IMG/VR virus record: IMGVR_UViG_3300046559_001153
Location: 62,001 to 126,000 of that record
Length of the DNA stretch: 64,000 nt
Direction: 5' to 3' (one strand)
Part shown: one piece after another, positions 1-64,000 of the stretch
Position numbering within the stretch: the first letter of the stretch is position 1
Layout: every line of letters begins with the position of its first letter
The notes under the pieces: model-generated
The model's input: only the letters and a program-made list of their open reading frames with translations
What the model was told of the DNA's origin: nothing
The model's database searches: none
Position numbers and translations under genes: made by a program

Positions 1-27
1 TCATCTGGCCGTCTGGAACCGGGACAG

Positions 28-1086
28 GTGATTAACCCTAAATTGTACAGGGCTCTCGAGAAACGTTTTGGCGAGGTGCGTGTAGGCTCGCCAGGGCTCG
101 AGCTGATCGGCAAAACTGAGCGAATTACGACAGCGTCCGGCCGCGATCATCCTGTCTTGTCGGTGAGGTACTGGGGGGAGCATTACGCTGTCTGCTGCCC
201 CAAATGCGGAGATACCAAACATAGGCTCTATTTCAGCCAGCGATTTGGTGTCAGCGACAAGCACGGGCTCAATAAGAATCTCGTGTATTGCTTCAACGAG
301 AACTGCTATGCCGAGTGGGAAGACCGAGAACACCTGTACTCTTTGTTGTTCAACTTCAATATCGGTTCTCAGAAAATTACGGATTTGCGTAAAGGCAAGA
401 CTCTGACTGAGGTCGAGCTGAAGGTGGTGATCCCCGGCATCACTTACAAGTTGGAAGATCTCGATGAAGATCATGCTTCTCGACGATACATTGAAAGCCG
501 CGGTTTCGATCCAAACACCCTGTCAAAAATCTACGGGGTGTCTTATTGCGCGTTTGCCCAGGATTACCGCGTGCACAGGCGTATCTTGATCCCCGTCTAC
601 AATGACGGGAACCTTGTCGGCTGGCAGGCTCGCTATGTGGGTGAACTGGATTGGAAGGGTGAGAATAAGTCAGTCAAGAAGTACCATACCTGCCCGGGCA
701 TGAGGAAGTCTCTTTGCCTGTACAACCTGGACAGGGCTAAGCACTATCCGACCGGGGTAGTTGTTGAAGGTGTGACTGATGTGTGGTCCTTCGGTCCAAT
801 GGCCGTCTCTGGTTTCGGAGACAAGATCTCCCCAGGTCAAGTCGACTTGCTCGTTAAACATTTTCAGAACAAGTCGTTGTTGATTGTGTTGGATAGTGAG
901 CCGAGCGCGTTGGAAAAAGCGCACGAAGTCGCGGAAGAACTGCGTGGCCGAATCGTGAAGGGCGTAGCCGTGATAACGTTGCCCGACGGATCTGATCCGG
1001 CTGATCTGGATCGACGAGTTCTGTGGCAGATCGCTAAGAAACAGGCGGCAGAGCAGGGTGTGTTCTGCTCATTCAAACGGGCGTAA
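28..1086 (+). CDS. DNA primase (N-terminal Zn-binding domain + Toprim domain)
   Basis: CCPKC..H..C..NC Zn cluster; Toprim motifs VVVEGVTDVW, LDSE, DGSDPAD; GTG start overlapping TGA of an upstream frame. Confidence 0.88.
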   Translation: MINPKLYRALEKRFGEVRVGSPGLELIGKTERITTASGRDHPVLSVRYWGEHYAVCCPKCGDTKHRLYFSQRFGVSDKHGLNKNLVYCFNENCYAEWEDREHLYSLLFNFNIGSQKITDLRKGKTLTEVELKVVIPGITYKLEDLDEDHASRRYIESRGFDPNTLSKIYGVSYCAFAQDYRVHRRILIPVYNDGNLVGWQARYVGELDWKGENKSVKKYHTCPGMRKSLCLYNLDRAKHYPTGVVVEGVTDVWSFGPMAVSGFGDKISPGQVDLLVKHFQNKSLLIVLDSEPSALEKAHEVAEELRGRIVKGVAVITLPDGSDPADLDRRVLWQIAKKQAAEQGVFCSFKRA

Positions 1087-1101
1087 CTTTTCAAAAAGTT
1101 A
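1084..1101. promoter_or_regulatory. 18-bp palindromic motif copy 1 (TAACTTTTCAAAAAGTTA)
   Basis: Near-perfect inverted repeat overlapping primase stop, just upstream of polymerase SD; recurs 7 times. Confidence 0.7.
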
Positions 1102-1121
1102 ACAATTTAAGGAGTCGCGGT

Positions 1122-4100
1122 ATGGCTGATCGTGTGCTGATTTCTGATCTGTCCGCGTCGAAAGACAATACTAAAAAACAGCTGAGCAAGCAGGCAGTTG
1201 CCGGTTTGCGTGTCTATCCATTTACTGCCCCGGGGATGCCGAAACCGGGTCCGTCTTTTGTCGCCGCCGCCCGACAGTGGGTTGGAGAGCCCGACGAGCC
1301 TCCGCATGTCCTGTCGAAAGATCAGATCGTTAGGAGGAAAGAAGCGTACGATAAAGCTGTGAATGAACAACTCGCTCAGTTTTATGAGGACGCGTTATAC
1401 AATCCTTTCGATATGCCCGTCGGCTTCAGGCACAAGGATCCGCCATTCCGTGAAGCGCGTTTTGGGTCTAGCCATTTCGTCCCTGGCAGTTTATGGGATA
1501 CGTCTAATATGGGCGACAGGCATAACATGCCTCCGGGCGGATATGGCCCGCGTCGTGCTCGAATCATGGTTATCGGAAAGACGCCTAACCAGGATGAGGT
1601 CAGGCATAACCGTAATCTGGTTGGCGGACCCGGTAGCTATCTTCTCGAGATGCTTCGTCAGTACGGTATTGATGACATGGCCAGCTGGTATGTGACCAGC
1701 CTGGTGAAATTTATCCCGCCGAGGGATAAGACGGCTCTCGCAGCTGAGTGGGTTCAAGACTGCGCTCCGCTGTTGCAGATGGAATTAAGAATCGTTCGAC
1801 CGGAGATCATTCTTTGTCTCGGCGCTGATGCAGTGAAGGCTGTGTTTGGTAAGGGAGTCAAGTTGGCCGAGGTTGAAGGTCGTGATGTTCCCCTTACGTA
1901 CAATTACCATTTATCCGATAGTCATTATCCATTGCGCCACACGGCGAAAGTTTTCTCAGTCGTGCACCCTGCTTTCGTCATGCGTACTCCGGCCGAGGGG
2001 CCTAGATTGGCAGCTAGTTTATCTAGGTTTTCACGAATGTTAGCTGGTGAGGATCTGGGCCAGGAAGAGGTTGACATCGACCATCGCGTCATTCGAACGA
2101 TGGACGACTTGGTACTCACTTTGCAGGACGCAGATGACGAATGTACAGATGGCCTTATTGCTGTCGATGCCGAATGGAATGGGCGTCATCCGCAAAATCG
2201 TGACGCCTATGTGAGGACAATCCAGTTCTCCTGGGCTCATGGTAAGGCTGCCAATATCGTCGTGACAGACTCGACTGGCGGGTGGTGTTTTGATGAACCG
2301 AAAGAGGAGTTGATTGCCCGATTGCTCGACTTTTTCGAGGACAAGAGAGTCGTCGGTCACTACTTGGCAACTGACTTGGAAGTCCTCATTCACTGGGGAT
2401 TGGACCTGCGTCCTCAGTATGCCGTGCCGCAGGACAATCGCGGCGATCAGCTGGCGTGGGAACGCACGCGTAATGAAGGCGGGGCCAACACGGCTTACAT
2501 GGCTCACGCTATTGAAGAGACGGGCAAGTTTGGATTGGATGCTTTATCTTTGCGGTATACGTCTGCCCCGGCGTATTGGGCGGAATTGGATCAATGGAAG
2601 AAAGCCTACTGCGCCAAGAGAAAGATTAAGCTGAAGTCGCTCGAGGGATATGGTCCATGCCCTGATGCAACCCTGGTCCCTTACGGTAATTACGATGCCG
2701 ACGTTACCCTCCGTATTTACCACAAGCTGAATGATCTGTTGGACTGCGACTACCAGGGTAACTGCTGTCGTGAAGCGTATTGGCGATCGATGTCAGTCGA
2801 GCCGGCCGTGATCGAGATCAATCGAACAGGTCTCACGCTGGATATGACACGAGCCCGTGTTCTGGCTGAGCGTTTCATGAAAGCTCGCGATGAGCTAGAA
2901 GATCGAATCAGGGCGTGGGCTAAGTGGCCTAAATTGAATCTGAGATCACCGCTTGAGGTTAAGGAATTCCTGTTTGGCGCCAAGCTGAATGGCAAGAAAT
3001 CGCCGACTGGTGGTATGGTCCGTTTGCGTCCACCAGAGGCTAAGAGCCTCAGGCTGGCACCCATATTCGATACCAGCAAACGGCCGATATCCTGGGCTGA
3101 AATTGAAGAACGTCGCGAGACGGATATCTACAACCCGTCGACTAACAAGTCGAATCTGCAGCTGCTCTTCTACGAGAACGAAAAGTACTCCGAGCAGATC
3201 CGCTGGTTTCGCGACTTCCGTTTCGTTGATCAGGTGATGAAGTCTGTGCTGCAACCGAAAGACAGACGTTACGTGAACGAGGACTCGGTTCGAGATTTCA
3301 AGGGTGGTATTCCGTGGGCCATGTGTGACGACGGACGAGTTAGAACACACATCTGGACAACTAAAGAAACGGGTCGATGGTCGTCGAGTGATCCGCCGTT
3401 GCAGAATATCAGCAAAGTTCGTGACGACGATTACGCGAGAATTCTGGGTGCTGAGAACTACAAGAACAAGATTCGAAGTATGTTCAGAGCGACCAGGGCC
3501 AGCGATCCTGGTGCCTGGGTCAATGAGGACTGTCTGCTTATTGAAAGTGACTTTACTGGCGCCGAGTTATGTATGACGGCTTGGATGTCTGGCGACGCGG
3601 CGATGATTGAGCATGTGCGTCGTAACGCATTGCCGGAGAATGACCCAGACTACTACGACATCCACAGCAATGTGGCTGTGCTGGCTTTTCGTCTGAAATG
3701 TCTTCCGACAAAAGCTGGGTTGAAGTCGTTGCCAGGGCCGACCAAGGATGGCAAGAAGTACCTGCGAGATATCGCCAAACGAATCATGTTTGGAATGTTC
3801 TACGGACGAGGTGCTGCAGCCATTTCGCGTGAGGCTCGTGAGCAGGGGGTTGATGTTTCAGTCGACGAGGCTCAGGGCGTCATGGAGACCATTTTCGATC
3901 TCTATCCGAATTTGAGACCGTTTTACGCTGAGTGCAAAGCTAGAGCTTCAAATCCTGGCTGGATCTGTACAGCTTTCGGTAGTTTCCGACGGGTCATGCC
4001 GACGCGAGATCAGGAAGTACTGTCAGAGTTTGAACGACAGTTCATGAACGTCCCCATTCAGGGCGGGGTGGCCTATGCCATGTCGCAGGGGATTACCAAT

Positions 4101-4397
4101 CTGTGCCATTATCGTGATAAGTCAGGTGATCCGGATATGTTCCGGGTCGTTTTGCAGGTGCATGACGCTGTGATTCTTGAAGTTCCGATTAGCAAGGTCG
4201 CCAGTGTTGCGCAGACTGTGATGCCGCTGTGCCTAGAAGAGCAGGTGCCGGTTTATCCGTGCACACTATCTGGCGATTCCACAGGCGACGGGCCTTACCG
4301 GTTCTCTGCAGTTACTGAGGTATTTGCCAGATGGGGTGAAAGGATAACCAAAGCAGACTGTCAAAAATACGGGTTACCCCTCGAACTGGGTGTTTAA
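1122..4397 (+). CDS. polA: Family A DNA polymerase with N-terminal uracil-DNA-glycosylase-like domain and 3'-5' exonuclease
   Basis: UDG-4-like RIMVIGKTPN..E...VGGPG and HPA; Exo I VDAEW, Exo III YGNYDAD; Pol motifs TGRWSSSDPPLQNI, ESDFTGAEL, RDIAKRIMFGMFYG, NVPIQG, LQVHDAVILEV. Confidence 0.93.
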   Translation: MADRVLISDLSASKDNTKKQLSKQAVAGLRVYPFTAPGMPKPGPSFVAAARQWVGEPDEPPHVLSKDQIVRRKEAYDKAVNEQLAQFYEDALYNPFDMPVGFRHKDPPFREARFGSSHFVPGSLWDTSNMGDRHNMPPGGYGPRRARIMVIGKTPNQDEVRHNRNLVGGPGSYLLEMLRQYGIDDMASWYVTSLVKFIPPRDKTALAAEWVQDCAPLLQMELRIVRPEIILCLGADAVKAVFGKGVKLAEVEGRDVPLTYNYHLSDSHYPLRHTAKVFSVVHPAFVMRTPAEGPRLAASLSRFSRMLAGEDLGQEEVDIDHRVIRTMDDLVLTLQDADDECTDGLIAVDAEWNGRHPQNRDAYVRTIQFSWAHGKAANIVVTDSTGGWCFDEPKEELIARLLDFFEDKRVVGHYLATDLEVLIHWGLDLRPQYAVPQDNRGDQLAWERTRNEGGANTAYMAHAIEETGKFGLDALSLRYTSAPAYWAELDQWKKAYCAKRKIKLKSLEGYGPCPDATLVPYGNYDADVTLRIYHKLNDLLDCDYQGNCCREAYWRSMSVEPAVIEINRTGLTLDMTRARVLAERFMKARDELEDRIRAWAKWPKLNLRSPLEVKEFLFGAKLNGKKSPTGGMVRLRPPEAKSLRLAPIFDTSKRPISWAEIEERRETDIYNPSTNKSNLQLLFYENEKYSEQIRWFRDFRFVDQVMKSVLQPKDRRYVNEDSVRDFKGGIPWAMCDDGRVRTHIWTTKETGRWSSSDPPLQNISKVRDDDYARILGAENYKNKIRSMFRATRASDPGAWVNEDCLLIESDFTGAELCMTAWMSGDAAMIEHVRRNALPENDPDYYDIHSNVAVLAFRLKCLPTKAGLKSLPGPTKDGKKYLRDIAKRIMFGMFYGRGAAAISREAREQGVDVSVDEAQGVMETIFDLYPNLRPFYAECKARASNPGWICTAFGSFRRVMPTRDQEVLSEFERQFMNVPIQGGVAYAMSQGITNLCHYRDKSGDPDMFRVVLQVHDAVILEVPISKVASVAQTVMPLCLEEQVPVYPCTLSGDSTGDGPYRFSAVTEVFARWGERITKADCQKYGLPLELGV

Positions 4398-4415
4398 TTT
4401 TCACAAGGAAATGTC

Positions 4416-5282
4416 ATGTCATTTGTAAGTAAGATCAAGAAAGTGACGGTCAAATCGTTGACGGCGAAGCAATCAGCTGCGGCGCCCACCGACATCGATT
4501 TCAGCAAGAGAGCGACTTACAACCTGCTGATTACTCCAGGTCTGGCCGCCTGGATATTGGAAAACAAGAATGGGTCCAATCTTCGTAAGACGATGGTCAG
4601 GGCTCATGTTCGCCTCCTCGGCGATACGATGGCTCGAGGTGACTGGGTGGACAATCACGTACAGCCAATTATTTTTGACGAAAACGGGGATCTGGCTGAT
4701 GGGCAGCACCGTATGCAGTGCGTCGTCGATACCGGTAAATCGATCTGGATGAAAGTTGAAGCGGGTTGTCCGGACGCATGGTCCAAAACATATGACACCG
4801 TGCAACCTCGTGGTTTGAAGGATCATGCGCCTTTCTCTAACGATCCCAAGCTCAACGGGTACATGGCTACGATCGTTCGCCAATACCAGACCCTGCTGAC
4901 TGGCAATGGCCGTACTCAGCCGACGTCCATTTACGAAGCGCTCTACTTGGAGCACGCTGACGCGATCAACTTTGCTGCACTGTTTGCATCATCGAGGGTC
5001 AAGGCAGTGACACGGGCCGGCGTTTCCTGCGCACTACTGGAAATGTTCGAACGCGGACGAGCACAGTCCAAAGCCTTTGCCGAGTCTCTTCGTGTGCCAG
5101 ACGGCCCTATTCAGCCCGCACGAATGCTTCGCGACTGGTGCCAGCGCAATTCGTCTTCCGGCGGCGGGACTACCGGCACACGCCACTGGTTTGACCGATC
5201 GGTATTCTGCATGAATGCGTTTTTCGAGGGCCGCGATATCACCCAGGTGAAGCCCGGCATCTGGGGCGTGAAGAAGAAATAG
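4416..5282 (+). CDS. ParB/Srx-like (DGQHR) domain protein
   Basis: IIFDENGDLADGQHR motif typical of ParB-N-like phage proteins. Confidence 0.6.
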   Translation: MSFVSKIKKVTVKSLTAKQSAAAPTDIDFSKRATYNLLITPGLAAWILENKNGSNLRKTMVRAHVRLLGDTMARGDWVDNHVQPIIFDENGDLADGQHRMQCVVDTGKSIWMKVEAGCPDAWSKTYDTVQPRGLKDHAPFSNDPKLNGYMATIVRQYQTLLTGNGRTQPTSIYEALYLEHADAINFAALFASSRVKAVTRAGVSCALLEMFERGRAQSKAFAESLRVPDGPIQPARMLRDWCQRNSSSGGGTTGTRHWFDRSVFCMNAFFEGRDITQVKPGIWGVKKK

Positions 5283-5385
5283 AGCGGCGAAAAACATTGG
5301 CGTTGCATCGTACGGGATGGGCGGGTATGCTTGCTCTCCCATCCACCAAATCGCCCAGGGACGGGCCCTTTAGGACCCGTTATTG

Positions 5386-6003
5386 ATGAACGCGTTTTGC
5401 ACTCTCGATGAAGCCGTTTCTGCGGCCAAAATCCGCTTCAGGCGTGAGATAGAGCAGGCTCTGGCCACGTGGCGTAACGCCCGATACGACGGCCGATTCC
5501 CGATGATTTCCGTCAATGGTCCTGGCGGATGCGGGAAGGATCAGACGTGCTGCTACATCTCTAGAGGGGCTGGCTGGGGTGCTGTTGATCTTGGTCAATT
5601 CGCTGTGTCTAACGCCGTAAAAGAGATGATCGGCTGGTGTTTGAACATAGATCCTGACCAGGCTTACATGCAGCGGCGAGACCACCGAACCTACTGGTTC
5701 GAATGGTGTAACCTTTTTCGCAAGGAAGACCCAGCCATTCTGGCCAAGCTGGCCATGCAAGATCGCGGGCTCGTGTCTGGCATTCGTGCCAGGGAGGAGT
5801 TTGAGGCCTGTCGCGATCAGCAAGTGTTTGACATTGCTGTCTGGATCGACCGGCCAGGCATCAAAGCTGAACATCACACGCTGGAAATCGGCCAATCTGA
5901 TTGCGATTACACTATTTTGAATCACGGCAGTTTGGTCGCGCTGAAGAAGGAAGTTAGTAAGTTTCTCGACAAGTTTGGCATTTTGAAGGAAGGAAGTATT
6001 TGA
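5386..6003 (+). CDS. Deoxynucleoside monophosphate kinase-like P-loop protein
   Basis: Walker A ISVNGPGGCGKD; SGIRAREE (D-x-R-like), WIDRPG, CDYTILNHGSL pattern of phage dNMP kinases. Confidence 0.65.
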   Translation: MNAFCTLDEAVSAAKIRFRREIEQALATWRNARYDGRFPMISVNGPGGCGKDQTCCYISRGAGWGAVDLGQFAVSNAVKEMIGWCLNIDPDQAYMQRRDHRTYWFEWCNLFRKEDPAILAKLAMQDRGLVSGIRAREEFEACRDQQVFDIAVWIDRPGIKAEHHTLEIGQSDCDYTILNHGSLVALKKEVSKFLDKFGILKEGSI

Positions 6004-8033
6004 TGTCGACAACTGTTGGCAGAAAGAAGGACGACGGATACCGTTTGAAGAAACACGTCAAGATCGGGTCATCTGTGCCCATCGGCGACAAGACGATCGC
6101 CCCGGGTGTCTCCCACTTGACTGTGATCAGGCCTCAGATGCAGAAGGGCCCTTTGTGGTTTCGCATCGCGCCGACTCTGGACAAGGACAACTTGCAGCAG
6201 TTCATGCCCGTTTGCTACACCGACGACCCGGCTCTGGACAACGTTACGGACTGGGTGAGGGCAATGCCGGCTGCACGTTACATGGGCGTTGAGGGCGGCG
6301 AAAGGGCTACGTGCTTGTTGCACGCCCCTAACAACGAGTCCTACGACCCCTGGAAGGTGAATCCGTACTACCTGCTGTACCGCTACGCCAAGCGAGCTCA
6401 CGACAACGTCAAGTCGAAGGAAAACGCGAACTGGCAGCCGCAGTGGAACGGGGTCATTCACGGCAAGGAAGCCGGGCTCAAGAACCCGGACGTGCTGTAC
6501 ATGCTCCTGGGCTACGTCTACGAGAACGGGAAAGACCGCTACTTCAAGGAGAATGGCGTTCCGCTCGGCCTCGGAGAGAACGATGGGACGATCTTGATCC
6601 AATTGACCAAGAGCGGTGGTGAAGCCGTCGTGACGCAAGCTGTGGATGCCAATCCGAACTTCCAGCAGGGTGTGGCTGATCACGATACCAGTGATCCGGC
6701 AGCCGTGCTGGCGGCCTATAACGACTACTTCGAGAAGGCTCACAAGTACGGTGACGTCACCTCGTTGAAGACCGGCCGAATCTGCTGCGTGCACGACCCC
6801 GAGCTGTTCCCTGTTGATCAGCTGGTCCCGACTAAGGCGCCGAAGATCGGCATTTCGACCAACAAGAAGGGTGGCGGCAAGAAGGAAGAATTCAGCCACT
6901 ACGATGCCTTCTTCCGCAAGAACTACTTCTACAGACGCCAGGAGAAGTTCTCGGTTGACCTGTCCGAGCACGAAGAGAAGATCAAGAAGCGCATTCAGTT
7001 CTTGTCAGAACTGCTGTACGTGCCGTCTCACGAAGAGCTGGCGTTGTGGATCGCCTTTGCCTTCAAGCCGGTCGGCAAGTTGCTGACGCTGGCCTGGGCA
7101 GACAATCCCGAGTTCATGACGGACGACGTGCGTAAAGTCCTGGGTGCAGCCAGGGTCGTGGCTGTTTCTGGTTCGAAGAAGTCGCGAGCAAAAGCGGACG
7201 TGACGGCTCCTCCGCAGGAAGAGCTGGCTGCTGATGACGAAGTGACTGGTTCGCCCGTCACTGACGACGACGAAAACGAGGACGATCTTCCTCCTCTTCC
7301 GCCTGACGCGGACGAAATCGATGACGAAGAAGGCGACGCGACACCGCCCGAGTCACCCGAGACCGACGACGAGGTGGCTGAGGATCCGGCAACGGACGAT
7401 GTTCCTCCCGAACCGGAAGCAGAGGCACCCGCGGCAGACGAAGAGGCCGCGGCTGAGGATGCCGACCCGGAAGATGACGAAACATTGGACGATCCGGACG
7501 CCGGGGACGATGACACGGCTTTGCCCGAGGGTGGGCCTGACGCGGATGATGACGACGAGGAAAGCGACGAGGTCTTGCCCCCGCTTGAAGACGACGATGA
7601 TGACGGGGAACCTGATGCCGCAGCTGACGAATCGACGGAAGAGGCCCCGCTGCCTGACGACGATGACGCGGGATCTGACCAACGTCCTCGTACTGCTGCT
7701 TCGAAACCGGCGACCAAGCCTCGTACGGCTCCGGCCGCTCAAGTTGAAACGCAGCCCGAAGAGGAGACTGGCCCGCCTGTGACTAAGGCGCGTCCGGCTT
7801 CTCCGAAACCGGCGGCGGCCACCAGACCGGCTGTCCCAGCGGCCAAACCGGCTGTTGCTCAGGCATCTAAGCCTGCCGCCGCAGCTGCTCCGAAGTCCTA
7901 CTACAAGGGAGCAGCCAATGGGGTTACTCCTGCTGCTACGCCGGCCGATCCGGCAACGCAGAAGAGGATCCAGGCCAAGGATTCGGCCAACACGTCAGCC
8001 AAAGCTCGTAGTGCAGCGCGTACTGCGAAGTAG
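6003..8033 (+). CDS. Large replication-module protein with very long acidic then Pro/Ala/Lys-rich disordered tail; possible ssDNA-binding protein
   Basis: Position between polymerase and RecA; D/E-rich tract about 7210-7680; function inferred from context only. Confidence 0.4.
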   Translation: MSTTVGRKKDDGYRLKKHVKIGSSVPIGDKTIAPGVSHLTVIRPQMQKGPLWFRIAPTLDKDNLQQFMPVCYTDDPALDNVTDWVRAMPAARYMGVEGGERATCLLHAPNNESYDPWKVNPYYLLYRYAKRAHDNVKSKENANWQPQWNGVIHGKEAGLKNPDVLYMLLGYVYENGKDRYFKENGVPLGLGENDGTILIQLTKSGGEAVVTQAVDANPNFQQGVADHDTSDPAAVLAAYNDYFEKAHKYGDVTSLKTGRICCVHDPELFPVDQLVPTKAPKIGISTNKKGGGKKEEFSHYDAFFRKNYFYRRQEKFSVDLSEHEEKIKKRIQFLSELLYVPSHEELALWIAFAFKPVGKLLTLAWADNPEFMTDDVRKVLGAARVVAVSGSKKSRAKADVTAPPQEELAADDEVTGSPVTDDDENEDDLPPLPPDADEIDDEEGDATPPESPETDDEVAEDPATDDVPPEPEAEAPAADEEAAAEDADPEDDETLDDPDAGDDDTALPEGGPDADDDDEESDEVLPPLEDDDDDGEPDAAADESTEEAPLPDDDDAGSDQRPRTAASKPATKPRTAPAAQVETQPEEETGPPVTKARPASPKPAAATRPAVPAAKPAVAQASKPAAAAAPKSYYKGAANGVTPAATPADPATQKRIQAKDSANTSAKARSAARTAK

Positions 8034-8044
8034 TCGTCAAGACC

Positions 8045-8080
8045 CGTGGCGGGTTGCATTTGCAGCCCGCCACGTTTTGT
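8045..8080 (+). terminator. Rho-independent terminator
   Basis: 13-bp stem cgtggcgggttgc/gcagcccgccacg followed by ttttgt, right after stop at 8033. Confidence 0.75.
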
Positions 8081-8111
8081 GTTCCCGTTAATTATTAGGG
8101 AGTGACGTCAG

Positions 8112-9425
8112 ATGGCTAAGGAAGAGCAGGATGCTGAGAAGCCCAAACGCAAGAAAGCGAAGAAGGCTCAGAATGTAGGCTGGCACGATCCAAATTGTCG
8201 TACCACGCTTAGAGACAACACGATTCGATTCATGGTTGACGACTCGGCTCGAGAGTTTGGCGGGGCGTCGGCTGTGATGGTTGTCGGCGATGCGAACAAC
8301 ATGTTGATCGGATTGCCCATGCCGTGTATTGCCCTTGAATGGGCCATGGTCAACTCGATCTTCCCGCTCGGATTGCTGGTCCAGATCGTCGGTTTGCCCG
8401 GTACATGTAAGTCAGCGTTGATCTATGAGATTCTGCGTTGGTTTCACGAATTTGAGAATACCGGTATGGGTGTCCTCATCGAGAACGAAACCAAGATGTC
8501 CCAGGTTTTGATCAACTCGATTTTCAATTACTCGGCGAAGGGCTTGATCTTCGACGAGACATACAGCCTCGAGGAGTGGCAGGCTAAGATCCAGTATTAC
8601 ATTCGTCGCTTTCGCGAACGGATGGACGGGACAAAGTCTGAACCAGGCCCGGGACGGATCTACCCTGTAGGTCTCGCGTTGGACAGCTTGATGAGTAAGT
8701 CGGCTTTGGAGATTCAGGAGAAGGGTGAAAAGGAAGGCCACTTCGGTCGCAACTTCGCGATCGAAGCCGGGTCAATTAAGACGTTCATGCAGTCTGTTCC
8801 GCCCAAGCTGGCGGACATGCCTATGACGTTTCTTTACACCAATCACTTGAAACCGCAGACGAATCAGAAGACAGGCCACAAAGACGATCACGCGCCCGGC
8901 GGGTACGCGGTCGAATTCCAGGGCACGTTGATTCTGAAGACGACCGTTGTGAAGCGCAAGATTTCCACTGCTCATTTCGTCGGTCGCGGTATCGACATTA
9001 AGGTCATCAAGAATTCCATCGGGGAGACGGACCGATCATTTCAGACCCGTTTGCTGTGGTGGAATGAGTCGTATAACAACGAGGCCGGACAAGAGTGCCG
9101 CCGTCAACGGACCAGCTGGGATTGGGGATGGTCGACAGTCAAGTTCTTGAGTGAGCTGACTGGCGACGTAAAAGCCCGTGTCAGTGAGATCGTTGACCTG
9201 CACATTGGCCAGACTGGTGATGCGACTTGTAACGTCTGGTCGAAGGCTCTCGACATCAAACAGGGCCAGCCGTTCAGCTGGACTCGTGCTGGCGAGATGA
9301 TTCAGAATGACCCGGACATGCTGGCCAGGCTGAGGCTAGCGCTGGACATCAACGTTGGGACCATATTCAATCCCGGCGAAGATTATCGTGAGCAGCAGAA
9401 ACGACTGAAGAAAGGCTTGCCGTAA
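8112..9425 (+). CDS. recA: RecA/UvsX-like recombinase
   Basis: Walker A LVQIVGLPGTCKS, Walker B LALDSL, FLYTNHLK, APGGYAVEFQGTLIL (RecA TPGG-ALKFY equivalent). Confidence 0.88.
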   Translation: MAKEEQDAEKPKRKKAKKAQNVGWHDPNCRTTLRDNTIRFMVDDSAREFGGASAVMVVGDANNMLIGLPMPCIALEWAMVNSIFPLGLLVQIVGLPGTCKSALIYEILRWFHEFENTGMGVLIENETKMSQVLINSIFNYSAKGLIFDETYSLEEWQAKIQYYIRRFRERMDGTKSEPGPGRIYPVGLALDSLMSKSALEIQEKGEKEGHFGRNFAIEAGSIKTFMQSVPPKLADMPMTFLYTNHLKPQTNQKTGHKDDHAPGGYAVEFQGTLILKTTVVKRKISTAHFVGRGIDIKVIKNSIGETDRSFQTRLLWWNESYNNEAGQECRRQRTSWDWGWSTVKFLSELTGDVKARVSEIVDLHIGQTGDATCNVWSKALDIKQGQPFSWTRAGEMIQNDPDMLARLRLALDINVGTIFNPGEDYREQQKRLKKGLP

Positions 9426-9973
9426 TGGATCGAGATGAATTTCTAACTAAGGTTGGTGGAATCGGTTCATCGGCCGAGTATCACATGCAGCTCCAGGAGA
9501 ATTTTGAACACGGTCGTGTGAGCGCCGCATTACGGATCCTCGGTATCGGCGGAATGAAAGCAGCCGTGTTGGCCCACAGCAAAGCGCTTGAAGATCGACC
9601 ATTCTTGCTGTTCTCCGCCTTCAATGAGTTGTTCCCCACGTTTCCGGCCGTGTTGGCTGCCCGGTACCTGAAGAAGCAACAGACTGGCTTGGATGCCAAG
9701 TGGTCATTCACGTTTCGCAAATTCACCGGTACGCCGTTCTTTAAGGCCTACGATGACGTGTGCGAAACCGTTGGTGAGATTGGCAAGCCTATTGCTGTCT
9801 GTTTTGCTCGAATCGGCTTCGCGGATGGGATGGTCATTCATACCGTCCGCGGTTTGCCGAGGTGCGGAGTCCGATTGGATTACGCAATGGACGACGAGAA
9901 AGATCCAATCTTTCTCGAGCCGTTCAACGTCTTTATGCAGTCAGTCAAACAATCTGGCTGGAAACCTAGTTAA
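9425..9973 (+). CDS. Hypothetical protein
   Basis: TAATG coupling to recA stop; no family recognised. Confidence 0.7.
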   Translation: MDRDEFLTKVGGIGSSAEYHMQLQENFEHGRVSAALRILGIGGMKAAVLAHSKALEDRPFLLFSAFNELFPTFPAVLAARYLKKQQTGLDAKWSFTFRKFTGTPFFKAYDDVCETVGEIGKPIAVCFARIGFADGMVIHTVRGLPRCGVRLDYAMDDEKDPIFLEPFNVFMQSVKQSGWKPS

Positions 9974-9992
9974 TTTCTGAAAGGATTTTTTC

Positions 9993-10850
9993 ATGTCAAC
10001 TGAGTTGATCAGATCTCCCGCAGCAACCGAGGCGTCACTGGCTAAGATTCTCGAGGACATGAGCCCCGAGCTTCTCACGTCCAGAAACACGATTGCTGGA
10101 ATTCTCAAAGCGGGTGAAGAGGCTCTGCTGCTCCAGCACTGGGACCTCGGCTCCGAAGTGCAAAGGATCAAACAGAACCCGGACCAGTTCGGAGAGAACT
10201 CCGTGGAGAAGGTGGCCCAATCGCTGGCCATGGACGGTTTCTCGTACCTCAAACCGACCCGCCTGTACGACGCGATGGAGATGGTTGAGTGCTGGCCTGA
10301 CCGCGCTCAGATCGAGCAATTCGCTGTCGAGGGTCTTTTGACCGTGCAGCACCTGACCGAGTTGAAGCGTATTGCGTCGTCCAAAGACCGCAACAAGATG
10401 CTGAAACGCGTTGTCGACAAGAGGCTGTCTGCCATCCAGGTCCGAAACGAGATCCGCGGCGATGGCGTCGGTATGAATCGCAAATCCACCGGCAACACGG
10501 GACGTCCGGTGAAAAAGCCGTCGTCTACGGCGGCCGGTCTCAAGCAGATGTCTCTTTTCATCCAGAAGGGCCAGAATCTCAATACGGCCATCTGGGTCGG
10601 CTACGTGCTGTCCCGTCTCGACAAGATGTCCGATACCAGCGTCACAGAGAAACTGGCAGGCGATGTGAGCCAGCTGGTTCTGGACATGGAAGAGTACATC
10701 AACGATTCGCGGACGACACTGGATCGATTGCGCAAGCTCGACCTCCGATTCAGGAAGCTGGTGGGGGGCAATGAAACCACCGGCGGAAAATCGAAGGCCA
10801 GCAAGATCCCGGCTAAGGCCGGCAAGAAGAAGGCAGGTGCTGCTGCCTGA
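9993..10850 (+). CDS. Hypothetical protein, N-terminus resembles DUF1016/YhcG N-terminal domain
   Basis: LLQHWDLGSEV...FGENSVEKVAQSL...FSYLKPTRLYDAMEMVECWPD resembles the YWxIG...YG..LS..L...FS..NL..M..FY..YP pattern; Lys-rich tail. Confidence 0.5.
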   Translation: MSTELIRSPAATEASLAKILEDMSPELLTSRNTIAGILKAGEEALLLQHWDLGSEVQRIKQNPDQFGENSVEKVAQSLAMDGFSYLKPTRLYDAMEMVECWPDRAQIEQFAVEGLLTVQHLTELKRIASSKDRNKMLKRVVDKRLSAIQVRNEIRGDGVGMNRKSTGNTGRPVKKPSSTAAGLKQMSLFIQKGQNLNTAIWVGYVLSRLDKMSDTSVTEKLAGDVSQLVLDMEEYINDSRTTLDRLRKLDLRFRKLVGGNETTGGKSKASKIPAKAGKKKAGAAA

Positions 10851-11017
10851 TAACGTACAAAATCTATCGATGGGTTGACGGCGAGTGGAAATTCTGGATG
10901 TGGGCTCGCGGTCGATCAGAGAAACAGATCGTCGCTGCTGTGGCTTTTCGAAGCGGAGTTTCTCGCAATCGAATCAAAGCCGAGCAGTCCGAGATACCGC
11001 AGATCGCTGACGAATAA
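10847..11017 (+). CDS. Small hypothetical protein (56 aa) with apparent CTG start
   Basis: Open frame MITYKIYRWVDGEWKFWMWARG... fills the whole gap; CTG overlaps TGA of the previous gene like an ATGA junction. Confidence 0.5.
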   Translation: MITYKIYRWVDGEWKFWMWARGRSEKQIVAAVAFRSGVSRNRIKAEQSEIPQIADE

Positions 11018-11030
11018 GGAGTCCTAGCTG

Positions 11031-11831
11031 ATGATCTCGATCAATGTCCTGCTATTCGGCGACTACACCGACCTGGCCGAACGCTGTTTGCGTTCGATCT
11101 GTCCAATTCTGATACCCGGGAAAATCTCGGATGTCAGAATTGGACTTAACGGTGTGTCGCAGGAATCGCGGGGTGTTGTCAGAGACTGGCTGGCTACTCT
11201 GCCTGACGGGATCGACTGGAAAGTGTTTGATCCCGGCAAGAACGTCTGGAAGTATCCGCTCATGCGTCGCATGTTTCATAATGACAAACCACCGATGGTC
11301 ATGGGGGCCCAGGTAGCAAAGCCCCCATTGACCATGTGGTTCGACGACGACTCTCATTTGCAATTCGCTGACGCCGTTTCTGGTGCTCGATTTTTGAATC
11401 TGATTGAGTCCGAGTTTACAAAGCCGGCAGTTGGCATGCTGGGCGAGATCTGGCAGAAAAGGTTATTGCCTGGCCAGGAAGAGTGGGTCAAGAGCCGTCC
11501 CTGGTACGCGGGTGGCCCCGTTGCCACTATGACCAGATTTGCTACCGGTGGATGGTGGACCATTCGCACATCGCTGCTTCGCAAGTTTGACTGGCCCGAT
11601 CCGACCATTCGCCATAACGGGGGCGACACGTCACTTGCTCAAATGCTCTTTCAGCAGAAGTATCAGATCATTGATATCCGCGGCCGTCATTGGGTCAAAG
11701 TCAATGACGCCCCTCGTCGCGGGGAGAATCAGACTCCGGCGGGCCAAAATTTCAAGCGTGGTGTCGACGTCGATTTGTCGCACCACGATTTCACATGTCA
11801 GGTTTTATCTAGAGGAGCTGACCGGTTATGA
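11031..11831 (+). CDS. GT-A fold (family 2-like) glycosyltransferase
   Basis: ISINVLLFG...AERCLRSI...RIGLNG N-terminal strand/helix pattern; WFDDD DxD motif; HNGGD. Confidence 0.65.
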   Translation: MISINVLLFGDYTDLAERCLRSICPILIPGKISDVRIGLNGVSQESRGVVRDWLATLPDGIDWKVFDPGKNVWKYPLMRRMFHNDKPPMVMGAQVAKPPLTMWFDDDSHLQFADAVSGARFLNLIESEFTKPAVGMLGEIWQKRLLPGQEEWVKSRPWYAGGPVATMTRFATGGWWTIRTSLLRKFDWPDPTIRHNGGDTSLAQMLFQQKYQIIDIRGRHWVKVNDAPRRGENQTPAGQNFKRGVDVDLSHHDFTCQVLSRGADRL

Positions 11832-12277
11832 ATTTCACTTACCTGCCGCCAATCCTGGCGTCGGTGGCAAATTACTCTGACCCATCCCCAACGGCTGACC
11901 AGCCGATTTTTGCTCTTCCTCGTAAGGGGTCTGAACAGTGGGCAGTGCCTTTGACACTGGATGGGGACGAGACCAAGTGGTCTCTCACGTCACAGGGAGA
12001 CATTGTTCGTTTGCCCCTGCATTCGCCGTCTGGCGGTTATAACACGCCGGAAGCGCGTGACGTGTCTGTGATTGCCGCGGCCATTGCTCTGGGGATGCAA
12101 CTCGCATCCCAGTTCAAGGAACGTTTCTGCGACGTCGACCATCCGCGGTTTTCGCCGGTCGCCGTCCAGCTGGTAATCGGGGATGCTGTGCACGAGTTTG
12201 CGCCCGGGGGAATCGGCCCGAATTCTCCGGCAATGTTTCGCTTCTATTTGGGCATCGCTTTTCGAGACAAGGACTAA
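11828..12277 (+). CDS. Hypothetical protein
   Basis: ATGA-coupled ORF in gene array. Confidence 0.65.
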   Translation: MNFTYLPPILASVANYSDPSPTADQPIFALPRKGSEQWAVPLTLDGDETKWSLTSQGDIVRLPLHSPSGGYNTPEARDVSVIAAAIALGMQLASQFKERFCDVDHPRFSPVAVQLVIGDAVHEFAPGGIGPNSPAMFRFYLGIAFRDKD

Positions 12278-12280
12278 GCA

Positions 12281-12634
12281 ATGGCTGAAGGTACAGATCA
12301 CCGGTATGTGTTGACCAAGCTGGCCGCCCTGCTGGCCGAGCTGGAAACACAATTTGACGCCCATCTTTACTGGCAGCGTTTGTTGAATGATCCCACGGCG
12401 CCGGGCCTGTCGACGATCTATGTGCCCGAGACTGACAATTCAGAGGACAAGCTAGGCCGACTCGATCTGTCAGTGTTGTCACCAGACACATATCAGGCCT
12501 TGGTGACAGCCCAGCTGTCTGGCTCTTTCGTCAATTACAGCCGATCCTGGGACGAGGTCAGTAAATTGGCCAATCATGTTTTACAAGCGTTGACGGCTCC
12601 CGCGCAACCTCCGGCCCCAGTCCCACCATCATGA
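12281..12634 (+). CDS. Hypothetical protein
   Basis: Co-oriented ORF in tight array. Confidence 0.65.
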   Translation: MAEGTDHRYVLTKLAALLAELETQFDAHLYWQRLLNDPTAPGLSTIYVPETDNSEDKLGRLDLSVLSPDTYQALVTAQLSGSFVNYSRSWDEVSKLANHVLQALTAPAQPPAPVPPS

Positions 12635-13524
12635 TCGCCCGACTCCCACTCGCCCTGCAGAGAACAGCCAGGATCAGGCATGACGTGCTCAGCCTGTTGA
12701 CGATCGACTACAACAACTGTGTATTTGACGGCGAGAGTATCGACTCGCTGGTTAGCGATCTTCGTCAAATTATGCCGGCTATGACAAAGCCGACCGTCCT
12801 GGCCAGCTGCGTGAAATACCTGATCGGGCAACGGCCGAGCCCGGCAGCGCTCGAGTTGTTGGCCTGGCGGTTGGGTGGTAACTATTACCGAATAGCCCGA
12901 CGCCGGGTTGTTCTGCCGTGGCGTGGCCAGTCGATCGATGAGTGGGTACCTGCCTATGTCGATCAGGCCCGCCCCTACATTACAAAAAGGGGTAAGCACG
13001 GTTACATCTTCCGATTCAAGATTCTGGCTGGTTTTACAGCCGGGCTGCTGACTGAGCAGTTCTGGAGCGATTCATTCTGCCGGTTTATAAGTCGTGATTG
13101 CGGATTTACGCGTCGAGGATCCGGGGCAAGGTTTCAGCAGGGAAACCAATTTGTCCTGCTGCGATTCATGTTGCGAATTTCCGCGGTCAAATCCGTGACG
13201 CAGCCTGTCTTCGAGGGTGTGATGACTCCGGTCCCGTCGCCCTTGTTGAAATGGAATCGTGACATCGGGAAGAGTCGTGACCGGATGACCCCGTTTGAGG
13301 GGTGCCCGCCAGGCTACCAACGCCCTCTTGTGCTGCCATGTCATCTCTGCGATGTTGGTTTTGAGACGTGCAAAAACGGGACACACCGACGACAGTACGT
13401 CCGCGGTTACTGCACGATGTGCGACACGATCGACAGCTGGATTGATCCAGAATTCGATGACTCTGTGTGCATTCGATGCCTGTTTAAGGTGCGGATCAAT
13501 CCGGCCAAAGCTGTGTTGACGTAA
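12631..13524 (+). CDS. Hypothetical protein with C-terminal Cys cluster (putative Zn finger)
   Basis: CHLC..C..C...CTMC...CIRC near C-terminus; ATGA overlap. Confidence 0.65.
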   Translation: MIARLPLALQRTARIRHDVLSLLTIDYNNCVFDGESIDSLVSDLRQIMPAMTKPTVLASCVKYLIGQRPSPAALELLAWRLGGNYYRIARRRVVLPWRGQSIDEWVPAYVDQARPYITKRGKHGYIFRFKILAGFTAGLLTEQFWSDSFCRFISRDCGFTRRGSGARFQQGNQFVLLRFMLRISAVKSVTQPVFEGVMTPVPSPLLKWNRDIGKSRDRMTPFEGCPPGYQRPLVLPCHLCDVGFETCKNGTHRRQYVRGYCTMCDTIDSWIDPEFDDSVCIRCLFKVRINPAKAVLT

Positions 13525-13539
13525 CTATCTAAAAAGTTA
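13522..13539. promoter_or_regulatory. 18-bp palindromic motif copy 2 (TAACTATCTAAAAAGTTA)
   Basis: Overlaps stop codon and abuts AGGAG SD of next gene. Confidence 0.65.
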
Positions 13540-13551
13540 AGGAGCAATCAA

Positions 13552-14001
13552 ATGGGACTGACAACTGACCCGAATGACCCGTGCCTGAGGGAACATGAAC
13601 CCGACGGGCAACAGTCTTGTTATCTCGTTCTCTCGGAAGAGGAGCGGGCTAAAGGTTTTGTTCGTCCAGTTCGCACCAAGTACATACACGTTGGTTGTCG
13701 TCCGAAAGGCCCCACCCGCGAGCTGACGGCCAAAGAACACGAGCAGTATGACCAGTTTGGATATGTGCTCTTTGAGCCGTCCACTGGTTCTGAGGGGTCT
13801 GGCCTCGGCCGATACTGGACTAAGGATCGTCTTGAGAGCGGATGCGGCGCAGAGACGACAATGCCTCAAGCCATTGCCGAGACGTACGCGAGAGACCCGA
13901 CGTATTACGGGGGCACGTTTTGCTGCAATTGCGGCAAGCATTTCCCTGTCGGCGTCGACGGTGAGTTTGTCTGGGAAGACGGCAGTCGAGTCGGGACGTA
14001 A
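13552..14001 (+). CDS. Conserved phage hypothetical protein (Zn-binding)
   Basis: YLVLSEEERAKGFVRPVR..YIH..C ... CGAETTM..AIAETYARDP.YYGGTFC..C..HFP pattern recognised from other phage genomes. Confidence 0.7.
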   Translation: MGLTTDPNDPCLREHEPDGQQSCYLVLSEEERAKGFVRPVRTKYIHVGCRPKGPTRELTAKEHEQYDQFGYVLFEPSTGSEGSGLGRYWTKDRLESGCGAETTMPQAIAETYARDPTYYGGTFCCNCGKHFPVGVDGEFVWEDGSRVGT

Positions 14002-14029
14002 CTGTTAATCATTCAATTGAAAGGGACAT

Positions 14030-14473
14030 GTGGATACTTCTGCAAACGCATTTCAAGACGTAGCTGTAAAAACGGAGAGCATGCCGACAACGGGCCCGCT
14101 GCCCAAGATGGAAGCTGACGAAATTACCCGACTGATGCATGCCGTGCTTGGTGTGCAGTCTGAAGCCGGCGAACTGGCTGACATCCTGAAGAGGCATTTG
14201 TTCTATGGCCAGCCGCTCGATCTGGTTCATATCGCCGAGGAGCTGGGCGACATCTGTTGGTACATCGCGATCGGGACCGACGCGGCCGGGTTCCCGTTGG
14301 GTAACGTGTTCAACGCAATCAGCGACAAGCTGAGAGTCAGGTACGGGGATGAATTTGACATGGCAAAGGCAGCCGAGAAGGCCCGCGACCGACCAGCCGA
14401 ACGACGGGCGATGATGGCAGCTTTGTTTGATGGACTGAACAAACCGGAGGTACCCAGTGTCCCTGCAGCTTAG
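14030..14473 (+). CDS. MazG-like nucleotide pyrophosphohydrolase
   Basis: LGVQSEAGELADILKRHLFYG...EELGDICWY motif. Confidence 0.85.
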   Translation: MDTSANAFQDVAVKTESMPTTGPLPKMEADEITRLMHAVLGVQSEAGELADILKRHLFYGQPLDLVHIAEELGDICWYIAIGTDAAGFPLGNVFNAISDKLRVRYGDEFDMAKAAEKARDRPAERRAMMAALFDGLNKPEVPSVPAA

Positions 14474-14966
14474 AAGCCGTGACAGCAACGACCAGCGATT
14501 CACCGATCCCAATCGTGACATGGCTCACTGTTTCCCTAACCTGGTCATGGGGGCCGCCCAACTGATCGACAGTGAAAGATGGCCTGTGTTTCGTGAGTAT
14601 CTATTCAAAAACAACGTCCAGACAGACGACCTGAACGAGGTCATGCTGGCGTTGTGCGCCTTTACGCAGTCCTGCCTGGAGCTGCCAGAAGAGACTGTTG
14701 ACGAATGCCTGCGACGCTCCGGGTTTCAAGCTTGCCGACAGGAGGCCGTTATGGCCTATCTGGCTGCCCTCGGAAGCGTCGTCCTCGGAGGCGTCTTCTC
14801 CGGGCGACGGATGGCCTATCTGGGTGAAGGGACCATCAACCACCCGTACAGCATGATGACGGCCGCCAGGAGGTTTATCAAATTGTCCGGTCTCCCGCCC
14901 TGGCGACGTAAACTGTACTTCTTGTGGAAGGACATTCGCCGAATTATCCGCCGTCTTGGCAAGTAG
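14457..14966 (+). CDS. Hypothetical protein
   Basis: ORF in array; start may be ATG at 14520. Confidence 0.6.
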   Translation: MSLQLRSRDSNDQRFTDPNRDMAHCFPNLVMGAAQLIDSERWPVFREYLFKNNVQTDDLNEVMLALCAFTQSCLELPEETVDECLRRSGFQACRQEAVMAYLAALGSVVLGGVFSGRRMAYLGEGTINHPYSMMTAARRFIKLSGLPPWRRKLYFLWKDIRRIIRRLGK

Positions 14967-14975
14967 GAATCTTGA

Positions 14976-15542
14976 ATGATTTTTTCTATCGATCCCTCGC
15001 TGACTGGCACAGCCGTCTGTTTGTGGGATCCGTTAAAACACGAACCAGACCTCGTTCGACGTTTCGAGTCAGACGCGACACATACCCTGGTCGATCGCAT
15101 TCGCCGTTATCGCCGTTTAGTCCGATCCGTGTTGTCGTGCTTTGATTTTGCCAAAGTGACCCTCATCTTGATCGAGGGTTACAGCATGGGCTCTAAGGGT
15201 GCCGCGGTGACTGGTTTGGCTGAGTACGGCGGCATTCTTCGAAATCAGCTGGTGCGCAAAGATGGGCCCCCTGTCATTGAAGTGTCGCCCCACTCGTTGA
15301 AGAAGTTCGCGACCGGAAAAGGGAACTGCAACAAGGGCTTTGTTCAGGCCCATGTGGCCCGTCGCTGGCAAATCATTTACGAGACTGACGACGAGATCGA
15401 CGCCTACGTGCTGGCGCGGATGGGCCTGTGCTATCTCGATGACGCGGCGTTTGAGACCACTGGCCAGCGCGAGGTGATTGATAAACTCAAGAACCCGGTC
15501 GGCAAATCAAAAAAGAAACGAAAGGCAAAAAATGACGGATGA
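14976..15542 (+). CDS. ruvC: RuvC-like Holliday junction resolvase
   Basis: SIDPSLTGTA, LIEGYS, SLKKFATGKGN.NK, DDEIDAY catalytic D/E/D/D layout. Confidence 0.85.
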   Translation: MIFSIDPSLTGTAVCLWDPLKHEPDLVRRFESDATHTLVDRIRRYRRLVRSVLSCFDFAKVTLILIEGYSMGSKGAAVTGLAEYGGILRNQLVRKDGPPVIEVSPHSLKKFATGKGNCNKGFVQAHVARRWQIIYETDDEIDAYVLARMGLCYLDDAAFETTGQREVIDKLKNPVGKSKKKRKAKNDG

Positions 15543-16566
15543 ACCGATGCCTGATCCTGCGACCCCTGTGGAGCCGCCGGCCGAACCCTCGAAGGAAGAG
15601 CAAGAGGCGGCTTTCAACGAGTGCCGAATGCTGTGCGAAACAGACCACGCTATCAACGAGGCCTTTCACGCTGTAGCCACAGCCAGATACGTGCATCAGA
15701 CGGCCAAAAATCGAATGCTCGAACTGGTGAGGGCAAAAGCCAAAGAGAAGCTGACAGAGTTGATGATCACCAGCGCGTCTATGTTCGAATCTGAGCACAA
15801 CCAGATCACACTGCAGCAGGTCCGCGACCGACACGTCAATATCCTGACGCCATTCCTGTTGAAGTTGATCGGCACCTGTGAGGAGGAAGAGAAGCAAGCA
15901 CGCCACGCAGACATAATGCAGGCAGAGGAACAACGTCGTAAGCGTCCGTTGGCTATCGGCGATCTGACCCTGGATCGTAACCGGTCAATCATCGTGCCTG
16001 TTTACTGGCTGCCTTCGGTGAGCGTGTTGATCGAGCAGTTGCTGCTGTCTCTTCCGGATGACCATAACATGCGCATCGTCCGTTTGACTAACTTCAAGTC
16101 TCACCCCGACGCGGCTAAGAGGTGTGTCGAGGTGCCGGCCAAGATCTTTGACGGAATGGCTCAGTCGGCCGACCGATTTCGACATGCGATTACGTCGCTG
16201 GTTCAAGAACGACTACGACAACCCTCAGTTGACATTGTGATCATTGACGACTTGCTCAAGCTTGGGCAGCCGTCAATCTTTGGAATGGACCCGGTGCGAC
16301 ACGCTGCCGCCATGCATAAGAACATGAGAAATGGCCTGAGAGAAGTCGGCGCTGTGTTGATTGCCGGCTTTCAGACTGACTTGTCTCCATCTACGGATCC
16401 GAAAGACAGCACATGGGGCCCATTGGCCCAGTTTACTCGCATCCTGGCTATGGACGTGCGTGATCCTGTCGAGGGTATCCGCCGTATTGAGTGGGGTCCT
16501 TTGACGTTTCGAGTCGACGAGGAAACCTGGGACAAAGCCCGAGGCCTCGGGCTCATTGTCCCCTAG
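15532..16566 (+). CDS. Hypothetical protein; C-terminal half may be a degenerate RecA/DnaB-like fold lacking Walker A
   Basis: VDIVIIDDLL and MRNGLREVGAVLIAGFQT resemble DnaB DYLQL and LK.LA.EL.VPVI.LSQL; no GxxxxGK. Confidence 0.35.
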   Translation: MTDEPMPDPATPVEPPAEPSKEEQEAAFNECRMLCETDHAINEAFHAVATARYVHQTAKNRMLELVRAKAKEKLTELMITSASMFESEHNQITLQQVRDRHVNILTPFLLKLIGTCEEEEKQARHADIMQAEEQRRKRPLAIGDLTLDRNRSIIVPVYWLPSVSVLIEQLLLSLPDDHNMRIVRLTNFKSHPDAAKRCVEVPAKIFDGMAQSADRFRHAITSLVQERLRQPSVDIVIIDDLLKLGQPSIFGMDPVRHAAAMHKNMRNGLREVGAVLIAGFQTDLSPSTDPKDSTWGPLAQFTRILAMDVRDPVEGIRRIEWGPLTFRVDEETWDKARGLGLIVP

Positions 16567-16578
16567 TAGGAGAACAGG

Positions 16579-17226
16579 ATGGCCCGCGGCAAGAAGATCG
16601 ATGAGTGGGAGTTTGAAATTGACAGCGTGATCGTCGTGATCCCCGTCTACATGCAAAAGGCCAAGTACGAGACACAGTTCAACGCATTGGCTCCCCAGTA
16701 CGAGTTGAACATGTGGGATAAAGACATCAACAAGCTTAAAGATGCGACGCGGGACGAACTGGCCGCCAAGCTGAGTGTTGTCTGGGAGCGATTCATTTAC
16801 GTCACATTCTGTGGGGTGAATGACCAGCCAACTGTTTACGACGACGATAACGCAGAGGAACTCGCCGAAAAACAACTCACAGGCGAATTCGAGGTTTTTA
16901 GTGGTCTGCAGTACGAGATCGTGGAGATAACCACCCGTGGTGACGGCGATAAGATGCATCGTCATCTACACGGGAATTATGGGAGCAGGGCGCTAAGCGG
17001 TCTTCCGCATACTGGTGTAGAGGCCCGCAATCTGCATTACGACTGGAAGCCGACGACGTCTGCCCTGATACCGTATACGCCTGAGAACATTGAAGCTCTG
17101 GAGACGATCCGCGGCCAGTTCATCGCGTTGAATAAGCTGCTCAAAGACCGGTTCATGCCGGACAAGATCGACGCCCTGCTGACAGAAGTTACGTCAAGTA
17201 AGTTGCGGCTCATGTACACCCCGTAA
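16579..17226 (+). CDS. Hypothetical protein
   Basis: AGGAGA SD, clean ORF. Confidence 0.7.
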   Translation: MARGKKIDEWEFEIDSVIVVIPVYMQKAKYETQFNALAPQYELNMWDKDINKLKDATRDELAAKLSVVWERFIYVTFCGVNDQPTVYDDDNAEELAEKQLTGEFEVFSGLQYEIVEITTRGDGDKMHRHLHGNYGSRALSGLPHTGVEARNLHYDWKPTTSALIPYTPENIEALETIRGQFIALNKLLKDRFMPDKIDALLTEVTSSKLRLMYTP

Positions 17227-17241
17227 CTTTTCAAAAAGGTA
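17224..17241. promoter_or_regulatory. 18-bp palindromic motif copy 3 (TAACTTTTCAAAAAGGTA)
   Basis: Overlaps stop codon; 17/18 identical to copy 1. Confidence 0.7.
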
Positions 17242-17262
17242 ATTCATTTACAGAAAGAAATC

Positions 17263-17961
17263 GTGCAGAACACAAGCATTTTGTTCGTTGGTTATTCCAT
17301 CAGCGTCAAGGAATCGCTCGAAGGGCTTGTCCCCAACTGGCCGCCAGACGCTGTTGATGCGATCCCGGCCGGCGAGGCCGCCGTTTTGGAGGCGCGAGAG
17401 GATGTCCGCAAACGGGTTGCGGAAGATCCCGCCGTCCATTTGTTCGACCTGGCCCGAGTGGTGATCCTTGATCCGCAGGCCGAAACTGTGTTTGACACAG
17501 CTACGATCGATAAGCCAGCCGTTTCGACCGCCGCTGGCTGGCTGCTGGATCATTACCCCGACGCCTGGGGATTGACGCCGTTCCATTACACCAGCGGTCC
17601 TCCCAAGGTGTCGTTCTACGGTTTTGACATGCGTCTGTTCCTCAAACTGCTGGGACTCGGCGCCGCTCAGCTGGGACAAGCCTTGCCCGCCGGCTTGTGG
17701 TACAGCAACACCGACCATCGTGACATGGAAGGCGCTCTATTGCCCAGCCAGTGCACCGCCAAGAAGTTCACGCTGATGCAGGCGATGAAGTCTATCGGCA
17801 TGCTGGACGATCCGGAAAACCAGATTGATTCTACCTGGGAACCCAAGAAGGATCCGATGATCGACGTTCGAATTGCGTCCGAGATCGCGACCAGGTTGGG
17901 ATTGCTTCTAGTGAAGAAGGTTGAGAAGATCGGCGGCAAAACCAAGACCCGATCCAAGTGA
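17263..17961 (+). CDS. Hypothetical protein, weak resemblance to PolB-type 3'-5' exonuclease fold (first acidic motif missing)
   Basis: FYGFDMRLFL...WY..TDHRDM...FTLMQAMK pattern; GTG start after GAAAG. Confidence 0.35.
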   Translation: MQNTSILFVGYSISVKESLEGLVPNWPPDAVDAIPAGEAAVLEAREDVRKRVAEDPAVHLFDLARVVILDPQAETVFDTATIDKPAVSTAAGWLLDHYPDAWGLTPFHYTSGPPKVSFYGFDMRLFLKLLGLGAAQLGQALPAGLWYSNTDHRDMEGALLPSQCTAKKFTLMQAMKSIGMLDDPENQIDSTWEPKKDPMIDVRIASEIATRLGLLLVKKVEKIGGKTKTRSK

Positions 17962-17968
17962 GACTGCC

Positions 17969-18661
17969 ATGACGCCAAAGCCGCACGGAGTAACGACTAA
18001 TTCGACACGCTTCGGCCCGGATGAGGTGAGCTACAAACCTTTTCCGCTGGGCCAGGCCAAGTCGTTAACTGAGCTGGGCGGAAGCCTGGCTTTCTTTACT
18101 CCGGCGATTCTGTTTTTGAAGATCGGCATGCACAACGGACCCTTTGCCGATTTCCAGGCGGAGATCGGCAAGGACGTCCCGTTCTACCATCACCGGTTCA
18201 ATTCACAGATATTCAAAGGCCTCGAATCTCCAAACGGTAACCAGGAGTGGAACCACGTGCTGTTTGCCTTGCCGAGCGAGCACTCAGACGCCTTCCTGCG
18301 ATTTATGGATTCGATCGTCATGATGAAGGAAAACGGATCGGGCAATCAGCCACTGACAGTCCGCGTTGGTCTACAGGCTTTGCAGATTGAAGATCCTCTG
18401 ATGCACGATAAGGCCGTCATTCTGCCGCCTGTGATTCCGAGCATTGACATCACTGTTCTTGGGGCCGATACGAATATCGGTATGCTGTACATGGAGCCCG
18501 GGACACCGGCCCAGCTGTGCGCCGGGAGCCCCAGTCCGAGGATGCAGAAATTTGCCAGAGACATGGTCAACGGTAAGAATCCACATACCGAGTCTGACGC
18601 TGCCTACTACAAACAGCTGTTCGACGCGGCTACTAAACCGAAAGAGAAACCCGATGATTGA
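17969..18661 (+). CDS. Hypothetical protein
   Basis: ORF in array. Confidence 0.65.
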   Translation: MTPKPHGVTTNSTRFGPDEVSYKPFPLGQAKSLTELGGSLAFFTPAILFLKIGMHNGPFADFQAEIGKDVPFYHHRFNSQIFKGLESPNGNQEWNHVLFALPSEHSDAFLRFMDSIVMMKENGSGNQPLTVRVGLQALQIEDPLMHDKAVILPPVIPSIDITVLGADTNIGMLYMEPGTPAQLCAGSPSPRMQKFARDMVNGKNPHTESDAAYYKQLFDAATKPKEKPDD

Positions 18662-18935
18662 GCTCGAATTTCCGCCCGAAGTTGATGTCCAAGTTTCGAA
18701 GGATGCCGCGGGACACACGAAAATAGTTCTGACTCCCCGGTTCTACTCGAAGCGAGGCCAGGTGGCACTGGGCTACCTTACGACCACGTTCAAGTCGCAG
18801 CAGAAACCGGACGACAAGTATATGCTGCGAATCTCCGGTGCGACCGGCTTGATCACCTTCCGATCGGCCGACAGGGCGGTTGAGCCGGCCTTCCTGACGC
18901 CGGAGCCACCCCCTGACAAGAAGGCAGGCACATGA
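18654..18935 (+). CDS. Hypothetical protein
   Basis: ATG overlapping previous stop; ATGA overlap with next. Confidence 0.6.
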   Translation: MIELEFPPEVDVQVSKDAAGHTKIVLTPRFYSKRGQVALGYLTTTFKSQQKPDDKYMLRISGATGLITFRSADRAVEPAFLTPEPPPDKKAGT

Positions 18936-19408
18936 TCAATCCGACTCCCGAGACAGTTGTTCCCAGCCGTTTGAATTACGTCAAGGTGTTCGTCCGGTTC
19001 ACACATTTTAAGATGAGTCCGTACGCATTCAGCGATCACGCCGAGCAGTCCTGGCAACTGGTCAGTGACGATCCGGATATGGCTGAGACGATCAGTGCCT
19101 GGGTGGACGAGACCAAATCGCTTATCATCTCTGCTGAGACTAGGACTGATATTTCGCACGGTAACATGGCAAAGGTCGTGTCTCAGACCACCACAGTCAT
19201 TTACACGAAAGCGGTGGACTATCGTGGACGAGAACCAAGAAAAACCGGAACAGACGAGTCCGCCAGACTTATCCACGGGCCCCGACCCGGTCCAACTGAC
19301 TCCAGCCCCGGATCCGTCAACCCAGGAGACGTTGTCCCCGCCGGCCCCGAAGTCGACCTGGAACGAGTTCCTATCTCACTGCAGTCCGGCAGCGAAGTCG
19401 GCGCTTAA
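18932..19408 (+). CDS. Hypothetical protein (3' end overlaps next gene by about 185 nt)
   Basis: ATGA-coupled start. Confidence 0.55.
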   Translation: MINPTPETVVPSRLNYVKVFVRFTHFKMSPYAFSDHAEQSWQLVSDDPDMAETISAWVDETKSLIISAETRTDISHGNMAKVVSQTTTVIYTKAVDYRGREPRKTGTDESARLIHGPRPGPTDSSPGSVNPGDVVPAGPEVDLERVPISLQSGSEVGA

Positions 19409-19973
19409 AGGCGAGCGGATCAGGACAAAGACTCCGGTCCCTGTCACCTATCGTCGCTTGTTGAAGCAATTGAGCGAAGACACCGTGGAATCGCTCAGTG
19501 AGCTGGCAGCCCCTCCGCCGTCCGACTATTGGGCTAATGCCTGTTGGAATTTGGTTGTCTGTCGTGATGGAGATTATGCGACTATTCACGAGTTCGGCAC
19601 CGAAGACGAGGTGGCGGCCGAGATTCGCAAGTACGACGGAACCGACACCATCGTGTTTGTCGTGCATGGCCGACAGGCCAAGATCTCGAGGAAGCCTCAG
19701 CGATTTCTGATTCTGCCTGACTGCGAGCAGGTCTTGCCCATCTTCGACGTGAGCGCTTTGGGACTGCCCGCCAGGTACACACCGCAGGGCCTGGACCTGG
19801 CTGTGCAGGAGAATGGTTTCTTGGGCAGGGCCGAGTACACGTTGCCGATTCCTAAGGGTCAGTTCAAATTGGAATCAAAGCATCCGACAGTGGTTCCCGA
19901 CACGCCGCCGCGTCACGAGGATCTGGCGACTGATGACGAGGAAGAAGATGAGGATTTTGATGAGTACGCGTGA
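19224..19973 (+). CDS. Hypothetical protein with Pro-rich N-terminus and acidic C-terminus
   Basis: Long ORF ending DDEEEDEDFDEYA; start (GTG 19224) uncertain. Confidence 0.65.
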   Translation: MDENQEKPEQTSPPDLSTGPDPVQLTPAPDPSTQETLSPPAPKSTWNEFLSHCSPAAKSALKGERIRTKTPVPVTYRRLLKQLSEDTVESLSELAAPPPSDYWANACWNLVVCRDGDYATIHEFGTEDEVAAEIRKYDGTDTIVFVVHGRQAKISRKPQRFLILPDCEQVLPIFDVSALGLPARYTPQGLDLAVQENGFLGRAEYTLPIPKGQFKLESKHPTVVPDTPPRHEDLATDDEEEDEDFDEYA

Positions 19974-20059
19974 GCTTAATTTTTGACTGAAATCAGGCAT
20001 ATAACTTGAAGCCGTTCGGTTTTAGACCTGGCCAGCGATCGTGTTGGCTTCGGCTTTAG

Positions 20060-20097
20060 ACCTCGCCCGCAATCCTGTCGGCGAGGTATTTTTTATT
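20060..20097 (+). terminator. Rho-independent terminator directly upstream of a small gene (possible attenuator)
   Basis: Stem acctcgcc/ggcgaggt followed by attttttatt. Confidence 0.7.
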
Positions 20098-20108
20098 CAA
20101 GGAGCGAG

Positions 20109-20312
20109 TTGCCCAAGTTAAGGATCTTTACGGGCGGAAGGATGGAAGGAAGACTCATTCTTGGCACGAAGACGAAAAACGTGCCCGACGGCTACATCAA
20201 AGTCTGGATTGCCGACGCGGTAAATGCTGACGGTTCGTACGTCAACAAACGCGTTGTGGTAGTCTCGTCTCACGAGTACAGAGGACTCGTGGCGCCGTTC
20301 CTCGCGAGGTAG
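20109..20312 (+). CDS. Small hypothetical protein
   Basis: AAGGAG SD then TTG start. Confidence 0.6.
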   Translation: MPKLRIFTGGRMEGRLILGTKTKNVPDGYIKVWIADAVNADGSYVNKRVVVVSSHEYRGLVAPFLAR

Positions 20313-20337
20313 TTTATGTACCAGCGAGTAGATTGCC

Positions 20338-20464
20338 TAGCTTCGAAACAGTACCCCGTGTCGTGGATTATGCACAAGCGGGGATGAACTGTCGTAGCTG
20401 TCCGCAAGCAGCTTAACTTGCGGTAACGCCAATATGGCGTGCCTCGTCGGGCTCAACGAAAGGC
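20338..20464 (+). ncRNA. Candidate structured RNA leader (four consecutive hairpins, last one pairs the SD)
   Basis: Stems acagt/actgt, ccccg/cgggg, ccgcaag/cttgcgg, acgcca/tggcgt, gcct/aggc; no family recognised. Confidence 0.4.
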
Positions 20465-20473
20465 GATGTCACC

Positions 20474-22324
20474 ATGAAGGTCCGCGAAAAAGGAGTGAGG
20501 CGCGGGGGACGAAAAGGGAATCTGTTCGGCCAGACCGTCGAAGATATCGATAGTCTGGATCGGCTTAATGAAGAGTGGCGAACGGAGGACCGTTGTTTCA
20601 ATGCAGTGGGAGAGATGATCGCGTCTAACGACCCGGAGCGACACCACTGGAGCGGTGTCGGGATGGCCGTCGTTTTTGATCCGGCATTTCCGTTTATTCG
20701 TGCGATGGTTAAGACCGAGTCAGGCTATCAACGGCAGCCGATGGTGCACTCGGTGCTGGCTATTCCGGCCGGACGCGATGTGGCGTATTTCGGGCACAAT
20801 AAACGAGCTACTGTTCTGGCCAGGCGTCATTATTTGACTGTTTTCGACGGTCGTATTTGTTTGCAGAGCATCCTCGGACTAACACCAGAGGGGACGTACA
20901 ACACGTCCGACGAGGCGTTCTGGGATTTATCGAAGCCACCGACATCGATCCCCAGAAACGCAGTCATGGTGAAGGAGCGAGCTGCCTATGTTTCAGCGCC
21001 GTTCAGCGGGCATTACGCCGTTGTCCTTCGCGAGGATTTAGGCAAGTTCTTTGCGACGATCAAGGATCCCCACACCGGCCTGACCTGTGTGGTGGCTGAA
21101 ATTCCCTATGATCTACTCGACAAAGCTTTGACGGAGTCGGAACCTCACAATGATGGGGCTCCAGTCGCTGTTGGCGACAAGCTGATTGAGTTCGAAGGCG
21201 TGCAGACGTTTATGCAACTGCGCGATTCCACGTCACGTGTAACCCTGGAGAGCTATCTGTCGCGTCGTCCGATGATGCCACGCGACGTGTTAAATCCTGA
21301 AAAGCACAGTTTCGATCTTCGTATTTACACGACGTTGATGAATCGGCTGACCAGTGGATTGGTTGATCGTCTCAATCTTTTCAACAGTTTGCCGCGACGC
21401 TCAGAGGGTAGGCCGCAAGGGCGTCGTTTTGTGATGTGGCAAGACGAATACTTGTCGAGCCCAAACGCCCATCCCGGAGACTGGCTCCCCGAGGCGTACG
21501 TGTTTCACGAACGAGGGGCAGATCAAAGTGACGATGATTACTTTGTTTCTATCCTCAAAAAAATGAACCTCAGTTTCAAGGAAGAGCTCGAGCGACAGGT
21601 TCATGACTATTTCGGGGTTCCCGCACCGGTTGATGGCGAGATCCTCTCTGTGACACTGCGTCAGCCCGACGTGTTTGGCAAACAGGGCTATGACGTGGTG
21701 TTCGTGGGATGCGATGGTCACCGTCGCATTTATACGCTGCCGTGGACAGCCTCATTCCCGGTTCGTGGACTGGAGAGAGGTCCCAAGCTCGGTCCGATCA
21801 AGGCGAGAGAATTGATGGCTTACGCTTTGACGTTCGGTAGCACACGCATTCAGACGATGCGAAATGAGGAGCACCTGCTGCCGCTGTGCGACGGAAATAA
21901 AGACCTGGCTACCACCTTGTTATACCGGCTCGGTTTGTTGCTCGTGCAATGTCGATGCGAGCCGGCGTTCTGCGAGGAGATCTCTGGCGGAAAACCGGGT
22001 TTGATGCTTTCGGCGCGGTACCTTGAGTCGAAGGCGGGGCATCTGCCGAATGAACAATTCATTTGGTGGGACATGCGGCCGTTGCTGCCTTACTACCGAG
22101 GTGACCTGGGATGTGCCATCCTTCCCTGGATTAAACTGGGGTCAGTCGGCCATGTTTGGCGGACCATGGCCTTTACCTGCAACATGTGTAGATTGAACTT
22201 TATTCCCCATATTGGGAATAAAGTTGACGAGGATTTGATCGGTTTTCCGTTCGACCTGATTAAAGCCGGCCATTGCCGTCCACGATCAGGTGCACCAGTT
22301 TACGCAGTTGCGAAAGCAAGCTGA
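20474..22324 (+). CDS. Large hypothetical protein (616 aa)
   Basis: Long clean ORF with GAAAGG SD; no family recognised. Confidence 0.75.
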   Translation: MKVREKGVRRGGRKGNLFGQTVEDIDSLDRLNEEWRTEDRCFNAVGEMIASNDPERHHWSGVGMAVVFDPAFPFIRAMVKTESGYQRQPMVHSVLAIPAGRDVAYFGHNKRATVLARRHYLTVFDGRICLQSILGLTPEGTYNTSDEAFWDLSKPPTSIPRNAVMVKERAAYVSAPFSGHYAVVLREDLGKFFATIKDPHTGLTCVVAEIPYDLLDKALTESEPHNDGAPVAVGDKLIEFEGVQTFMQLRDSTSRVTLESYLSRRPMMPRDVLNPEKHSFDLRIYTTLMNRLTSGLVDRLNLFNSLPRRSEGRPQGRRFVMWQDEYLSSPNAHPGDWLPEAYVFHERGADQSDDDYFVSILKKMNLSFKEELERQVHDYFGVPAPVDGEILSVTLRQPDVFGKQGYDVVFVGCDGHRRIYTLPWTASFPVRGLERGPKLGPIKARELMAYALTFGSTRIQTMRNEEHLLPLCDGNKDLATTLLYRLGLLLVQCRCEPAFCEEISGGKPGLMLSARYLESKAGHLPNEQFIWWDMRPLLPYYRGDLGCAILPWIKLGSVGHVWRTMAFTCNMCRLNFIPHIGNKVDEDLIGFPFDLIKAGHCRPRSGAPVYAVAKAS

Positions 22325-22371
22325 CGACGCCCTTATGGGCGTAAGGCGAGACCCAAATTGAATGATCGATC

Positions 22372-22410
22372 ACGGTGGCGGCCAGGTGATCTGGCCGCCG
22401 CCGTTTCTTA
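22372..22410 (+). terminator. Strong hairpin/terminator
   Basis: 14-bp stem acggtggcggccag/ctggccgccgccgt then ttctta. Confidence 0.6.
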
Positions 22411-22492
22411 CGTTTTAGCCATTGGACAGGTACTGCCGTCTTCCATTCTTCTCTGGATTGCCGTATGCTGAGACCAAAGGAGACTACGAATT

Positions 22493-23662
22493 ATGCTCGA
22501 TGACAGTGCGGCATTACAGATGCTCGGTGGCGGCCCGGTCATGCAAACCCGCAAGGGCCTGCACGGCGTGAGTGTTCTGTCACCCGACCCGGATAAGCAC
22601 GTTCGCGTGGGTGGCGCCAGTGACATGGGCTTCATGGTCCCGATGGCCGATCTGATGACGGGCAGTCCGCCCGGTTTTGATCAGAGCAAGGCCGGCATGG
22701 TGGTGATTAACCCCGACGAATCAGGCAAAGGGACGTTGATCGATTTCAGCAAGTTGACCCCGGATGACGTGAATAGGGCTATGCGGATGGGATCCGATCC
22801 ATCAGATGCGATGGAGAAATTGGCCAAGCTGCATCCCCCACGATCCGCAGCGGTTGTCCAGCCCAGGCAGGTCCCCGTCGAACGTGTTATTTTGAATCAG
22901 TTGCCCCGGGTAGTCCAACATCCCCAAGCCATGCTTCCGCCGGCCAATCCGCCCTCGATCAATCCACCGCGGGTGATCTTGCCGGGTTTTGCCACTGTCG
23001 GGCAACCCCAACATATTCCCCAGGAACAGCCCATGCAAGCTCAGCCTCCGATGATGATGATGGCTCCCCCTGCGTCTCAGACTTGGACGTCGCCGGCTCC
23101 GTCTGTGGCCCAACCCGCGTTGCCCAATCCCAATGCCCCGATGTACCCGGCACAGCAGCCCGACGCCTTGTCGGTGATCATGCAGACTTTGATGGGAATG
23201 CAGCAACAAATCGACTCGCTGCGTCCTCAGCAGGTTCAGCCGTTTGTGCAGGAAGCTCGTCAGCCTGATTACACTCCCCTGGAGACTGAGGCCATTGCCG
23301 ACCTGAGTGCGCTGGAAATCCCCTGGTTGACACCCGTTGTCATGCCGCCAACCGTGGACGTCATGTTCAACCTGGGTGATGCGGGAGGCGTTCGTACCAA
23401 GTACCATCACGTCGAAATCACCGACGCATTGATCCTGTTGATCTACGATTCGCGGTTCGAAATGGCCACGCAGTATACGCCGCCGTTCACCAGAACCAGG
23501 GAAGCGGGACCCCTGATTTTGCAGATTGGCAAGTCAAAATCCCAACATCAGGCCCATCATTATCCCGGCCTCGATTTCGCTTTGGGTGTTTACCACGTAA
23601 CATTGTTGATGAAGGTGGTTCTCGAGCCCGAAGACCCGGTCGATCCGGCCAACGTCATTTAG
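22493..23662 (+). CDS. Hypothetical protein with central Pro/Gln-rich linker
   Basis: AAGGAG SD; low-complexity P/Q/A segment. Confidence 0.75.
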   Translation: MLDDSAALQMLGGGPVMQTRKGLHGVSVLSPDPDKHVRVGGASDMGFMVPMADLMTGSPPGFDQSKAGMVVINPDESGKGTLIDFSKLTPDDVNRAMRMGSDPSDAMEKLAKLHPPRSAAVVQPRQVPVERVILNQLPRVVQHPQAMLPPANPPSINPPRVILPGFATVGQPQHIPQEQPMQAQPPMMMMAPPASQTWTSPAPSVAQPALPNPNAPMYPAQQPDALSVIMQTLMGMQQQIDSLRPQQVQPFVQEARQPDYTPLETEAIADLSALEIPWLTPVVMPPTVDVMFNLGDAGGVRTKYHHVEITDALILLIYDSRFEMATQYTPPFTRTREAGPLILQIGKSKSQHQAHHYPGLDFALGVYHVTLLMKVVLEPEDPVDPANVI

Positions 23663-23670
23663 AGGCGAAC

Positions 23671-23826
23671 ATGGAAAAGCGAGCAGTAATCGAAGAGGGG
23701 CGGACGCCCCGCGAACAGGAGCTGTCGCAGCTGAAGAAGGCCAGCAACTGCGCCCCGCCAGAGCTCGAACAACATACGACGCAACGGCTGGCTGACGCGG
23801 CCGAGCGATCGTCGCAGTCCAAGTAG
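23671..23826 (+). CDS. Small hypothetical protein (51 aa)
   Basis: ATG after GAGG, fills gap MEKRAVIEEGRTP... Confidence 0.5.
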   Translation: MEKRAVIEEGRTPREQELSQLKKASNCAPPELEQHTTQRLADAAERSSQSK

Positions 23827-23849
23827 CCTAAGACCGCAAGGATGCCCTG

Positions 23850-26735
23850 ATGATTGGTTCTCCGGTGCCCAGCGGTATGGGCGGTTACGGCGATCAGTTC
23901 CCTGATCCGTTTAACGACGTCGCGTCGATGAACATGCCATTGGGCATGCGATCGGCCTTGAGGACGTGCGAACGCATCTGGCTGGCATCCGGCTCGTACC
24001 GCATGGCCCAGCAGCGCATCTGCAGTTACTTCTTGACTGACATCCAGTTCAACGACTGCAGCGACGATGACCGATCTAAGTACACGGAGTTCGTCGAGGA
24101 CTTCGGTTTGCTGGAAGCCGAACAGCAGATGTACATCGATAGGGCGTGCTTCCATGGCGACGTGAAAGCCGTGACCAAGCACGGGGTTTTCAAACTTCGA
24201 GAGCTGGCTGGAAAGACTGTTGAAGTCCTGTCGCAAGGCGGCGAGTATCGACAAGCAACTTTCCAGTCGCACGGTCACCAGGCGTTATTGGAAGTGGCGT
24301 TTAGTGATGGTCGAACGATTTTGGCCACACCGGAACATGAGTGGACAGCTTTGAATTGTTCCGGCAAAAAGGTTGTCGTCCAGACAAAAGATCTGCACCA
24401 CGGGTATCGTATTCCTCGAGTTGTCGCCCCCCGACCAGAAAAAAATGAAGATTATTTTGAGGGGGTACGTCACGGTTTTGTTTTTGGTGATGGAACAGCC
24501 TACAACGATGAACGGCAGTCGGCCGCCATTTTTTATACGGCGAAAGACGACGAATTGATTCCCTATTTTGATGGCCACGGTGGGGAATTGAAACCGCGGC
24601 CATCTCGACCTGAACAGCGATATTTGCACGGTTTGCCCGGTCATTACAAGCAGCTGCCGTCTAACGATAAAAGCCCCAGCTACTGGTATGGTTTTGTTTG
24701 CGGATTTTTGGCCGCAGACGGCACTGTGGATACGTATGGTTGCGCCCTGTTGACGCAGATAGCCAAAGCGACTTTGGACGTAATTGTCGACCAGCTGCCC
24801 CGCATCGGGATGTGTGCTGGGCCAATTCGTGCTCAACGTCGAATTACCGACTTGAGAAAATACAGCGGCGAAAATGCCGTTTATGACAGCACAATTCACT
24901 TTGTCACGCTGTTGAAACGATTCATGCTGCCCCAGGATTTTCTGGTGACTAAGCACCGGATAAATTTCGAGGCGAATTTCAATTCGAAGTCGAATTATGG
25001 CAAGTACGTGCATATTAAGGCCATTCGTGAAACGGGTATCGTTGACGAGGTCTTTTGTTGTGCCGAAATGGAGACGCACACATTTGTCGTCGATCAGGCC
25101 ATTCTTACGAAGAATTGCTACGGAAATGCATTCGCTACGATCATGGTCCCGTTCAAGCGGATGCTGATGTGCCCGACAGCCAGTCGTGGATGTGGCAACC
25201 AGTACCCGTTGAAGGTCGTTTACAACGTCCCCAAATTCGCATTCAAATGGTCGCCATCGACCTGCGAATTTATCGCGACCTGCCCGCACTGCCAGTACCA
25301 CGGGCCATTCAAGGTCATCGATAATCCTGAGGACATGGAGAAACGCATCCGTGTAAAGACCTGGAATCCGCACGAGATCGAAATCCTGCACGACATGATG
25401 ACGGGCGATTGCGCCTACACATGGCGTATCCCCGAAGACTACAAGACTCAGATCCGTCGAGGAAACCTGTTCCATTTGGAACGTGTCTCCATGCCGGTTC
25501 TGCAGGCCATCAAAAAGAACCTGGTCTTTCGATTTCACGAGGATGTGCTCTTCCATATGAGGGAAGAGACGCCCAGCGGTATCCGTAACAGGGGCTGGGG
25601 AATTCCGCGGGCCCTGACGAACTTCCGTCAGGTGTACTACGTACAGGTGCTCAAACGGTACAACGAGGCCCTGGCCCTGGATTACATCATCCCCTTCCGG
25701 GTGATCACGCCGGTTGCCCGCCCGGGAGCGCTAGGCCCTGGCGCCCGAGCGTTGGATCCAATGGCCACAATGGACATGGGCGATTTCAGCTCCCAGGTCC
25801 GCAACATGATCCGCCGTCGACGACTCGACCCGGCCATGTGGTGCACGTTGCCATTCCCGATCCAGTATCAGGCCTTAGGCGGCGACGCGAGTCAGCTGGC
25901 GCCGAGCCAGTTGCTCGACCAAGGGCTCCAGCAGCTCCTGAATGACTCAGGGACGCCTCTCGAGCTGTACAACGGCTCTTTGACCGTCCAGACGGCCCCG
26001 GTGGCCCTGCGGCTGTTTGAGGCGACTAATACGCCCCTTGTACGGGCCGGCAATCAGTTCCTCAACTGGGCCATCAAGAAGGCCGCCCAGATCTTGCAGT
26101 GGGAACCTGTGAAGACCGCGAACAAGCGGGTCACCTACGCCGACGACGCATTGCGACAACAGTTGATCCTGCAGCTCATGACCGGGCAACAGGTCTCTCA
26201 GACGACCGGGCTCAGCGGTCTGGGTCTTGTCTTTACCGACGAGCAGAAGCGTCTGGCCGAAGAGGCCCGCGAGCAGGCCGATATCCGTACAAAGGTGCAA
26301 GACGAGATGGACGAAGCCGGTTTGTCCAAGGCCATGGTGCAGGGACCACAGGCTGGCGGGCAGCCTGGGGCGGCCGGTGGAGCAGCTCCTCCGGGTGGTG
26401 CGGCCCCTCCGGGCGGTGCTGGCGGTGCCAGTGCGTCTGGGCCTTCCCCGATCCCCGGGCAGTCAGACGCCATGCAGCCGGCAACAGCCTACTTGCAATC
26501 CAGGCCACCCGGCGGTCAGATCGACCTGCAAAGCTTCCAGCAGTCGGCCGATCAACTTGTTTCGGCCCTGGCGTCGCTACCTCACGAACAGCGGCAAAAG
26601 CAATTGCGAGAGCTGCGTGAGGGCGATCCGTCGATGCACCAGCTCGTCAGTGGTGGATTACAAAAAGCCAGACGTCAACAGAGCAGTCAGGGACAACAGG
26701 ATTCATCTCAGCAACCACCTCCCCAGGGGCAATGA
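23850..26735 (+). CDS. Probable portal protein, intein-containing precursor (about 638 aa after splicing)
   Basis: Spliced junction IDRA-CYGNAF matches portal 'GNAF/Y' motif; LFHMREE...RGWGIPRAL matches portal 'H.R...G.SP/GIP' motif; Cys insert and G/P/Q-rich tail. Confidence 0.65.
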   Translation: MIGSPVPSGMGGYGDQFPDPFNDVASMNMPLGMRSALRTCERIWLASGSYRMAQQRICSYFLTDIQFNDCSDDDRSKYTEFVEDFGLLEAEQQMYIDRACFHGDVKAVTKHGVFKLRELAGKTVEVLSQGGEYRQATFQSHGHQALLEVAFSDGRTILATPEHEWTALNCSGKKVVVQTKDLHHGYRIPRVVAPRPEKNEDYFEGVRHGFVFGDGTAYNDERQSAAIFYTAKDDELIPYFDGHGGELKPRPSRPEQRYLHGLPGHYKQLPSNDKSPSYWYGFVCGFLAADGTVDTYGCALLTQIAKATLDVIVDQLPRIGMCAGPIRAQRRITDLRKYSGENAVYDSTIHFVTLLKRFMLPQDFLVTKHRINFEANFNSKSNYGKYVHIKAIRETGIVDEVFCCAEMETHTFVVDQAILTKNCYGNAFATIMVPFKRMLMCPTASRGCGNQYPLKVVYNVPKFAFKWSPSTCEFIATCPHCQYHGPFKVIDNPEDMEKRIRVKTWNPHEIEILHDMMTGDCAYTWRIPEDYKTQIRRGNLFHLERVSMPVLQAIKKNLVFRFHEDVLFHMREETPSGIRNRGWGIPRALTNFRQVYYVQVLKRYNEALALDYIIPFRVITPVARPGALGPGARALDPMATMDMGDFSSQVRNMIRRRRLDPAMWCTLPFPIQYQALGGDASQLAPSQLLDQGLQQLLNDSGTPLELYNGSLTVQTAPVALRLFEATNTPLVRAGNQFLNWAIKKAAQILQWEPVKTANKRVTYADDALRQQLILQLMTGQQVSQTTGLSGLGLVFTDEQKRLAEEAREQADIRTKVQDEMDEAGLSKAMVQGPQAGGQPGAAGGAAPPGGAAPPGGAGGASASGPSPIPGQSDAMQPATAYLQSRPPGGQIDLQSFQQSADQLVSALASLPHEQRQKQLRELREGDPSMHQLVSGGLQKARRQQSSQGQQDSSQQPPPQGQ
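24147..25115 (+). mobile_element. Class 1 intein with LAGLIDADG homing endonuclease (323 aa)
   Basis: N-term CFHGD, block B ATPEH, LAGLIDADG helices HGFVFGDGT and CGFLAADGT, C-term THTFVVDQAILTKN followed by +1 Cys. Confidence 0.92.
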
Positions 26736-27487
26736 TGCCGAAAGTATTTCTGGTCGTACCATCATACGGCCACTACGACTACGTTTACGAAACTGTCCGG
26801 AGCGCATTCGAATGCACCCCGGACATTTCTGTTTGTATATTTGATGATGCGACGCCACCGGAGTTAGCACCCAGTCCTGAGTTTTGGGACAACTGGAATC
26901 AATTCGACCATACTCGAACAGGGTTTGTTACCTTTGACAAAAATGGCGGCCTTACGAGGTCTTGGAACGCCGGCTTACAGTTGGCAAGACAGGGCAAATT
27001 CGATTACGCGATCTGCGGCAATAGCGATCTGATCTTCTCACCCGGATGGTGGGAACCGATTCAGAAAGCGCTGGACGATGGCTGGGCCTTAGCTGGTCCT
27101 GTATCGAACGCCGCGGGAACTACCATCGGCTGTAGACAGGGCATTCTCAACTACCTGCCCGACTACAAAGTGTCAGATCAGACAAAAGACATTGAAGAGA
27201 CATCCGCTAGATTGAAAGCCAAAGGCGACCCGATCAATTCTCCGCTCAACGGATTTTGCCTGTGCGCCAAGACGGCTACCTGGTGGGACAATGCGTTTGA
27301 CGCTGATCACGTTTTCGATCCCCAGTACAAGATGACGCTCAACGAGGATCGTTTGCAGAAACGCTGGCGAGCGAAGGGTCTCAAATTCTGTGTCGTGCCC
27401 ACCAGTTTCGTTCTTCATTATCGATCGGTTACACGAGGGACCAGATATGTCCAAGGGCAGTGGTTGCGTAAAGGAGAAATATCGTGA
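26732..27487 (+). CDS. Glycosyltransferase family 2
   Basis: VVPSYG..DY..ETVRS, IFDDAT, NGGLTRSWNAG, GNSDL, GPVSN, FVLHYRS. Confidence 0.85.
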   Translation: MMPKVFLVVPSYGHYDYVYETVRSAFECTPDISVCIFDDATPPELAPSPEFWDNWNQFDHTRTGFVTFDKNGGLTRSWNAGLQLARQGKFDYAICGNSDLIFSPGWWEPIQKALDDGWALAGPVSNAAGTTIGCRQGILNYLPDYKVSDQTKDIEETSARLKAKGDPINSPLNGFCLCAKTATWWDNAFDADHVFDPQYKMTLNEDRLQKRWRAKGLKFCVVPTSFVLHYRSVTRGTRYVQGQWLRKGEIS

Positions 27488-27984
27488 GTGACGAGATTGA
27501 AGACAAATGTCCGCATTGTGGCGATTCATACAGCGAGATTCGTTCCTGCGATCCGTTAGCCGTATTTGAGTGTGGTTCAGAGACATGGCGTGGCACGTCA
27601 TCCAGGCAGACTGACTATTGTCGCATTCGCCAGCTCGAGCTGGCGATCAAACTTGTCTGCTCTCAGAAGGCCGACGACAAATGCTGGATGGATCTGAAGC
27701 CATTGGCCGAGATGGTCGGGGTCAAGCTCGACATGCACGTCGGTGACAAGGCGGCTATGCTTGAGAACTGCAACCGGTACGTGAACAACGTGTGCATAGC
27801 GGGCGGCCCCTGGCCCACGTATAGTGAGCTGGTATCGATGTTGTTCAAGTGCGGGCGCCACGCGCCAGATTGCCCGAGCAAGTCTTACGGCCCGGGCGAT
27901 GATCCGGATGAATCAAATTGTGACTGCGGTTGGGTCTCGATCCGCGACAAACTGTGGCCAGCAATAACTGAAAACAAGCAGTGA
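27484..27984 (+). CDS. Cys-rich hypothetical protein
   Basis: CPHC, CGS, CWMD, CDCGW; GTGA overlap. Confidence 0.6.
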   Translation: MSDEIEDKCPHCGDSYSEIRSCDPLAVFECGSETWRGTSSRQTDYCRIRQLELAIKLVCSQKADDKCWMDLKPLAEMVGVKLDMHVGDKAAMLENCNRYVNNVCIAGGPWPTYSELVSMLFKCGRHAPDCPSKSYGPGDDPDESNCDCGWVSIRDKLWPAITENKQ

Positions 27985-28658
27985 CGAGGGAGAGCATCAT
28001 GTCGCTGACCGTGTACACATGCATTCTCGGATCGATCGGCGACAAGCTCAGACCACCATCGTGCAAACTGCCTGGCATACATCTGGTCGCCTTTACTGAT
28101 CAGACAACGCCCGTCGATGGGTGGGAAATTCGTCGGCCGTTTCCGATGGCCGGATTGTCTCCGCGGCGTTTGGCTCGTTACCACAAGATCAACCCGCACA
28201 TCGTTCTGCCGCACCACGGTGACTCGATCTGGCTGGATGGGAGTTTTCAGCTGCGTGATTCGCCGATCGATTTTCTGTCGCATTTCCAAGAGGACATCGA
28301 GCTTGGTTGTTACAACCACACGGAACGCAGATGCGTTTACTCCGAATACCGCAGCTGTATCAGGCTTCGCAAAGACGACATCGGGCTGATGACCGCTCAG
28401 GTCGCCAGGTACCGCGAGGCGAAGTACCCGGAGAATGCCGGTCTGACAGAGACGGGCATCATTTACAGGAAGAACTGCCCGTCCGTGCAGTCGTTCAACA
28501 CGCTGTGGTGGGCTGAAGTAGCTAAGGGCAGCCACCGCGATCAGCTCTCGTTTGATTATTGTCTCTGGAAACAGTCGTGGGTCTGTCCATTGAAGGTTGT
28601 CCGTTTCCCTGGTTCTGTTTACTTGAATCCTTTAACCGCTTTCTACCGTCACCGTTAA
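27981..28658 (+). CDS. DUF616/TOD1-like glycosyltransferase domain protein
   Basis: VYTCI.G..D.L, AFTD, ARYHKINPH, SIWLDGS, H..R.CVY.E, ETG.I.R, RDQLSFDY. Confidence 0.8.
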   Translation: MTRESIMSLTVYTCILGSIGDKLRPPSCKLPGIHLVAFTDQTTPVDGWEIRRPFPMAGLSPRRLARYHKINPHIVLPHHGDSIWLDGSFQLRDSPIDFLSHFQEDIELGCYNHTERRCVYSEYRSCIRLRKDDIGLMTAQVARYREAKYPENAGLTETGIIYRKNCPSVQSFNTLWWAEVAKGSHRDQLSFDYCLWKQSWVCPLKVVRFPGSVYLNPLTAFYRHR

Positions 28659-28670
28659 TGAAAGGTTCTC

Positions 28671-29093
28671 ATGTCTGTTTATGACCAGATGATTGAAGAA
28701 GTGATCAAAATGCAACCGCTTCAAATGCAGAGCACATGGGCAGAATCACACAAGCGTCTGCATGGCGAGCTTTTCGCGTATTGCTCGCCTGGGCGAGGAT
28801 TTATGTCGTGTAGACCAGATAATAAAGTGTGCGGTTGTCTCACCCAGATCAGAGCTAGCCATTGGTTTGAAGACCCACCACGTAAGTTCGCGTGGACGGA
28901 CGAACTGACGAAGCTGATTGCCGAAGATGATCGTCTGCCGTCTGATATGGGTGACTTGGTAAGGAAATGGCCTGGCATGTCGGCCGATGAACGCCGAGCC
29001 ACGCTCATTCCTTTGGCCGAATGGCAAGAACGTCTGGATAAAGAACTCAATCGCACTACTCCGGTCTTCGGCCAGTTCAATAATCCGCATTAA
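28671..29093 (+). CDS. Hypothetical protein, paralog family A member 1
   Basis: CGCLT and AEWQERLDKE motifs shared with 29106, 44371, 48070. Confidence 0.75.
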   Translation: MSVYDQMIEEVIKMQPLQMQSTWAESHKRLHGELFAYCSPGRGFMSCRPDNKVCGCLTQIRASHWFEDPPRKFAWTDELTKLIAEDDRLPSDMGDLVRKWPGMSADERRATLIPLAEWQERLDKELNRTTPVFGQFNNPH

Positions 29094-29105
29094 CGAAAGG
29101 ATCTC

Positions 29106-29516
29106 ATGTCTGTTTACGACCAGATGATTGACGCAGTGATCAATATGCCCGCTCGCGAGGTCCAACGACTTTGGGGCAGTGGCTACAACGAGGGGGCTGG
29201 GTATCTCTTCAGTTACTGCTCCCCCGGCCGAGACGATGAGGACTGTTCTTTCGCTGGGGACTGTTCTTTCGAAAGGGCGTTCTGCGGTTGCCTGACCCAG
29301 GTCAAAGCATACGACGCAGTGGCTTACACAGAGGAATTAACGCGAGAGATCCGCGCTGATTGGCGCTTGCCAACAAGCATGGTCACGTTTTTACTGGGTT
29401 GGGACAAGTTGGTGCCGGACGAACGACGGACAAAGATGCAGCCGTTTGCTGAATGGCAAGAACGTCTGGATAAAGAGTTCAATCGTCCGACTCCGGTCTT
29501 CCAACTGGCCGAATAG
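29106..29516 (+). CDS. Hypothetical protein, paralog family A member 2 (tandem duplicate)
   Basis: Near-identical nucleotide 5' and 3' ends to 28671 gene. Confidence 0.75.
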   Translation: MSVYDQMIDAVINMPAREVQRLWGSGYNEGAGYLFSYCSPGRDDEDCSFAGDCSFERAFCGCLTQVKAYDAVAYTEELTREIRADWRLPTSMVTFLLGWDKLVPDERRTKMQPFAEWQERLDKEFNRPTPVFQLAE

Positions 29517-29533
29517 CCCCTTATCATGCGATC

Positions 29534-30574
29534 ATGGCAATCGGGCTGTACGTATCATACCGCCAGTCAGAACAGTGCTTCGCCGCGATTCAGCTGGCCG
29601 AGCTGCTTACCTCATTTGGCTCCCAGGTTGTAATTTACTCGCCCCAGTCCCCGCAAGCCGTTGGCTCAAGCTGGGACCGGGGCGTGTTGTCGCCCAAGAA
29701 ACTCCCATTTGAGACGGTGATGGGAGCCTTCGACTGGTGGATCTGGTTTGAACACATTCCTCCGCATTTAGAATTGATCTGCGATAAATCGAGGAACACG
29801 CTTGTTCCATCGTGGCACAAGCTGACAGCCAAGCACGAGTCGTCCATGAATCTCTACTCAGAGATTGTGGCACCGACGCTGGCGGTCAAGCGGGCTCTCG
29901 ATCAGAAGGAATTCACTTTGCCCGTGCATTGTGTTCCGTGGGATGCCCCGGGCGAGATACAAGCCATTCACCCAAAGCCGGCTGGCTATTACTGCCGGAT
30001 GCCCGAGCGTTTTACCGCTAAAGATACCATTCGGTTGGCCGTGATCGATCATTTGCTGGCGGAAGGATATCCAGTCACACTGGTCAAACCGATAACCACT
30101 TTGCCGCAGAACATTCTCAAAATCTTCGATAAGTGGTCGAAACTCCACAAGCAATTTACGCTGTTGCCTGCGTCAACCGTCTTGGATCACCTGGCCAGGA
30201 TGGCTAAATGCAGGTGGTCAGTTATTCTCGATTCGGCCGACAACCTCGGATATGCGTGTCTTGAATCTCTCTCGCTCGGGATGCCTGTCATTTGTTACGA
30301 TATCCCGCCGAGAGATGAGTACTTGAAACAGGGCCAAAACAGCATTCTGCTCGACTGCAATCTCGAGCTCAGCTATCTGGGCGCCCCTCGAGCGATCGTT
30401 GTGGCTGACCCTAACGCCGAAGAGTTGAGGGACTCCCTTTGGACCTCAACCCGAACAAGAATGCAGTCGATCATCAACCAGTCATTGTCAGGATTTAAGG
30501 ACACGCCGGATATCCTGATCGCACGACGAGAGGGCTTCAAGGCTCACTGGGAGCACTTGGCCAGATCTACTTAA
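29534..30574 (+). CDS. GT-B fold (family 4-like) glycosyltransferase
   Basis: DNLGYACLESLSLGMPVICYDIP..DEYLKQGQNSILL matches the E-x7-E GT4 signature region. Confidence 0.75.
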   Translation: MAIGLYVSYRQSEQCFAAIQLAELLTSFGSQVVIYSPQSPQAVGSSWDRGVLSPKKLPFETVMGAFDWWIWFEHIPPHLELICDKSRNTLVPSWHKLTAKHESSMNLYSEIVAPTLAVKRALDQKEFTLPVHCVPWDAPGEIQAIHPKPAGYYCRMPERFTAKDTIRLAVIDHLLAEGYPVTLVKPITTLPQNILKIFDKWSKLHKQFTLLPASTVLDHLARMAKCRWSVILDSADNLGYACLESLSLGMPVICYDIPPRDEYLKQGQNSILLDCNLELSYLGAPRAIVVADPNAEELRDSLWTSTRTRMQSIINQSLSGFKDTPDILIARREGFKAHWEHLARST

Positions 30575-30587
30575 TCGAAAGGCAATC

Positions 30588-30929
30588 ATGGCCACAACAC
30601 TCGTGTCTCACTTGGTCAATAAATTCTTGTTGTCTGATCCTCCAACTGATCCCGTCGTGTTGGCAATAATGCAGAGATTCGAGCTGTTTGCTCAACAGTA
30701 CGTGGACGACCTGCAGAGCGTGATGACTCAGATGGAAGTTCCGGGGACTGGTTTGCGACTGGATGACGGAAACGAACCAGTCACGGTCCAGATTCGTACG
30801 AAGGCTCGTGACTCGGTCCAGGGCACGATGAACGAGGGGGCCCATCAGGCCGTTCTCGGAAGGTCCATGTCAGGCAAGCAAGTCATTCAGGCGTTCGGCG
30901 TCGAAGATCCGTTGGCTCCAGGGGGTTGA
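30588..30929 (+). CDS. Hypothetical protein
   Basis: GAAAGG SD, ORF in array. Confidence 0.65.
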   Translation: MATTLVSHLVNKFLLSDPPTDPVVLAIMQRFELFAQQYVDDLQSVMTQMEVPGTGLRLDDGNEPVTVQIRTKARDSVQGTMNEGAHQAVLGRSMSGKQVIQAFGVEDPLAPGG

Positions 30930-31552
30930 TCATGTCGGAGATCTCTGAAGGACAGCTCAAGCTTCTGTACGCCAGGATCTTCGATCTTTACTGCGAAGAG
31001 AATGAAGTATCGACGTCCGAGCGTGAAGACGTCGACGGGGCAAAGTTTGTCAGATGGCTCTTGTCCGAGTCGTTTGGGCTCCCATTGATCGACCGTCTCA
31101 GGGCCATGGAGGGCCCTGAGATTTTAGAATCAGTCTGGGATACGGTAATGGCCGCATTGGCCTCACCTGATGCACCGTTGTACTTCTTCCACTTGTTCCC
31201 GTATCTGAGTCTCGGGCACCGCAAGTGCGAGCCGCCGGTAATCGGCGTCGAGATGAACCTGGCTATCAAGTTTGCCGATGGCTTGGTAATTCGCCATCCG
31301 CCGATCGGTATTGCCAGTGAATCAGCCAGCGACAGGACTTGCGGAGACGGCCATCTGGGTATGGCGTTCCACAAGATGGCCAACGCGCTGGTCAAATGGA
31401 TTCGAACAAATTCGCTGCAGCAGCTGCATGATCAAGCCGCAGCTGTGATTGAGCAGCGAAGATCGGCGACAACATCCAGCACGGATGACGAAGCTGGCAG
31501 AAACCAGCTCATTCGACTGGCTCAACAACCTTTACAGGGGGGATTCGCATGA
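30926..31552 (+). CDS. Hypothetical protein
   Basis: Coupled ORF. Confidence 0.65.
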   Translation: MIMSEISEGQLKLLYARIFDLYCEENEVSTSEREDVDGAKFVRWLLSESFGLPLIDRLRAMEGPEILESVWDTVMAALASPDAPLYFFHLFPYLSLGHRKCEPPVIGVEMNLAIKFADGLVIRHPPIGIASESASDRTCGDGHLGMAFHKMANALVKWIRTNSLQQLHDQAAAVIEQRRSATTSSTDDEAGRNQLIRLAQQPLQGGFA

Positions 31553-32526
31553 GTACCGAACGACGCGCGGGACGAACTGATTTTGGCCTATTGGTTCTTG
31601 CTGCTGGCTTTTTGACTATTGGCGTGGGTTTCGCCGTTCTGCTCTCCAAGAGCGTTACCAGCTGGGAATCGAGCAGAGCAAAAACTCAAATCGCATCGTC
31701 GAGCCACACAGAGGAGTTGGCACCAATCACGGTAGACCTTAATCCGGTCGCTATCCTGCCCGACGAGCCGGTCTATCAGATTACCGCGGCCAGGCCGCCT
31801 CAAGAGGATCCGTTCCTCAAGTACACGCCAACCGAGGATTACTTTGTTCGACCGTTTGGATTGACGGCCTACAACGGAATGACTCGCTGCCCGTTGTGGG
31901 TTCTCGAGCGGCTGACTAAGAAGCACCTGGCCGGTAAGGCCAAACGGATCGGGTTGGATTTCTTTGCCGACCAGGAGATCCCGATTGAATTTCGAGCTCA
32001 CCCCCAGTCGTACGCTGGACAGGGCGAAGACAAAGGCCACGCAGCCAGTGCGGCCAATCACGAGCACGACATGGAAGAAATGAAGTCGACGTTTACCATG
32101 ATCAACTGCATGCCGCAGACGCCCGAGTGCAACCGACTTATCGTGCTGCAGGGTGAGGACATGGCCAGGGAGTTTGCCGAGATCGACGATAATACGATTG
32201 TCTACAGAACGACGGCGCCGTGCTGGTTGCCTGAGATGGTCTCCCGTAAAGACGGCCTGGTGAAATCGCATTACGAATTCAAAGCCATCGGTGCCGATCG
32301 AATATGGGTGCCCACGCATATAGCCTTCTCGCTGTACATTGTTAAGATCGGTGGGAGTGTAACGATGCGGGGATGGTTGGTCCCCAACCTGGAGAAGTAC
32401 CCCGAAAAAGCCACTTTCGACACGTACAAGAAGGACGTCGACTTTCTGGAGATGAGCACTGGGCTCAATTTTTGGAAGGGTCTCGACCAGCCGTTGCAGG
32501 ATCACCTGGAAAAAGAAACCCACTAA
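31549..32526 (+). CDS. DNA/RNA non-specific endonuclease (NucA/Serratia family) with N-terminal membrane anchor
   Basis: YN..TRCPLWV.E.L, DKGH (DRGH motif), STF.MINCMPQ...CNR, WVPTH; hydrophobic helix residues about 12-32. Confidence 0.85.
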   Translation: MSTERRAGRTDFGLLVLAAGFLTIGVGFAVLLSKSVTSWESSRAKTQIASSSHTEELAPITVDLNPVAILPDEPVYQITAARPPQEDPFLKYTPTEDYFVRPFGLTAYNGMTRCPLWVLERLTKKHLAGKAKRIGLDFFADQEIPIEFRAHPQSYAGQGEDKGHAASAANHEHDMEEMKSTFTMINCMPQTPECNRLIVLQGEDMAREFAEIDDNTIVYRTTAPCWLPEMVSRKDGLVKSHYEFKAIGADRIWVPTHIAFSLYIVKIGGSVTMRGWLVPNLEKYPEKATFDTYKKDVDFLEMSTGLNFWKGLDQPLQDHLEKETH

Positions 32527-32550
32527 TCTCTTTTCGCAAGGACGCGAATC

Positions 32551-33123
32551 ATGAAGTACTTCGTTCGTTTTTTCTGGACCATTGTCGTAATGGGGATAGT
32601 CATCATTGCGGTCAACATCGTCTACAACACATTCTCCGATCAGACCGTTCACGCTCAGGTGATGAAACGGTTTGAACCGAAGATGGCCCCGAGTGACACC
32701 GTTGAAATGGACGAAGTACCGGCCGACAGAGTTCAGCAGGACGCTGAACAGGCCATGGCTATCAGGGTCGACCGACGTATTCGAATGCCCACGCATACAG
32801 ATATCGAGCTCTATTTGAGCTTCGGTGTTTTGCTGTTCGGGTTCTTCGTCATGCTCGGTCAATTTGCCATCATGATTCGTGAGCGTCGTTACTTCGACAA
32901 CATGTCGTTGAAGATGCTCACGATCACGATGGCCGTCACCAGTGCCCTGTTTTTAATAACGGCCGGGTTCAGCTCCGATCAGATCCAGCCGGCAATCGGC
33001 CTGATCAGTGGAACACTAGGTTTCGCGTTCGGTCTCCGCGGTGACACACCGGCTGACGCATCACAGAACTCGACACCCCGTCCGACACCCACGCCGCCGA
33101 TACCCCCGTCAATCAAACCATGA
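32551..33123 (+). CDS. Integral membrane protein
   Basis: About four hydrophobic segments; Pro-rich tail. Confidence 0.7.
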   Translation: MKYFVRFFWTIVVMGIVIIAVNIVYNTFSDQTVHAQVMKRFEPKMAPSDTVEMDEVPADRVQQDAEQAMAIRVDRRIRMPTHTDIELYLSFGVLLFGFFVMLGQFAIMIRERRYFDNMSLKMLTITMAVTSALFLITAGFSSDQIQPAIGLISGTLGFAFGLRGDTPADASQNSTPRPTPTPPIPPSIKP

Positions 33124-33135
33124 AAGGAATTTGTC

Positions 33136-33387
33136 ACGAATAAATCGAACTCATACAAACTCTGGGCTTCAGCCAATGACTCGGTCAAGTCAATTGGCGA
33201 GGCCCAGAGTTCTTTATTGTCCATGATTGGACTGATGAAGACGTCTGACGATAAGCTGATAGCCGGTTTGCGTCGCGCTATCAAGGCTCTAACCAAGACC
33301 CAACAGTTGGTTCGTCAAATCGAGCCTACGGTTAGTATTCGTCCGATTGATCCGAAGACGTACTTCAACGAGCACTCCGCTCTGTGA
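33136..33387 (+). CDS. Hypothetical protein (83 aa) with apparent ACG start
   Basis: GAAAGGA 7 nt upstream of in-frame ACG; stop overlaps GTG of next ORF. Confidence 0.5.
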   Translation, partial: TNKSNSYKLWASANDSVKSIGEAQSSLLSMIGLMKTSDDKLIAGLRRAIKALTKTQQLVRQIEPTVSIRPIDPKTYFNEHSAL

Positions 33388-33623
33388 ACGGGACTGTCGA
33401 ATGTGCGACCCCGTTCCTTATCCTGATTTGTGCTAGATGTTCTCGCATTCGTCGTGTGCCAGTTTCGCTGGCCGATGATCTGCCTACCGTGTGCTGTAAC
33501 GAGGTGCCACATACGGGCACACAGTGCGGCGGTTGGCTCCGCCCGTTGACCGGCGTGGAGCGAATGAATGAGGCTGACGCCTGGCAAGATGGCCAGCTGC
33601 GTTGGCGACGTTCCGAGCCCTAG
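33384..33623 (+). CDS. Small Cys-rich hypothetical protein
   Basis: CARC...CC...CGG; GTGA overlap. Confidence 0.5.
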   Translation: MNGTVECATPFLILICARCSRIRRVPVSLADDLPTVCCNEVPHTGTQCGGWLRPLTGVERMNEADAWQDGQLRWRRSEP

Positions 33624-33624
33624 A

Positions 33625-33642
33625 TAACTTAGTAAAAAGTTA
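33625..33642. promoter_or_regulatory. 18-bp palindromic motif copy 4 (TAACTTAGTAAAAAGTTA)
   Basis: First element of AT-rich 190-bp intergenic region. Confidence 0.65.
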
Positions 33643-33813
33643 CGGGTTTTTGAACATCTGTACACGCGATTATTGCTCATCAATTTTGTAAAAGTTTGAG
33701 CTACCCCCCTAAAACGAGTCAGTTCCGAGCTAGTGCTTTATCCAACCCAATGGGTGCTAAGTTAGGTACAAGGGGTACCTTAGTTAACCGAATCCTCACC
33801 AACTGGAACTCAA

Positions 33814-34089
33814 ATGCCCCCAAAGAAACCCCACCGACGCCCAAATCTGACGCCTGAGGCCCCTGGCGGGCCCGCTGACGCTGTCGCGGTCCGAAACGCG
33901 TTATGGCGCTTTTGCACGACGATCGAGGCCACAGGTGGCGTTGTACGCGATTTGAGGGGAAATTATTGGCCAGTGGGCGATCCGGGCTGGATGGATCTGG
34001 CATTTGACTACATGACGGCCTGTTCTGCACTGGGCCGCAAGCCTAAGTGTAAGCGTGGTCGTCATCCTAACCCATTGTCTTATTTATAG
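33814..34089 (+). CDS. Hypothetical protein
   Basis: TIEATGGV...PVGDPGWMDLA..Y..AC.ALG pattern. Confidence 0.6.
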   Translation: MPPKKPHRRPNLTPEAPGGPADAVAVRNALWRFCTTIEATGGVVRDLRGNYWPVGDPGWMDLAFDYMTACSALGRKPKCKRGRHPNPLSYL

Positions 34090-34158
34090 TTGCGATGAAT
34101 GGTCGCAGATTGCGACCAAGTTGCGACAAATTGGTTGTCAACTGATAAGGAGAGATTG

Positions 34159-34488
34159 ATGGGTGATTCGTCGAGGATGGACCGCAATTACCGGTTCATG
34201 GAAGCATTCAATGAAGCGGCAGTCGCCAGCTGCTCGATAAAGCCGGGAGATACGCTGATCGTTAAAAGCACGGGCCTCGGCGAGCTGGATGGAATGACTT
34301 CCGGTGTGGGAATGTACGCCGTACTTCAATCTGCTAGCGGACAGTCTTTTGGGCTGATTCTGCAGGAGTACGGGGAGCTGTTCGAATCCGACGATAGCCT
34401 GTCTGACGCGGTCGAGCGGATATCGTCGACACTAAGCTTGGACGAGGCGAAGGTTCGCGAGATGCTCGTGGAGGCCGACCTTGACTAG
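34159..34488 (+). CDS. Hypothetical protein
   Basis: AGGAGA SD. Confidence 0.65.
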   Translation: MGDSSRMDRNYRFMEAFNEAAVASCSIKPGDTLIVKSTGLGELDGMTSGVGMYAVLQSASGQSFGLILQEYGELFESDDSLSDAVERISSTLSLDEAKVREMLVEADLD

Positions 34489-34765
34489 CACGCAGCGGAT
34501 CATGCTGGTCTGTGAAGGCTACATCTGGTCGAAGTCTCGCGGTTGGCTGGCTAAAGACGAGATTCTGATACCGGAGCTGTGGCCTCGAACGACCGGTGGC
34601 CGGGATGCGGCTGTACTGCGGATGGATTTTGCTCTTCCGCGTTTACCGCCAGAGCTCGACAAACGCAAGAATCTGAAGATTCGCGTTGTGACAGTGACGC
34701 TGAATTTCATGGAAGATGTCGAGCTGGAAAGCATCAAGGTGCCCAAAGACCGTGTCAAACTGTAA
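34481..34765 (+). CDS. Hypothetical protein
   Basis: TTG start after GGAGG, overlaps previous stop. Confidence 0.6.
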   Translation: MTSTQRIMLVCEGYIWSKSRGWLAKDEILIPELWPRTTGGRDAAVLRMDFALPRLPPELDKRKNLKIRVVTVTLNFMEDVELESIKVPKDRVKL

Positions 34766-34769
34766 CCGA

Positions 34770-34787
34770 TAACTTTTTACAAAGTTA
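34770..34787. promoter_or_regulatory. 18-bp palindromic motif copy 5 (TAACTTTTTACAAAGTTA)
   Basis: Intergenic, abuts AGGAG SD. Confidence 0.65.
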
Positions 34788-34798
34788 AGGAGTCAAGC

Positions 34799-35371
34799 AT
34801 GAGCAGTGAAGCATCTCGTCCGTCGTTTGGTGACATTCGTGCCAGGCGAAGGGTTGCCGTGTTAACCGCGGCTGAGCACAGGTGGCAAGCAGCCAAAAAC
34901 GCGGCTTATGACGCCGAGCGTGGTCTCAACGAATTGATCGATTCGGCTGTGCCATTTGTTTGCAAGGCAGCCACCAAGCAACGGGTCAATATCGAGTGGA
35001 AAGGCTATAAGCAGAACGCCCAGTTTTCTACGAGCGTCATCATGGGCGTGAAGGCTAAGCAGATTCTATACGCGTTGAACAACAACAAGAAGTCGATTCA
35101 ATGGCAGCCGATCAGGGATATCACCCTGTTCCTGTCTATTTCGGCCGCGTTCAAGTTCTGCAAGCCCCTGCGATGGTCGCACCTTAAAGCGGCGCACAAG
35201 GCCTGGGCAAAAGCCCTGGCTAAAGCTCAGCATCTCGAAAAGGTGCATCAGCTGCTCGTCAGAGACCCCAGCCGCATTTACGACCCGCATCTGGAGCACT
35301 CGGGCGATCTGTCGTTGATCGAGGCTGACGCCGAGCGGGTCGTCGATTACTTCATTCGAGAGCTGAAGTAA
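34799..35371 (+). CDS. Hypothetical protein
   Basis: AGGAG SD, clean ORF. Confidence 0.7.
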   Translation: MSSEASRPSFGDIRARRRVAVLTAAEHRWQAAKNAAYDAERGLNELIDSAVPFVCKAATKQRVNIEWKGYKQNAQFSTSVIMGVKAKQILYALNNNKKSIQWQPIRDITLFLSISAAFKFCKPLRWSHLKAAHKAWAKALAKAQHLEKVHQLLVRDPSRIYDPHLEHSGDLSLIEADAERVVDYFIRELK

Positions 35372-35380
35372 GAGGAACCA

Positions 35381-35605
35381 GTGTCCAGGCCATGGTTGGT
35401 TACGACAAACACCAGATCGAGGAGGGTGGAGATGAATGGATCCGCACCGAGTCAGTCATGCCCGTTGATTCCAACTACGAAGAACGAGGAGCTCGAATAC
35501 CGTGTCTGGCAAGTCGAAGCAGCTATCGACTTGCACCGGCAGAAAGGCCTGAGCGATGAGCGGCTCTACGCCATTCTTGGTGACGGGCTCGATCTCAAGG
35601 AGTAG
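35381..35605 (+). CDS. Hypothetical protein
   Basis: GAGGA SD, GTG start. Confidence 0.55.
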   Translation: MSRPWLVTTNTRSRRVEMNGSAPSQSCPLIPTTKNEELEYRVWQVEAAIDLHRQKGLSDERLYAILGDGLDLKE

Positions 35606-35607
35606 CC

Positions 35608-35811
35608 ATGCGTAGACAGCAACTGGTTAAGCGGCCGACAGGATTGGCCATTCCACGCGGCGGCCACAATTACGACCTGCTTGCCTGGTTGCTGTCTCCG
35701 TTGGTTGTCGTGAGGAATGGAAAGCGAACTGTGCTGCGGACGACCAGAGAACAGATTGCCAGGTACTGGTACCTAATCGAGGAAGATTCTGCTCAGTTTT
35801 ATACGAAATGA
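35608..35811 (+). CDS. Hypothetical protein
   Basis: AAGGAG SD. Confidence 0.6.
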   Translation: MRRQQLVKRPTGLAIPRGGHNYDLLAWLLSPLVVVRNGKRTVLRTTREQIARYWYLIEEDSAQFYTK

Positions 35812-35838
35812 TCGGCCAGGTAGATCACCGTCGGCCGG

Positions 35839-36735
35839 GTGAATGAGACCTATAAAATTCCCGAGGTCTGGGCAGTCAGTTGCAGCGTAGACGCCGAGTT
35901 AACCGGCGAAAGCAAAGCAGCTGGCTGCCTTCGGCTTTTTATGGAGAGCCAAATGTACTTTGAAACACGGATACAGACGCACAAATTACGCCCTCTAGCC
36001 AGGGGATTCGACCGGTCTTACTTTCAGAAAATAGACCGGAAAGTCGGCGACCGAGAGAAGTCGGAACAGCGACTGAGGATTACCAAATTCTTTGTCGACG
36101 CGTTCGAGGAATATCGCATCAGGCAGCTCAAGGTGTTCTCCTACCCGGCGATTTATTGGCGCTGGGAGCGGCAGCTTCAACGGGCCATTACCTGCCCGGA
36201 GAAGCTGTTCATCGGGGTTGAGCGATTCAGGGACGTGCAGCTGAAGTCGCGCAAGCACATACTTGGAGGAAAGCCGCACGCAAGACGCTGGCGAACAGCC
36301 TGCGATGACGTCATCGGGTACGAGACAAGATCAGCCCGCTCGATCCATTTTCAGGCCGAACGACTCTGGATGATCGATCCGTTTGAGATGGGCGACGCGG
36401 ACGAATTTCATCGACAATTTCTGGACTGGACTGGCGCCTGGATCGATCCGTGCTGCCCACTGACTGGACATTTTGCCGCCGCTTTGCCTTATATGCTGAA
36501 TCGGTTTTCGGCGACTGCTCCCGTGTGCCCGCTTGCAGTCAGTTTCGTCATCGGCCGAGACAACTGGACGACAAAAAGGGATGAATTGGCTTTGAATCCG
36601 CGACTTGATGCTCTGCTGCGGATATTCGCTCGAAACAAGAAACGCCGGTTCGAACTGATTGACGCGTTCACTTACCGTCGATACGGCCGATCAAGCTTGA
36701 TGGGGACAGTGCTCGGCCTGGTCCATTTGCCCTAG
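35839..36735 (+). CDS. Hypothetical protein, possible divergent class I SAM-dependent methyltransferase fold
   Basis: LKVFSYPAIYWRWE (motif I-like), FIGVERFRD (motif II-like), WMID, LAVSFVIGRD. Confidence 0.35.
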   Translation: MNETYKIPEVWAVSCSVDAELTGESKAAGCLRLFMESQMYFETRIQTHKLRPLARGFDRSYFQKIDRKVGDREKSEQRLRITKFFVDAFEEYRIRQLKVFSYPAIYWRWERQLQRAITCPEKLFIGVERFRDVQLKSRKHILGGKPHARRWRTACDDVIGYETRSARSIHFQAERLWMIDPFEMGDADEFHRQFLDWTGAWIDPCCPLTGHFAAALPYMLNRFSATAPVCPLAVSFVIGRDNWTTKRDELALNPRLDALLRIFARNKKRRFELIDAFTYRRYGRSSLMGTVLGLVHLP

Positions 36736-36752
36736 AAATCGAGAGGACACAC

Positions 36753-37061
36753 ATGTCAACAGCTGAGGAGCCTGGCCCTTTCCCTGGGGTAATCGCACAT
36801 TGGGCGTCAATCAGGCACAAACATGAGGCGGTGCTCGAATTTATGGGTTACTTGCACAGCAAGGGAATCGAGCTGGATTTTACAAACGCCAGCAACCACA
36901 CACCGATGAGTGTCAAAGTGCTGGTCGATGATTTTTTCGAACTCAACCACTATCAGCTGGACAAGCAACGACACTGGCTGTCGTTGCAACGGCGAAAGGC
37001 GATCGAAGATGGGCGTAAAAAAGGTAGCAACGAAGAAGAAAGTGACGAGAGCGAGATCTAA
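36753..37061 (+). CDS. Hypothetical protein
   Basis: GAGGA SD. Confidence 0.6.
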   Translation: MSTAEEPGPFPGVIAHWASIRHKHEAVLEFMGYLHSKGIELDFTNASNHTPMSVKVLVDDFFELNHYQLDKQRHWLSLQRRKAIEDGRKKGSNEEESDESEI

Positions 37062-37539
37062 GATCGATCGGTCTGATCGGGCGTTAAACAAGCTGCCTGT
37101 ACACGAGCTGCTGGCTCTGGCACTCAATGACGCACGTGAGCAGGAAAAGCACGGCGGTTTGCACATGTCTGCCTGGTTTATGTCAGCTGATGAATCCGGC
37201 ATTTATAACATTCCAGCGAATCAGCTTGTCACCAGGGATCAATGCAAAACTTGCTTGGGTGGGGCCGTCATGCTCAATCGTTTGCCACCTAGAGTCAGGG
37301 CCCGGACGTTGCAGGAAAAGTCATCCAGGGTTCCGAGATGGGCGATAGCTTTGGACGCTTTGCGTCGCGGCGACGTCGAAACGGCCTTGAGGTGCCTGGA
37401 GCGGCCTGCCCTGCAATTAAAAATGCCTCTGGATGTTTCGATACCCGGCTACAGGTGGCAACGTGCCGATTGGTGGTCTGAAATGTGGAAGTTGCAAAAG
37501 CTGTTTAAGAGGCACGAAACAACCAAGAAAGGACGATGA
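37009..37539 (+). CDS. Hypothetical protein, paralog family B member 1
   Basis: HELLALAL.D...M..W...C..C.GG.V...W..ALD.LR.G.V shared with 55892, 56394, 59585. Confidence 0.7.
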   Translation: MGVKKVATKKKVTRARSKIDRSDRALNKLPVHELLALALNDAREQEKHGGLHMSAWFMSADESGIYNIPANQLVTRDQCKTCLGGAVMLNRLPPRVRARTLQEKSSRVPRWAIALDALRRGDVETALRCLERPALQLKMPLDVSIPGYRWQRADWWSEMWKLQKLFKRHETTKKGR

Positions 37540-37808
37540 CCATGGCCGCAGCAAAAACACGGATGCAGTACATGAATGAGCATGCACGAAAGGCTTCCAA
37601 GCTCCTAGTGGGCCGAACGATCCGAGCCGTCTCGTACATGAGCGCTGAGGAGCAAGATGCGGCGGGATTCGACTTCAGCCCGCTTGTCATCGAGATGGAC
37701 AATGACTTGGTTCTTTTTGCCCTTCGGGATCCCGAAGGCAACGGCCCGGGCACGCTGATGGTTTACCCGCCAGGAAACGCCCAGGAGCACATTTTCGGCG
37801 ACATTTAA
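37536..37808 (+). CDS. Hypothetical protein
   Basis: GAAAGGA SD; RDPEGNGPGTL motif. Confidence 0.7.
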   Translation: MTMAAAKTRMQYMNEHARKASKLLVGRTIRAVSYMSAEEQDAAGFDFSPLVIEMDNDLVLFALRDPEGNGPGTLMVYPPGNAQEHIFGDI

Positions 37809-37823
37809 CTGAAAGGACTCACG

Positions 37824-38201
37824 ATGACACGGATTGATCCCAGAACAATTCCTACGCTTTTCCTGGCCCACGGGATGACACCCACGCCAGGTAAAATCGG
37901 GGCTCGCAACTCGAAAGAGGGCTGCTTGTTGGCCGTGTTGATGTGTAACACGGGAATTGATGTGCGGGCGTCGACAACGGTCGAGACGATCGACCTGCTA
38001 GTCCCCCGCGGCTTTGACATCGACTATTTACGCGGTTTGAGGGCCGGCTTTGACGGCTTGTCGATCCTGCCCGACCGCGAAGAGGAACACAATTTTGGCG
38101 TATTTGACGGCCTGCAGGCCGCCAGCTGCCTTCGACAGGCTGGTCTGCTTTGCGAAGCCCCTCCCCCATCCAAGCTCAAGAAAGAACCCAATGCTGCATG
38201 A
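37824..38201 (+). CDS. Hypothetical protein, paralog family C member 1
   Basis: RIDP..IP.L...H..TP..G...CLL..L...YLRGL..GFDG shared with 57569. Confidence 0.7.
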   Translation: MTRIDPRTIPTLFLAHGMTPTPGKIGARNSKEGCLLAVLMCNTGIDVRASTTVETIDLLVPRGFDIDYLRGLRAGFDGLSILPDREEEHNFGVFDGLQAASCLRQAGLLCEAPPPSKLKKEPNAA

Positions 38202-38790
38202 CACAGAGTACTACACCAAGCTTTACAATCAGATCGTGGACGATCCGGAGCACGTGGCACGCCTCAAGTACGGCACGCCGCGGCCCGGGCATCCGGAAGG
38301 GACGATTGAAGCACATGTCGGCCATTTGATCAGCAACATGGTCGTGCTGCACCTGCGGTGCCCCGAGCTCTCCCCGGTTGACGCAGAACGGTTGATGATC
38401 TTGGCTCAGGTGCACGACGCGTTCAAAGGCGTGTCCGGTGTGCGGGTGCCCATCGAAAGCCCGAATAGCCACGCGTCGCTGGCCCGGGCTTATCTGGCCA
38501 AACTGACAGATGACGAGGATATGCTGACGACTGTGCAGTACCACGACGAGCCTCAAGCCTTGTTCCGACGGCTCGAGGCCAAAGGCCAGGTCGATCAGGC
38601 CAGACTGGACCGGCTTATTGCCAGGATCAAGGACTGGGACTTGTTTTTGGCATTTTTGATCATGGACAGTTGCACGCCCGGCAAATCTCGAGACGAGGTG
38701 AAATGGTTTTTCACTGTGATTCCACCCGGCTCGAAGGTCACGATCGAGCACATCATTCCTGACACGGCTGACGTTGAGGTTGTGCAATGA
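38191..38790 (+). CDS. HD-domain phosphohydrolase
   Basis: H...VHDAFK...HA...YHD...D spacing of HD superfamily. Confidence 0.75.
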   Translation: MLHDTEYYTKLYNQIVDDPEHVARLKYGTPRPGHPEGTIEAHVGHLISNMVVLHLRCPELSPVDAERLMILAQVHDAFKGVSGVRVPIESPNSHASLARAYLAKLTDDEDMLTTVQYHDEPQALFRRLEAKGQVDQARLDRLIARIKDWDLFLAFLIMDSCTPGKSRDEVKWFFTVIPPGSKVTIEHIIPDTADVEVVQ

Positions 38791-39401
38791 CAGACGACGA
38801 GCCCGAGATCAAGTACGAGGTGCGGATTGAGTACGACCGAGACACAGACAGTCCCTGCGAAGGGGATGGAAACTGGAAGGTTTACAGCTTCTGCTCGCTG
38901 CACGCCAATTACAGGCATCCCCGCGAACTGATGGCCGATCCGTGGCAGGACCGGATTCCGAAAGGATGGCTCAAGAGGAAGCTCAATACAGGCTTGGCCT
39001 TTCAGCTCTCGTACCACGAACACAGCTTGTGCATGTGGTTTATTGCCGGCACAGCGAATCCGCCTGACATGGAGTGGGACGGCAATTCGCTGGCCGGCTT
39101 TGCGATTTGGGAAGAATCAGCCAGCCACATTGGCGCCAAGACCTACGCCTCTCGCAAGAAAGACTGCGTAGATTTCCTTACAGAATACACCGACTGGTGC
39201 AATGGCAACTGCTACTTCTACGCGATAGAGGACATTCACGGAAAAGAGATCGAGACAGCCTGTGGTTTCATCGGTGAGGCATCTCTGCGCGAGGGGATCT
39301 CCTACGGTCTGCCCAATGACGCGACCAAGGAGAACACACGGATTGTAGGTGAGGCGGCTGGTGCTGTTGATTACGACGACATTTTCGATTTGCTCGATTA
39401 A
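38787..39401 (+). CDS. Hypothetical protein
   Basis: ATGA coupling; YTDWCNGNCYFY...CGFIG. Confidence 0.7.
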   Translation: MTDDEPEIKYEVRIEYDRDTDSPCEGDGNWKVYSFCSLHANYRHPRELMADPWQDRIPKGWLKRKLNTGLAFQLSYHEHSLCMWFIAGTANPPDMEWDGNSLAGFAIWEESASHIGAKTYASRKKDCVDFLTEYTDWCNGNCYFYAIEDIHGKEIETACGFIGEASLREGISYGLPNDATKENTRIVGEAAGAVDYDDIFDLLD

Positions 39402-39423
39402 CCCCTAAAAGAAAGACGCACAA

Positions 39424-39810
39424 ATGGCGACAACAACAACCGAGTTTGACGCCGGCCCTCGTAAGGTTGAGAAGGCCGATCCGGTCTCGCGGGACAGCAA
39501 TTTCTTCGGTTCTCGCCGGACGATGCTCAACAACAAGGAGACTGACAAGCTGTTTCCGAACAGCATGTCGCAGATGGACGCCTACCGTGCCACGAGGAAA
39601 TCGTTGTCCGAGCTGCCGGTCACCGCTCACAAGGAGAGGGCCAAGCTCGAAGCCGAGCTGGCTGCCAACCCTCTCGATGCAATCTGGGTCGTGTGCGATG
39701 ACGAACACGGCCAGTATTCGACCACTGTTGATCGTCTGGACTCCGGTCTCGTCGACTGGCGTCGTGCGGCGGCCAAGCGCCTGGCTAAGTTTCTGGGAGA
39801 AAAGGAGTAA
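39424..39810 (+). CDS. Hypothetical protein
   Basis: ORF in array. Confidence 0.65.
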   Translation: MATTTTEFDAGPRKVEKADPVSRDSNFFGSRRTMLNNKETDKLFPNSMSQMDAYRATRKSLSELPVTAHKERAKLEAELAANPLDAIWVVCDDEHGQYSTTVDRLDSGLVDWRRAAAKRLAKFLGEKE

Positions 39811-39812
39811 TC

Positions 39813-40004
39813 ATGACCCCGTCAACCACCAAACCAAAACGCAACCGGCTCGGAGAACGTTTAAGGGCCCAGGGATTCGATCTGACGACCTACGACCGGG
39901 CGGAGAGGGCCTATTACCCGCGGTGCAGCTGTTGTCAGGTTGTTGTCATCAATGGTACAGCCTGTCACGAAATAGGCTGTGGTAATCAGAAAGGATCATC
40001 GTGA
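39813..40004 (+). CDS. Small Cys/His metal-binding hypothetical protein
   Basis: CSCC..V.ING..CHE.GC. Confidence 0.6.
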   Translation: MTPSTTKPKRNRLGERLRAQGFDLTTYDRAERAYYPRCSCCQVVVINGTACHEIGCGNQKGSS

Positions 40005-40573
40005 TGTTTACACCTGAGCAGTACAAACGGATCGGCCTGATCGAGACGACGGGCCACAGAGGCGGTCTGGGCGTGCAGATCCATGTAGCCGGATTAGAGC
40101 TGACGCCAGAGGAAAATAGCCTGGTTCGTGCAGAATGCGAACGCGTTCACAGCAAAATTCAGGCTATGCGAACCGCGAATGATCCGGAGGATCGTCAAAT
40201 AGGCGATAAGATCGTGGCCGATTTGCTGCAGTGTTTTGGGATGCCCATTTACGGAGAGCGGATCCCCAACGGTTACTGCAGCCAGTCGTGTTGCACCAAC
40301 AGGCCCTGGTTGCGGGTATTCACAACCAAAGGCCCGATTATTATTGGCTGGCGCAAGCGGGTCATCTCGATCGATTGGAGTAAATCGGACGTCGAAGCGA
40401 CAGCCGAGCAGCTGTTCCCTCTCGAGGAAACAACCAAGTGGGAACAGTTAATCCACGCTTGGGGATACGAGAAAGCCAAGCAATATCTGCAGACCATTGC
40501 AGACCAGCCAACGAAGGGAGTTACACGTGGAGTCGAGCAGCTTTTGGATCCGGTGGAAGACGCCCAAAGGTAG
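40001..40573 (+). CDS. Hypothetical protein
   Basis: IPNGYC...C..PW..V.T..G.I.IGWRKRVI.IDW pattern. Confidence 0.7.
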   Translation: MMFTPEQYKRIGLIETTGHRGGLGVQIHVAGLELTPEENSLVRAECERVHSKIQAMRTANDPEDRQIGDKIVADLLQCFGMPIYGERIPNGYCSQSCCTNRPWLRVFTTKGPIIIGWRKRVISIDWSKSDVEATAEQLFPLEETTKWEQLIHAWGYEKAKQYLQTIADQPTKGVTRGVEQLLDPVEDAQR

Positions 40574-40632
40574 AACTGCGTCTTTTATTTGAGGATCATC
40601 CCTGGCGCCATTCACACTGAAGGAGTTACGAC

Positions 40633-40965
40633 ATGGCCAAGAAACAAGCCAAAAAGCCGACGAAGAAGACGTTCCCACGCGGCAATGAACTGCTGCGACA
40701 GGTGGTTAATCAGATCATAAAGCACCCTGAAACGTGGGATCAGTCCAACTGGCACTGCGGTAGCTCTCACTGCGTCGGCGGTTGGGCGCAGGTCATGGGA
40801 GGCAGAGAACCCGATGCCGCGAGAGTTTTTGAGGATGCCAGGAAACTGCTTGGATTGAGTGAGGGCCAGGCATCTTGGCTTTTTTACGGCGGTCGTACGT
40901 TCGAAGAAATTTACTGTTTTGCCGCGCAGCGATTGGAAAAGTCGTGCGCACTACCCCTACTGTGA
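40633..40965 (+). CDS. Hypothetical protein with W-H-C-x2-3-HC-x2-GW motif
   Basis: WDQSNWHCGSSHCVGGWA...ARKLLGL...ASWLF; motif shared with C-terminus of 62073. Confidence 0.7.
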   Translation: MAKKQAKKPTKKTFPRGNELLRQVVNQIIKHPETWDQSNWHCGSSHCVGGWAQVMGGREPDAARVFEDARKLLGLSEGQASWLFYGGRTFEEIYCFAAQRLEKSCALPLL

Positions 40966-40977
40966 CAGGAGCTGCCA

Positions 40978-41892
40978 ATGTCGACGAACGACCAGGAAGT
41001 GATTCGTGCGTTGCGATCAGACATCCAGCACGCTCAGGCCGAAGCGAAACGCCGGGAGCCAGATTATCCGTGGAGTCTTGGTACAGCGGCTGAAGCTGTG
41101 TGGGTACTCGGTGAGTCGCTGGCCGGGACAAGAGCAGCGAATACCGATTTACACGCCGAACTCTCCAGGCTGAAACTGGAATTGGCCCAGGCATACTGGA
41201 ACCGGGGTACTCCGAAAACCCCCACTTCGCCAGTCCCAGCCCTGAGCTACGAGCAGAGAAAAGACTACGCTTGCGAGGTTTGCAGTAACGTCCCGGACGA
41301 GGAAGGTCGCCTTGAGCACGGCCGAGGGTGTTACACGCAAAGCAGCGACGGCGGTGGAAGCAGCCGCGTTGAATTTGAACCAGCAGTCCTGACCGTGCCA
41401 GACTCTGGGTGGATACCGTCGTTCGATGAAATTCGTAACGTGCTCTCGATTTCAAAAGTCAGCACGCACGGAGAATTGTGGATTGCGATGCAGCAGGCTC
41501 TCGGAATGCTCAATCGCCGCCAGCAGTTGCCTCCCCTTAAACCCGAAGAAAGGAGATCAACCATGAAGATGATTTTTCGATGCCAGTGGATCAAAACGTC
41601 TGCGGGGCACAGGCCCAAAGCTGACGCGAACGGGGTCTATTTGCGGAATGTGCACGGCCGATACATCTACGAGAAATGCGAGCAATTCGCTGTTCGCCTG
41701 GAGCCGGTCAGCTTTCCACCCGCAGTCGCCGCCGTGACGGATCCGGATGTTCACGCGAATGCGAAGATCTGGCCCGGTGGTGGGGCGGTGGGGTCCATCA
41801 CGTTGGACTCAATTAGCCAGGAAGCGGCTGCCCATTTCAAGGTCGGAGAGGATTACGTTATTGACCCTGTTTGCCTGCCCGAAAAGTCTTGA
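40978..41892 (+). CDS. Hypothetical multi-domain protein
   Basis: CEVC...EHGRGC motif; long ORF. Confidence 0.6.
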   Translation: MSTNDQEVIRALRSDIQHAQAEAKRREPDYPWSLGTAAEAVWVLGESLAGTRAANTDLHAELSRLKLELAQAYWNRGTPKTPTSPVPALSYEQRKDYACEVCSNVPDEEGRLEHGRGCYTQSSDGGGSSRVEFEPAVLTVPDSGWIPSFDEIRNVLSISKVSTHGELWIAMQQALGMLNRRQQLPPLKPEERRSTMKMIFRCQWIKTSAGHRPKADANGVYLRNVHGRYIYEKCEQFAVRLEPVSFPPAVAAVTDPDVHANAKIWPGGGAVGSITLDSISQEAAAHFKVGEDYVIDPVCLPEKS

Positions 41893-41918
41893 CGCAGGTA
41901 GATGGCTCCGAGTAAGGT
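41889..41918 (+). promoter_or_regulatory. Putative sigma70-type promoter
   Basis: TTGACG-N18-TAAGGT upstream of secreted-protein gene. Confidence 0.4.
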
Positions 41919-41980
41919 GTTGTTCCCCCGTCTGAAGGCGGTGGAGAGTTTTTGTGTGTTTTGACAGAAGGAAGTGAAGC

Positions 41981-42643
41981 ATGAAGAAGTTTTTGAGCGT
42001 CGTTCTTGTTTTGTGTTGTGCGTCGAGCGTGGCCTACGCTCAACCGTGTCCGCCAGACCCCGGCACCGGCTGTTGCACCCCCTGCAACGCTCAACCCTGC
42101 GAGTACTCGTGTGTCACCGGCTGCTGTACTTTAGCGGTGACACAAAAAAAGATCCGTGCGGCGGATAAAGCCATTGATCTTGCCAGTGGCTGGTACCAGA
42201 ATCACGTGGAGGGCATCCAAGAGACTGCGAATGACGACGCGGTCTCGGTGGCCATTATCCAGTACAACGTGAACCATGGCGTCTATCCGCTCAACGGAAT
42301 GCAGATTGGCCAAATTAACGCCAAATTTGCATTCTTTTGGTACTCCATCGATTACGGAAACAGCTACTGCAAATCAGGGCACCGGAAAATGGATATTAGT
42401 GCAACACCCACAAAAGGTGCACGCAAAAACATCGAAGATGCCCGAACGGCCGTAGCGACAACCACGTACGTTAGCGAAGAGGCCGCGCAGGAATTGGCCG
42501 ACGCAGCCTTCGGACTGGCTCAGGCGGCCTATCATTCAGCCGACATTCCCAGCCCTCCAGGCGGGGATTACTATGAGGCCAACGCGGGCTACACGGCCGC
42601 CATCGGGAGTTACGGGGACATCCTGGCCTTTTTCCCCTGGTAA
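41981..42643 (+). CDS. Secreted protein with Cys-rich N-terminus
   Basis: Signal peptide MKKFLSVVLVLCCASSVAYA; CPP..G.GCC.PC...C..SC..GCC. Confidence 0.75.
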   Translation: MKKFLSVVLVLCCASSVAYAQPCPPDPGTGCCTPCNAQPCEYSCVTGCCTLAVTQKKIRAADKAIDLASGWYQNHVEGIQETANDDAVSVAIIQYNVNHGVYPLNGMQIGQINAKFAFFWYSIDYGNSYCKSGHRKMDISATPTKGARKNIEDARTAVATTTYVSEEAAQELADAAFGLAQAAYHSADIPSPPGGDYYEANAGYTAAIGSYGDILAFFPW

Positions 42644-42683
42644 ATCCCAGGTCTGAAAACTGAGTCCGTTCAAGTTCAAGTTG

Positions 42684-42726
42684 CCCGGCAGATTGTCCAT
42701 TTGACAGTCTGCCGGGTCTTTTTATT
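42684..42726 (+). terminator. Rho-independent terminator
   Basis: 14-bp stem cccggcagattgtc/gacagtctgccggg then tctttttatt. Confidence 0.85.
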
Positions 42727-42739
42727 GGGGAGACTGATA

Positions 42740-43003
42740 ATGCCTTTACAGACAGACTGCATGTATATGGCTGAGAAACACCACAATCGCCAATCGTGGG
42801 GCAAACAATTCGCAGCCACGTTTGGACGGCCGCTCAAGCCCTACCTGGACGCGCGGACCGGCTTTGACGTCATCAAATTCGACGAAGAGCTGATCAAGCC
42901 GCCCGACGGACAGTCCTGCGAGGATGTCGTGCGGGAACAGCATGGGGAAGACGCCGTCACGATGATCAAGTCGCTGATTTCCGGGATCCGCAAACACCAT
43001 TGA
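42740..43003 (+). CDS. Hypothetical protein
   Basis: GGGGAG SD; start uncertain. Confidence 0.6.
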   Translation: MPLQTDCMYMAEKHHNRQSWGKQFAATFGRPLKPYLDARTGFDVIKFDEELIKPPDGQSCEDVVREQHGEDAVTMIKSLISGIRKHH

Positions 43004-43015
43004 GGGAGAAAGAAC

Positions 43016-43312
43016 ATGGCAGGCAAGAAGGACAGTTTGAACTACGGCGTTGTCGCCGCCCCGCACAATCAGGCTGGCGTGACAATCTGGCTGGCAGTTG
43101 AGTCAGGCGATGGCATCCTGGCTGATATAGGCAATCCGGTCGCCTGCCTGGGATTTGTGATCTGCGAAGGCCTGAATCTGTGGACGGCTTTCAGGGTGCG
43201 AGGCAACAACACGGCGCGTGTGGGCGTCTGTCTGCCTGACAGGTCAACTGCGATCAATCGGGTAATGTCGAGCCAGGATTGGGCCGAGGGAGAGACTCAC
43301 GAGTCAATTTGA
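43016..43312 (+). CDS. Hypothetical protein
   Basis: GAGGGAG SD. Confidence 0.65.
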   Translation: MAGKKDSLNYGVVAAPHNQAGVTIWLAVESGDGILADIGNPVACLGFVICEGLNLWTAFRVRGNNTARVGVCLPDRSTAINRVMSSQDWAEGETHESI

Positions 43313-43490
43313 TGAAGACACCTTTTTGAAAGCCCTCGTGCTGCTGGCACTAAGGCTCAGCAAGGGAGACCCGTACAGGCTGATCAACGAGGCTTTGTGC
43401 GAGCTGAACCATGACGGATTGTCGCTACGAGAGCTGCTGGATGTGGAGCTGTCTATTCCCGAGGAGATTCGAGAACGCCAGGGTAAATAA
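43299..43490 (+). CDS. Hypothetical protein (63 aa) with apparent ACG start
   Basis: GAGGGAG 6 nt before in-frame ACG; frame SQFDEDTFLKALVLLALRLSKG...; no ATG/GTG/TTG upstream in frame. Confidence 0.5.
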   Translation, partial: TSQFDEDTFLKALVLLALRLSKGDPYRLINEALCELNHDGLSLRELLDVELSIPEEIRERQGK

Positions 43491-43561
43491 GCCCAGGTCG
43501 AGAGCAACAAAACGAGCAGCGAACTGGCAAGTAAACCCACACCAACAGGAGATCGGCGACA

Positions 43562-43930
43562 ATGCCCGGTAAAAAGACGACAAAGCACACGCCCAAACCA
43601 TGGCGCAAGGACATGCAGTTCGTCGTGGCGGATGATCCGACTGGCGAACATCCTGACATCTACATCGCTGAGATCGTCGTAGCGGACGAGGAAAGCCGGT
43701 ATGTGCTGAGTGAGGATGAACAGGACGCCAATGGCCGTCTGATAGCGGCGGCACCTGAGCTGCTGGACGCATTGATTCGCCTATGCGAATACGGGAACCT
43801 TTTGTTGACCCGCACAGGCGCATCAGGCCACAGGCAAACGGCTAGCGGAGAGTGGGTCGCCGATCCCGCCTCACAAGCGTTTCTTGATGCCCGCAAAGTC
43901 ATCATCAAAGCAACAGAAGGGGACGAATAA
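43562..43930 (+). CDS. Hypothetical protein, 'NARLIAAAPEL' phage family
   Basis: DANGRLIAAAPELLDAL. Confidence 0.75.
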   Translation: MPGKKTTKHTPKPWRKDMQFVVADDPTGEHPDIYIAEIVVADEESRYVLSEDEQDANGRLIAAAPELLDALIRLCEYGNLLLTRTGASGHRQTASGEWVADPASQAFLDARKVIIKATEGDE

Positions 43931-43932
43931 CA

Positions 43933-44322
43933 ATGTCTGAGTCAGAATTAGAGAGATGGGTGTGCGATGAATGCCCGGATGCGAATGGGTTCATGACGAT
44001 TCGCCTGGCAGACGGGACACCAAATGGTGATACGGGATCTCAGCCGATTGCCACCGTCTACAACAGAAGCAACGGTCAATTGATTGCCGCGGCGCCTGAG
44101 CTGTTTGCCGCGTTGAATAGCATTTATTACCTGGCCGAAAAGGGGCTCGAGCAGCTCGAGTCTGCTGCGAATGACGGAGTACCGGGGGCGCAGGCTGCCT
44201 ATGACAAGGCTGACAGGGTGGTGGAGGCGGTATTAATCGCTTTTGGCGATGCGATAGACCTGTGGGGCGACTCGCCGGTCGAAGCGGAGAAAAAGGACCC
44301 CGAACAGCGAACTGGGCAGTAA
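43933..44322 (+). CDS. Hypothetical protein, 'NARLIAAAPEL' phage family
   Basis: SNGQLIAAAPELFAAL. Confidence 0.75.
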   Translation: MSESELERWVCDECPDANGFMTIRLADGTPNGDTGSQPIATVYNRSNGQLIAAAPELFAALNSIYYLAEKGLEQLESAANDGVPGAQAAYDKADRVVEAVLIAFGDAIDLWGDSPVEAEKKDPEQRTGQ

Positions 44323-44370
44323 GACAGACACCAATCCACCCGAGACAGAACAGGAGAAACCAACAAGGCC

Positions 44371-44745
44371 ATGAAGACTAAATCAAAATCCGACCTCTAC
44401 GACGCGGCCATTGAGCGGCTGATACGGATGCCGTGGAATGACGTGCAACAGCGGTGGGTGTGGGGCGCGGCTGAACATCCCGACGATGAGTCGAGACTGT
44501 TCGCTATGTGCGGGCCGCAGCTGTCAGGTTGTGGGTGTCCCACTATGGTACGGAGCGGGATGCCCGCGTCTACCCGCGAACTCACTAAGTCTATCCACCG
44601 CATGAGGAGCATCCCTGAATGCATCCTAGAACTCGAACTCCTCTGGGAGAAGGGCGTCTCGCTCGCCAGGCGACGGGCTGCGTTGCGGGGTTTTGCACGG
44701 GCGCAGAGGCTGGTCGACAAGGTCACGGGGCGTACCTGGAAGTAA
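44371..44745 (+). CDS. Hypothetical protein, paralog family A member 3 (divergent)
   Basis: LYDAAIERL...W...LF..C...CGCPTMVR...ELT..I...RR..L..FA..QR..DK. Confidence 0.7.
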   Translation: MKTKSKSDLYDAAIERLIRMPWNDVQQRWVWGAAEHPDDESRLFAMCGPQLSGCGCPTMVRSGMPASTRELTKSIHRMRSIPECILELELLWEKGVSLARRRAALRGFARAQRLVDKVTGRTWK

Positions 44746-44786
44746 GGCCAAATAACGATCATTACTCAAACAGACTGGGGGACAGA

Positions 44787-45605
44787 ATGGAATTCAAATC
44801 AACGGTAGATGTGCGCGTGGTGCAGGCGATGGGAGGGGACCACATGATTGTGGCGGCCGCCAAGGTGAGCACAAACGGGCCGTCCGCCTTAAGTTTTGCG
44901 AGAAAAGGGGTTCGCGTCAGTCGCGAGTGGCTGGAAGATGCCGGATGCATTTTTGATGCAGACGGTGAGATTCCAGTCGCATTGAACAGCCAAGGCGAAC
45001 CGTGGTCAGAAAAGGACACGGCCGGCCTGATCGGCTACCTCATCAAGCACAGGCACGGCACTCCCTTTGAGCATTCGGCGATCACGTTCTTTGTGCATGC
45101 ACCGCTGTTTGTCTGGCGTGAGTGGCACCGGCACCGGATCGGCTTTTCTTACAACGAAGAGTCGGCCAGATATAAAACACTGGAGCCGATCTTCTACCTG
45201 CCTGACCGTGAGCGGCCCATGATGAAGGTGGACGGCTGGAAACCAGGCAGGCCAAAGTTTCTGCGGTGCGAAGATGACGTGAAGTTCGAGAAGCTTTGCA
45301 GCAACCTGAGGGATGACTACGAGAGGAGCTACGCCCACTACCTGGAAAACCTGGAAATGGGGTTCGATCCAGGGCTGGCGCGTGATGGCCTGAATGTTGG
45401 CATTTACTCAGGCTGCTGGGTGACCTGCAATCCGCGGTCGCTCATGGCCTTCCTGTCGCTTCGCGTGCATTCACCGGAATCGACATTCGTCAGCTACCCG
45501 CTCTGGGAGATTGACTTGGCAGCCAGGGCGTGCGAATTGGCACTGGTAGCAGGCTGGCCGATTACTCACGCGGCATTCGTGGCAAATGGAAGAGTGGCCC
45601 CGTAG
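44787..45605 (+). CDS. thyX: Flavin-dependent thymidylate synthase
   Basis: HGTPFEH, REWHRHRIGFSYNEESARY (RHR-x7-S), NPRSLMAFLSLR. Confidence 0.95.
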   Translation: MEFKSTVDVRVVQAMGGDHMIVAAAKVSTNGPSALSFARKGVRVSREWLEDAGCIFDADGEIPVALNSQGEPWSEKDTAGLIGYLIKHRHGTPFEHSAITFFVHAPLFVWREWHRHRIGFSYNEESARYKTLEPIFYLPDRERPMMKVDGWKPGRPKFLRCEDDVKFEKLCSNLRDDYERSYAHYLENLEMGFDPGLARDGLNVGIYSGCWVTCNPRSLMAFLSLRVHSPESTFVSYPLWEIDLAARACELALVAGWPITHAAFVANGRVAP

Positions 45606-45663
45606 AGGGTTTGGAACGACATTTCGTGAAAGTGGCAATTTCAAATGAAAGTGGCAGATCAAA

Positions 45664-45927
45664 ATGAGAAGACTCGTAAACGTGCAGGAAGTGGAGGGCG
45701 ATGGGCTCATGGCTTTCATGGGCGAGCGGATCACGCTCTACTGTCTTAATTACATCTACACCGGGTTGCTCATTGGAGTGAATGACACCTGCGTCGTCCT
45801 GAAAGACGCAGCAATCGTCTATGAGACTGGGCCACTGCTGGAGAAGGATTGGAAGGAAGCGCAGGGATTTCCGTCAGACTGGTACGTTCAGATTTCGTCA
45901 ATCGAGAGCTTCGGGAGGCTTAAATGA
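45664..45927 (+). CDS. Conserved phage hypothetical protein
   Basis: EGL....G..ITLYC.NYIYTG.L.GVN...V.L.DA.IVYETG...WY.Q...IESFG. Confidence 0.75.
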   Translation: MRRLVNVQEVEGDGLMAFMGERITLYCLNYIYTGLLIGVNDTCVVLKDAAIVYETGPLLEKDWKEAQGFPSDWYVQISSIESFGRLK

Positions 45928-46109
45928 AACGATCTGCGAAGCAAAAATGCAGGAGCTTGAGCTGGAGCCTGAGCCGGAGCAAGAGCCTGAGCCTGAGCTT
46001 GAGCGGGAGCCGGAGCCTGAGCGGGGGCCTGAACTGGGGCTGGAGCCTGAGCGGGAGCCTGAACCGGGGCTGGAGCCTGAGCGGGAGCCGGAGCTTGAGC
46101 GGGCGTTAG
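45924..46109 (+). CDS. Small Ser-X dipeptide repeat protein
   Basis: GGGAGG SD, ATGA overlap; SLSWSLSRSKSLSLSLSGSRSLSG... Confidence 0.6.
   Translation: MKRSAKQKCRSLSWSLSRSKSLSLSLSGSRSLSGGLNWGWSLSGSLNRGWSLSGSRSLSGR
45953..46102. repeat. Hexamer tandem repeat (25 x GAGCNN-like) with a nested 30-bp duplication
   Basis: gagctt gagctg gagcct gagccg...; 46031-46060 and 46061-46090 differ at 2 positions. Confidence 0.9.
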
Positions 46110-46224
46110 TGTGTTGTAGCTGAAGTAAAAGGTTGTTTGAGCTTGGAACAGGTTTTGCTATTCGGGCCGGGTGGGACACACTCACCCGGATTCTCACGCG
46201 TAGGCGTCAATTCAGGGAATCCCC

Positions 46225-46722
46225 ATGAAAAAGACAATTGAGATCACAATCTGCGATTGGGCTCACTGCGAGAACAACGGCAGCACTCGGTGTGCGGCGT
46301 GCGGCTGTGACGTTTGTGACTCGCATTTGAGAGACAATCAATACGTATGTGAAGGATCCACGGGAGCTATGTTATCGCTGCAAGTACTGGTCTGTCCGGC
46401 CTGCTTTTCGGACGAGATAACCGCGAACATAGCCAGAGACAGACTGCAACAAATCCTTGCGGATGCCTGGTCGCGTCCGTTCGCAGATAAAACCAAGAAG
46501 GCTGATCAACCATCCGTTGTGAAGCGTTGCGAACGGGACCGGTTGGTCGACATCTTTGGCACGGCTTACGCTACGCTGTTGGCTCTTCGAGCGAATTCCC
46601 TGCCCGAGCTCGGTGTGCCGTGGTGCATCATTTCGTCTAACCTGGACTCGCTGCACGATCTGCTGACCTCGCTCGATAAGGACGCTCCGGCCAGGTTCGA
46701 GAAGGAGCTGCCTAAGGCGTAG
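46225..46722 (+). CDS. Hypothetical protein with N-terminal Cys/His cluster
   Basis: CD..HC...C..CG..VC..H...C...C..C. Confidence 0.65.
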   Translation: MKKTIEITICDWAHCENNGSTRCAACGCDVCDSHLRDNQYVCEGSTGAMLSLQVLVCPACFSDEITANIARDRLQQILADAWSRPFADKTKKADQPSVVKRCERDRLVDIFGTAYATLLALRANSLPELGVPWCIISSNLDSLHDLLTSLDKDAPARFEKELPKA

Positions 46723-46760
46723 TTGGTTTAACCAATTTGGCACGTTTGAAAGGATTGATC

Positions 46761-46937
46761 ATGGAAGTTGTCCGCGTGCGGAAGACAAACGACACAGTCC
46801 GACAGGCAGCCGATAAAACCAGCGATTACGACGCCTGGCCTGATCGTCGTGAGGAGTACCCCGACATCCGATTCCCAGCCAGGCACGGGTACGACCCGGC
46901 CTTCTTCGACATCCAGTACCACGGAAGCGAGCTGTAA
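46761..46937 (+). CDS. Small hypothetical protein
   Basis: GAAAGGA SD. Confidence 0.5.
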   Translation: MEVVRVRKTNDTVRQAADKTSDYDAWPDRREEYPDIRFPARHGYDPAFFDIQYHGSEL

Positions 46938-46940
46938 CCG

Positions 46941-47177
46941 ATGCAATTCCAACCCCACTTGTGTCCTGAGTGCGGCGAGCCGGCCGACGAAGTGACCACT
47001 TATGTGCTGGTTCACGCACCTATCGAGCCCATCGAGCCTATCGAGGACAATGAGTTCGATTACACGCATGAAGACATCCATGTGCTCTGGGACACGCACG
47101 AGATTTACCACTTCGATGACGGGACAGTCATGCTGCACTGCAAGAACAACCACGGCTGGTCAGCCACTGACACATGA
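46941..47177 (+). CDS. Small Zn-ribbon-like protein
   Basis: CPECG ... CKNNHGW. Confidence 0.65.
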   Translation: MQFQPHLCPECGEPADEVTTYVLVHAPIEPIEPIEDNEFDYTHEDIHVLWDTHEIYHFDDGTVMLHCKNNHGWSATDT

Positions 47178-47302
47178 GTCTGCATCGTCCGTAAGCCGCG
47201 TGAGCGGAACCGAACTGTCGCGTGTCGTTACTCATCCACGCGGACAGAAACCATAAAGGCGGTGCCGGCCCCGCCGCGGGATCTGCGGCCTGACCGGTCT
47301 TT

Positions 47303-47320
47303 TACCTTTTCAAAAAGTTA
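47303..47320. promoter_or_regulatory. 18-bp palindromic motif copy 6 (TACCTTTTCAAAAAGTTA)
   Basis: Intergenic, abuts GGAG SD; 17/18 identical to copy 1. Confidence 0.7.
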
Positions 47321-47330
47321 TGGAGATACC

Positions 47331-47696
47331 ATGTCTGACTCAATCAGTCGACGAACGTTCTTCGGGCGGGCAGCTGCGGCGCCACTGGCTATCCCCGGCT
47401 CGCCCCTTCCGGCAGAGAAACCGGATAAGGCCTGGGTTATCCTGGGCATCAATTGGGAGTACAACGACGAGTACTCCTACGAAGATGGCGAGCATGTCCT
47501 CAATCAGGTCTACTATGACCAGGAGACGGCTCTGGCAGAATGCAAGAGGCTGTGTGACCAGTTCTTTGCCGGCCAGACGCCCACTGACTTTGAATGTGAT
47601 TGGAACTGGCTCGATATCGACGAGACGGATGACTGGGACGCGGTTCGAGCGGCCGGCTTCCCTGACCCTTACTATGTGAAGGAGATGGTCGCATGA
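47331..47696 (+). CDS. Hypothetical protein with twin-arginine-like N-terminus
   Basis: MSDSISRRTFFGRAAAAPLAIPG. Confidence 0.65.
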   Translation: MSDSISRRTFFGRAAAAPLAIPGSPLPAEKPDKAWVILGINWEYNDEYSYEDGEHVLNQVYYDQETALAECKRLCDQFFAGQTPTDFECDWNWLDIDETDDWDAVRAAGFPDPYYVKEMVA

Positions 47697-48058
47697 GCAA
47701 TCCGCTAGTGCACGCAGAGCGATCGATGCTGAAGTGGGGCGGGGTTGTTGAGGACTACCTGCCCATTCACCAGTGGATGGACAGCACCAAGGCCCACTTG
47801 GCCGACAACCGGCATCGGCTGATCCTGCACAACTCATTCGGAATCATCCTGGCCGAGCAGGTGTTTGGCCCGGATTTAATCAACAAATCGGGTAAACGGG
47901 TGTTTGTCCGAGATATCACCATGTGGCACGTGCTGGAAGATCTCGGATTTGTGCCCACACTGGCCGAGTGTCTGAATGGAATCACTGTCGAGCCATGGAT
48001 GGCTGGGGCCCGCAAACTCAGGAAGAACGACGTTACTGCTGTCCCGGACGACCAATAA
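47693..48058 (+). CDS. Conserved hypothetical protein (DUF6915-like)
   Basis: P..HA..S..KWGG..EDYLPIH.W.D.TK....D.RHR...H..FGI..AEQVFG...HV.EDLG. Confidence 0.7.
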   Translation: MSNPLVHAERSMLKWGGVVEDYLPIHQWMDSTKAHLADNRHRLILHNSFGIILAEQVFGPDLINKSGKRVFVRDITMWHVLEDLGFVPTLAECLNGITVEPWMAGARKLRKNDVTAVPDDQ

Positions 48059-48069
48059 AAGGAGACGCA

Positions 48070-48456
48070 ATGAGTGAACTTGACAAGTATGACCTGGAAA
48101 TCGAGAGGCTGATAAACCTGCCTGGATCCAGCACTGAGGCCGCGTGGCTCGACGGAGCGCTGTTGTTTCAGTTCGCGAGTCCCTCAGGTGATGTGGGCCA
48201 GTGTCCGAATGGTCAGAAGTGCGGTTGTCTGACGATGATCCGGAATGCAGCCAATAGTGCGAGTAAATTTGCTGCATGGACGCACAGTTTGACTATGGAA
48301 ATAGCCAGTGACGAACGCATCCCGTTGTCGGTGACCAACCTGATTGATGGGTGGTCTGTGTTGAGTCCGGACCAACGCAGGGACAAGCTGCAGCCCTTCG
48401 CCGAATGGCAACGTCGTCTGGACAAGGAGATTCGCAATGAGCGAGCCAGTGTTTAA
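48070..48456 (+). CDS. Hypothetical protein, paralog family A member 4
   Basis: CGCLTMIR...AWT..LT.EI..DERIP...QPFAEWQRRLDKE. Confidence 0.75.
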   Translation: MSELDKYDLEIERLINLPGSSTEAAWLDGALLFQFASPSGDVGQCPNGQKCGCLTMIRNAANSASKFAAWTHSLTMEIASDERIPLSVTNLIDGWSVLSPDQRRDKLQPFAEWQRRLDKEIRNERASV

Positions 48457-48844
48457 CCCCGGGGACGCGATCCGCAGCATCCTGGTCAGGATTCCCACCT
48501 ACCAGGGACCTGACTGCGGTTACGTGGACTTCGCTGCCCCGCTCGTCGAGCTGTTGATTGAGAATCACTGCGGGCTGACGATTCAAATGGGGCGTCCGGC
48601 CGATCACACGGGACACATGAGCATTCCCGAGATGGTGATCGAGAGACGCAGAAACGGCTGGTGCATCGCGTTGGCGCCAGATCACTGCAGTGATTCGAAC
48701 CTGCTGATCTACGTGGTCGACAACGGCGATGAGCCTAAGACCTACATAGTGATGGACGGACAGCGTAGTCAGTGGCCCGAGATTCTTGAAAATCCACCTG
48801 ATGAGGTGGATCAAATTCCCCAAGTGCAAGGAGGTGATTCGTGA
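48437..48844 (+). CDS. Hypothetical protein
   Basis: AAGGAG SD. Confidence 0.65.
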   Translation: MSEPVFNPGDAIRSILVRIPTYQGPDCGYVDFAAPLVELLIENHCGLTIQMGRPADHTGHMSIPEMVIERRRNGWCIALAPDHCSDSNLLIYVVDNGDEPKTYIVMDGQRSQWPEILENPPDEVDQIPQVQGGDS

Positions 48845-49452
48845 TTTACTGCAAACTAACCGGCCTGCTGTTGGCTTGTGCGTATCTGTGGTCCTGCGTG
48901 GATGAGCAACCGGTCAGGCTGGTGTCGGTCTGGACCAGAGCTGATCAGTCGCTGGTCGCGGAAGCGGGGGACATCTTCGTACCGAGGTCATACAAGCCGG
49001 CACAGTCGAAGGAGCCTGACGACGGGTACGACGGCTCGGGTGTCTGGTTTGACAGGGCTAAAGAAAAGGCGAGAGCCTTGTCGATCGGGTCAAAGGCTCA
49101 GCTTGTGCCCAACCCCAATGATGGACCCGAAGATCCTCCGCCGGCGCCCGAGCCAGAGGACAAGCCTCAGATTGTGCACAGGATGATCTATGCCACAGCT
49201 ACCACGCTCGCGGATATGAAGAACGATGTGATCATCGTGAAGTACGAGCTCAAGCCTCGCGGCCGCGGCGGTGAGGACTTTCCCAGGTTCAGCTTTGAAC
49301 CGATTGTGGGGGATTTCGTGGTTAGCGACACGGGTGACGAATACCAGATCGTCAAGCGACGCTTTGGTTGGACAGGCAAACCACACAAATCCCAGGTGGC
49401 ACTGACCGTCTGGCTCAACCGGTGCAAGTCAATTGGCCCAGAGGATGAGTGA
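48841..49452 (+). CDS. Hypothetical protein with N-terminal hydrophobic/signal segment
   Basis: GGAGG SD; LTGLLLACAYLWSC. Confidence 0.6.
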   Translation: MIYCKLTGLLLACAYLWSCVDEQPVRLVSVWTRADQSLVAEAGDIFVPRSYKPAQSKEPDDGYDGSGVWFDRAKEKARALSIGSKAQLVPNPNDGPEDPPPAPEPEDKPQIVHRMIYATATTLADMKNDVIIVKYELKPRGRGGEDFPRFSFEPIVGDFVVSDTGDEYQIVKRRFGWTGKPHKSQVALTVWLNRCKSIGPEDE

Positions 49453-49796
49453 TGGGTGAAGAAATGACAATTCGTGATCAATTTCAACAGGAGTATGGCA
49501 TGTCTGCTGTAAACGAACTTGAGATTCCTGATGAGTTCATGCTGGACGTAAATGAGCTGGCCTACGCGACGTCGCTGGGCTACCTCAGCTGTGCTCGTTG
49601 CCCGGTTGCAATGGCCCTACGCAGGATGTTCCCTGAGCAGGACATCGCGGTTGGCGGGGACGACGCCGACATCAACGATGTGACTTACCGGTTTGACGGC
49701 GAGTTCGTCCTCAAGGAGATACACGCTGGGAGACTGTTCAGCGTCAAATTGACCAAGAAACTAGCTAGGGGTAAAAAGAATGACAATTCGTGTTGA
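49449..49796 (+). CDS. Hypothetical protein, paralog pair D member 1
   Basis: YL.C..CP.A.ALR...P..DI.VGG...YRFDG shared with 49780. Confidence 0.7.
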   Translation: MMGEEMTIRDQFQQEYGMSAVNELEIPDEFMLDVNELAYATSLGYLSCARCPVAMALRRMFPEQDIAVGGDDADINDVTYRFDGEFVLKEIHAGRLFSVKLTKKLARGKKNDNSC

Positions 49797-50043
49797 AGAA
49801 CGACATTTCGATCCGCCACTCAATTACCTCGATTGCTGGGGATGTCCGTTGGCCAAAGCTCTTCGAGAGCTTTATCCGAATACGGATATTGTCGTTGGCG
49901 GATCGAAATTGAGCATCGGCCGTCGGGAGTATAGATTCGACGGCATGTACGTGAGCCGTTGCGTCAGAGATCGTCTGCCATTTGGTTTAGAACTGGAGCC
50001 GATAGATGAAATTTCTAATCGAGATGAATGTCGAGCCGGATGA
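49780..50043 (+). CDS. Hypothetical protein, paralog pair D member 2
   Basis: YLDCWGCPLAKALRELYPNTDIVVGG...YRFDG. Confidence 0.7.
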   Translation: MTIRVEERHFDPPLNYLDCWGCPLAKALRELYPNTDIVVGGSKLSIGRREYRFDGMYVSRCVRDRLPFGLELEPIDEISNRDECRAG

Positions 50044-50368
50044 CCCGGATGACTCTGCGCGGATTAGCAAGTACATCGGCTCGATCCTGTCTAACTGCAC
50101 AGCCACCGAGGCTCTGTCTGAGGCTATGCAGGCAACAGTCACTTTGAAGATAGCCGACTTGCTGGACTACCTGCCAAAGTCCCCCAGCGACGTCACTATT
50201 GATCGGCTGAAACGTTTCGCCGAACAGCTCGAGTCTGGAGAGCCCATTCCCTGCACACTCGTATCTCAGGAGCAAACCCCGGATGGACCCATTACTATTG
50301 TCAAAGACGGAACACTCGGACCAGACGGCATCAAGCCAAACGATCCCGATCGGGCTGATGGCGTCTAA
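50006..50368 (+). CDS. Hypothetical protein
   Basis: ORF in array. Confidence 0.55.
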   Translation: MKFLIEMNVEPDDPDDSARISKYIGSILSNCTATEALSEAMQATVTLKIADLLDYLPKSPSDVTIDRLKRFAEQLESGEPIPCTLVSQEQTPDGPITIVKDGTLGPDGIKPNDPDRADGV

Positions 50369-50735
50369 AACTAAGCGTGAGACCGAGGCTGAGGCAACTG
50401 ACGCAGAGCTCAATCGTCTGAGACAGCTTGATCTGACGATCGAAGAGGCGATTGAGGCGCTGGTTGTCCTATACGAGGACATCTACTGTGTCAGCCGGAT
50501 GGGGATCAACTCGGGACTGTGTGATGACTTCGCTTGGGCTGTGTGTGAGTTGATTGACGGGGCTGAGTCGCACTGGGGTGATGAGCTGTGCGACGAGTCG
50601 GCCGATGAGCTGGACATCGAGTTGTACGGCTACCATTGCTTTGTCGCGTACGAGGGCAGATACTACGACTCCGAGGAACCGACCGGCGTGGACAATTTCC
50701 AAGACCTTCCCTGTTTCTCGAGAGGGGTGCCGTAA
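50358..50735 (+). CDS. Hypothetical protein
   Basis: INSGLCDDFA...HCF..Y.GRYYDSE.P.GV pattern. Confidence 0.65.
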   Translation: MASKTKRETEAEATDAELNRLRQLDLTIEEAIEALVVLYEDIYCVSRMGINSGLCDDFAWAVCELIDGAESHWGDELCDESADELDIELYGYHCFVAYEGRYYDSEEPTGVDNFQDLPCFSRGVP

Positions 50736-50797
50736 TCAAGCAACTTGAGTGAGTCTGTTCGGTGTTTGTTTTCTACTCTTTAACCCAGGAGTGTTTT

Positions 50798-51337
50798 ATG
50801 AAACGGCTTTTGAATTTCGTGTGTTCGTTGACGCTGTTGTTCGTGCTGCAGGACGTGAGGGCCGACGAGCACTCCGCCGATGCTGCGAGAGACAATGAAA
50901 AGCAATTGATTGAGGACATGGAGTCCGCTGACAGTCTGAGCTCGTGCCTGAACGCGGCGATCAAAGGCGGGAGTTTCTCACTGCGGGACCTCGTCAAGGA
51001 CATCAACAAGGGGGTCTACAACTCGAAACCGGCCGACAAACGACAAGAGATCCGCGACTACTACCTGGTCGCCGTCAGCAATGATAATGCCGCCGCCATG
51101 TGGATTCATAACACGGCAGTCGGCGCTCTGTGCCATCAAAGACGTGGAAACAGGTATTGCGAGATAGCTCAGGGGCATCCCGAAATGGAGATGAACCCCG
51201 ACAGCCAGATGTACTATGAAAAAGCGGCCGAGGCGTACAGCGACGGCTCCAATGACTGTTGTTATAAAGCCCTCACGTACATCTCCAACGGGCATTCGGC
51301 TGTTGCCGCCGCGTGGGACATCTTCAATAACTGGTAA
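50798..51337 (+). CDS. Secreted helical protein
   Basis: AGGAG SD; signal peptide MKRLLNFVCSLTLLFVLQDVRA. Confidence 0.75.
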   Translation: MKRLLNFVCSLTLLFVLQDVRADEHSADAARDNEKQLIEDMESADSLSSCLNAAIKGGSFSLRDLVKDINKGVYNSKPADKRQEIRDYYLVAVSNDNAAAMWIHNTAVGALCHQRRGNRYCEIAQGHPEMEMNPDSQMYYEKAAEAYSDGSNDCCYKALTYISNGHSAVAAAWDIFNNW

Positions 51338-51379
51338 CACGTGAGATCTTCGTGAAGTGACGTTTCAATGAGTTGAGGC

Positions 51380-51434
51380 GCCCGGCAGCCACGATCACCT
51401 GATATGGTGGTTAGGCTGCCGGGTGTTTTGTTTT
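51380..51434 (+). terminator. Rho-independent terminator
   Basis: Stem gcccggcagcc/ggctgccgggt then gttttgttttt. Confidence 0.7.
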
Positions 51435-51451
51435 TCTCGATAGGACATCCG

Positions 51452-51808
51452 ATGGCTAATAAAAAGAAACCGGCGAATTACAAGGGCTTCGGCGAACGCA
51501 AGACGCAGCAGCCGCCAGCGTTCATCGCCTGGTTTGACAACCGGGGCGAGCTTCACGAGTCTGAGCTCATTGTCGCGTACCGGACAGTCAGACAGACACG
51601 CTTGCTGGCTGGTTCCGAGGCGTTTGGTGGCCGAAAGCACGTCGAGTCCAGGTATCTCCACGCGTCGCAGCACGCGGCACGTGTGGCCCTGCTGAACAAG
51701 CTCAGGGATGAGCGTGATGACCTGTACGTCAAGCTTCAGTGCGTACAGGCCCGGATGCACCTGGTTGAGGCCCTCATGCAAATCCCCCAGTCGAGACAGC
51801 CAGAATGA
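51452..51808 (+). CDS. Hypothetical protein
   Basis: AGGA SD; coupled to next gene. Confidence 0.6.
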   Translation: MANKKKPANYKGFGERKTQQPPAFIAWFDNRGELHESELIVAYRTVRQTRLLAGSEAFGGRKHVESRYLHASQHAARVALLNKLRDERDDLYVKLQCVQARMHLVEALMQIPQSRQPE

Positions 51809-52083
51809 GAACCAATTACAAGGCCGAGATTGACGTCGACCGGACAACCGGCCAGGTGAAGTCGCTTCGCATCCAGTTCCGGTCGGGTGACCATTCATCA
51901 ACGGAGTGGCGGTCGTGGGGCTGCAATCTGGATTTCGACAAGAATGACAGACTGCTCGGCGCCGAGATCTTCAAGCCTGTCGCCCGCAGCAAGCTGGCAG
52001 CCCTGACTAAGCAATTGGGGAAAGACGGTCAGTTCCTTATGGCCACAATTCCAAATGGTCTGTTGCTTGCGGAAGGGAGCTAA
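51805..52083 (+). CDS. DUF2283-like small protein
   Basis: L.IQF.......NLDFDKNDRLLGAEIF. Confidence 0.5.
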   Translation: MRTNYKAEIDVDRTTGQVKSLRIQFRSGDHSSTEWRSWGCNLDFDKNDRLLGAEIFKPVARSKLAALTKQLGKDGQFLMATIPNGLLLAEGS

Positions 52084-52086
52084 CCC

Positions 52087-52305
52087 ATGGAACAGACCGA
52101 ACGATGTGACACGCCTCGGTGTCGTGAGCCGGTTGTTCCAAATAAGAAGTTGTTTGGCCGGCCGCTGCGTTACTGTCAGTTCTGCTTGTTGATTCTGGAA
52201 GGGCAACTGGCTGATCGCCAGTTTCGTGATGCGCTGCTCGAGAGGGCGCGCGACTACACTGAGGCAGTGGACCGTAGACGATATGAAAGGAGTCAGGATG
52301 CCTGA
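52087..52305 (+). CDS. Small Zn-finger-like protein
   Basis: CDTPRC ... YCQFC. Confidence 0.6.
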   Translation: MEQTERCDTPRCREPVVPNKKLFGRPLRYCQFCLLILEGQLADRQFRDALLERARDYTEAVDRRRYERSQDA

Positions 52306-52681
52306 ATCTAAGACGACACGCGGCCAACAACTGAAACCCACAGACGCGGAGTTGCTGGAGTTTGTGGCGAGGTTCGCGGGGCTAAAATATGTGCTGATAG
52401 AAAAAGATGGTACTGTTACACATCAGCTTGAAAATGACTCCAGGGATTATCCGGTCCCCGACTACCTCAACAGCCTCGACGCTTGGCACAGGGACGTGTG
52501 GCCGAAGATTCATGACGATCGGTACGAAGTCGATTGGTGGGCCGAACTCGTCGAACTTATCGGAAATGTAGGTGGCTGTGATTGGAAGTATGCCAACGCT
52601 GACGCCCGCAGCCGATGTCTCGCTCTGTGGAGAGCGTTGGATGGTAAATTACCGGACGCACTGGAAGGCGGTGTAAAGTGA
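52298..52681 (+). CDS. Hypothetical protein
   Basis: GAAAGGAG SD; PDYLNSLDAW...A.AR.RC.A. Confidence 0.65.
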   Translation: MPESKTTRGQQLKPTDAELLEFVARFAGLKYVLIEKDGTVTHQLENDSRDYPVPDYLNSLDAWHRDVWPKIHDDRYEVDWWAELVELIGNVGGCDWKYANADARSRCLALWRALDGKLPDALEGGVK

Positions 52682-52878
52682 ACAAAGGTGATGTAGTCTA
52701 CATCGTGGCTGTTCTGATTTCGACCGGAACATTTGTGCTTGGCTCTGTGCTTGGCTCATATTCAGGCGCATCAACTGTCCGAGGTGACGCTATCAAGGCC
52801 GGCGTCGCTCAGTGGTCTGTCGATTCGAAGACCGGGGTGACAAAGTTCGAATGGATAAAACCAGTCGATAGTAAGTAG
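52678..52878 (+). CDS. Small membrane-anchored protein
   Basis: One hydrophobic helix; DAIKAGVAQW. Confidence 0.6.
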   Translation: MNKGDVVYIVAVLISTGTFVLGSVLGSYSGASTVRGDAIKAGVAQWSVDSKTGVTKFEWIKPVDSK

Positions 52879-52916
52879 GCCCGGTGAAAGATCTGGTTCT
52901 CAAGTAAAGGACTGTC

Positions 52917-53069
52917 GTGGTATTTACACCCGAAGAGAGACAGGCCGCCAGCAGAGGATTTGTTGGCGGCCTGTTGGATGGTTGTCTTATGACGGTGCTC
53001 TGGCTGGCGTTGGTTGCCATGTTCACAATGATCTGGTTTGCCCTCTTTATCTGGATAGGCTGGTTATGA
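52917..53069 (+). CDS. Small hydrophobic protein (50 aa)
   Basis: AAAGGA SD, GTG start; LMTVLWLALVAMFTMIWFALFIWIGWL. Confidence 0.5.
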   Translation: MVFTPEERQAASRGFVGGLLDGCLMTVLWLALVAMFTMIWFALFIWIGWL

Positions 53070-53163
53070 AATACCCAACAGACGAGACACTAGAGAAATT
53101 CCTGTTCGAGTTTTGTGACGGCCGGGCCTGTCATGCTGGCGATGTCGTAGCTCTGGGGCCTCG

Positions 53164-53637
53164 TTGATCTTGCTGGGGAGTGTGGATTTCTGGCAGTTTA
53201 ACGTCATGCCGAACATCGAGGCTAGAGGCATCGAATTCGAGAAACGCTGGGCATTGACGCTTGAAGAAATGATCATGGACGAATTGCAGTTGGCTGACGA
53301 GAAGAACGGCCAGCCGGTCAGGAATCGATCTTTTAACGGGGTCGATGAGAATCTGTTGCGCATCAGGCTGATCACCGCCAGCACAAGGGAGCGATGGATC
53401 GCCTTGTACAATGCCTGTGACCCGCATCCGGTCGAGTACAACATGAAGCCGGCGCCTTATGGCGACATTATGCCGCTGTCTGAGTGGCTCGAGGCTGTGA
53501 ACACTGGGGGTTTTATTGATTATGACGGGAGCGGTTATCCGATGCGGGACGGCAACATGTCCAGCTTCTGCATCAAGCCGTCCCGTGCAGCGTTGGTGCC
53601 CCCCGACGCGACACACATTCAATGGTACAACAAGTAG
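53164..53637 (+). CDS. Hypothetical protein, paralog pair E member 1
   Basis: C-terminal D.DG.GYP.R.G......PS.....P.DATHI.W..K shared with 53647. Confidence 0.7.
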   Translation: MILLGSVDFWQFNVMPNIEARGIEFEKRWALTLEEMIMDELQLADEKNGQPVRNRSFNGVDENLLRIRLITASTRERWIALYNACDPHPVEYNMKPAPYGDIMPLSEWLEAVNTGGFIDYDGSGYPMRDGNMSSFCIKPSRAALVPPDATHIQWYNK

Positions 53638-53646
53638 GGAGACGAA

Positions 53647-54060
53647 GTGAATTCAGGGATTCCGCAGCGTGTGTTACTCGATCCTCTTGTGCGGCACCTC
53701 AAGGCGCAGCAGATGGAAGGAACCGAGTTTATTTTTGTGGTAGTGAGGCCCGACGGTGAAGTGTCAATCGAGTCGGATCTGCCGATGGAGCTGGTCTTCA
53801 CAATTTTGCGAGCCGTAGTCGACGACGCACCAGCCCTCGTGCAGTACGACCAGGAGATTGAGTTCGGCCAGGGCCAGCTGATTGACGTCGGCACATTTAT
53901 CTCAATGGCCGACAATCTGGTTCTAACGGACTGTGATGGCCGCGGCTATCCGGTCAGAGCTGGCAAACACAGTCAGCAGATCATCTATCCGTCGGGTGTA
54001 CGGGACATTCCGAATGACGCCACACACATCTGGTGGGTCACCAAAGACCAAGCTTCATAG
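53647..54060 (+). CDS. Hypothetical protein, paralog pair E member 2
   Basis: TDCDGRGYPVRAGKHSQQIIYPSGVRDIPNDATHIWWVTK. Confidence 0.7.
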   Translation: MNSGIPQRVLLDPLVRHLKAQQMEGTEFIFVVVRPDGEVSIESDLPMELVFTILRAVVDDAPALVQYDQEIEFGQGQLIDVGTFISMADNLVLTDCDGRGYPVRAGKHSQQIIYPSGVRDIPNDATHIWWVTKDQAS

Positions 54061-54070
54061 GGAGAATGAG

Positions 54071-54409
54071 ATGTACCTGATCGGTAACCGCTTATTCGAC
54101 ACTAAATGGTGGAACCAGGAAAAGGAGAAATGGGCCGGTCCGGACGAGGCAACACGATTCACTACAGAGGATGTCAAGAAGATTCGCCTGCCGCCCGAGG
54201 GCTATTGGTGTCCTCTATGGAGCGTCGACTTCGTCCAATTCTCGAGATTGATCAGCGAGGCGTCAGAGGCTGGTGCTTTTGCCGCGCCGATCATGTCACG
54301 CATGGCCGAATCAATGGATCTCACTGGCAGGCAGGTGTGTTCGCTTATTGACCGGGCGATCAATCGCTGGGACGAGGCTAAAATGAAATTGAAAAGGAAC
54401 AAAACATGA
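54071..54409 (+). CDS. Hypothetical protein
   Basis: GGGAGA SD. Confidence 0.65.
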   Translation: MYLIGNRLFDTKWWNQEKEKWAGPDEATRFTTEDVKKIRLPPEGYWCPLWSVDFVQFSRLISEASEAGAFAAPIMSRMAESMDLTGRQVCSLIDRAINRWDEAKMKLKRNKT

Positions 54410-54777
54410 ATTGGAACGAGCCGTTGCTGGAGAACACACGGCAGATGTCCATCTGGCCCGAATCGCCCGAGGAGTTCGCCATGCTGGATCCGCCGGCGAA
54501 CAGAAGGATGCAGCTGCAACCGGTGTTCACGGGCGACATGTTCAAACAGGCTGTTGCTTATCCTGTCCTGGTCGAGGGCTGGGACAAGAAAAAATCAGGA
54601 CGCGTCAAACGGGCTTGGCTCAAAGAGTTCACCGAGGCTGAGCGAACGACAATCAGCAGCTATTACAAGCGGTTCTACCGCTGGCATCTGGTGACTGGCA
54701 TGCCTGCCCATGTTTCATGTCGTCTGACGACGCTGGCCTTGCTGCAGCGGGCTGTGAATTTCTTCGCAAGCATCTAA
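54406..54777 (+). CDS. Hypothetical protein
   Basis: ATGA coupling. Confidence 0.65.
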   Translation: MNWNEPLLENTRQMSIWPESPEEFAMLDPPANRRMQLQPVFTGDMFKQAVAYPVLVEGWDKKKSGRVKRAWLKEFTEAERTTISSYYKRFYRWHLVTGMPAHVSCRLTTLALLQRAVNFFASI

Positions 54778-54787
54778 GGAGATTCAA

Positions 54788-55081
54788 ATGAGCTTGTACA
54801 TGACAATCGATGCGGCCCAGCTGAGAGCAGCACTGTCTGAGATCGAGGCAGCTGAGCAGAATGGATTCAATCATTGTCTGGCTGTGTTTTTCATCGCTGA
54901 GGCCAGTCGTCGCCTGTCTGGCACAAAAGCCGAGTACAGCGACATGATCGAGCGGGCCCATCCAACAGACGAGCGATTCGACTGGGGACGGTACCAGGAA
55001 GTGAGCCGGGAAAACAAGTTTGTGCGTGGCGAACTTGTACCAATCAAACCGAGAAAGAAAAGGAAGCACCGCGATGCTTAA
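54788..55081 (+). CDS. Hypothetical protein
   Basis: AAGGAG SD. Confidence 0.65.
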   Translation: MSLYMTIDAAQLRAALSEIEAAEQNGFNHCLAVFFIAEASRRLSGTKAEYSDMIERAHPTDERFDWGRYQEVSRENKFVRGELVPIKPRKKRKHRDA

Positions 55082-55388
55082 AATCAACCGTGACGCGAAC
55101 CGTAAGGCCACTGACCACTGGGATGAACTGCAGGTTGTGCACGACGCGCTGGTCAAAACGCGAGATGATTGCGAGAAAGTTCCGTCCAAGAGATTGGGCG
55201 TCCGCATCTTCCATGAGGGAAATGAGATGATGTGGGATTCTCTGGTGCTCCCGAAAACGATAATCGCGGAGCTGCAGACCTGGCTGGTGGCCCGACTGAA
55301 GGAAGAGATCCACGCTACGAGAGTGACACAAGAACGGATTTGGACTGCTGAGGTCAAGGATCTGCACGCCAAAAACGGGACGAAGTGA
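55074..55388 (+). CDS. Hypothetical protein
   Basis: AAGGA SD. Confidence 0.6.
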   Translation: MLKINRDANRKATDHWDELQVVHDALVKTRDDCEKVPSKRLGVRIFHEGNEMMWDSLVLPKTIIAELQTWLVARLKEEIHATRVTQERIWTAEVKDLHAKNGTK

Positions 55389-55612
55389 TGGCCGACGTCG
55401 TCAGTCTGAAGTCTGTGGGCTGTGCTTACCGAAACGGACGTCGGATGCCCGGTTGGGGCGTCATTTCGCTCGATGACGGCAGGAAGCTGTATTGCCGCGA
55501 AGCTGAGAACAGTTTTGACGCCATGTGTGCCCGGGCCGAATTGCTCGGGCACACAGTTTCTAGAATGCGAGCCCGTCTCGATCACTGGGTGGAGACGGGC
55601 CAGTTTATTTGA
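55385..55612 (+). CDS. Hypothetical protein
   Basis: GTGA coupling. Confidence 0.6.
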   Translation: MMADVVSLKSVGCAYRNGRRMPGWGVISLDDGRKLYCREAENSFDAMCARAELLGHTVSRMRARLDHWVETGQFI

Positions 55613-55968
55613 AGGACTCACGGATGCGAATTTTATCACCGATGACATTGGCGAGGATCATCGCCTTGCTGCCCGCCAGGTCTCAATTTGTATTGATAAC
55701 CGCGGTCAAGGAAGGCACGGGAGTCGACACGAACATCACTGATCCAAAGGTGGCTAAGATGTTCGTGCTCGAGACGGGGGCTGAGATGAGCCCTAAGGAT
55801 GCGGTCTGTCTTCATGACACGGATGGGGCTGGTGATTGTCAGCTGTGCGTCCGTGATCGAACGAAATGTCCACTCAACCCAGGAGAGAAGAATGGCGACG
55901 AGAAAGCTCACACACCAGATGATGGCCGACCTGTCCCTGCACAAACTGTTGGAGATCGGCCTGCGTGA
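55609..55968 (+). CDS. Hypothetical protein
   Basis: TTGA coupling; CLHDTDGAGDCQLC motif. Confidence 0.5.
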   Translation: MKDSRMRILSPMTLARIIALLPARSQFVLITAVKEGTGVDTNITDPKVAKMFVLETGAEMSPKDAVCLHDTDGAGDCQLCVRDRTKCPLNPGEKNGDEKAHTPDDGRPVPAQTVGDRPA

Positions 55969-56380
55969 TGTCAAGAAGCACGCGAAGACCCCAGGCTGTG
56001 TTGTGTACATGGGCACATGGCTGGAGACGTTGCAACCGCGTGCCCTTGACGACGAAGAGCCGGAGGCGCTGGCCACGTGTTTTGCTTGTATGGCCGGGTC
56101 TGTGATGAAGCAGACGTTTGGTATGTCACGTCATGAAGACATCGAGATTATGACGTCTACGCTACCCGAAGACGACCGCCGCGCAGCCTGTGAATGGACG
56201 ACAGTTTTGGACCATTTGCGATGCGGGCAAGTTGACAAGGCACTGACTGCGCTGGGACGCGATAGCGGTAAGCGTCTGCCCGTGAAGAATCGCAAGACAC
56301 CCGTGTACTCCAAAAGTCCGGCTAAGTGGTTCAAGGCCATGGAAAAGCTTCACGCTGAACTCAAAGCCGCCAACATCTAA
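55892..56380 (+). CDS. Hypothetical protein, paralog family B member 2
   Basis: LHKLLEIGLRDVKKH...CFACMAGSV...LDHLRCGQV...WFKAMEKL.A.LKAANI. Confidence 0.75.
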   Translation: MATRKLTHQMMADLSLHKLLEIGLRDVKKHAKTPGCVVYMGTWLETLQPRALDDEEPEALATCFACMAGSVMKQTFGMSRHEDIEIMTSTLPEDDRRAACEWTTVLDHLRCGQVDKALTALGRDSGKRLPVKNRKTPVYSKSPAKWFKAMEKLHAELKAANI

Positions 56381-56393
56381 AAAGGAGCCGACA

Positions 56394-56840
56394 ATGCCCG
56401 AGACCAAACTGACCTGGCAGGAACTGAACACGTGGAAGCTGCACGAGCTGCTTGACTTGGCTCTGACCGATCTGAAGAAGCACGAGAATACGTCAGGCTG
56501 TGTCGTGAATATGTCCGTTTTCTTGTGGACCGGTGAAAGGCCTGGGGATAAATGCCAGGCTTGTCTGGCTGGAACTGTGTTACGACATTCGTTGGGACTG
56601 CTAAACCTGAGAGATTTGGTCAGCGGCGAGTCGCTTGATGTGCGGCAAGAGGCTCGCCGGTGGGTTTACGCAATCGATTACCTGCGGGCGGGCAGCGTGA
56701 GCCTGGCGCAAGAGGAGATGGATCGAGCAGAGCCGGCCGAGCCGATGGACCGAGTGGTTGTGGACTACCACGACGACCGCGACATGTGGCTCCACGACAT
56801 GACTCTGTTGCTGAGCGATCTTCGAGCGGCGAACCTTTAA
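56394..56840 (+). CDS. Hypothetical protein, paralog family B member 3
   Basis: KLHELLDLALTDLKKH...CQACLAGTV...IDYLRAGSV...LL.DLRAANL. Confidence 0.75.
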   Translation: MPETKLTWQELNTWKLHELLDLALTDLKKHENTSGCVVNMSVFLWTGERPGDKCQACLAGTVLRHSLGLLNLRDLVSGESLDVRQEARRWVYAIDYLRAGSVSLAQEEMDRAEPAEPMDRVVVDYHDDRDMWLHDMTLLLSDLRAANL

Positions 56841-56857
56841 TACCGAAGGAGAGGGAT

Positions 56858-57508
56858 ATGACCAGTAGCGATCGAGCGCGTGTGGGTTGTCTGCTGATAG
56901 CGTTGTTTGCGTTCATGGCGATCTACAGCGGTATCGCGTGGCACTGGTGGCATGACCCGGTCTCCCCATTCAAACCCGGAGACCGGGTCGTTCATCGGCA
57001 GAATCCCAAGGTCCGTGGCATATTCGTGGCCCTGGTCGTCGAGAACGGGATCCAGATGGCTTGTGTTTCGACAGACCGCGAAGCCATCTGGGAGACGGTC
57101 AATCCTTTCACCATTCCGTACGTTCAGAAGATGCCCGTGGTCCTATTGCGAAAGGAAGAACTGAGTGATAAACAACCAGATGTACGAGAGGGCCCGCCAG
57201 ACGCTCCAGGTCGCGACGGGGAACAACCAGAGCAGAATCACCCAAGACGCCTTCAACGACGGGTGGAAGTCCCTCCTGGAGTTCATGACGCGACCGCCGA
57301 CAATGCTGGCCAGAAAGAGAGACACGTACGAGGTCTTTTACTGGACTGGCGACAATGTCGTCGAGCTACACGCGTTCATGCGGGGCACGCTGCTGCCAAA
57401 GCATTTTCCACCCATGCAGTGGATCACTCGTCGCAGCAGCACCGACGAGATCAATTACTGGTCATCAGACGAATTCAACCATGTCTTCGAACTGATCGCC
57501 GAGCTTAA
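56858..57508 (+). CDS. Membrane-anchored hypothetical protein (C-terminal about 115 codons overlap next gene)
   Basis: AAGGAGAGG SD; TM helix then FKPGDRVVH; no stop at the junction with 57165. Confidence 0.5.
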   Translation: MTSSDRARVGCLLIALFAFMAIYSGIAWHWWHDPVSPFKPGDRVVHRQNPKVRGIFVALVVENGIQMACVSTDREAIWETVNPFTIPYVQKMPVVLLRKEELSDKQPDVREGPPDAPGRDGEQPEQNHPRRLQRRVEVPPGVHDATADNAGQKERHVRGLLLDWRQCRRATRVHAGHAAAKAFSTHAVDHSSQQHRRDQLLVIRRIQPCLRTDRRA

Positions 57509-57572
57509 ACCACTGGAAGAAGACGACGCTTCGGCATCGAAACCGCGGTCTGTAGGGGAGGGAACACATTGA
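57165..57572 (+). CDS. Hypothetical protein
   Basis: GAAAGGA SD then GTG. Confidence 0.65.
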   Translation: MINNQMYERARQTLQVATGNNQSRITQDAFNDGWKSLLEFMTRPPTMLARKRDTYEVFYWTGDNVVELHAFMRGTLLPKHFPPMQWITRRSSTDEINYWSSDEFNHVFELIAELKPLEEDDASASKPRSVGEGTH

Positions 57573-57922
57573 TGAAACGAATTGACCCAAGTCTGATTCC
57601 CGATCTGTACGTCAAACACCAGCTGACTCCGGAGCAGGGAACGACACTAAAAAAGGACGAGGGCAAAGCCTGTCTGTTGGGGCTGCTGTACGTCGACGAG
57701 TGTTCGCCGGTGATACTTAATGACCCGGGTTTTGTTATTGCAATCGCCCAGCTGGCGAGGCGCGGGTATGACCCAGAGTACCTGCGGGGTTTGATGACTG
57801 GTTTTGATGGTCGCCGTCTGAAAATTGACGAGGACGAGTCTGAATACGTGATTGACGGATTCGAAGATGGCCGAACTGCCGTTAAGCTCCTAATTGCGAA
57901 AGGGATGGAATGGTTGAGATGA
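57569..57922 (+). CDS. Hypothetical protein, paralog family C member 2
   Basis: RIDPSLIPDL...CLLGLL...YLRGLMTGFDG. Confidence 0.7.
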   Translation: MMKRIDPSLIPDLYVKHQLTPEQGTTLKKDEGKACLLGLLYVDECSPVILNDPGFVIAIAQLARRGYDPEYLRGLMTGFDGRRLKIDEDESEYVIDGFEDGRTAVKLLIAKGMEWLR

Positions 57923-58320
57923 CCGAGAGAGACGAGGCCATCCGTGGGATTGCTGTCAGCGTGTTCAAGCAGCACGACCTGTACACGCTGCACAGCCAGG
58001 TGATTGTGCATGGCAAGTCTATTCGCTTGGAGCTGTTTCCTCACGCGGTACGACATCAGCTGAGTGCCTTGTCGTTGGAGCTCGCGCCCGAGCTGAGGAT
58101 GTACCTCTTGGGGATTTACCTGCCGGAAGAGTGGTGGGGGATGGGCTTCGGTCAACAGTTGTACGACCTGGCTTGTGAGCTGGCGTCCGAGCTGGTGCTG
58201 GAAGACGTAGTGCAGTATCCGGTAGGGAAGACGGCTCGCGGAGAGCTGCGGCGAGATTACCTGCTTCGCCGCGGGTGGATGCCGTGTGAGGATGATCAAG
58301 TCCGCCGGTTTGTAATCTGA
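57910..58320 (+). CDS. GNAT-family acetyltransferase-like protein
   Basis: LLGIYLPEEWWGMGFGQQLY resembles acetyl-CoA-binding motif A; ...YLLRRGW. Confidence 0.55.
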   Translation: MVEMTERDEAIRGIAVSVFKQHDLYTLHSQVIVHGKSIRLELFPHAVRHQLSALSLELAPELRMYLLGIYLPEEWWGMGFGQQLYDLACELASELVLEDVVQYPVGKTARGELRRDYLLRRGWMPCEDDQVRRFVI

Positions 58321-58328
58321 CCGGCGGT

Positions 58329-58346
58329 TACCTTTTTAACAAGTTA
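58329..58346. promoter_or_regulatory. 18-bp palindromic motif copy 7 (TACCTTTTTAACAAGTTA)
   Basis: Intergenic, follows GC hairpin 58302-58327, precedes GAAAGG SD. Confidence 0.6.
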
Positions 58347-58366
58347 CAGAAAGGGACGGTGCGACG

Positions 58367-58774
58367 ATGTCTACAAATGGGACGGAAAAGCAGAGCGTGA
58401 TCACACTGGCTGGAGGCTTCGCTGCCTGGCTGACAACAGACGAGGTTAACGCCTGGCACGGGTTTTTGAGTGAACAAGAGCTCTGGAAGGAGTACTGTAA
58501 GGCTGACGCGCAGACTGAGGCGCTGAGTTTCATTTTTCAGGGCCACAACCCGCTGGGATATTCGGCGTTGGACTATGTGGTCGCTCAAGACAACGTTCAA
58601 CGGTTGGCTGACGAGCTTTTCAAGGTCGGCAAGGCCTGGTACGAAGAACACATTCTTCCGACCAGGCGTGACGAGAACACCGACAGGCAGCAGACGGTTG
58701 CCGATCTGGTCGACCAGCTTCTGAATGCAAAGCCGGTTCTTGATAAGCACAACGAGGCAACGGACGGGTCGTAG
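58367..58774 (+). CDS. Hypothetical protein
   Basis: GAAAGGG SD. Confidence 0.65.
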   Translation: MSTNGTEKQSVITLAGGFAAWLTTDEVNAWHGFLSEQELWKEYCKADAQTEALSFIFQGHNPLGYSALDYVVAQDNVQRLADELFKVGKAWYEEHILPTRRDENTDRQQTVADLVDQLLNAKPVLDKHNEATDGS

Positions 58775-58776
58775 GC

Positions 58777-58971
58777 ATGAAAAACGTTCGACCTTTGACG
58801 CCGGATGAAATGGCGGCCATACCGGCTATTCAGGCCATAGTCGGCGGTGGAGACTTTGGCTACTGCATGGACTGTGATGGTCTGCGAACAATCGCGGGTG
58901 GAAAGTGTTCCGGTTGTCAGAGGCCATTAGCTAAGGCAATACCACCAGGAGGAGACAACCATCTTGATTGA
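58777..58971 (+). CDS. Small Zn-finger-like protein
   Basis: CMDC ... CSGC. Confidence 0.6.
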   Translation: MKNVRPLTPDEMAAIPAIQAIVGGGDFGYCMDCDGLRTIAGGKCSGCQRPLAKAIPPGGDNHLD

Positions 58972-59191
58972 CAATGCTGACCGTGACGAGATCGATGCGC
59001 AGATCCATGAAATTGCGCATCGATCTCTAATTGAAATGCACACCGCGGGTATCATGGACAGTCTGGCCAAAGTCGAGTTCAGCGTTCGAGAGAATCTGAT
59101 TCGACAGGTGCTCTCAGCGATTAAAGAAGAGTACTGCCTGCATTGCGGGTCGGATTCGGGTTCTTCGTGCCCCTGTCAAAACGACGATTGA
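58964..59191 (+). CDS. Hypothetical protein
   Basis: AGGAGG SD, TTG start; C-terminal YCLHCG...C.C.ND. Confidence 0.6.
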   Translation: MIDNADRDEIDAQIHEIAHRSLIEMHTAGIMDSLAKVEFSVRENLIRQVLSAIKEEYCLHCGSDSGSSCPCQNDD

Positions 59192-59203
59192 AAGGAGAGT
59201 TCA

Positions 59204-59524
59204 ATGAGTGATAAATTTGCTAACGATTTCATCCGTTGTCCACGCTGTCCACAGCCATCTAGTCGAGCCGGGCACAAGATCGGACCTACGCTGGTCTGTG
59301 TTGCACGCAATTACAGCGGTTGCAGTGTGGACATTGCTCAGTGCCCGGAATGCGGTAAGGCGTGGGAGATCAGCTACAAGGTGGCCGATATGACTCGAGT
59401 GCCGTCCTGGGATGGGCTAACTCGTCAACAACAGGAAGCAGCAGAGGCTGAGCAGAAAGAGCGCGATAAGCTCACGCGAAAGGTGGCGTTTGAAAAGTTG
59501 AAGACCGAGTTTGATCCGGATTAA
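59204..59524 (+). CDS. Zn-ribbon protein
   Basis: CPRC ... CPECGK. Confidence 0.65.
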   Translation: MSDKFANDFIRCPRCPQPSSRAGHKIGPTLVCVARNYSGCSVDIAQCPECGKAWEISYKVADMTRVPSWDGLTRQQQEAAEAEQKERDKLTRKVAFEKLKTEFDPD

Positions 59525-59584
59525 CCACTGACTGGCGGAGTGTAACCGAAGAACCTGGTCACTTTTTCTTCAAGAAAGGACATT

Positions 59585-60028
59585 ATGAGCGAAGGAACAA
59601 CCGTACATCCCGAACTGATGACCAAGCTGCACGAGCTGTTGGAACTAGCTCTGCACGACATGGAACTGTTCGAGCAACAGCCGGACTGCCACGTAGACAT
59701 GGATACCTGGCTTCGCCCTGGGTGGCCTGACGAGGGTGAGAATCCGAAGCACTGTTATGCTTGCTTGGCCGGCACGGTATGGCGAATGACGCTCGGGCTG
59801 GAAGACACACCATCCGCCACGGCTCCGAACTGGGCCAATGCCCTGAATCAGTTGCGATATGGTCGTGTCTCTGACGCCTACTTTTATCTTCCTGGTTGGG
59901 AAAAGGACGAAAACGACCGGGATGTCAGATACCTTAACAGAATCGTTTGGGATTACCATTCGTCACGGGTGCACTGGTGGAAGGCCATGAGGAAGCTGCT
60001 GGCCGATTTGAAAGAAGCCGACGTCTAA
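59585..60028 (+). CDS. Hypothetical protein, paralog family B member 4
   Basis: KLHELLELALHDM...CYACLAGTV...LNQLRYGRV...WWKAMRKLLADLKEADV. Confidence 0.75.
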   Translation: MSEGTTVHPELMTKLHELLELALHDMELFEQQPDCHVDMDTWLRPGWPDEGENPKHCYACLAGTVWRMTLGLEDTPSATAPNWANALNQLRYGRVSDAYFYLPGWEKDENDRDVRYLNRIVWDYHSSRVHWWKAMRKLLADLKEADV

Positions 60029-60042
60029 AAGAAAGAATCGTG

Positions 60043-61113
60043 ATGCAGTACAAAACTCTTGAAGAATTAGAAAAGCGGTTGAGTGAAGCGATTAACGATC
60101 CCCGGTCGTTGTTTGGCGCCGGGGATGATGTCGACACAACGCTGCAACGGATCCAGATCTTCTGCCATCCGGACAAGCATCCCTACCGTCGAGAGACGGC
60201 GACCAGGCTATTCGTCCTGGCTGGTCAACTGGCTGACAAGGCCCGCGGACCGGCCATGACAGTTACATCGCCCACCCGAGCGTACACGGTGGAACGGCGC
60301 CTGGCCTCAGGAGACGTGGCTGACGTCTACGTGGCGACAGGCAGGGACATCGTCAAACCTGTCGCCACCGTGACCAGGAACCGCATCCTGCTGCGTCCTG
60401 GGGTGTCGGAGCCCGATCAGACCTACACGATCAAGGTCAGCCGCATTCAGGGCGCCGAGGCCCTTCTGGACCGCGAGCAGAAGGTCCTGCTGGCGATTGA
60501 GAAGGCGGCGATCGATAAGAACCTGGACAACATGCGGTCCTATTACCCGACGTTGGTCGAGTCGTTCCCGGCCAAACAGCGGTTCCAGCGGCGGGTCAAC
60601 GTGTTCGTCCACCAGCCGGGCATGTTCACGTTCGAGCAGGTGGCTGATAAGCACCATCGTCTGGATGCCAGGCACAGTGTGTGGATCTTTAAGCGGTTGC
60701 TGACAGCCCTGGCGTTCGCCCACCAGCAGGGCATTGTCCATTCTGCCATCACGCCCGAGCACGTTATGATCAGGCCTGAGAATCACCAGGTCCAGATTAT
60801 TGGCTGGGGCCAGTCGGTTGCCGTGGGGCAGCCTATCAAGAGCTACCCGCTTAAGTACAAGCCGTACTACCCGGATGAGGCGTTCGCGAAGAGGCCGACC
60901 CACTCGGGGGCTGACATTCACATGGCGGCGTTCCTCGTCAGCCGGTGGACGGCATTTAAGGCGTCAGAAGAGTCGCTACGGATGTTTTTCAACGGCTGCA
61001 GGTGCGAAGGCCAGTGGCAGCGGCCGGTTGACGGGTTTGAGCTGTACGACGAGTTCGATCGCCTGGCTAAGCGTGTGTACGGGGATCCCAAATTCGTAGA
61101 ACTGAAAATGTGA
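60043..61113 (+). CDS. J-domain (HPD) / protein kinase-like fusion with degenerate catalytic motifs
   Basis: FCHPDKH...AT.LF; LASGDVADVY, IKVSR, RE.KVL, LAFAHQQGIVHSAITPEHVMI (HRD to HSA), IIGWG (DFG to GWG). Confidence 0.8.
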   Translation: MQYKTLEELEKRLSEAINDPRSLFGAGDDVDTTLQRIQIFCHPDKHPYRRETATRLFVLAGQLADKARGPAMTVTSPTRAYTVERRLASGDVADVYVATGRDIVKPVATVTRNRILLRPGVSEPDQTYTIKVSRIQGAEALLDREQKVLLAIEKAAIDKNLDNMRSYYPTLVESFPAKQRFQRRVNVFVHQPGMFTFEQVADKHHRLDARHSVWIFKRLLTALAFAHQQGIVHSAITPEHVMIRPENHQVQIIGWGQSVAVGQPIKSYPLKYKPYYPDEAFAKRPTHSGADIHMAAFLVSRWTAFKASEESLRMFFNGCRCEGQWQRPVDGFELYDEFDRLAKRVYGDPKFVELKM

Positions 61114-61117
61114 GACC

Positions 61118-61462
61118 ATGACTGAAATCTCGAATTCTCTGCAGTTGAAGATCATTGAAGCCGGTCTCATAGCTATCGTGAGCAAGGGCGGCAAACAAAT
61201 TCAACTGCGGGGCAACGGACGGACAATCACTGTGTTCCCGGATGGTGGCCGGGCCGGTCCATCGGTTTACGTCGGTGGCGTGACAGGCAGGTATCCAGGC
61301 ACTAAAAACATGACCGAGGAACAGGCTCTGGCTTTGGCGATCGAACTGGGCAGTGCTCGATGTACGGCGGCAAAGAAGCCAGTGTCTGGGAACTCGCTGG
61401 ACGAGATCAACGCAGAGCTGGCTATGGAACGGAATCGAAAAGATGAGGATCGCAAACAGTAG
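61118..61462 (+). CDS. Hypothetical protein
   Basis: ORF in array. Confidence 0.6.
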   Translation: MTEISNSLQLKIIEAGLIAIVSKGGKQIQLRGNGRTITVFPDGGRAGPSVYVGGVTGRYPGTKNMTEEQALALAIELGSARCTAAKKPVSGNSLDEINAELAMERNRKDEDRKQ

Positions 61463-61514
61463 GACCAATTGATAAGTATGAAGTCATCCGCGTACAGCGA
61501 GCAGGAGAAACGAT

Positions 61515-61892
61515 ATGACCGAATCGAAAGACGATATGTCTCTACTTGATCTTCTCAGAACGCCTGTCTCTGAGATTGAAAAAGCCGAAATTGCTGAAGT
61601 AATCGCAGCGGCAATGACCCACCCGGACGGTTCGAAAAACATGACAGCCTTGGCTATCCGCAGGCTCATGTTCCAGCATGGAGAACTCCAACAGCAACTC
61701 GCAGCCGTGACGAGAGAGCGTGACGATGCGGTTGCTGCTTATCGCGTCCTGGAAGCAGAAGGCAACAGGTGCATCGACGAATATATTTCTGGCAAGCTGA
61801 CGCAGTTGCGGGTCTGGTCAGACCGAATGGCGACGGCAATTGCCAAATCCCGCAACTCCCTGCCAGCCCCGACCGACAGGAGCGGAGCGTAA
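61515..61892 (+). CDS. Hypothetical coiled-coil protein
   Basis: AGGAGA SD; LQQQLAAVTRERDDA. Confidence 0.65.
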   Translation: MTESKDDMSLLDLLRTPVSEIEKAEIAEVIAAAMTHPDGSKNMTALAIRRLMFQHGELQQQLAAVTRERDDAVAAYRVLEAEGNRCIDEYISGKLTQLRVWSDRMATAIAKSRNSLPAPTDRSGA

Positions 61893-62039
61893 AGATGGGC
61901 ATAGCCTTTTTGAACATCTTTGGGAACTGGCGTGTACCGGATGGAAGGCTTTGCACTTTAATTGCCGACACATGGCCAGTTTTTAGCGACACCACTGTTT
62001 CCGATCTGATGTTGGCAGGATTTTGAGACCAACAATCGC

Positions 62040-62057
62040 GTTGACTGACCACTGACC
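62040..62057. repeat. 18-bp direct repeat, left copy (GTTGACTGACCACTGACC)
   Basis: Identical to 62733-62750. Confidence 0.85.
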
Positions 62058-62072
62058 ACGAAAGGAACCACC

Positions 62073-62741
62073 ATGGCAATCCGAAATGAAAACGGAATCC
62101 TGTATGATGACAGAAACAACTCCGCGAGCATTGAGTATTGGGGCAGCGAGGAAGCGGCGCGAAAGGCGCTAGAGTCATTGGTGAACTGCTCCGACTGCTC
62201 CCGCTGCTCCGGCTGCTCCGACTGCTCCCGCTGCTCCGGCTGCTCCGACTGCTCCCGCTGCTCCGACTGCTCCCGCTGCTCCGACTGCTCCCGCTGCTCC
62301 GACTGCTCCGACTGCTCCCGCTGCTCCGACTGCTCCCGCTGCTCCGACTGCTCCGGCTGCTCCGACTGCTCCCGCTGCTCCGACTGCTCCCGCTGCTACG
62401 ACTGCTCCCGCTGCTCCGGCTGCTCCCGCATAGTGCCTCAAAAAGTCACTATTGAAATTCCATTTATCACCGAAATCCACAAGACAATCTATGCCGCAGT
62501 CTCACAGCCAAAAGCTCTGAACATGAGCGACTGGCACACGTGCGAGACGACGCATTGCCGGGCTGGATGGGTCGTGACGCTCGCGGGCGAGGCGGGTAAG
62601 AAATTGGAGAAACAAACGTCGCCACTGTTCGCAGCCCAACAAATCTACAAAGCCAGCGGGTATGAGATTTCGCCTGTGCGGTTCTTCGACTCGAACGAGG
62701 AAGCGATGGCCGATATGAAGCGTCTGGCGGAAGTTGACTGA
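62073..62741 (+). CDS. (Cys-Ser-X)27 repeat protein with C-terminal WH-C-x2-HC-x-AGW domain
   Basis: GAAAGGA SD; CSDCSRCSG... then ALNMSDWHTCETTHCRAGW. Confidence 0.8.
   Translation: MAIRNENGILYDDRNNSASIEYWGSEEAARKALESLVNCSDCSRCSGCSDCSRCSGCSDCSRCSDCSRCSDCSRCSDCSDCSRCSDCSRCSDCSGCSDCSRCSDCSRCYDCSRCSGCSRIVPQKVTIEIPFITEIHKTIYAAVSQPKALNMSDWHTCETTHCRAGWVVTLAGEAGKKLEKQTSPLFAAQQIYKASGYEISPVRFFDSNEEAMADMKRLAEVD
62187..62429. repeat. 9-bp tandem repeat, 27 units (TGCTCC-GAC/CGC/GGC)
   Basis: Counted unit by unit; one TGCTACGAC variant. Confidence 0.95.
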
Positions 62742-62750
62742 CCACTGACC
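62733..62750. repeat. 18-bp direct repeat, right copy
   Basis: Identical to 62040-62057; overlaps the stop region of the 62073 gene. Confidence 0.85.
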
Positions 62751-62769
62751 CGAGAGAGGAGAGAGGGAT

Positions 62770-62946
62770 ATGCTCCAGAAAATTGAAATCGAAGACGTCA
62801 GCGATTGCGAATCGTGCACCGCCCGCCATAAGGGGATACTGGAGTTTCTGGCTACAACGAAAGCGAAAGTCTTGACGGACGTGATTTGCAGCGAATGCGG
62901 GCGCGAGACTCATATATTTGTGGCCGACGAAAGCGAAAGGGGATGA
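62770..62946 (+). CDS. Small Zn-binding protein (58 aa)
   Basis: CESC ... CSECG; GAGGG SD; ATGA coupling. Confidence 0.55.
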   Translation: MLQKIEIEDVSDCESCTARHKGILEFLATTKAKVLTDVICSECGRETHIFVADESERG

Positions 62947-63167
62947 CGATGATTCTTTACCCAGTTGGCATATTCTTCATGCGTCGCCGCTCTGACGGCA
63001 AACTCTATCGCGGCGCGAAGTTCTGGCGTTGGACAAAATCGTGGCGACGGGCGGCCGCGTTACCAGAGTGGCATTGGATTGCCTTTGCATTGAATAAATA
63101 TCCCGACTCGGAACTTGTGACGCTCGAGCAATTGATTGACGAAGAATCGACCACGAAAGGGGGATGA
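62943..63167 (+). CDS. Hypothetical protein
   Basis: GAAAGGGG SD. Confidence 0.55.
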   Translation: MTMILYPVGIFFMRRRSDGKLYRGAKFWRWTKSWRRAAALPEWHWIAFALNKYPDSELVTLEQLIDEESTTKGG

Positions 63168-63415
63168 CGATGGTGGCGACTAAAGACAAGCCGTGTGGCA
63201 ATCCGATGTGTGGAGTATCGACCGGGATTCATGGCGGCCTGACTTTCGGCAGCGGAGAATTGGACGAGTATGGCTTCTGGCAAGTACCGTGTTGTGCCTG
63301 CGCGAGAGCACACGAGAAATCGCAGCCGCAGGATGGTAACTGCTGGCCATTTACGAACGAACAACTATGGGGTACCGCCCAGACTATGAAAGGAATGACC
63401 GATGCCGATGAATGA
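63164..63415 (+). CDS. Small Cys-rich protein
   Basis: CG..C..STGIH.GLTFG.G.LD..GFW..PC..CAR.HE...CWP. Confidence 0.65.
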   Translation: MTMVATKDKPCGNPMCGVSTGIHGGLTFGSGELDEYGFWQVPCCACARAHEKSQPQDGNCWPFTNEQLWGTAQTMKGMTDADE

Positions 63416-64000
63416 TTCACAATACCTTGACTGGGCGACGCGTCTCGATGCGGCGATTGCTCCCGCGCACGGTAAGGTGGCTGCAATTTTTGCGGAGATT
63501 CGCGAAGTCCTGCGTACTGTCCGACGGGAGAACGACGAACTCAAGTCGCGGAATGTGGAGTTGCAGGCCCAGTTGAATCAGGTGCATTCGCACGTCAAGA
63601 CGGCGTTGGAGCAGCTTCGCGTTGACGTGTTGGAGTCGGGCTACATTCCTGATTCGTGGACGCTTGTGGAGGAATGCAAGATGTCTGGCGATAAACTCGC
63701 AAGAGTGGCGGAATGGCATCGGCGGATGGTTAAGGCTGAGGACGAACTCGCCCGGCTGAAGCATCCGCGATCCTGCGAGTGGGTCTACCCGCCGTTTGAC
63801 GAACCGAGGAAGATGCCGGTTGTCGGCGAGATCATCGAGTGGGAGATGGAGAAAAGCTGCGGACTCGGTTTACAAGTTATGCGATGGTCAGAGGAATGCT
63901 CACTCTGCTACGCGACCAAATGGCGTTACGTCGTCGCTCCCGCCGCACCATCCACATTCTGCCCGCATTGCGGAAGGGAATTGTCATTCACGAATGATAC
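63402..64000 (+). CDS. Hypothetical protein, truncated by window end
   Basis: GAAAGGA SD; frame MPMNDSQYLDWATRLD... stays open to position 64000. Confidence 0.55.
   Translation, partial: MPMNDSQYLDWATRLDAAIAPAHGKVAAIFAEIREVLRTVRRENDELKSRNVELQAQLNQVHSHVKTALEQLRVDVLESGYIPDSWTLVEECKMSGDKLARVAEWHRRMVKAEDELARLKHPRSCEWVYPPFDEPRKMPVVGEIIEWEMEKSCGLGLQVMRWSEECSLCYATKWRYVVAPAAPSTFCPHCGRELSFTND

What the first reader, a model, noticed from the sequence alone, without database searches (positions are those of the whole stretch)
1084..58346. Window-wide 18-bp palindrome at gene junctions: candidate phage operator/regulon
Seen directly: TAACTTTTCAAAAAGTTA (1084), TAACTATCTAAAAAGTTA (13522), TAACTTTTCAAAAAGGTA (17224), TAACTTAGTAAAAAGTTA (33625), TAACTTTTTACAAAGTTA (34770), TACCTTTTCAAAAAGTTA (47303), TACCTTTTTAACAAGTTA (58329). 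All are 18 bp, AT-rich in a GC-rich genome, none lies inside a gene body, three use the upstream TAA stop as their first bases and most sit 0-25 nt before an SD. Inference: binding site of a dimeric regulator (or phage-specific promoter element) coupling the DNA polymerase gene with scattered accessory genes. The loop is too short for a good RNA hairpin, favouring DNA recognition. No obvious cognate repressor was recognised in the window.
Basis: partly seen in the sequence, partly recalled or inferred. Interest (0 to 1): 0.75.

Follow-up and report, generated by a model that had tools for sequence, protein, structure and literature searches.

The report
Repeated junction palindrome in jumbo phage
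An 18-base mirror-symmetric DNA word sits just ahead of genes at 23 evenly spaced places in a 224-kb soil phage that carries its own RNA polymerase. It is most likely the docking site of an unidentified phage protein pair that controls blocks of genes.

Summary
All seven sites are present, against 0.02 expected by chance. The window lies in a complete 224-kb soil jumbo phage, which holds 23 such sites. Twenty-two are at gene junctions, and 18 end 2-22 nt before a start codon. Half-sites never occur alone. All 29 arm deviations affect one arm only and none is compensated, and the RNA hairpins are weak. The motif is therefore read as double-stranded DNA by a symmetric reader. It is not a hairpin or a terminator tail.

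Sites are spaced far more evenly than random gene starts (about 9.4 kb, CV 0.46). Relatives from the same uncultivated clade carry different 16-18-bp palindromes in the same architecture, also evenly spaced. This points to a phage-encoded, co-evolving reader.

The phage encodes a bacterial-type RNA polymerase (beta-beta' fusion, beta' C-terminal piece) and one sigma factor. The sigma and DNA polymerase genes sit behind a site here and in one distant relative. No conventional promoter elements flank the sites, and no repressor-like protein was found in about 230 ORFs.

Best reading: a phage-specific promoter/operator element marking the heads of transcription units. Whether it activates, represses or is the promoter itself is unresolved, because no transcript data exist. 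It is a new variant of known phage multi-site operator or promoter systems.

The parts
1084..1101 (.). Palindrome site 1 (TAACTTTTCAAAAAGTTA). Bases 1-3 are the stop codon of ORF 28-1086. It ends 20 nt before the ATG of the DNA polymerase gene.
   Evidence: PWM 35.7 bits
1122..4397 (+). Gene behind site 1: family A DNA polymerase with an N-terminal UDG-like domain and a 3'-5' exonuclease domain.
   Evidence: PF00476, PF03167, PF01612; large metagenomic clade, 40-48% identity
13522..13539 (.). Palindrome site 2 (TAACTATCTAAAAAGTTA). It overlaps the stop of ORF 12631-13524. AGGAG abuts the site and the ATG lies 12 nt downstream.
   Evidence: 27.6 bits
13552..14001 (+). Gene behind site 2 (149 aa, no Pfam family; only viral hypothetical look-alikes).
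17224..17241 (.). Palindrome site 3 (TAACTTTTCAAAAAGGTA). It overlaps the stop of ORF 16579-17226. A GTG start lies 21 nt downstream.
   Evidence: 32.7 bits
17263..17961 (+). Gene behind site 3 (232 aa, no Pfam family).
33625..33642 (.). Palindrome site 4 (TAACTTAGTAAAAAGTTA), inside a spacer of about 700 nt. It is the only window site without an adjacent start codon.
   Evidence: Rfam finds nothing credible there
34770..34787 (.). Palindrome site 5 (TAACTTTTTACAAAGTTA), 4 nt after the stop of ORF 34481-34765. AGGAG abuts the site and the ATG lies 11 nt downstream.
   Evidence: 33.5 bits
34799..35371 (+). Gene behind site 5 (190 aa, no Pfam family).
47243..47302 (+). Structured GC-rich stretch directly 5' of site 6 (60-nt MFE -22.2 kcal/mol, against a background of -14.0 +/- 4.7). 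Possible terminator of the upstream unit.
47303..47320 (.). Palindrome site 6 (TACCTTTTCAAAAAGTTA). TGGAG follows and the ATG lies 11 nt downstream.
   Evidence: 33.3 bits
47332..47679 (+). Gene behind site 6 (115 aa). The N-terminus reads like a twin-arginine signal peptide. No Pfam family.
58300..58329 (+). GC-rich hairpin (10 pairs) whose T-rich tail is the first arm of site 7. A terminator-like element abutting the palindrome.
58329..58346 (.). Palindrome site 7 (TACCTTTTTAACAAGTTA). The ATG lies 20 nt downstream.
   Evidence: 28.8 bits
58367..58774 (+). Gene behind site 7 (135 aa, no Pfam family, no informative look-alike).

Best explanation
The 18-bp palindrome (consensus TAACTTTTYRAAAAGTTA) is a double-stranded DNA site read as two 9-bp half-sites by a phage-encoded symmetric reader, probably a homodimer. 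It marks the heads of about 23 co-directional transcription units, each about 9 kb long. At each head the bound protein controls initiation or re-initiation by the phage's own sigma-containing RNA polymerase. It therefore acts as a combined promoter/operator, sitting between the end of one unit (a stop codon or terminator hairpin) and the ribosome-binding site of the next. Shown: the existence, symmetry, placement and even spacing of the sites; the lineage-specific sequence; and the phage-encoded polymerase and sigma. Inferred: that a dimer binds, that the process controlled is transcription, and the direction of the effect.
For: (1) Non-random and junction-bound. There are 7 sites in the window against 0.02 expected and 23 genome-wide with a clean score gap. 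Twenty-two of 23 lie outside called genes, and 18 of 23 end 2-22 nt before a start codon. This includes all 7 sites that have a long upstream spacer.
(2) Symmetric dsDNA reading. Half-site 8-mers never occur alone. There are 29 one-arm deviations and 0 two-arm or compensated ones here; in relative G001 the counts are 29 and 2, with 0 compensated. RNA hairpins are 0 to -5.3 kcal/mol.
(3) It is the only strongly enriched non-coding motif apart from the Shine-Dalgarno sequence. No -35-like or UP-like element flanks it. Sigma70-consensus promoters are not enriched in non-coding DNA: 3 of 25 fall there.
(4) Even spacing. CV is 0.46, with P about 1.5e-4 against random gene starts. Against uniform positions, P is 5e-5 here, 0.011 for G005, 0.004 for G007 and 0.0065 for G001.
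(5) A phage-encoded reader is implied by lineage-specific sequences in the same architecture. L072 has ACTTATCGATAAGT. G001 has 42 exact and about 61 near copies of TGAGTAAYGCRTTACTCA, mostly abutting AAAGGAG-ATG. The L081-L087 group has TAAAATCYRGATTTTA at 5-11 per record. Controls give 0-1.
(6) The phage has its own transcription machinery. It encodes a beta-beta' fusion, a beta' C-terminal piece and a true sigma70-family protein. In the distant isolate Arash the homologous beta, beta' and sigma are abundant in virions (PMC10585845).
(7) The sigma gene and the DNA polymerase gene are each directly preceded by the lineage's own palindrome, both here and in G001, at 35-39% protein identity.
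(8) Strong hairpins abut about 7 sites on the 5' side, leaving only the palindrome as room for a start signal.
Against: No transcript 5' ends are available. Transcription control is therefore inferred from position only. No candidate dimeric DNA-binding protein was found. Pfam on about 230 of about 260 ORFs gives only sigma, the polymerase pieces and one small zinc-ribbon hit. Six-frame searches find no HTH_3, ParB or integrase. A perfectly symmetric element cannot by itself set the direction of transcription. Five sites have no start codon nearby. About 15 good terminators elsewhere are not followed by the motif, so other unrecognised start signals must exist. In the L081-L087 group and in G002 the sigma gene is not preceded by the palindrome. 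The isolate Arash, with homologous polymerase and sigma, has no palindrome. It carries instead a directional GGTATAAG motif.
Confidence: 0.5

Rival explanations
1. The palindrome is itself the complete promoter of the phage sigma-RNA polymerase holoenzyme, with no extra factor. One half acts as a -10-like element and transcription starts inside or just after the motif.
For: It is the only conserved non-coding motif in a phage with its own polymerase and sigma. The sigma gene sits behind a site in two lineages, as for auto-regulated sigma factors. In Arash, 30 directional copies of GGTATAAG lie 16-35 nt before start codons. Their core ATAAGT resembles the gene-proximal half here (AAAAGT) and in L072 (ATAAGT). 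Five sites place the ATG 2-5 nt after the motif, which would give very short leaders.
Against: Sigma70-family factors read asymmetric elements. Here both arms are equally conserved (16 against 13 deviations) and half-sites never stand alone. A symmetric promoter would fire in both directions, yet almost all genes are on one strand. In several sites the Shine-Dalgarno sequence abuts the motif, which conflicts with a start 6-7 nt after the gene-proximal half.
Confidence: 0.15
2. The sites are roadblock operators, as with stoperators. A phage repressor binds at unit boundaries and halts elongating polymerase, silencing or timing downstream blocks. Initiation occurs elsewhere.
For: Many copies sit in short intergenic spaces, often overlapping stop codons, spread over the whole genome. 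This matches the description of L5-type stoperators (PMC9283540). Three sigma70-like promoter cassettes lie 1.6-2.2 kb upstream of a site.
Against: Stoperators are asymmetric 13-mers read by a monomer, are orientation-dependent, and belong to temperate phages. Here the site is symmetric. No integrase, Cro/CI-type HTH or ParB is found. Sites that directly follow strong hairpins would have little transcription left to block.
Confidence: 0.15
3. The sites serve a non-transcriptional DNA function: loop anchoring or condensation, replication or recombination entry, or site-specific nicking. They are intergenic only because an 18-bp palindrome is hard to fit into coding sequence.
For: Under-dispersed spacing of about 7-10 kb recurs in three lineages. 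In relatives G002 (L104) and L115, repeated palindromes lie inside long open frames. Five sites here have no adjacent start.
Against: When the spacer is long, the site lies 5-22 nt from the downstream start in 7 of 7 cases. In G001 most sites abut AAAGGAG. No ParB-type protein was found. It is not shown that the L104 and L115 repeats belong to the same system.
Confidence: 0.1
4. The motif acts in RNA or as extruded single strands: a hairpin that terminates, stabilises or is processed, or merely the T-tract tail of upstream terminators.
For: It is palindromic. The T-run of the first arm directly follows a GC hairpin at window 58300-58329 and at a few other sites.
Against: Predicted hairpins are 0 to -5.3 kcal/mol, and two of the seven do not fold. 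There are 0 compensatory changes among 29 deviations here and 31 in G001. Sixteen of 23 sites have no upstream hairpin. The genome's clear terminators use a different tail and lack the motif. There is no Rfam match.
Confidence: 0.04
5. The sites form a host transcription-factor regulon co-opted by the phage, for example a CodY-like or other global regulator box.
For: From memory, the core TTTTC-GAAAA loosely resembles the Firmicute CodY box AATTTTCWGAAAATT. This was not tested.
Against: Relatives carry unrelated palindromes in the same architecture. The sites are far more uniform than host regulons. A scan of 185,579 species genomes gave only single hits, mostly in genera known for AT-rich genomes. 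Two 220-kb contigs that looked promising hold one site each. The spacing also differs from the CodY box by one base.
Confidence: 0.03
6. The sites are a selfish repeated extragenic palindrome (REP-like) spread by a phage- or host-encoded transposase, with no role for the phage.
For: The palindromes are lineage-specific and site positions turn over between relatives: there is no site before the polymerase gene in L070-L072.
Against: There is no hairpin covariation. Registration with start codons is tight. Spacing is even, not clustered. No transposase family turned up in the Pfam scans of about 230 ORFs.
Confidence: 0.03

Closest known systems
Operator/stoperator sites of Cluster A mycobacteriophages (L5, TipsytheTRex)
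   Same: More than 20 copies of one short motif are distributed over the whole phage genome. They lie in promoters and in short intergenic spaces and are read by one phage protein that controls initiation and elongation (PMC9283540).
   Different: Stoperators are asymmetric 13-mers bound by a monomer. They are orientation-dependent, belong to temperate phages and act on the host polymerase. Here the site is an 18-bp palindrome. No integrase or repressor was found, and the phage has its own polymerase and sigma.
Start-associated sequences and extended SAS (17-bp inverted repeats) of Cluster K mycobacteriophages
   Same: Repeated elements are tied to the translation starts of a subset of genes. 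The inverted-repeat consensus differs between sub-lineages, is conserved at orthologous genes, and has no known function (PMC3203893).
   Different: [quoted passage not shown] They are restricted to one genome half. Here there is a single contiguous 18-bp palindrome, no accompanying asymmetric box, and coverage is genome-wide and evenly spaced.
Conserved inverted repeats (CIR) bound by the phiC31 repressor, and KorA/KorB operators of plasmid RK2 (from my own knowledge, not checked here)
   Same: These are palindromic operators of 13-17 bp, repeated 7-18 times in intergenic DNA and read by a dimeric global regulator of the element itself.
   Different: Those regulators are known HTH or ParB-family proteins, and the operators sit next to recognisable promoters. 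Here no such protein and no flanking promoter elements are seen.
Phage-specific promoters of phages with their own RNA polymerase (T7-type, N4 hairpin promoters, phiKZ/AR9)
   Same: A single lineage-specific conserved motif stands in front of gene blocks in a phage that encodes its own polymerase. It sometimes follows terminators directly.
   Different: Those promoters are asymmetric (T7, phiKZ, AR9) or depend on a hairpin with paired arms (N4; from my own knowledge). Here the arms are symmetric but show no pairing covariation.
Directional GGTATAAG motif of Salmonella phage Arash, seen here and apparently not described
   Same: Arash shares the beta-beta' polymerase (30% identity) and sigma (24%). 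It has about 30 copies of one motif 16-35 nt before start codons.
   Different: The Arash motif is asymmetric and strand-specific (30 against 1). Arash has no repeated palindrome.

Membership tests
Dimeric-repressor operator set (lambda/phiC31-CIR type) | Two-fold symmetric site with independently read half-sites | tested here: met
   Consensus is a perfect 18-bp palindrome. There are 29 one-arm deviations and 0 two-arm ones, and half-sites never occur alone.
Dimeric-repressor operator set (lambda/phiC31-CIR type) | Cognate DNA-binding regulator encoded by the element | tested here: inconclusive
   Pfam on about 230 ORFs and six-frame HTH_3 and ParB searches find none. The only hits are sigma and a zinc-ribbon hit, probably the 102-aa ORF at genome 48209-48517. 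Many ORFs have no family at all.
Dimeric-repressor operator set (lambda/phiC31-CIR type) | Operators overlap recognisable promoters | tested here: not met
   There is no -35-like element at 16-18 bp (mean 2.17 matches against 2.42 background) and no conserved flank position.
Stoperators (Cluster A mycobacteriophages) | Asymmetric 13-bp site whose orientation follows transcription | tested here: not met
   The site is symmetric, with both arms equally conserved. Definition from PMC9283540.
Stoperators (Cluster A mycobacteriophages) | Many sites in short intergenic spaces across the genome | tested here: met
   23 sites, 22 at junctions, with a mean spacing of 9.4 kb.
Stoperators (Cluster A mycobacteriophages) | Temperate phage with an immunity repressor | tested here: not met
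   No Phage_integrase or HTH_3 match in six frames.
Phage-polymerase promoter (T7/phiKZ type) | Phage encodes its own RNA polymerase | tested here: met
   Rpb2_6 plus Rpb1_2 in one 1472-aa ORF, Rpb1_5 in a second ORF, and a sigma70-family protein.
Phage-polymerase promoter (T7/phiKZ type) | Directional (asymmetric) motif with a transcription start at a fixed distance | tested here: not met
   The motif is symmetric. No strand bias is possible, and the flanks are not conserved.
Phage-polymerase promoter (T7/phiKZ type) | Primary transcript 5' ends map to the motif | not testable with these tools
   No RNA run was listed for the phage.
Intrinsic terminator | Stable GC-rich hairpin followed by a U-tract | tested here: not met
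   The motif's own hairpin is 0 to -5.3 kcal/mol. Only about 7 of 23 sites have a strong hairpin upstream. Clear terminators elsewhere lack the motif.
REP/RAYT-type selfish palindromes or N4-type hairpin promoters | Arms kept complementary (structure-level selection) | tested here: not met
   0 compensatory changes among about 60 deviations in two genomes.
Host transcription-factor regulon | Same motif enriched in a candidate host genome | tested here: inconclusive

The most novel reading that the evidence does not exclude
The palindromes are a new kind of transcription-unit punctuation. They occur in a large uncultivated clade of jumbo phages that carry a bacterial-type polymerase with its own sigma factor. 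In this reading a still unknown phage dimer, co-evolving with its site, both stops the incoming polymerase and licenses re-initiation at evenly spaced boundaries. The system would be insulated from the host, possibly on chemically modified DNA.
Probability: 0.2. Interest if true: 0.8.

Novelty: new variant of a known kind. Interest (0 to 1): 0.6.

Why it matters
The window belongs to a widespread but uncultivated clade of roughly 200-kb phages. At least 143 relatives are in IMG/VR, and there are about 200 polymerase homologues in metagenomes from soil, water and other sources. Nothing is known about how this clade controls transcription.

A single 18-bp word that tiles the genome at even intervals, and that changes sequence from lineage to lineage, gives a concrete handle on that control. 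The word can be used as bait to find the protein that reads it, to predict transcription units in these genomes, and to test whether the phage sigma-polymerase works alone. It would also provide an orthogonal set of operator-protein pairs.

If the element turns out to be an ordinary repressor operator, the finding is a useful but unsurprising annotation.

Tried and rejected
- RNA evidence: no RNA run was listed for a 10-kb stretch. The 22 holders are DNA runs from soil, rhizosphere and root metagenomes.
- Population variation: contigs from four DNA runs laid on window 33000-36000 were identical, so there is no information on selection.
- Exact-motif scans of IMG/VR and of species genomes gave only single, chance-like hits. 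Two contigs of about 222 kb that looked like relatives hold one site each.
- Close-relative search with the polymerase protein alone found nothing. It needed an alignment.
- The weak Sigma70_r2 hit at genome 150112-150252 lies in an NAD epimerase and is false.
- Integrase, HTH_3 and ParB were sought in six frames and are absent. T7-type RNA_pol is absent too, but the control did not ring, so that result is uninformative.
- Atlas look-alikes of three ORFs behind sites gave no DNA-binding lead.
- The palindromes of L104/G002 and L115 were first counted as parallels. I set them aside because they lie inside long open frames.
- The sigma gene is preceded by the palindrome only here and in G001, not in G005, G007 or G002.
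- A tRNA-like 3' fragment before genome site 155683 was confirmed by neither ARAGORN nor Rfam.
- Arash was tested as an experimental proxy and has no palindrome.
- The argument 'a terminator upstream means the motif must be the promoter' was weakened. About 15 other terminators have no motif after them.

Full report
**1. Check of the observation**

The seven 18-mers are at the stated coordinates. With up to three mismatches to the best copy the window has exactly these seven places. One hundred dinucleotide-preserving shuffles give a mean of 0.02 and never more than 1.

The window is bases 62001-126000 of a 224,270-bp IMG/VR virus record. The record is rated complete, has 55.5% GC, and is found in many soil, rhizosphere and root metagenomes. 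Its 127-bp terminal repeat is probably an assembly overlap of a circular or permuted genome.

Almost all of the roughly 260 genes lie on the + strand. Genome-wide, the degenerate pattern TAMCT-N8-AGKTA occurs 17 times, against 3 for the reversed control. A symmetric weight matrix separates 23 sites (15.7-35.9 bits) from everything else (4.1 bits or less).

**2. Anatomy**

The consensus is TAACTTTTYRAAAAGTTA, a perfect 9+9 palindrome around a pyrimidine-purine step.

- Twenty-two of 23 sites lie outside called genes. The exception, at genome 189953, is near the 3' end of an intein-containing ORF.
- Several sites use their first TAA as the stop codon of the upstream gene.
- Eighteen sites end 2-22 nt before a + strand start codon, usually with AGGAG-like sequence in between. 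Five of these have only 2-5 nt and no Shine-Dalgarno sequence.
- Where the upstream spacer is long, the site still lies 5-22 nt from the downstream start (7 of 7 cases).
- Five sites have no start nearby.
- Forty bases on either side carry no conserved position, no -35-like hexamer at 16-18 bp and no AT-rich upstream element.
- The palindrome is the only strongly enriched non-coding word besides the ribosome-binding site.

**3. DNA or RNA, symmetric or not**

The half-site 8-mers TAACTTTT and AAAAGTTA occur 11 times each and never outside a full site. Among the 23 sites, 29 arm positions deviate from consensus. Every deviation is in one arm only, and none is compensated.

The seven window sites fold as RNA at only 0 to -5.3 kcal/mol, and two do not fold at all. 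Rfam finds nothing in the window.

Selection therefore acts on two independently read half-sites in duplex DNA, not on a hairpin. It also removes the terminator-tail explanation for most sites. Only about 7 of 23 have a strong hairpin directly upstream. The genome's clear intrinsic terminators mostly stand elsewhere and lack the motif.

**4. Spacing**

The sites are spread over the whole genome with a mean spacing of 9.4 kb and a coefficient of variation of 0.46. The largest gap is 17.2 kb. Random sets of 23 gene starts reach so low a CV in 0.015% of trials, and uniform positions do so in 0.005%.

The genes behind the sites are of all kinds:
- the sigma factor;
- the DNA polymerase;
- the RNA polymerase beta' C-terminal piece, fused to ligase domains;
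- an AAA ATPase;
- a GP88-family protein and a DUF6197 protein;
- many ORFs without any family.

This is the pattern of unit boundaries rather than of a functional regulon.

**5. The phage's transcription machinery**

One 1472-aa ORF joins beta (Rpb2 domains 2, 3 and 6) to the catalytic part of beta' (Rpb1 domain 2). A second ORF carries Rpb1 domain 5. The 244-aa protein behind genome site 3521 is a genuine sigma70-family factor, with region 3 by Pfam and an alignment to SigA regions 2.4-3.1.

The nearest isolates by these proteins are Salmonella phage Arash and three Vibrio phages, at 24-30% identity. In Arash the homologous beta, beta' and sigma are among the most abundant virion proteins (PMC10585845). 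The polymerase may therefore be injected with the DNA.

Sigma70-consensus promoters are not enriched in the non-coding DNA of this genome. There are three exceptions: nearly identical cassettes of hairpin, TTTTAGCTATCAGC, then -35/-10-like hexamers, at genome 144.7, 175.1 and 194.8 kb.

**6. Relatives**

The polymerase gene defines a large metagenomic clade, with about 200 proteins at E of 1e-20 or better. The 120 listed share 38-50% identity with the query, some on contigs of 200-240 kb. IMG/VR holds 143 relatives, of which 80 loci were fetched.

None of them has this phage's motif, but several have their own:
- The closest relative, L072 (48% identity), carries ACTTATCGATAAGT. This differs by one base per half-site. 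Two of its three copies are at junctions, one directly after a terminator hairpin and 18 nt before an ATG.
- A distant relative, L144/G001 (35% identity), has 42 exact and about 61 near copies of TGAGTAAYGCRTTACTCA in 138 kb (control 0). Most abut AAAGGAG and a start codon, and none of its deviations is compensated.
- The L081-L087 group has TAAAATCYRGATTTTA at 5-11 copies per record, with controls of 0-1.

Spacing is under-dispersed in these genomes too. In G001 the left arm deviates more often than the right (26 against 7). This is explained by its overlap with upstream stop codons (TGA, TAA) and last codons, so it need not mean a directional function.

G001 is syntenic with this phage. Its sigma gene (39% identity) and its polymerase gene are each directly preceded by G001's own palindrome. 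This does not hold for sigma in three other relatives or for the polymerase gene in L070-L072.

Palindromes seen in L104/G002 and L115 lie inside long open frames and were not counted. Arash has no repeated palindrome. It has about 30 strand-specific copies of GGTATAAG, followed by a GTGTAAA-like run, 16-35 nt before start codons.

**7. Who reads it**

Lineage-specific sequence in a conserved architecture argues for a phage-encoded, co-evolving reader rather than a host factor. A scan of one genome per prokaryotic species found only single, chance-like hits.

I scanned about 230 ORFs against Pfam, including every small ORF of the window. I found no helix-turn-helix, ribbon-helix-helix or ParB-type protein. 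The only relevant hits were sigma, the polymerase pieces and one TFIIB-type zinc-ribbon hit. That hit probably belongs to a 102-aa ORF with two CxxC pairs at genome 48209-48517. Six-frame searches for HTH_3, ParB and tyrosine integrase were negative while their controls rang.

It is either a fold that Pfam does not recognise or the polymerase holoenzyme itself.

**8. Mechanism**

The data fit best with a symmetric protein bound to duplex DNA at the head of each of about 23 transcription units, controlling initiation or re-initiation by the phage polymerase. The arguments for a link to initiation are:
- the tight registration with start codons;
- the lack of any other conserved start signal;
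- the hairpins that abut some sites;
- the position before the sigma gene in two lineages.

The arguments against a pure promoter are:
- the strict symmetry, which cannot set direction;
- the absence of lone half-sites;
- the Shine-Dalgarno sequences that abut the motif.

A stoperator-like roadblock is the main rival. It shares the genome-wide intergenic distribution. It differs in symmetry, in the apparent absence of lysogeny functions, and in the polymerase concerned. A non-transcriptional role, such as loop anchoring or nicking, is kept alive by the regular spacing and the five sites without a nearby start. Hairpin, terminator-tail, host-regulon and selfish-repeat readings are each contradicted by a direct test.

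**9. Comparison with known systems and novelty**

The element works like the multi-copy operators of phages and plasmids: L5 stoperators, the phiC31 inverted repeats and the RK2 KorA/KorB sites (the last two from my own knowledge). In placement it is like the start-associated inverted repeats of Cluster K mycobacteriophages, whose function is also unknown. It fails at least one defining feature of each: asymmetry, bipartite form, a recognisable regulator or flanking promoters.

It is best filed as a new variant of a known kind. It is a lineage-specific, evenly spaced junction palindrome in an uncultivated jumbo-phage clade that has its own sigma-dependent polymerase.

**10. Limits**

- Gene calls are my own codon-usage model, and some 'non-coding' stretches are surely unannotated genes.
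- Only the 20-kb polymerase neighbourhoods of most relatives were examined.
- No transcript data exist.
- The population sample showed no variation.

Noticed in passing
L064:677-800, L065:12034-12140, L066:12750-12870 (genome 144.7, 175.1 and 194.8 kb); partial copy at L060:1786-1830: Three nearly identical cassettes: a GC hairpin, then TTTTAGCTATCAGC, then -35/-10-like hexamers at a fixed offset (for example TTGCGT-17-GATAAT and TTGACA-17-AATCAT). These may be host-type early promoters coupled to terminators. Each lies 1.6-2.2 kb upstream of a palindrome site.
   Followed up: partly
L065:2675-7093 and L065:13732-17883: The RNA polymerase is encoded as a beta-beta' (N-terminal) fusion of 1472 aa, plus a beta' C-terminal piece. 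The latter is in one open frame with LigD 3'-phosphoesterase and ATP-dependent DNA ligase domains, an unusual fusion.
   Followed up: partly
L063:5136-6356; L065:8309-8686; one unlocated ORF among the 36 window ORFs of alignment A2: An adenylosuccinate-synthetase homologue (PurA/PurZ-like), a protein with the N-terminal domain of dATP/dGTP diphosphohydrolase (MazZ-like) and a MazG-domain ORF. Together they hint at 2-aminoadenine or another modified base in the DNA. If so, that would affect how the A/T-rich palindrome is read.
   Followed up: partly
L066:5518-8133: An 871-aa ORF contains Hint and LAGLIDADG domains (an intein). The only intragenic palindrome site (genome 189953) lies near its 3' end.
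   Followed up: no
window:47332-47679: The ORF behind site 6 begins with a twin-arginine-like signal (SRRTFFG followed by an alanine-rich stretch), which suggests an exported phage protein.
   Followed up: no
window:8045-8074: A strong intrinsic terminator (13 pairs, 10 of them G-C, with a T-tail) stands before the RecA-like gene at 8112-9425. No palindrome follows it, so other start signals must exist.
   Followed up: partly
L161-L170 (Salmonella phage Arash, OQ632216.1): About 30 strand-specific copies of GGTATAAG followed by a GTGTAAA-like run lie 16-35 nt before start codons of the minus-strand genes. This is a likely promoter of the virion polymerase-sigma or an extended -10 host promoter. 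The Arash paper does not use the words 'promoter' or 'motif'.
   Followed up: partly
L153-L159 (G001), e.g. 11962, 33763, 49362, 99667, 84958: A subset of G001 palindromes is followed not by a ribosome-binding site but by a conserved run, ACTTTAGGCCTAGACTATGACG-like or AATTTCGGCGTAGATTA-like. These are either paralogous gene starts or a second element.
   Followed up: no
L104 / G002 (15 sites) and L115: Other clade members carry repeated palindromes inside long open frames: CAWTGATATCAWTG, and GTGGAGACGTCTCCAC with one-base variants in L115. In G002 three neighbouring intervals are each about 9.9-10.0 kb. It is unclear whether this is the same system.
   Followed up: partly
L061:10209-10517 (genome 48209-48517): A 102-aa ORF with two CxxC pairs is the probable source of a TFIIB-type zinc-ribbon Pfam hit (E 3.7e-5) in a batch scan. 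Apart from sigma, it is the only possible transcription-factor-like small protein found.
   Followed up: partly
genome ends (G000:C1:1-127 and 224144-224270): The 'direct terminal repeat' of the record is exactly 127 bp, the size of a common assembler k-mer overlap. It probably reflects a circular or permuted assembly rather than true physical ends.
   Followed up: no

What the first reader, a model, noticed from the sequence alone, without database searches (positions are those of the whole stretch)
20338..20473. Four-hairpin RNA-like element sequestering the SD of a 616-aa unknown gene
Almost every base in 20338-20464 can pair: long hairpin (agct/agct, acagt/actgt, ccccg/cgggg, tgt/aca), ccgcaag/cttgcgg, acgcca/tggcgt, then gcct-cgt/acg-aa-aggc whose right arm is the GAAAGG SD of the ATG at 20474. 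Such density in a 160-bp gap suggests a cis-regulatory ncRNA (translational switch) or small RNA; no known riboswitch or ribozyme consensus was recognised.
Basis: partly seen in the sequence, partly recalled or inferred. Interest (0 to 1): 0.6.

Follow-up and report, generated by a model that had tools for sequence, protein, structure and literature searches.

The report
Conserved leader hairpins, not an SD switch

Summary
The window lies in a 224,270-bp jumbo phage with terminal repeats, from soil and rhizosphere. With natural flanks z falls to -1.5. The gap ranks 22nd of 61 gaps in this genome, and 77 loci fold as well as its best 107 nt.

Hairpins H1-H3 are robust (pair probability above 0.83). 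The SD hairpin H4 is not: probability about 0.2, z -0.36. The SD is more open than in most genes of this genome.

There is no Rfam match and no second copy in the genome. The 616-aa protein has no full-length homologue.

One relative exists, a 787-nt ENA contig with about 53% neutral divergence. It keeps H2 (13/14 stem bases, free loop) and H3 (one compensatory pair). It also keeps an unnoticed hairpin, H0, across the stop codon of the upstream 67-aa gene (2-3 compensatory pairs). It lacks H1, which looks like a 57-nt duplication of the H0 unit. The 5' arm of H4 is not conserved (5/17).

Best reading: conserved cis-acting mRNA hairpins in the spacer of a two-gene unit bounded by intrinsic terminators, probably acting on processing or stability. 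With two sequences, covariation is suggestive only.

The parts
20059..20097 (+). Intrinsic terminator T1 (8-bp GC stem plus U-run), ending 1 nt before the SD of the 67-aa gene. It is the upstream boundary of the unit.
   Evidence: Fold. The relative L003 has a terminator at the same place with an entirely different stem sequence and the same U-run.
20109..20312 (+). 67-aa gene (TTG start, SD AAGGAG at 20099-20104). It is a real conserved small protein of unknown fold and function.
   Evidence: A 65-aa homologue (P0003, listed at 77% identity, 75% in the alignment) sits in L003. Differences by codon position are 16/6/33. AF2 gives pLDDT 73.5, four strands and a helix, with no significant PDB match.
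20301..20328 (+). H0, a hairpin straddling the stop codon of the 67-aa gene (outer stem CUCGC/GCGAG, inner stem GGUA/UACC).
   Evidence: It is kept in L003 with U-A to C-G, G-C to A-U and C-G to U-G, plus an A-U to C-G change that depends on gap placement. Window -12.1 kcal/mol; L003 -22.5 kcal/mol.
20338..20400 (+). H1, a long imperfect hairpin (about 21 bp) specific to this lineage. Its apex (20354-20383) is a paralogue of H0.
   Evidence: Fold: -23.4 kcal/mol, z -3.1. A 57-nt indel removes it in L003. Segments 20296-20352 and 20353-20409 are 59% identical, and the period equals the indel length. The three-way consensus hairpin has 11 pairs, 4 of them compensatory. TRF does not call the repeat.
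20399..20425 (+). H2, a 7-bp hairpin CCGCAAG/CUUGCGG (20402-20423) with two further outer pairs. It is conserved.
   Evidence: Pair probability 0.89. Against L003, 13/14 stem bases are identical. One A-U becomes G-U, the outer G-U becomes G-C, and the loop is 4/8 identical with a 2-nt indel.
20426..20440 (+). H3, a 6-bp hairpin ACGCCA/UGGCGU with a 3-nt loop. It is conserved.
   Evidence: Pair probability 0.92. In L003 one pair is compensatory (C-G to U-A), the loop-closing pair is lost and two outer pairs are gained, giving 7 bp and a 5-nt loop with probability 0.87-1.0.
20441..20464 (+). H4, the proposed SD-sequestering hairpin GCCU...AGGC. It is not supported.
   Evidence: z -0.36. Pair probability about 0.2. 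Region 20441-20457 is 5/17 identical to L003. It is absent from the consensus fold.
20458..20476 (+). SD GAAAGG (20458-20463), 10-nt spacer and the ATG of the 616-aa gene. Conserved and predicted open.
   Evidence: 14/18 identical to L003. Accessibility percentiles are 64 (SD motif), 74 (-16 to -5) and 86 (start) among this genome's genes. GAAAGG also precedes other genes here.
20474..22324 (+). 616-aa orphan gene served by the element.
   Evidence: No Pfam or PHROG family. The word search and the search of 1.84 billion representatives returned only a fragment of the same phage. The Atlas model has pLDDT 0.29. The N-terminal 73 aa have a 65%-identical counterpart in L003.
22371..22416 (+). Intrinsic terminator T2 (14-bp GC stem plus U-rich tail) after the 616-aa gene. 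It is the downstream boundary of the unit.
   Evidence: Fold of gap 22325-22492, z -3.24.

Best explanation
The gap 20313-20473 is the untranslated spacer of a two-gene transcription unit (67-aa gene, then the 616-aa orphan gene) in a soil jumbo phage. The unit is bounded by intrinsic terminators T1 (20059-20097) and T2 (22371-22416).

The spacer carries a set of local hairpins on the + strand RNA. H0 lies across the stop codon of the small gene, and H2 and H3 lie 34-72 nt before the ATG. All three are maintained by selection. H1 is a recent 57-nt duplication of the H0 unit, and H4 is a chance pairing.

The SD and start codon are left single-stranded. The most likely role of the conserved hairpins is post-transcriptional. 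They would act as processing or stability determinants, either as barriers to exonucleases or as protective ends after endonucleolytic cleavage. They might also serve as a binding site for a phage or host protein. Either way they would set the relative output of the two cistrons.

What is shown: the hairpins exist, H0, H2 and H3 are conserved with changes that mostly preserve pairing, H4 and SD masking are not supported, and the element is single-copy. What is inferred: the RNA (rather than DNA) level, co-transcription of the two genes, and the stability or processing role.
For: - **Conservation.** Neutral divergence to L003 is about 53% at third codon positions. H2 plus H3 are 25/29 identical (p about 1e-5). 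The H2 loop is 4/8 identical with a 2-nt indel, and the stretch just after H3 is 5/17 identical.
- **Consensus folds.** They recover H2, H3 and H0, with 1 compensatory pair in H3 and 2-3 in H0.
- **Pairs that changed.** Of 9 changed pairs in H0, H2 and H3, 7 stay paired. In predicted helices of the flanking coding sequence 37% do (43 of 117; p about 0.016).
- **Not coding.** Indels in the spacer are 1 and 2 nt long.
- **Strand.** Three G-U pairs in conserved helices fit the + strand RNA; one position fits the - strand instead.
- **H0 unit.** It occurs twice in the window and once in L003, with 4 compensatory pairs in the three-way alignment.
- **Transcription unit.** Canonical terminators flank the two genes, and T1 is structurally conserved in L003. 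No sigma70-like promoter on + lies between T1 and the ATG.
- **RBS.** The SD and start are predicted more accessible than the genome median.
Against: - There are only two sequences. The shuffle controls of the count of structure pairs cannot reach significance (129/500 and 255/500).
- For the two hairpins defined a priori (H2, H3), 3 of 4 changed pairs stay paired (p 0.15).
- H0 was recognised with both sequences in view.
- Thermodynamic support is ordinary for this genome.
- In L003 the probability of H2 ranges from 0.03 to 0.53 depending on context, because its G-rich loop insert offers other partners.
- No RNA data exist: all 22 public runs holding the stretch are DNA. Co-transcription, the strand and any processing are therefore untested.
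- Fold energy does not settle the strand: window z -1.5 on + and -2.9 on -; L003 z -3.8 on + and -2.8 on -.
Confidence: 0.5

Rival explanations
1. DNA-level palindromes. H3 (a perfect 15-bp palindrome) and H2 would be binding sites for a dimeric DNA-binding regulator, or part of an unrecognised phage promoter for the 616-aa gene. On this reading conservation reflects protein-DNA contacts, not RNA folding.
For: H3 is a perfect palindrome of operator size. Symmetric changes keep a palindrome as well as they keep a hairpin. Folding of the - strand is as good as or better than + in the window. The lost pair of H3 in L003 would be a G-U on the - strand, so the strand is not settled.
Against: The spacer between the H2 arms changes in length (8 to 10 nt) and in sequence while the arms stay, which fits a hairpin and not a spaced operator. 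G-U pairs in H2, H2's outer pair and H0 make imperfect DNA palindromes. No sigma70-like promoter lies nearby on +. The motif does not recur elsewhere in the genome, as a phage promoter or regulon operator usually would.
Confidence: 0.13
2. No dedicated function. The hairpins would be the ordinary background of local structure in a 55% GC genome. The conserved blocks would then be kept for another reason, such as general RBS context, or by chance in a short alignment.
For: The gap ranks 22nd of 61 among this genome's gaps. 77 loci fold as well as its best window. The whole gap has z -1.5. H1 is dispensable in the relative and H4 is at chance level.
Against: The 25/29 identity of H2 and H3 against 47% at neutral sites is hard to get by chance. 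The pattern of conserved stems with a free loop, pairing-preserving changes in H0, H2 and H3, and a duplicated H0 unit that keeps its pairing, is what a structural constraint gives.
Confidence: 0.17
3. One reading: a translational switch, riboswitch or RNA thermometer in which H4 or an alternative fold masks the SD of the 616-aa gene.
For: On the isolated 136 nt, H4 is part of the MFE. The two G of the SD are predicted mostly paired, with one partner or another. In L003 a different hairpin also pairs the GGCGA that follows the SD purines.
Against: H4 has z -0.36 and pair probability about 0.2. Its 5' arm is not conserved (5/17). The pairing partners differ between the two phages and no consensus helix results. 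SD and start accessibility lie above the genome median. There is no Rfam riboswitch match: the best is Guanidine-III at 15.7 bits against a threshold of 36, on the wrong strand. The candidate 23-codon leader ORF (20316-20387) loses its ATG in L003.
Confidence: 0.06
4. A cis-acting element that modifies the transcription complex. It would be a put-like or nut-like tandem stem-loop RNA that lets RNA polymerase read through the flanking terminators. Alternatively, the region would be an independent small RNA.
For: Two short adjacent stem-loops (H2, H3) are conserved inside a unit bracketed by strong terminators. T1 directly abuts the first gene's SD, so some read-through is required for expression.
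Against: The element lies downstream of T1, not upstream of it. The stems are shorter and simpler than put RNA (own knowledge). No boxA/boxB-like motif was recognised. No promoter and no terminator delimit a small RNA within the gap. There is no Rfam match.
Confidence: 0.08

Closest known systems
Intercistronic and 5'-proximal stabilising or processing stem-loops of polycistronic bacterial and phage mRNAs (papBA, puf, malEFG REP, the ompA 5' hairpin, T7 RNase III sites)
   Same: Local hairpins without a U-tract sit in an untranslated spacer between two cistrons of one unit. The RBS is left open. The stems are conserved and the loops are free. The review PMC3997798 states that processing of polycistronic transcripts uncouples the expression of genes in one operon, and lists work on 5' stem-loops that stabilise mRNA.
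   Different: No cleavage site, RNase dependence or transcript end is known here. The conserved stems are short (5-9 bp, about -8 to -12 kcal/mol in the window). That is weaker than REP elements, and H2 and H3 are too short for a classical RNase III substrate. Only H1 (about 21 bp) has RNase III-like dimensions, and it is not conserved. The element is single-copy, unlike REP.
SD-sequestering translational switches (riboswitch expression platforms, RNA thermometers such as ROSE and fourU)
   Same: The position directly upstream of a start codon, and a possible pairing of the SD G residues with an upstream C-rich stretch.
   Different: The SD helix is neither stable nor conserved. No aptamer-like conserved multi-helix core is present, no Rfam family matches, and the SD is predicted more open than the genome median.
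HK022 put and lambda nut antitermination RNAs
   Same: Phage-encoded tandem or single stem-loops in an early or middle transcription unit that contains intrinsic terminators.
   Different: The position relative to the terminators is only half right: the element is downstream of T1 and upstream of T2. Its size and shape differ from put (own knowledge).
Translational operators bound by phage proteins (MS2 coat-protein hairpin, T4 RegA and gene 32 operators)
   Same: Small conserved hairpins close to a start codon whose stem is kept and whose loop bases may matter (the H3 loop AUA is largely conserved).
   Different: Those operators overlap the SD or the AUG, whereas H3 ends 33 nt before the ATG. 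No binding protein is known. The neighbouring 67-aa protein has no recognisable RNA-binding fold.

Membership tests
Any Rfam family (riboswitches, ribozymes, leaders, sRNAs) | Covariance-model score at or above the family's gathering threshold | tested here: not met
   No match at gathering thresholds in the 64-kb window. The permissive scan of 19900-20700 gave only chance-level hits. The best inside the element is Guanidine-III at 15.7 bits against 36, E 1.2, on the minus strand.
SD-sequestering translational switch / RNA thermometer | The SD is paired in the dominant structure, more than in ordinary genes | tested here: not met
   The H4 pairs have probability about 0.2. H4 alone has z -0.36. 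SD and start accessibility lie at the 64th-86th percentile of this genome's genes.
SD-sequestering translational switch / RNA thermometer | The anti-SD strand and the helix are conserved or covary in relatives | tested here: not met
   Region 20441-20457 is 5/17 identical to L003. There is no consensus helix. L003 pairs its SD-adjacent bases with a different, non-homologous partner.
Intrinsic (Rho-independent) terminator | A GC-rich hairpin directly followed by a U-tract | tested here: not met
   None of H0-H4 is followed by a U-run (sequence; scans). The genome's real terminators have one: T1, T2 and others.
Repeated extragenic palindromes / MITE-like hairpin elements | Many copies in the same genome | tested here: not met
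   blastn-short of the gap against the genome gives only 10-14-nt chance matches. The covariance model of H2-H3 finds no other copy in 224 kb. The only repetition is the local 57-nt duplication.
RNase III processing site (T7 type) | About 20 bp of interrupted double helix, conserved, and cleaved by RNase III | tested here: inconclusive
   H1 has about 21 bp with internal loops but is absent from the relative. H2 and H3 are too short. Cleavage cannot be tested with these tools.
Independent small RNA gene | Its own promoter and its own terminator delimit a short transcript | tested here: not met
   There is no sigma70-like promoter on + and no terminator-like site within 20313-20473. No RNA runs are available.
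Conserved structured cis-regulatory RNA (generic) | Statistically significant covariation across relatives | tested here: inconclusive
   Only one relative exists. There are 1 (H3) and 2-3 (H0) compensatory pairs, and 7 of 9 changed pairs stay paired against a 37% background (p about 0.016). The shuffle controls cannot reach significance with two rows.
HK022 put-like antitermination RNA | Two stem-loops that act in cis on RNA polymerase to suppress downstream terminators | not testable with these tools
   Only the gross layout could be seen: tandem hairpins with terminator T2 downstream. No reference sequence or assay was available.

The most novel reading that the evidence does not exclude
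H0 (repeated once or twice), H2 and H3 together would form a previously undescribed phage-specific cis-regulatory RNA module. It would be a protein-binding operator or a polymerase- or ribosome-directed element working with the unusual terminator-abutting-SD layout upstream. It would control an orphan 616-aa gene in a lineage of soil jumbo phages known so far from two sequences.
Probability: 0.12. Interest if true: 0.55.

Novelty: new member of a known kind. Interest (0 to 1): 0.27.

Why it matters
If the conserved hairpins are functional, they give a first handle on post-transcriptional control in an almost entirely unannotated jumbo phage lineage. Most of the 19 proteins scanned in this window have no family, and the gene served by the element has no full-length homologue in 1.8 billion representative proteins.

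The conspicuous long hairpin and the SD hairpin are the dispensable parts. The inconspicuous short hairpins H2 and H3, and a hairpin over the upstream stop codon, are the conserved ones. As a kind of feature (structured intercistronic spacer) it is ordinary.

Tried and rejected
1. **Rfam.** Nothing at gathering or permissive thresholds.
2. **Homologues of the 616-aa protein for covariation.** Each of these found only the same phage or nothing:
   - Pfam and PHROGs
   - word search
   - the full HMMER search of 1.84 billion representatives
   - ESM Atlas
   - viral contigs
   - the phage BLAST collection
3. **More relatives of the locus.** None beyond L003, searching with:
   - alignments of the small protein and of the 616 N-terminus, in viral, metagenome and genome contigs
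   - two DNA patterns in viral contigs
   - the neighbouring 961-aa protein
   - a word search with the N-terminal 110 aa
4. **Population variation.** Contigs of four soil and rhizosphere runs were laid on 19000-22500. They are identical to the window over the element, so there is no microdiversity to test pairing. No run is RNA.
5. **Leader-peptide attenuation.** A 23-codon ORF at 20316-20387 has GAGG 6 nt upstream. I rejected it because its ATG is ATA in L003 and most of the ORF lies in the 57-nt indel.
6. **An alternative helix.** The H2 3' arm could pair with CCGCGA in codons 3-5 of the 616 gene. Its probability is about 0 in the window and at most 0.02 in L003 across four contexts.
7. **Repeat or mobile element.** No other copy exists in the genome.
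8. **Promoter inside the gap.** None on +. The single hit on the minus strand, inside H1, is no more than shuffles give.
9. **Fold of the 67-aa protein, as a possible RNA binder.** The AF2 model is fair (pLDDT 73.5). Foldseek gives E of 0.5 or worse and VIA-align Z of 4.0 or less, so there is no assignment.
10. **Tandem Repeats Finder.** It does not call the 57-nt duplication. The duplication rests on 59% identity and on the period matching the indel.

No alternative genetic code was used.

Full report
**Setting**

The window is bases 62001-126000 of a 224,270-bp virus record with direct terminal repeats. The record occurs in soil and rhizosphere metagenomes. Nearly all long ORFs lie on the + strand.

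Recognisable genes in the window include:
- a family A DNA polymerase fused to a UDG domain,
- ThyX,
- a non-specific nuclease.

The genes around the finding have no Pfam or PHROG family.

The finding lies in the 161-nt gap 20313-20473. Upstream is a 67-aa ORF (20109-20312, TTG start, SD AAGGAG). Downstream is a 616-aa ORF (20474-22324).

Folding exactly 20338-20473 gives the four-hairpin structure as the MFE: -50.5 kcal/mol, z -2.69, 3 of 200 shuffles as good.

The signal weakens in context:
- With natural flanks the + strand has z -1.50 and the - strand z -2.89.
- Among this genome's own 61 gaps of 80-260 nt the gap ranks 22nd by z. The top gaps are canonical terminators.
- The best sub-window (H1-H3, 20336-20442) has z -3.74. 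Even so, 77 separate loci in the genome have a 107-nt window at least as stable after GC correction, and most are coding.
- The paired fraction is at the 85th percentile.

In the partition function, H1, H2 and H3 have pair probabilities of 0.83-0.99. The H4 helix that would hold the SD has about 0.2. Alone, H4 is no better than shuffles (z -0.36).

So three hairpins are robust predictions. The fourth is not, and energy alone would not single out this gap.

**Known families and repeats**

- Rfam gives nothing at gathering thresholds for the whole window, and only chance-level hits in a permissive scan.
- There are no tRNA or tmRNA genes in the window.
- The gap is unique in the genome.
- A covariance model of H2-H3 finds no other copy in all 224 kb.

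**Relatives**

The 616-aa protein is an orphan. The word search and the HMMER scan of 1.84 billion representatives return only a 451-aa fragment of the same phage, on a contig that lacks the upstream region.

Contigs from four further metagenome runs are identical to the window over the element, so there is no population variation to use.

The 67-aa protein does have one relative. It is a 65-aa protein, listed at 77% identity by the search, on a 787-nt ENA contig, L003. L003 carries four aligned features:
- the end of the upstream gene,
- the small gene,
- a 113-nt spacer,
- the first 73 codons of a 616-gene homologue, 65% identical.

Differences by codon position (16/6/33 and 19/9/39) show that both ORFs are real genes. 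They also put neutral divergence at about 53%. All further searches for relatives failed.

**What the comparison shows**

1. **H1 is missing.** A 57-nt indel removes it in L003.
2. **H2 is kept.**
   - 13 of 14 stem bases are identical.
   - One A-U becomes G-U, and an outer G-U becomes G-C.
   - The loop is 4/8 identical and 2 nt longer.
3. **H3 is kept.**
   - It has one compensatory C-G to U-A change.
   - It loses its loop-closing pair and gains two outer pairs.
4. **H2 plus H3 are strongly conserved.** They are 25/29 identical against 47% expected at neutral sites (p about 1e-5).
5. **H4 is not conserved.** The 17 nt after H3, which form the H4 5' arm and loop, are 5/17 identical, that is, neutral. 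RNAalifold finds no consensus helix there.
6. **The SD-to-ATG stretch is conserved** at 14/18.
   - It lies at 20301-20328 and straddles the stop codon of the small gene.
   - It keeps pairing through U-A to C-G, G-C to A-U and C-G to U-G changes.
   - One further A-U to C-G change depends on gap placement.
   - The encoded C-termini differ, so protein constraint does not explain it.

Indels in the spacer are 1 and 2 nt long, so it is not coding.

Of 9 changed pairs in H0, H2 and H3, 7 remain paired. In predicted helices of the flanking coding sequence, 37% of changed pairs remain paired (43 of 117; p about 0.016).

Three caveats apply:
- With two sequences the shuffle controls cannot reach significance.
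- For H2 and H3 alone, 3 of 4 changed pairs stay paired (p 0.15).
- H0 was recognised with both sequences in view.

**Origin of H1**

Segments 20296-20352 and 20353-20409 align at 59% identity, and their period equals the indel length. The apex of H1 (20354-20383) is therefore a paralogue of H0.

The three copies give a consensus hairpin of 11 pairs, 4 of them with compensatory changes. The lower stem of H1 forms between the tails of the two units. TRF does not call this diverged repeat, so the duplication is an inference.

**Is the SD masked?**

I folded -140 to +30 of 281 called genes of this genome. For this gene:
- the SD motif is at the 64th percentile of unpaired probability,
- the -16 to -5 region is at the 74th,
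- the start region is at the 86th.

It is more open than typical. A possible 23-codon leader ORF loses its ATG in L003. An alternative helix between the H2 3' arm and codons 3-5 has a probability of 0 to 0.02. The translational-switch reading is therefore not supported.

**Transcription context**

The genome uses canonical hairpin-plus-U-run terminators.
- T1 (20059-20097) ends 1 nt before the SD of the small gene. L003 has a terminator at the same spot with a completely different stem sequence, which is strong evidence that it functions.
- T2 (22371-22416) follows the 616-aa gene.

No sigma70-like promoter on + lies between T1 and the ATG. The simplest model is one unit (small gene, spacer, 616 gene) bounded by T1 and T2, with the hairpins inside the transcript. 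This is inferred, because no RNA data exist.

**Mechanism**

I take H0, H2 and H3 to be cis-acting hairpins of the + strand mRNA that leave the RBS open. Their most likely role is in processing or segmental stability of the bicistronic RNA, or as a protein-binding site.

Processing of polycistronic transcripts to uncouple cistrons, and 5' stem-loops that stabilise mRNA, are well documented (PMC3997798).

Three G-U pairs in conserved helices favour the + strand, against one position that favours the - strand. Fold energies do not decide the strand.

| Reading | Confidence |
|---|---|
| Cis-acting mRNA hairpins (best explanation) | 0.50 |
| No dedicated function | 0.17 |
| DNA palindromes as operator sites | 0.13 |
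| Put- or nut-like element, or a small RNA | 0.08 |

The neighbouring 67-aa protein could not be assigned a fold.

**Verdict**

There is a conserved structured element, but its conserved parts are H0, H2 and H3, not the long hairpin and not the SD hairpin. It does not look like a riboswitch or an SD switch.

It is a new, single-copy instance of a familiar kind of feature, in a very poorly known phage lineage. Interest is low to moderate, and the decisive data (more relatives, transcript ends, stem mutants) are missing.

Noticed in passing
window 19977-20104: The gap upstream of the small gene holds a block that is 81% identical to L003 (neutral about 47%), including an invariant 17-nt stretch that forms a small hairpin (20008-20023). 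Terminator T1 follows, with a stem sequence entirely different in L003 but the structure and U-run kept. The U-run ends 1 nt before the SD, leaving no room for a promoter. This could be an attenuator or leader, or a short terminated sRNA.
   Followed up: partly
window 19996-20011, and genome G000:C1 about 27638 (outside the window): The motif GGCATATWACTTGRAG occurs only twice in the 224-kb genome, both times in intergenic gaps. Its spacing resembles a -24/-12 promoter but it lacks the GC of the -12 element.
   Followed up: partly
window 22327-22342: A hairpin ACGCCC-UUAU-GGGCGU, very like H3 (ACGCCA-AUA-UGGCGU), starts 3 nt after the stop codon of the 616-aa gene. It is followed by AAGGCGAGA, which resembles the SD region upstream. 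Two of the four ACGCC..GGCGT sites in the genome thus flank this one gene.
   Followed up: partly
window 20296-20409: A diverged tandem duplication of a 57-nt unit (59% identity) accounts for the indel against the relative and creates the long hairpin H1. TRF does not detect it.
   Followed up: yes
window 20474-20530: In the first 18 codons after the ATG of the 616-aa gene, 15 of 18 third positions are identical to L003, against 47% expected (p about 0.002). The stretch is purine-rich with SD-like runs, and codon 8 is GTG here and ATG in the relative. There may be an RNA-level constraint or an alternative start.
   Followed up: partly
genome G000:C1 about 144710, 175069 and 194776 (window coordinates 82710, 113069, 132776; outside the window): The motif TTTTTTAGCTATCAGC directly follows terminator hairpins in three intergenic regions. 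At least two have a sigma70-like -35/-10 pair downstream. It may mark a class of promoters.
   Followed up: no
genome G000:C1 about 148457 and 155662 (window coordinates 86457, 93662; outside the window): GGTTCGATCC, the typical tRNA T-arm sequence, occurs in intergenic gaps, so tRNA genes may lie there. ARAGORN found none inside the window.
   Followed up: no
window 23850-26735: A 961-aa ORF has a weak hit to the intein splicing domain (PF14890, E 2.5e-4, below the Pfam cut-off). It may be an intein-containing protein of unknown family.
   Followed up: no
window 1122-4397: A 1091-aa protein combines a uracil-DNA glycosylase superfamily domain, a 3'-5' exonuclease and a family A DNA polymerase.
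   Followed up: no
window 19914-19955: In all four metagenome runs laid, unrelated contigs share this 42-nt stretch (8 differences in the piece listed) and then diverge on both sides. It lies in the acidic, low-complexity C-terminal coding region of the upstream gene and is probably a compositional match.
   Followed up: no
window 15478-26735: Of the nine ORFs of this stretch that were scanned, none matches a PHROG, and the only Pfam hit is the weak intein match above. The lineage is very poorly represented in public data.
   Followed up: partly

What the first reader, a model, noticed from the sequence alone, without database searches (positions are those of the whole stretch)
24147..25115. 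Homing-endonuclease intein inside a portal-like protein, with non-canonical penultimate Lys
Complete intein (C1, TxxH, two LAGLIDADG helices, ends K-N, +1 Cys) inserted precisely in the conserved D-x-x-C-Y-G-N-A-F portal motif. Phage inteins are usually in terminases or nucleotide/replication enzymes; a structural dodecamer host makes capsid assembly splicing-dependent. Penultimate His is replaced by Lys and block F carries Cys where Asp is usual. The segment looks more A/T-rich than its flanks by eye, consistent with recent invasion.
Basis: partly seen in the sequence, partly recalled or inferred. Interest (0 to 1): 0.65.

Follow-up and report, generated by a model that had tools for sequence, protein, structure and literature searches.

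The report
Homing-endonuclease intein in a phage portal gene
A 323-residue self-splicing intein that carries its own DNA-cutting homing enzyme sits in the most conserved motif of the portal (DNA entry channel) gene of a 224-kb soil phage. It is real and intact, but portal inteins and the missing penultimate histidine are already known, so only its unusual set of catalytic residues is worth a bench test.

Summary
Window 24147-25115 encodes a 323-aa insertion in a 961-aa ORF (23850-26735, +). It starts Cys-Phe-His-Gly-Asp and ends Thr-Lys-Asn, followed by Cys-Tyr-Gly-Asn.

- **Precise insertion:** about 120 listed relatives (665 matched) of roughly 640 aa run straight through the site.
- **Intein fold:** the AlphaFold2 model (pLDDT 97.6) matches endonuclease-bearing inteins (TliVMA, PI-PfuI, PI-SceI).
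- **Host is a portal:** a natural intein-less relative folds as a phage portal (Z 16-20 against solved portals). A distant homolog, Salmonella phage Arash gp204, is a virion protein annotated as portal.
- **Spread:** at least 157 metagenomic proteins carry a homologous intein. All 119 listed full-length ones checked have it at this same portal site.
- **Relatives in deposited phages:** all listed ones lie in ribonucleotide reductase genes.

It coexists here with invariant Cys1 and TxxH. The penultimate residue is free (Gly 77, Ser 22, Lys 14, Arg 6 of 125).

The low GC3 is real, but three relatives show the same deficit, so it does not prove recent invasion. Portal inteins are already documented. 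Verdict: a new member of a known kind, of moderate interest.

The parts
23850..26735 (+). Portal precursor gene, 961 aa, stop codon included
   Evidence: Single open frame. The N-terminus aligns with homologs from their first residues.
23850..24146 (+). N-extein, 99 aa, ending ...Y-I-D-R-A
   Evidence: Collinear with the N-termini of intein-less portals P0003, P0004 and P0010 and of Arash gp204.
24147..25115 (+). Intein, 323 aa: HINT splicing domain with an inserted LAGLIDADG endonuclease
   Evidence: AF2 pLDDT 97.6, pTM 0.94. Foldseek: 7qsu E 9e-16, 1dq3, PI-SceI. Pfam Intein_splicing E 1.4e-5. Absent from the intein-less relatives of about 640 aa (665 matched, 120 listed).
24147..24185 (+). 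Block A, with Cys1 at 24147-24149
   Evidence: Cys1 in 125 of 125 related inteins. TIGR01445 intein_Nterm matches aa 1-65, E 0.005.
24303..24347 (+). Block B: Thr61 (B:7), His64 (B:10), Trp66 (B:12)
   Evidence: All three in 125 of 125. The block register is fixed by the profile alignment to DnaE inteins, where T-x-x-H-x-F aligns with T-x-x-H-x-W.
24462..24497 (+). LAGLIDADG motif 1, with Asp115
   Evidence: Asp in 123 of 125. Helix 101-115 in the model.
24681..24728 (+). LAGLIDADG motif 2, with Asp191
   Evidence: Asp in 122 of 125. Helix 177-191 in the model. Aligns to the I-Tsp061I motif.
25041..25091 (+). Block F: Cys304 (F:4), Cys305, His311
   Evidence: Cys304 in 125 of 125, Cys305 in 115 of 125, His311 in 114 of 125.
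25092..25118 (+). Block G: Thr321 (G:5), Lys322 (G:6), Asn323 (G:7), and Cys+1 at 25116-25118
   Evidence: G:5 is Thr or Ser in 124 of 125. G:6 is G77, S22, K14, R6, A4, C1, H1. G:7 is N103, Q22. Cys+1 in nearly all; Thr in three.
25116..26732 (+). C-extein, 539 aa: portal core plus a low-complexity Gly/Pro/Gln-rich tail
   Evidence: 53% identical to P0003. 26-28% identical to Arash gp204 and Vibrio phage D181, E 1e-41. The P0003 model has a portal fold.

Best explanation
Window 24147-25115 is a functional, mobile intein in the portal gene of a complete 224-kb soil or rhizosphere phage with direct terminal repeats.

**Protein level (inferred).** The 961-aa precursor splices itself.
1. Cys1 attacks the Ala-Cys peptide bond, helped by Thr61 and His64.
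2. The N-extein passes to Cys+1.
3. Asn323 cyclises and releases the intein.
4. The exteins rejoin into a portal of about 638 aa, restoring the conserved ...D-R-A-C-Y-G-N-A-F motif in the N-terminal (wing) part.

Portal ring assembly, and therefore packaging, would wait on splicing.

**Active-site variation.** Block F Cys304 stands where class 1 inteins have the coordinating Asp. The family does not need a penultimate His. The invariant Thr at G:5 and the block F His311 are the likely helpers.

**DNA level (inferred).** The freed two-motif LAGLIDADG endonuclease cuts the intein-less CYGN-coding site of related co-infecting phages. Recombinational repair copies the intein in. This explains why one intein lineage sits at one site in many divergent portals.

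**Origin.** The lineage is related to inteins of phage and archaeal ribonucleotide reductases.

**Shown versus inferred.** Anatomy, fold, precise insertion, residue conservation, host fold and distribution are shown here. Splicing, DNA cleavage and the order of the chemical steps are inferred.
For: - **Precise insertion:** intein-less relatives are collinear across the site, and the +1 Cys is native to them in at least 90% of 119.
- **Intein fold:** pLDDT 97.6. Top structural matches are endonuclease-bearing inteins, then I-DmoI-type endonucleases.
- **Family signal:** 95 of 125 relatives hit Pfam Intein_splicing and 35 hit LAGLIDADG_3.
- **Catalytic conservation:** Cys1, Thr B:7, His B:10, Trp B:12 and Cys F:4 are invariant in 125. 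The terminal residue is Asn or Gln in all. The two LAGLIDADG Asp are kept in 123 and 122 of 125.
- **Host is a portal:** Foldseek and VIA-align return only portals; 210 chains score Z of 8 or more, with a top Z of 19.9. Arash gp204 was found in virions with 32 unique peptides (PMC10585845).
- **Mobility:**
  - The intein is more conserved than its host: mean 57% identity against 39% for the portal core over 117 pairs.
  - At least 13 gains or losses are needed on a tree of 238 portals.
  - The window sits beside a clade of 116 portals in which 100 lack the intein.
  - Intein GC3 is below every other ORF in the window.
- **Repair gene:** a UvsX-like recombinase lies in the window.
- **RNR kinship:** Thermobifida phage P318, 36% identical, has the same residue set. 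So does an archaeal RNR intein.
Against: - No experiment shows splicing or DNA cleavage.
- The window copy scores below Pfam's gathering threshold (25.4 against 35.8 bits).
- The invariant Trp-Cys-Thr triplet is the class 3 signature, so the first nucleophile might be Cys304 rather than Cys1.
- Contigs from four independent soil runs show only the intein-bearing allele, with no intein-less joint. Present-day homing in this population is therefore not seen, although contigs drop rare variants.
- The lower GC3 recurs in three relatives and tracks host GC. It may reflect weaker codon selection rather than transfer.
- The tree sampling is biased: the intein-less rows were chosen by similarity to the window and the intein-bearing rows by intein similarity.
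Confidence: 0.8

Rival explanations
1. The intein splices by the class 3 route, or can use either route. Block F Cys304, held by His64, Thr321 and Trp66, attacks the N-terminal junction and forms a block F branched thioester. The N-extein then passes to Cys+1. Cys1 would be dispensable or a back-up nucleophile.
For: - Trp B:12 and Cys F:4 are invariant, and G:5 is Thr or Ser in 124 of 125 relatives.
- This triplet defines class 3 and co-varies strongly with that mechanism (PMC2807308).
- The penultimate His had little effect in the class 3 prototype (PMC2807308), which fits the free G:6 position here.
- Tori et al. noted 3 of 37 triplet-bearing inteins with Ser1 or Cys1 whose mechanism was still open (PMC2807308).
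Against: - Cys1 and Thr B:7 are also invariant, which implies selection on the class 1 first step.
- Class 3 inteins lack the position 1 nucleophile by definition and usually lack Thr B:7 (PMC6195587).
- Class 3 inteins have Ser or Thr at +1 with one known exception (PMC5222942); here it is Cys.
- The family profile matches class 1 DnaE and gp41-1 inteins (E 3e-4 to 7e-3) better than class 3 DnaB inteins (E 0.2-0.4), though all these matches are weak.
- Grafting the triplet onto a class 1 intein did not give class 3 splicing (PMC7664689).
Confidence: 0.15
2. The intein is an old, vertically inherited resident whose endonuclease no longer homes. It persists only because precise loss is rare and splicing is harmless.
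For: - The nearest relative is only 72% identical.
- Intein GC3 has largely followed host GC in four genomes.
- No intein-less allele appears in four runs.
- Intein and extein identities correlate (Spearman 0.41).
- Intein presence is clustered on the tree: 13 changes against about 80 for shuffled labels.
Against: - The LAGLIDADG Asp residues are kept in 122-123 of 125, and the endonuclease domain is modelled at pLDDT above 94. Degenerate endonucleases normally decay or are deleted.
- The intein is more conserved than an essential structural host protein (57% against 39%).
- Several gains or losses are still required.
Confidence: 0.15
3. The insertion does not splice. It is either a permanent decoration of the portal or an auto-cleaving Hint domain that only removes the first 99 residues.
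For: Only the lack of experimental data, plus the non-canonical penultimate Lys and block F Cys.
Against: - Every residue needed for full splicing is present and invariant, including the terminal Asn or Gln and the +1 nucleophile.
- The N-extein is conserved in intein-less homologs and is part of the fold.
- The insertion interrupts an invariant motif at a helix-to-strand junction modelled at pLDDT about 95.
Confidence: 0.03

Closest known systems
Portal-protein inteins of actinobacteriophages and prophages (cluster C1 mycobacteriophage PORT inteins; SPP1 Gp6-like portal inteins)
   Same: An intein with a LAGLIDADG endonuclease interrupts a phage portal gene. The penultimate His is often lost in phage inteins and replaced by Gly, Lys or Ser (PMC5050341, PMC4760082, 10.1101/2025.01.02.630785).
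   Different: The host here is a different portal sequence family: no Pfam, PHROG or NCBIfam portal model matches it. The host phages are soil phages of about 220-240 kb. No match to the window's intein was listed in a portal gene among 50,697 deposited phage genomes; every listed match under a named gene was in a ribonucleotide reductase gene.
Ribonucleotide reductase inteins of phages and archaea (Thermobifida phage P318, Staphylococcus Silviavirus, Rheinheimera Barba phages, a Nitrososphaerota RNR)
   Same: These are the closest sequence relatives outside the portal alleles, at 22-36% identity over the whole intein. P318 shares the residue set: Cys1, T-P-x-H-x-W, F-C-C in block F, L-T-G-(N/Q) and Cys+1.
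   Different: They sit at a different insertion site and host, before the catalytic Cys of the reductase. The staphylococcal copy has Tyr, not Trp, at B:12.
Class 3 inteins (mycobacteriophage Bethlehem DnaB, Msm DnaBi1, Mch DnaB1)
   Same: The Trp B:12 / Cys F:4 / Thr G:5 triplet, an association with phages, and tolerance of changes at the penultimate position (PMC2807308).
   Different: Class 3 inteins lack a nucleophile at position 1, usually lack Thr B:7 and have Ser or Thr at +1. This family has invariant Cys1, Thr B:7 and Cys+1.
PI-SceI, PI-PfuI and TliVMA endonuclease-bearing inteins
   Same: The same two-domain architecture; these are the best structural matches (TM 0.60-0.70 on the query, E 1e-11 to 9e-16).
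   Different: Sequence identity is only 9-16%. At 323 aa this intein is smaller, without the extra DNA-recognition region of PI-SceI. Those inteins have canonical Asp F:4 and a His-Asn end (established knowledge of those families).

Membership tests
Intein (HINT protein-splicing domain) | Nucleophile at position 1 and block B T-x-x-H | tested here: met
   Cys1, Thr61 and His64, each 125 of 125 in relatives.
Intein (HINT protein-splicing domain) | C-terminal Asn (or Gln) followed by Cys, Ser or Thr at +1 | tested here: met
   Asn323 | Cys. Family: N 103, Q 22; +1 is Cys, or Thr in three.
Intein (HINT protein-splicing domain) | Penultimate His (common, not obligatory) | tested here: not met
   Lys322. 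Only 1 of 125 relatives has His. Known to be dispensable in some inteins (PMC5050341, PMC7664689).
Intein (HINT protein-splicing domain) | HINT fold | tested here: met
   AF2 pLDDT 97.6. Foldseek probability 1.00 to TliVMA, PI-PfuI, PI-SceI and the Mxe GyrA intein.
Intein (HINT protein-splicing domain) | In-frame insertion absent from orthologs, with collinear exteins | tested here: met
Intein (HINT protein-splicing domain) | Score above Pfam PF14890 or TIGR01445 curated cut-offs | tested here: not met
   25.4 against 35.8 bits, and 17.8 against 24.5 bits. 95 of 125 relatives match PF14890 at E of 1e-3 or better, best 7e-11.
Intein (HINT protein-splicing domain) | Actual excision and extein ligation | not testable with these tools
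   Needs expression or virion proteomics.
LAGLIDADG homing endonuclease (two-motif, monomeric) | Two LAGLIDADG helices, each ending in a catalytic acidic residue | tested here: met
   Asp115 and Asp191, kept in 123 and 122 of 125. Helices 101-115 and 177-191.
LAGLIDADG homing endonuclease (two-motif, monomeric) | Endonuclease fold | tested here: met
   Foldseek matches to I-DmoI and I-Tsp061I, E about 1e-5 to 1e-6, and to the endonuclease domains of PI-SceI and PI-PfuI.
LAGLIDADG homing endonuclease (two-motif, monomeric) | Site-specific cleavage of the intein-less allele | not testable with these tools
   Needs a cleavage assay.
Class 3 inteins | Trp B:12 / Cys F:4 / Thr G:5 triplet | tested here: met
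   Trp66, Cys304 and Thr321. Trp and Cys are invariant, and Thr or Ser is present in 124 of 125. Register checked against DnaE inteins.
Class 3 inteins | No Cys, Ser or Thr at intein position 1 | tested here: not met
   Cys1 in 125 of 125. Definition in PMC2807308.
Class 3 inteins | Ser or Thr at +1 (one known exception) | tested here: not met
   Cys+1. PMC5222942.
Class 3 inteins | Block F branched intermediate; splicing independent of residue 1 | not testable with these tools
   Needs mutagenesis and mass spectrometry.
Tailed-phage portal protein | Portal fold (wing, stem, clip, crown) | tested here: met
   Tested on the natural intein-less relative P0003, 62% identical in the core. VIA-align Z 16-20 with 270-385 residues aligned, to lambda, Pa193, E217, HFTV1, G20c, T4, phiKZ and others. 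All top Foldseek hits are portals.
Tailed-phage portal protein | Match to a curated portal sequence family | tested here: not met
   No Pfam, PHROG or NCBIfam hit for either extein or for P0003. No PDB sequence hit.
Tailed-phage portal protein | Present in virions | not testable with these tools
   Indirect only: the distant homolog Arash gp204 (26% identity, E 7e-41) was found in virions by LC-MS.

The most novel reading that the evidence does not exclude
This intein lineage keeps every class 1 catalytic residue (Cys1, Thr B:7, His B:10, Cys+1). It also keeps an invariant class 3 Trp-Cys-Thr triplet, and it has given up the penultimate His. It could therefore be a living intermediate between class 1 and class 3. 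It might start splicing from either Cys1 or Cys F:4, or it might be gated by redox chemistry among the four active-site cysteines (Cys1, Cys304, Cys305, Cys+1). Either way, phage head assembly would depend on that chemistry. This would give a natural test case for whether class 3 inteins diverged from a class 1 phage intein or arose by convergence.
Probability: 0.15. Interest if true: 0.7.

Novelty: new member of a known kind. Interest (0 to 1): 0.35.

Why it matters
**For annotation.** The work identifies a large, previously unnamed portal family: 665 relatives matched, from phage contigs of up to about 240 kb (the window's phage is from soil and rhizosphere samples), with no Pfam or PHROG model. 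More than 150 of its members are 900-1000 aa only because of this intein. Gene callers and family models will mis-size or mis-name them; one was labelled ribonucleotide reductase by its source.

**For intein biology.** The family provides 125 natural sequence variants of an active site that combines the class 1 nucleophiles with the class 3 triplet and a free penultimate position. That is a ready-made data set for asking what the block F Cys does when Cys1 is present.

**For phage biology.** It is a further example of an essential structural gene held hostage by a mobile element. This is already an established theme.

Tried and rejected
- **Sequence family scans of the exteins:** Pfam, PHROGs and NCBIfam gave nothing. 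A PDB sequence search gave only low-complexity noise. The portal assignment therefore rests on fold and on a distant annotated homolog.
- **PDB sequence search with the single intein:** nothing significant. The family profile gave only weak block A/B matches.
- **Joined extein:** I did not build, search or fold it. The exteins were searched separately by reference, and the natural intein-less relative P0003 was folded instead.
- **Search for an intein-less allele in the same population:** Logan contigs of four independent soil or rhizosphere runs were identical to the window. One contig bridges both junctions with the intein present, and there were no joints. Contigs cannot show rare variants, so this is not evidence of absence.
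- **A contig break at 24145-24171 in one run:** it does not fit a branch at the junction, because the flank contig runs 25 nt into the intein. I rejected it as evidence of polymorphism.
- **Low GC3 as proof of recent invasion:** rejected after three relatives showed the same deficit with GC3 tracking the host.
- **Tubulin in the window's own genome:** none found, although one relative has a tubulin gene near its portal.
- **Host of the second intein in the genome:** could not be named.
- **Antisense ORFs** 24285-25556 and 23655-24278: no family hits; treated as spurious.
- **Papers not held:** Tori and Perler 2011 (PMC3133030) and Brace et al. 2010 (PMC2923505), which tested triplet-bearing inteins that have Ser1 or Cys1. 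What they concluded is not used here.
- **Model coordinates:** these are not exposed, so the Cys1-Cys304 distance could not be measured.
Full report
**1. What is in the sequence**

The finding lies inside one open frame, window 23850-26735 on the + strand, 961 aa. Residues 100-422 (window 24147-25115, 323 aa) begin C-F-H-G-D and end L-T-K-N, and the next residue is Cys. The DNA junctions read GAT AGG GCG | TGC TTC CAT and ACG AAG AAT | TGC TAC GGA AAT GCA TTC.

- Thr61-x-x-His64.
- LAGLIDADG motifs at aa 106-117 (Asp115) and aa 179-194 (Asp191).
- Cys304 at the block F position where Asp is usual.
- Lys322 as the penultimate residue.

**2. It is an insertion, not a domain of the host**

Salmonella phage Arash gp204 and a Vibrio phage D181 protein are 26-28% identical to the C-extein (E 1e-41). 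Both run straight through the site.

A word search with the C-extein alone matched 665 relatives; the 120 listed are mostly about 640 aa and 45-56% identical, from contigs of up to 236 kb. In an alignment of 119 of them the site reads R-D-R-x-C-Y-G-N-x-F. Tyr is invariant, and Cys, Gly and Asn are each kept in at least 90%. Close relatives with and without the insertion align without any other gap at the junction.

**3. It is an intein with a homing endonuclease**

- Pfam gives only a sub-threshold Intein_splicing match for the window copy (E 1.4e-5; 25.4 against 35.8 bits).
- TIGR01445 matches aa 1-65 weakly.
- An AlphaFold2 model built on 125 related inteins is very confident (mean pLDDT 97.6, pTM 0.94).
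- Foldseek against the PDB returns endonuclease-bearing inteins first: TliVMA 7qsu (E 9e-16), PI-PfuI and PI-SceI. I-DmoI-type LAGLIDADG enzymes and mini-inteins follow.
- Across the family, 95 of 125 members match Intein_splicing and 35 match LAGLIDADG_3.

**4. The host is a portal protein**

Each extein was searched separately by reference, and neither matched Pfam, PHROGs, NCBIfam or PDB sequences.

I therefore folded a natural intein-less relative, P0003, which is 62% identical to the window in the conserved core.
- Every top Foldseek hit is a phage portal.
- VIA-align gives Z 16-20 over 270-385 aligned residues to portals of lambda, Pa193, E217, HFTV1, G20c, T4, phiKZ and others. In all, 210 chains score Z of 8 or more.
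- Arash gp204 was found in purified virions with 32 unique peptides and is annotated as portal (PMC10585845).

The insertion point corresponds to P0003 residue 105. This is the end of helix 92-106 and the start of strand 108-114, modelled at pLDDT about 95. It lies well upstream of the long helix, disordered stretch and helix at 272-341, which I read as stem-clip-stem. The intein therefore sits in the N-terminal wing part; this placement is an inference from the order of secondary-structure elements.

**5. Genome and habitat**

The window is bases 62001-126000 of a 224,270-bp virus record with direct terminal repeats, rated complete. Neighbouring genes include:
- a family A DNA polymerase with an N-terminal uracil-DNA-glycosylase domain;
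- a UvsX-like recombinase;
- several glycosyltransferases;
- a non-specific endonuclease.

The stretch occurs in at least 20 soil and rhizosphere sequencing runs.

**6. The intein is a widespread allele**

A word search restricted to the intein, but sized for the whole protein, found 157 proteins. Nearly all the listed ones are 900-1000 aa portals, and the 119 full-length ones checked carry the intein at exactly this site.

Residue counts across 125 aligned inteins:

| Position | Residues (of 125) |
|---|---|
| Cys1 | 125 |
| Thr B:7 | 125 |
| His B:10 | 125 |
| Trp B:12 | 125 |
| Cys F:4 | 125 |
| G:5 | Thr or Ser, 124 |
| G:6 (penultimate) | Gly 77, Ser 22, Lys 14, Arg 6, Ala 4, Cys 1, His 1 |
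| G:7 (last) | Asn 103, Gln 22 |
| LAGLIDADG Asp, motif 1 | 123 |
| LAGLIDADG Asp, motif 2 | 122 |

The penultimate Lys is therefore one of several accepted residues, not a peculiarity of this copy. The endonuclease looks maintained by selection.

**7.

Cys at F:4, Trp at B:12 and Thr at G:5 together form the W-C-T triplet that defines class 3 inteins, in which the block F Cys is the initiating nucleophile (PMC2807308, PMC4031507, PMC6195587). The block register was checked against DnaE inteins, where T-x-x-H-x-F aligns with T-x-x-H-x-W here.

This family nevertheless keeps features that class 3 inteins lack (PMC2807308, PMC6195587, PMC5222942):
- Cys1;
- Thr B:7;
- Cys+1.

Tori et al. counted 3 of 37 triplet-bearing inteins that have Ser1 or Cys1 and left their mechanism open. 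The follow-up papers are not held in the library. The family profile is weakly closer to class 1 DnaE and gp41-1 inteins than to class 3 DnaB inteins.

I therefore file it as a class 1-type intein carrying the triplet, and keep a class 3-like or dual route as a rival at about 0.15.

**8. Origin and mobility**

- **Relatives in deposited phages.** Among 50,697 deposited phage genomes, every listed match under a named gene lies in a ribonucleotide reductase gene, and none was listed in a portal gene. Thermobifida phage P318 is the closest at 36% identity. P318 and an archaeal RNR intein share the Cys1 / T-P-x-H-x-W / F-C-C / L-T-G-(N/Q) / Cys+1 pattern. This points to a shared lineage and a past change of host gene.
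- **Intein versus host conservation.** Over 117 intein-bearing portals, the intein is more conserved relative to the window (mean 57% identity) than the portal core around it (39%). Some pairs reach 64-65% against 36%.
- **Tree of portal cores.** On a FastTree of 238 portal cores (118 with the intein), at least 13 gains or losses are needed, against about 80 for shuffled labels. The window is sister to a clade of 116 in which 100 lack the intein. Rows were sampled unevenly, so these are qualitative results.
- **Base composition.** The intein's GC3 (0.526) is below that of every other ORF tested in the window. Three relatives in hosts of 53, 62 and 69% GC show the same deficit, with intein GC3 rising along with the host: 0.53, 0.72 and 0.87. 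The signal fits a foreign or less codon-optimised element but does not date the invasion.
- **Population check.** Contigs from four independent runs are identical to the window and carry the intein. No intein-less joint was seen.

**9. Comparison with what is known**

Portal inteins are established:
- 14 in SPP1 Gp6-like portals of prophages (PMC4760082);
- 6 in cluster C1 mycobacteriophages (PMC5050341);
- five polyphyletic groups in actinobacteriophages (10.1101/2025.01.02.630785).

Loss of the penultimate His in phage inteins, including replacement by Lys, is also described (PMC5050341).

What is new here is a new host family, a new insertion site, a new habitat and the size of the allele set. 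The finding is a new member of a known kind.

**10. Verdict**

| Item | Verdict |
|---|---|
| Observation | Confirmed |
| Best explanation (active intein with endonuclease in a portal gene, class 1 chemistry with a class 3-like triplet) | Confidence 0.8 |
| Interest | 0.35 |

The one thread worth bench time is the role of the block F Cys when Cys1 is present.

Noticed in passing
Outside the window: G000:C1 about 187.5-190.1 kb (L005:37-2649): A second intein in the same genome. The ORF is 871 aa and the intein spans aa 166-547, starting C-I-W-D-P and ending S-H-N | C (a canonical His-Asn end). It matches LAGLIDADG_3 at E 1.6e-6. The host protein has no Pfam, PHROG or deposited-phage match.
   Followed up: partly
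Related protein P0148 (1315 aa), residues about 40-390: The same portal family has a second intein site. P0148 carries another intein ending T-T-S-N | C-E-Y-I-F, just before the Cys of the conserved W-C-E-Y-I motif near residue 42, as well as the CYGN-site intein. P0161 and P0241 (1324-1336 aa) also have about 380 extra N-terminal residues.
   Followed up: partly
window 25170-25295 (portal residues 441-481): A four-Cys pattern lies just after the intein site: C-P ... C, then C-P-x-C. It is invariant even against Arash and Vibrio D181, and looks like a zinc ribbon inserted in the portal wing.
   Followed up: no
window 1122-4397 (+): A 1091-aa family A DNA polymerase with an N-terminal uracil-DNA-glycosylase-superfamily domain and a 3'-5' exonuclease domain in one protein.
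   Followed up: no
L006:12422-13750 (contig of the closest intein-bearing relative, P0135): A tubulin-family gene (PF00091) lies 3.5 kb downstream of the portal in this relative. The window's own genome has no PF00091 match.
   Followed up: partly
window 26732-30574 (+): A run of glycosyltransferase genes (GT2, TOD1/MUCI70-like, GT1) sits directly downstream of the portal. The same order is kept in relatives L006 and L009.
   Followed up: no
window 26340-26470 (portal C-terminal tail): The portal ends in a Gly/Pro/Ala/Gln-rich low-complexity tail of about 130 aa that is longer than in Arash or D181. The equivalent region of P0003 is modelled as disordered.
   Followed up: no
window 24285-25556 (-) and 23655-24278 (-): Long antisense ORFs (423 and 207 aa) overlap the intein and N-extein. 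Neither has a family match, so they are treated as chance open frames in GC-rich DNA.
   Followed up: yes
Related proteins P0127 and P0128: Their source labels two metagenomic proteins 'ribonucleoside-diphosphate reductase alpha chain'. P0128 has this portal family's N-extein, so the name was apparently transferred from the intein. P0127's N-terminal region does not resemble the portal, and it has lost Cys1, the block F Cys and the terminal Asn, so it looks like a decayed copy.
   Followed up: partly
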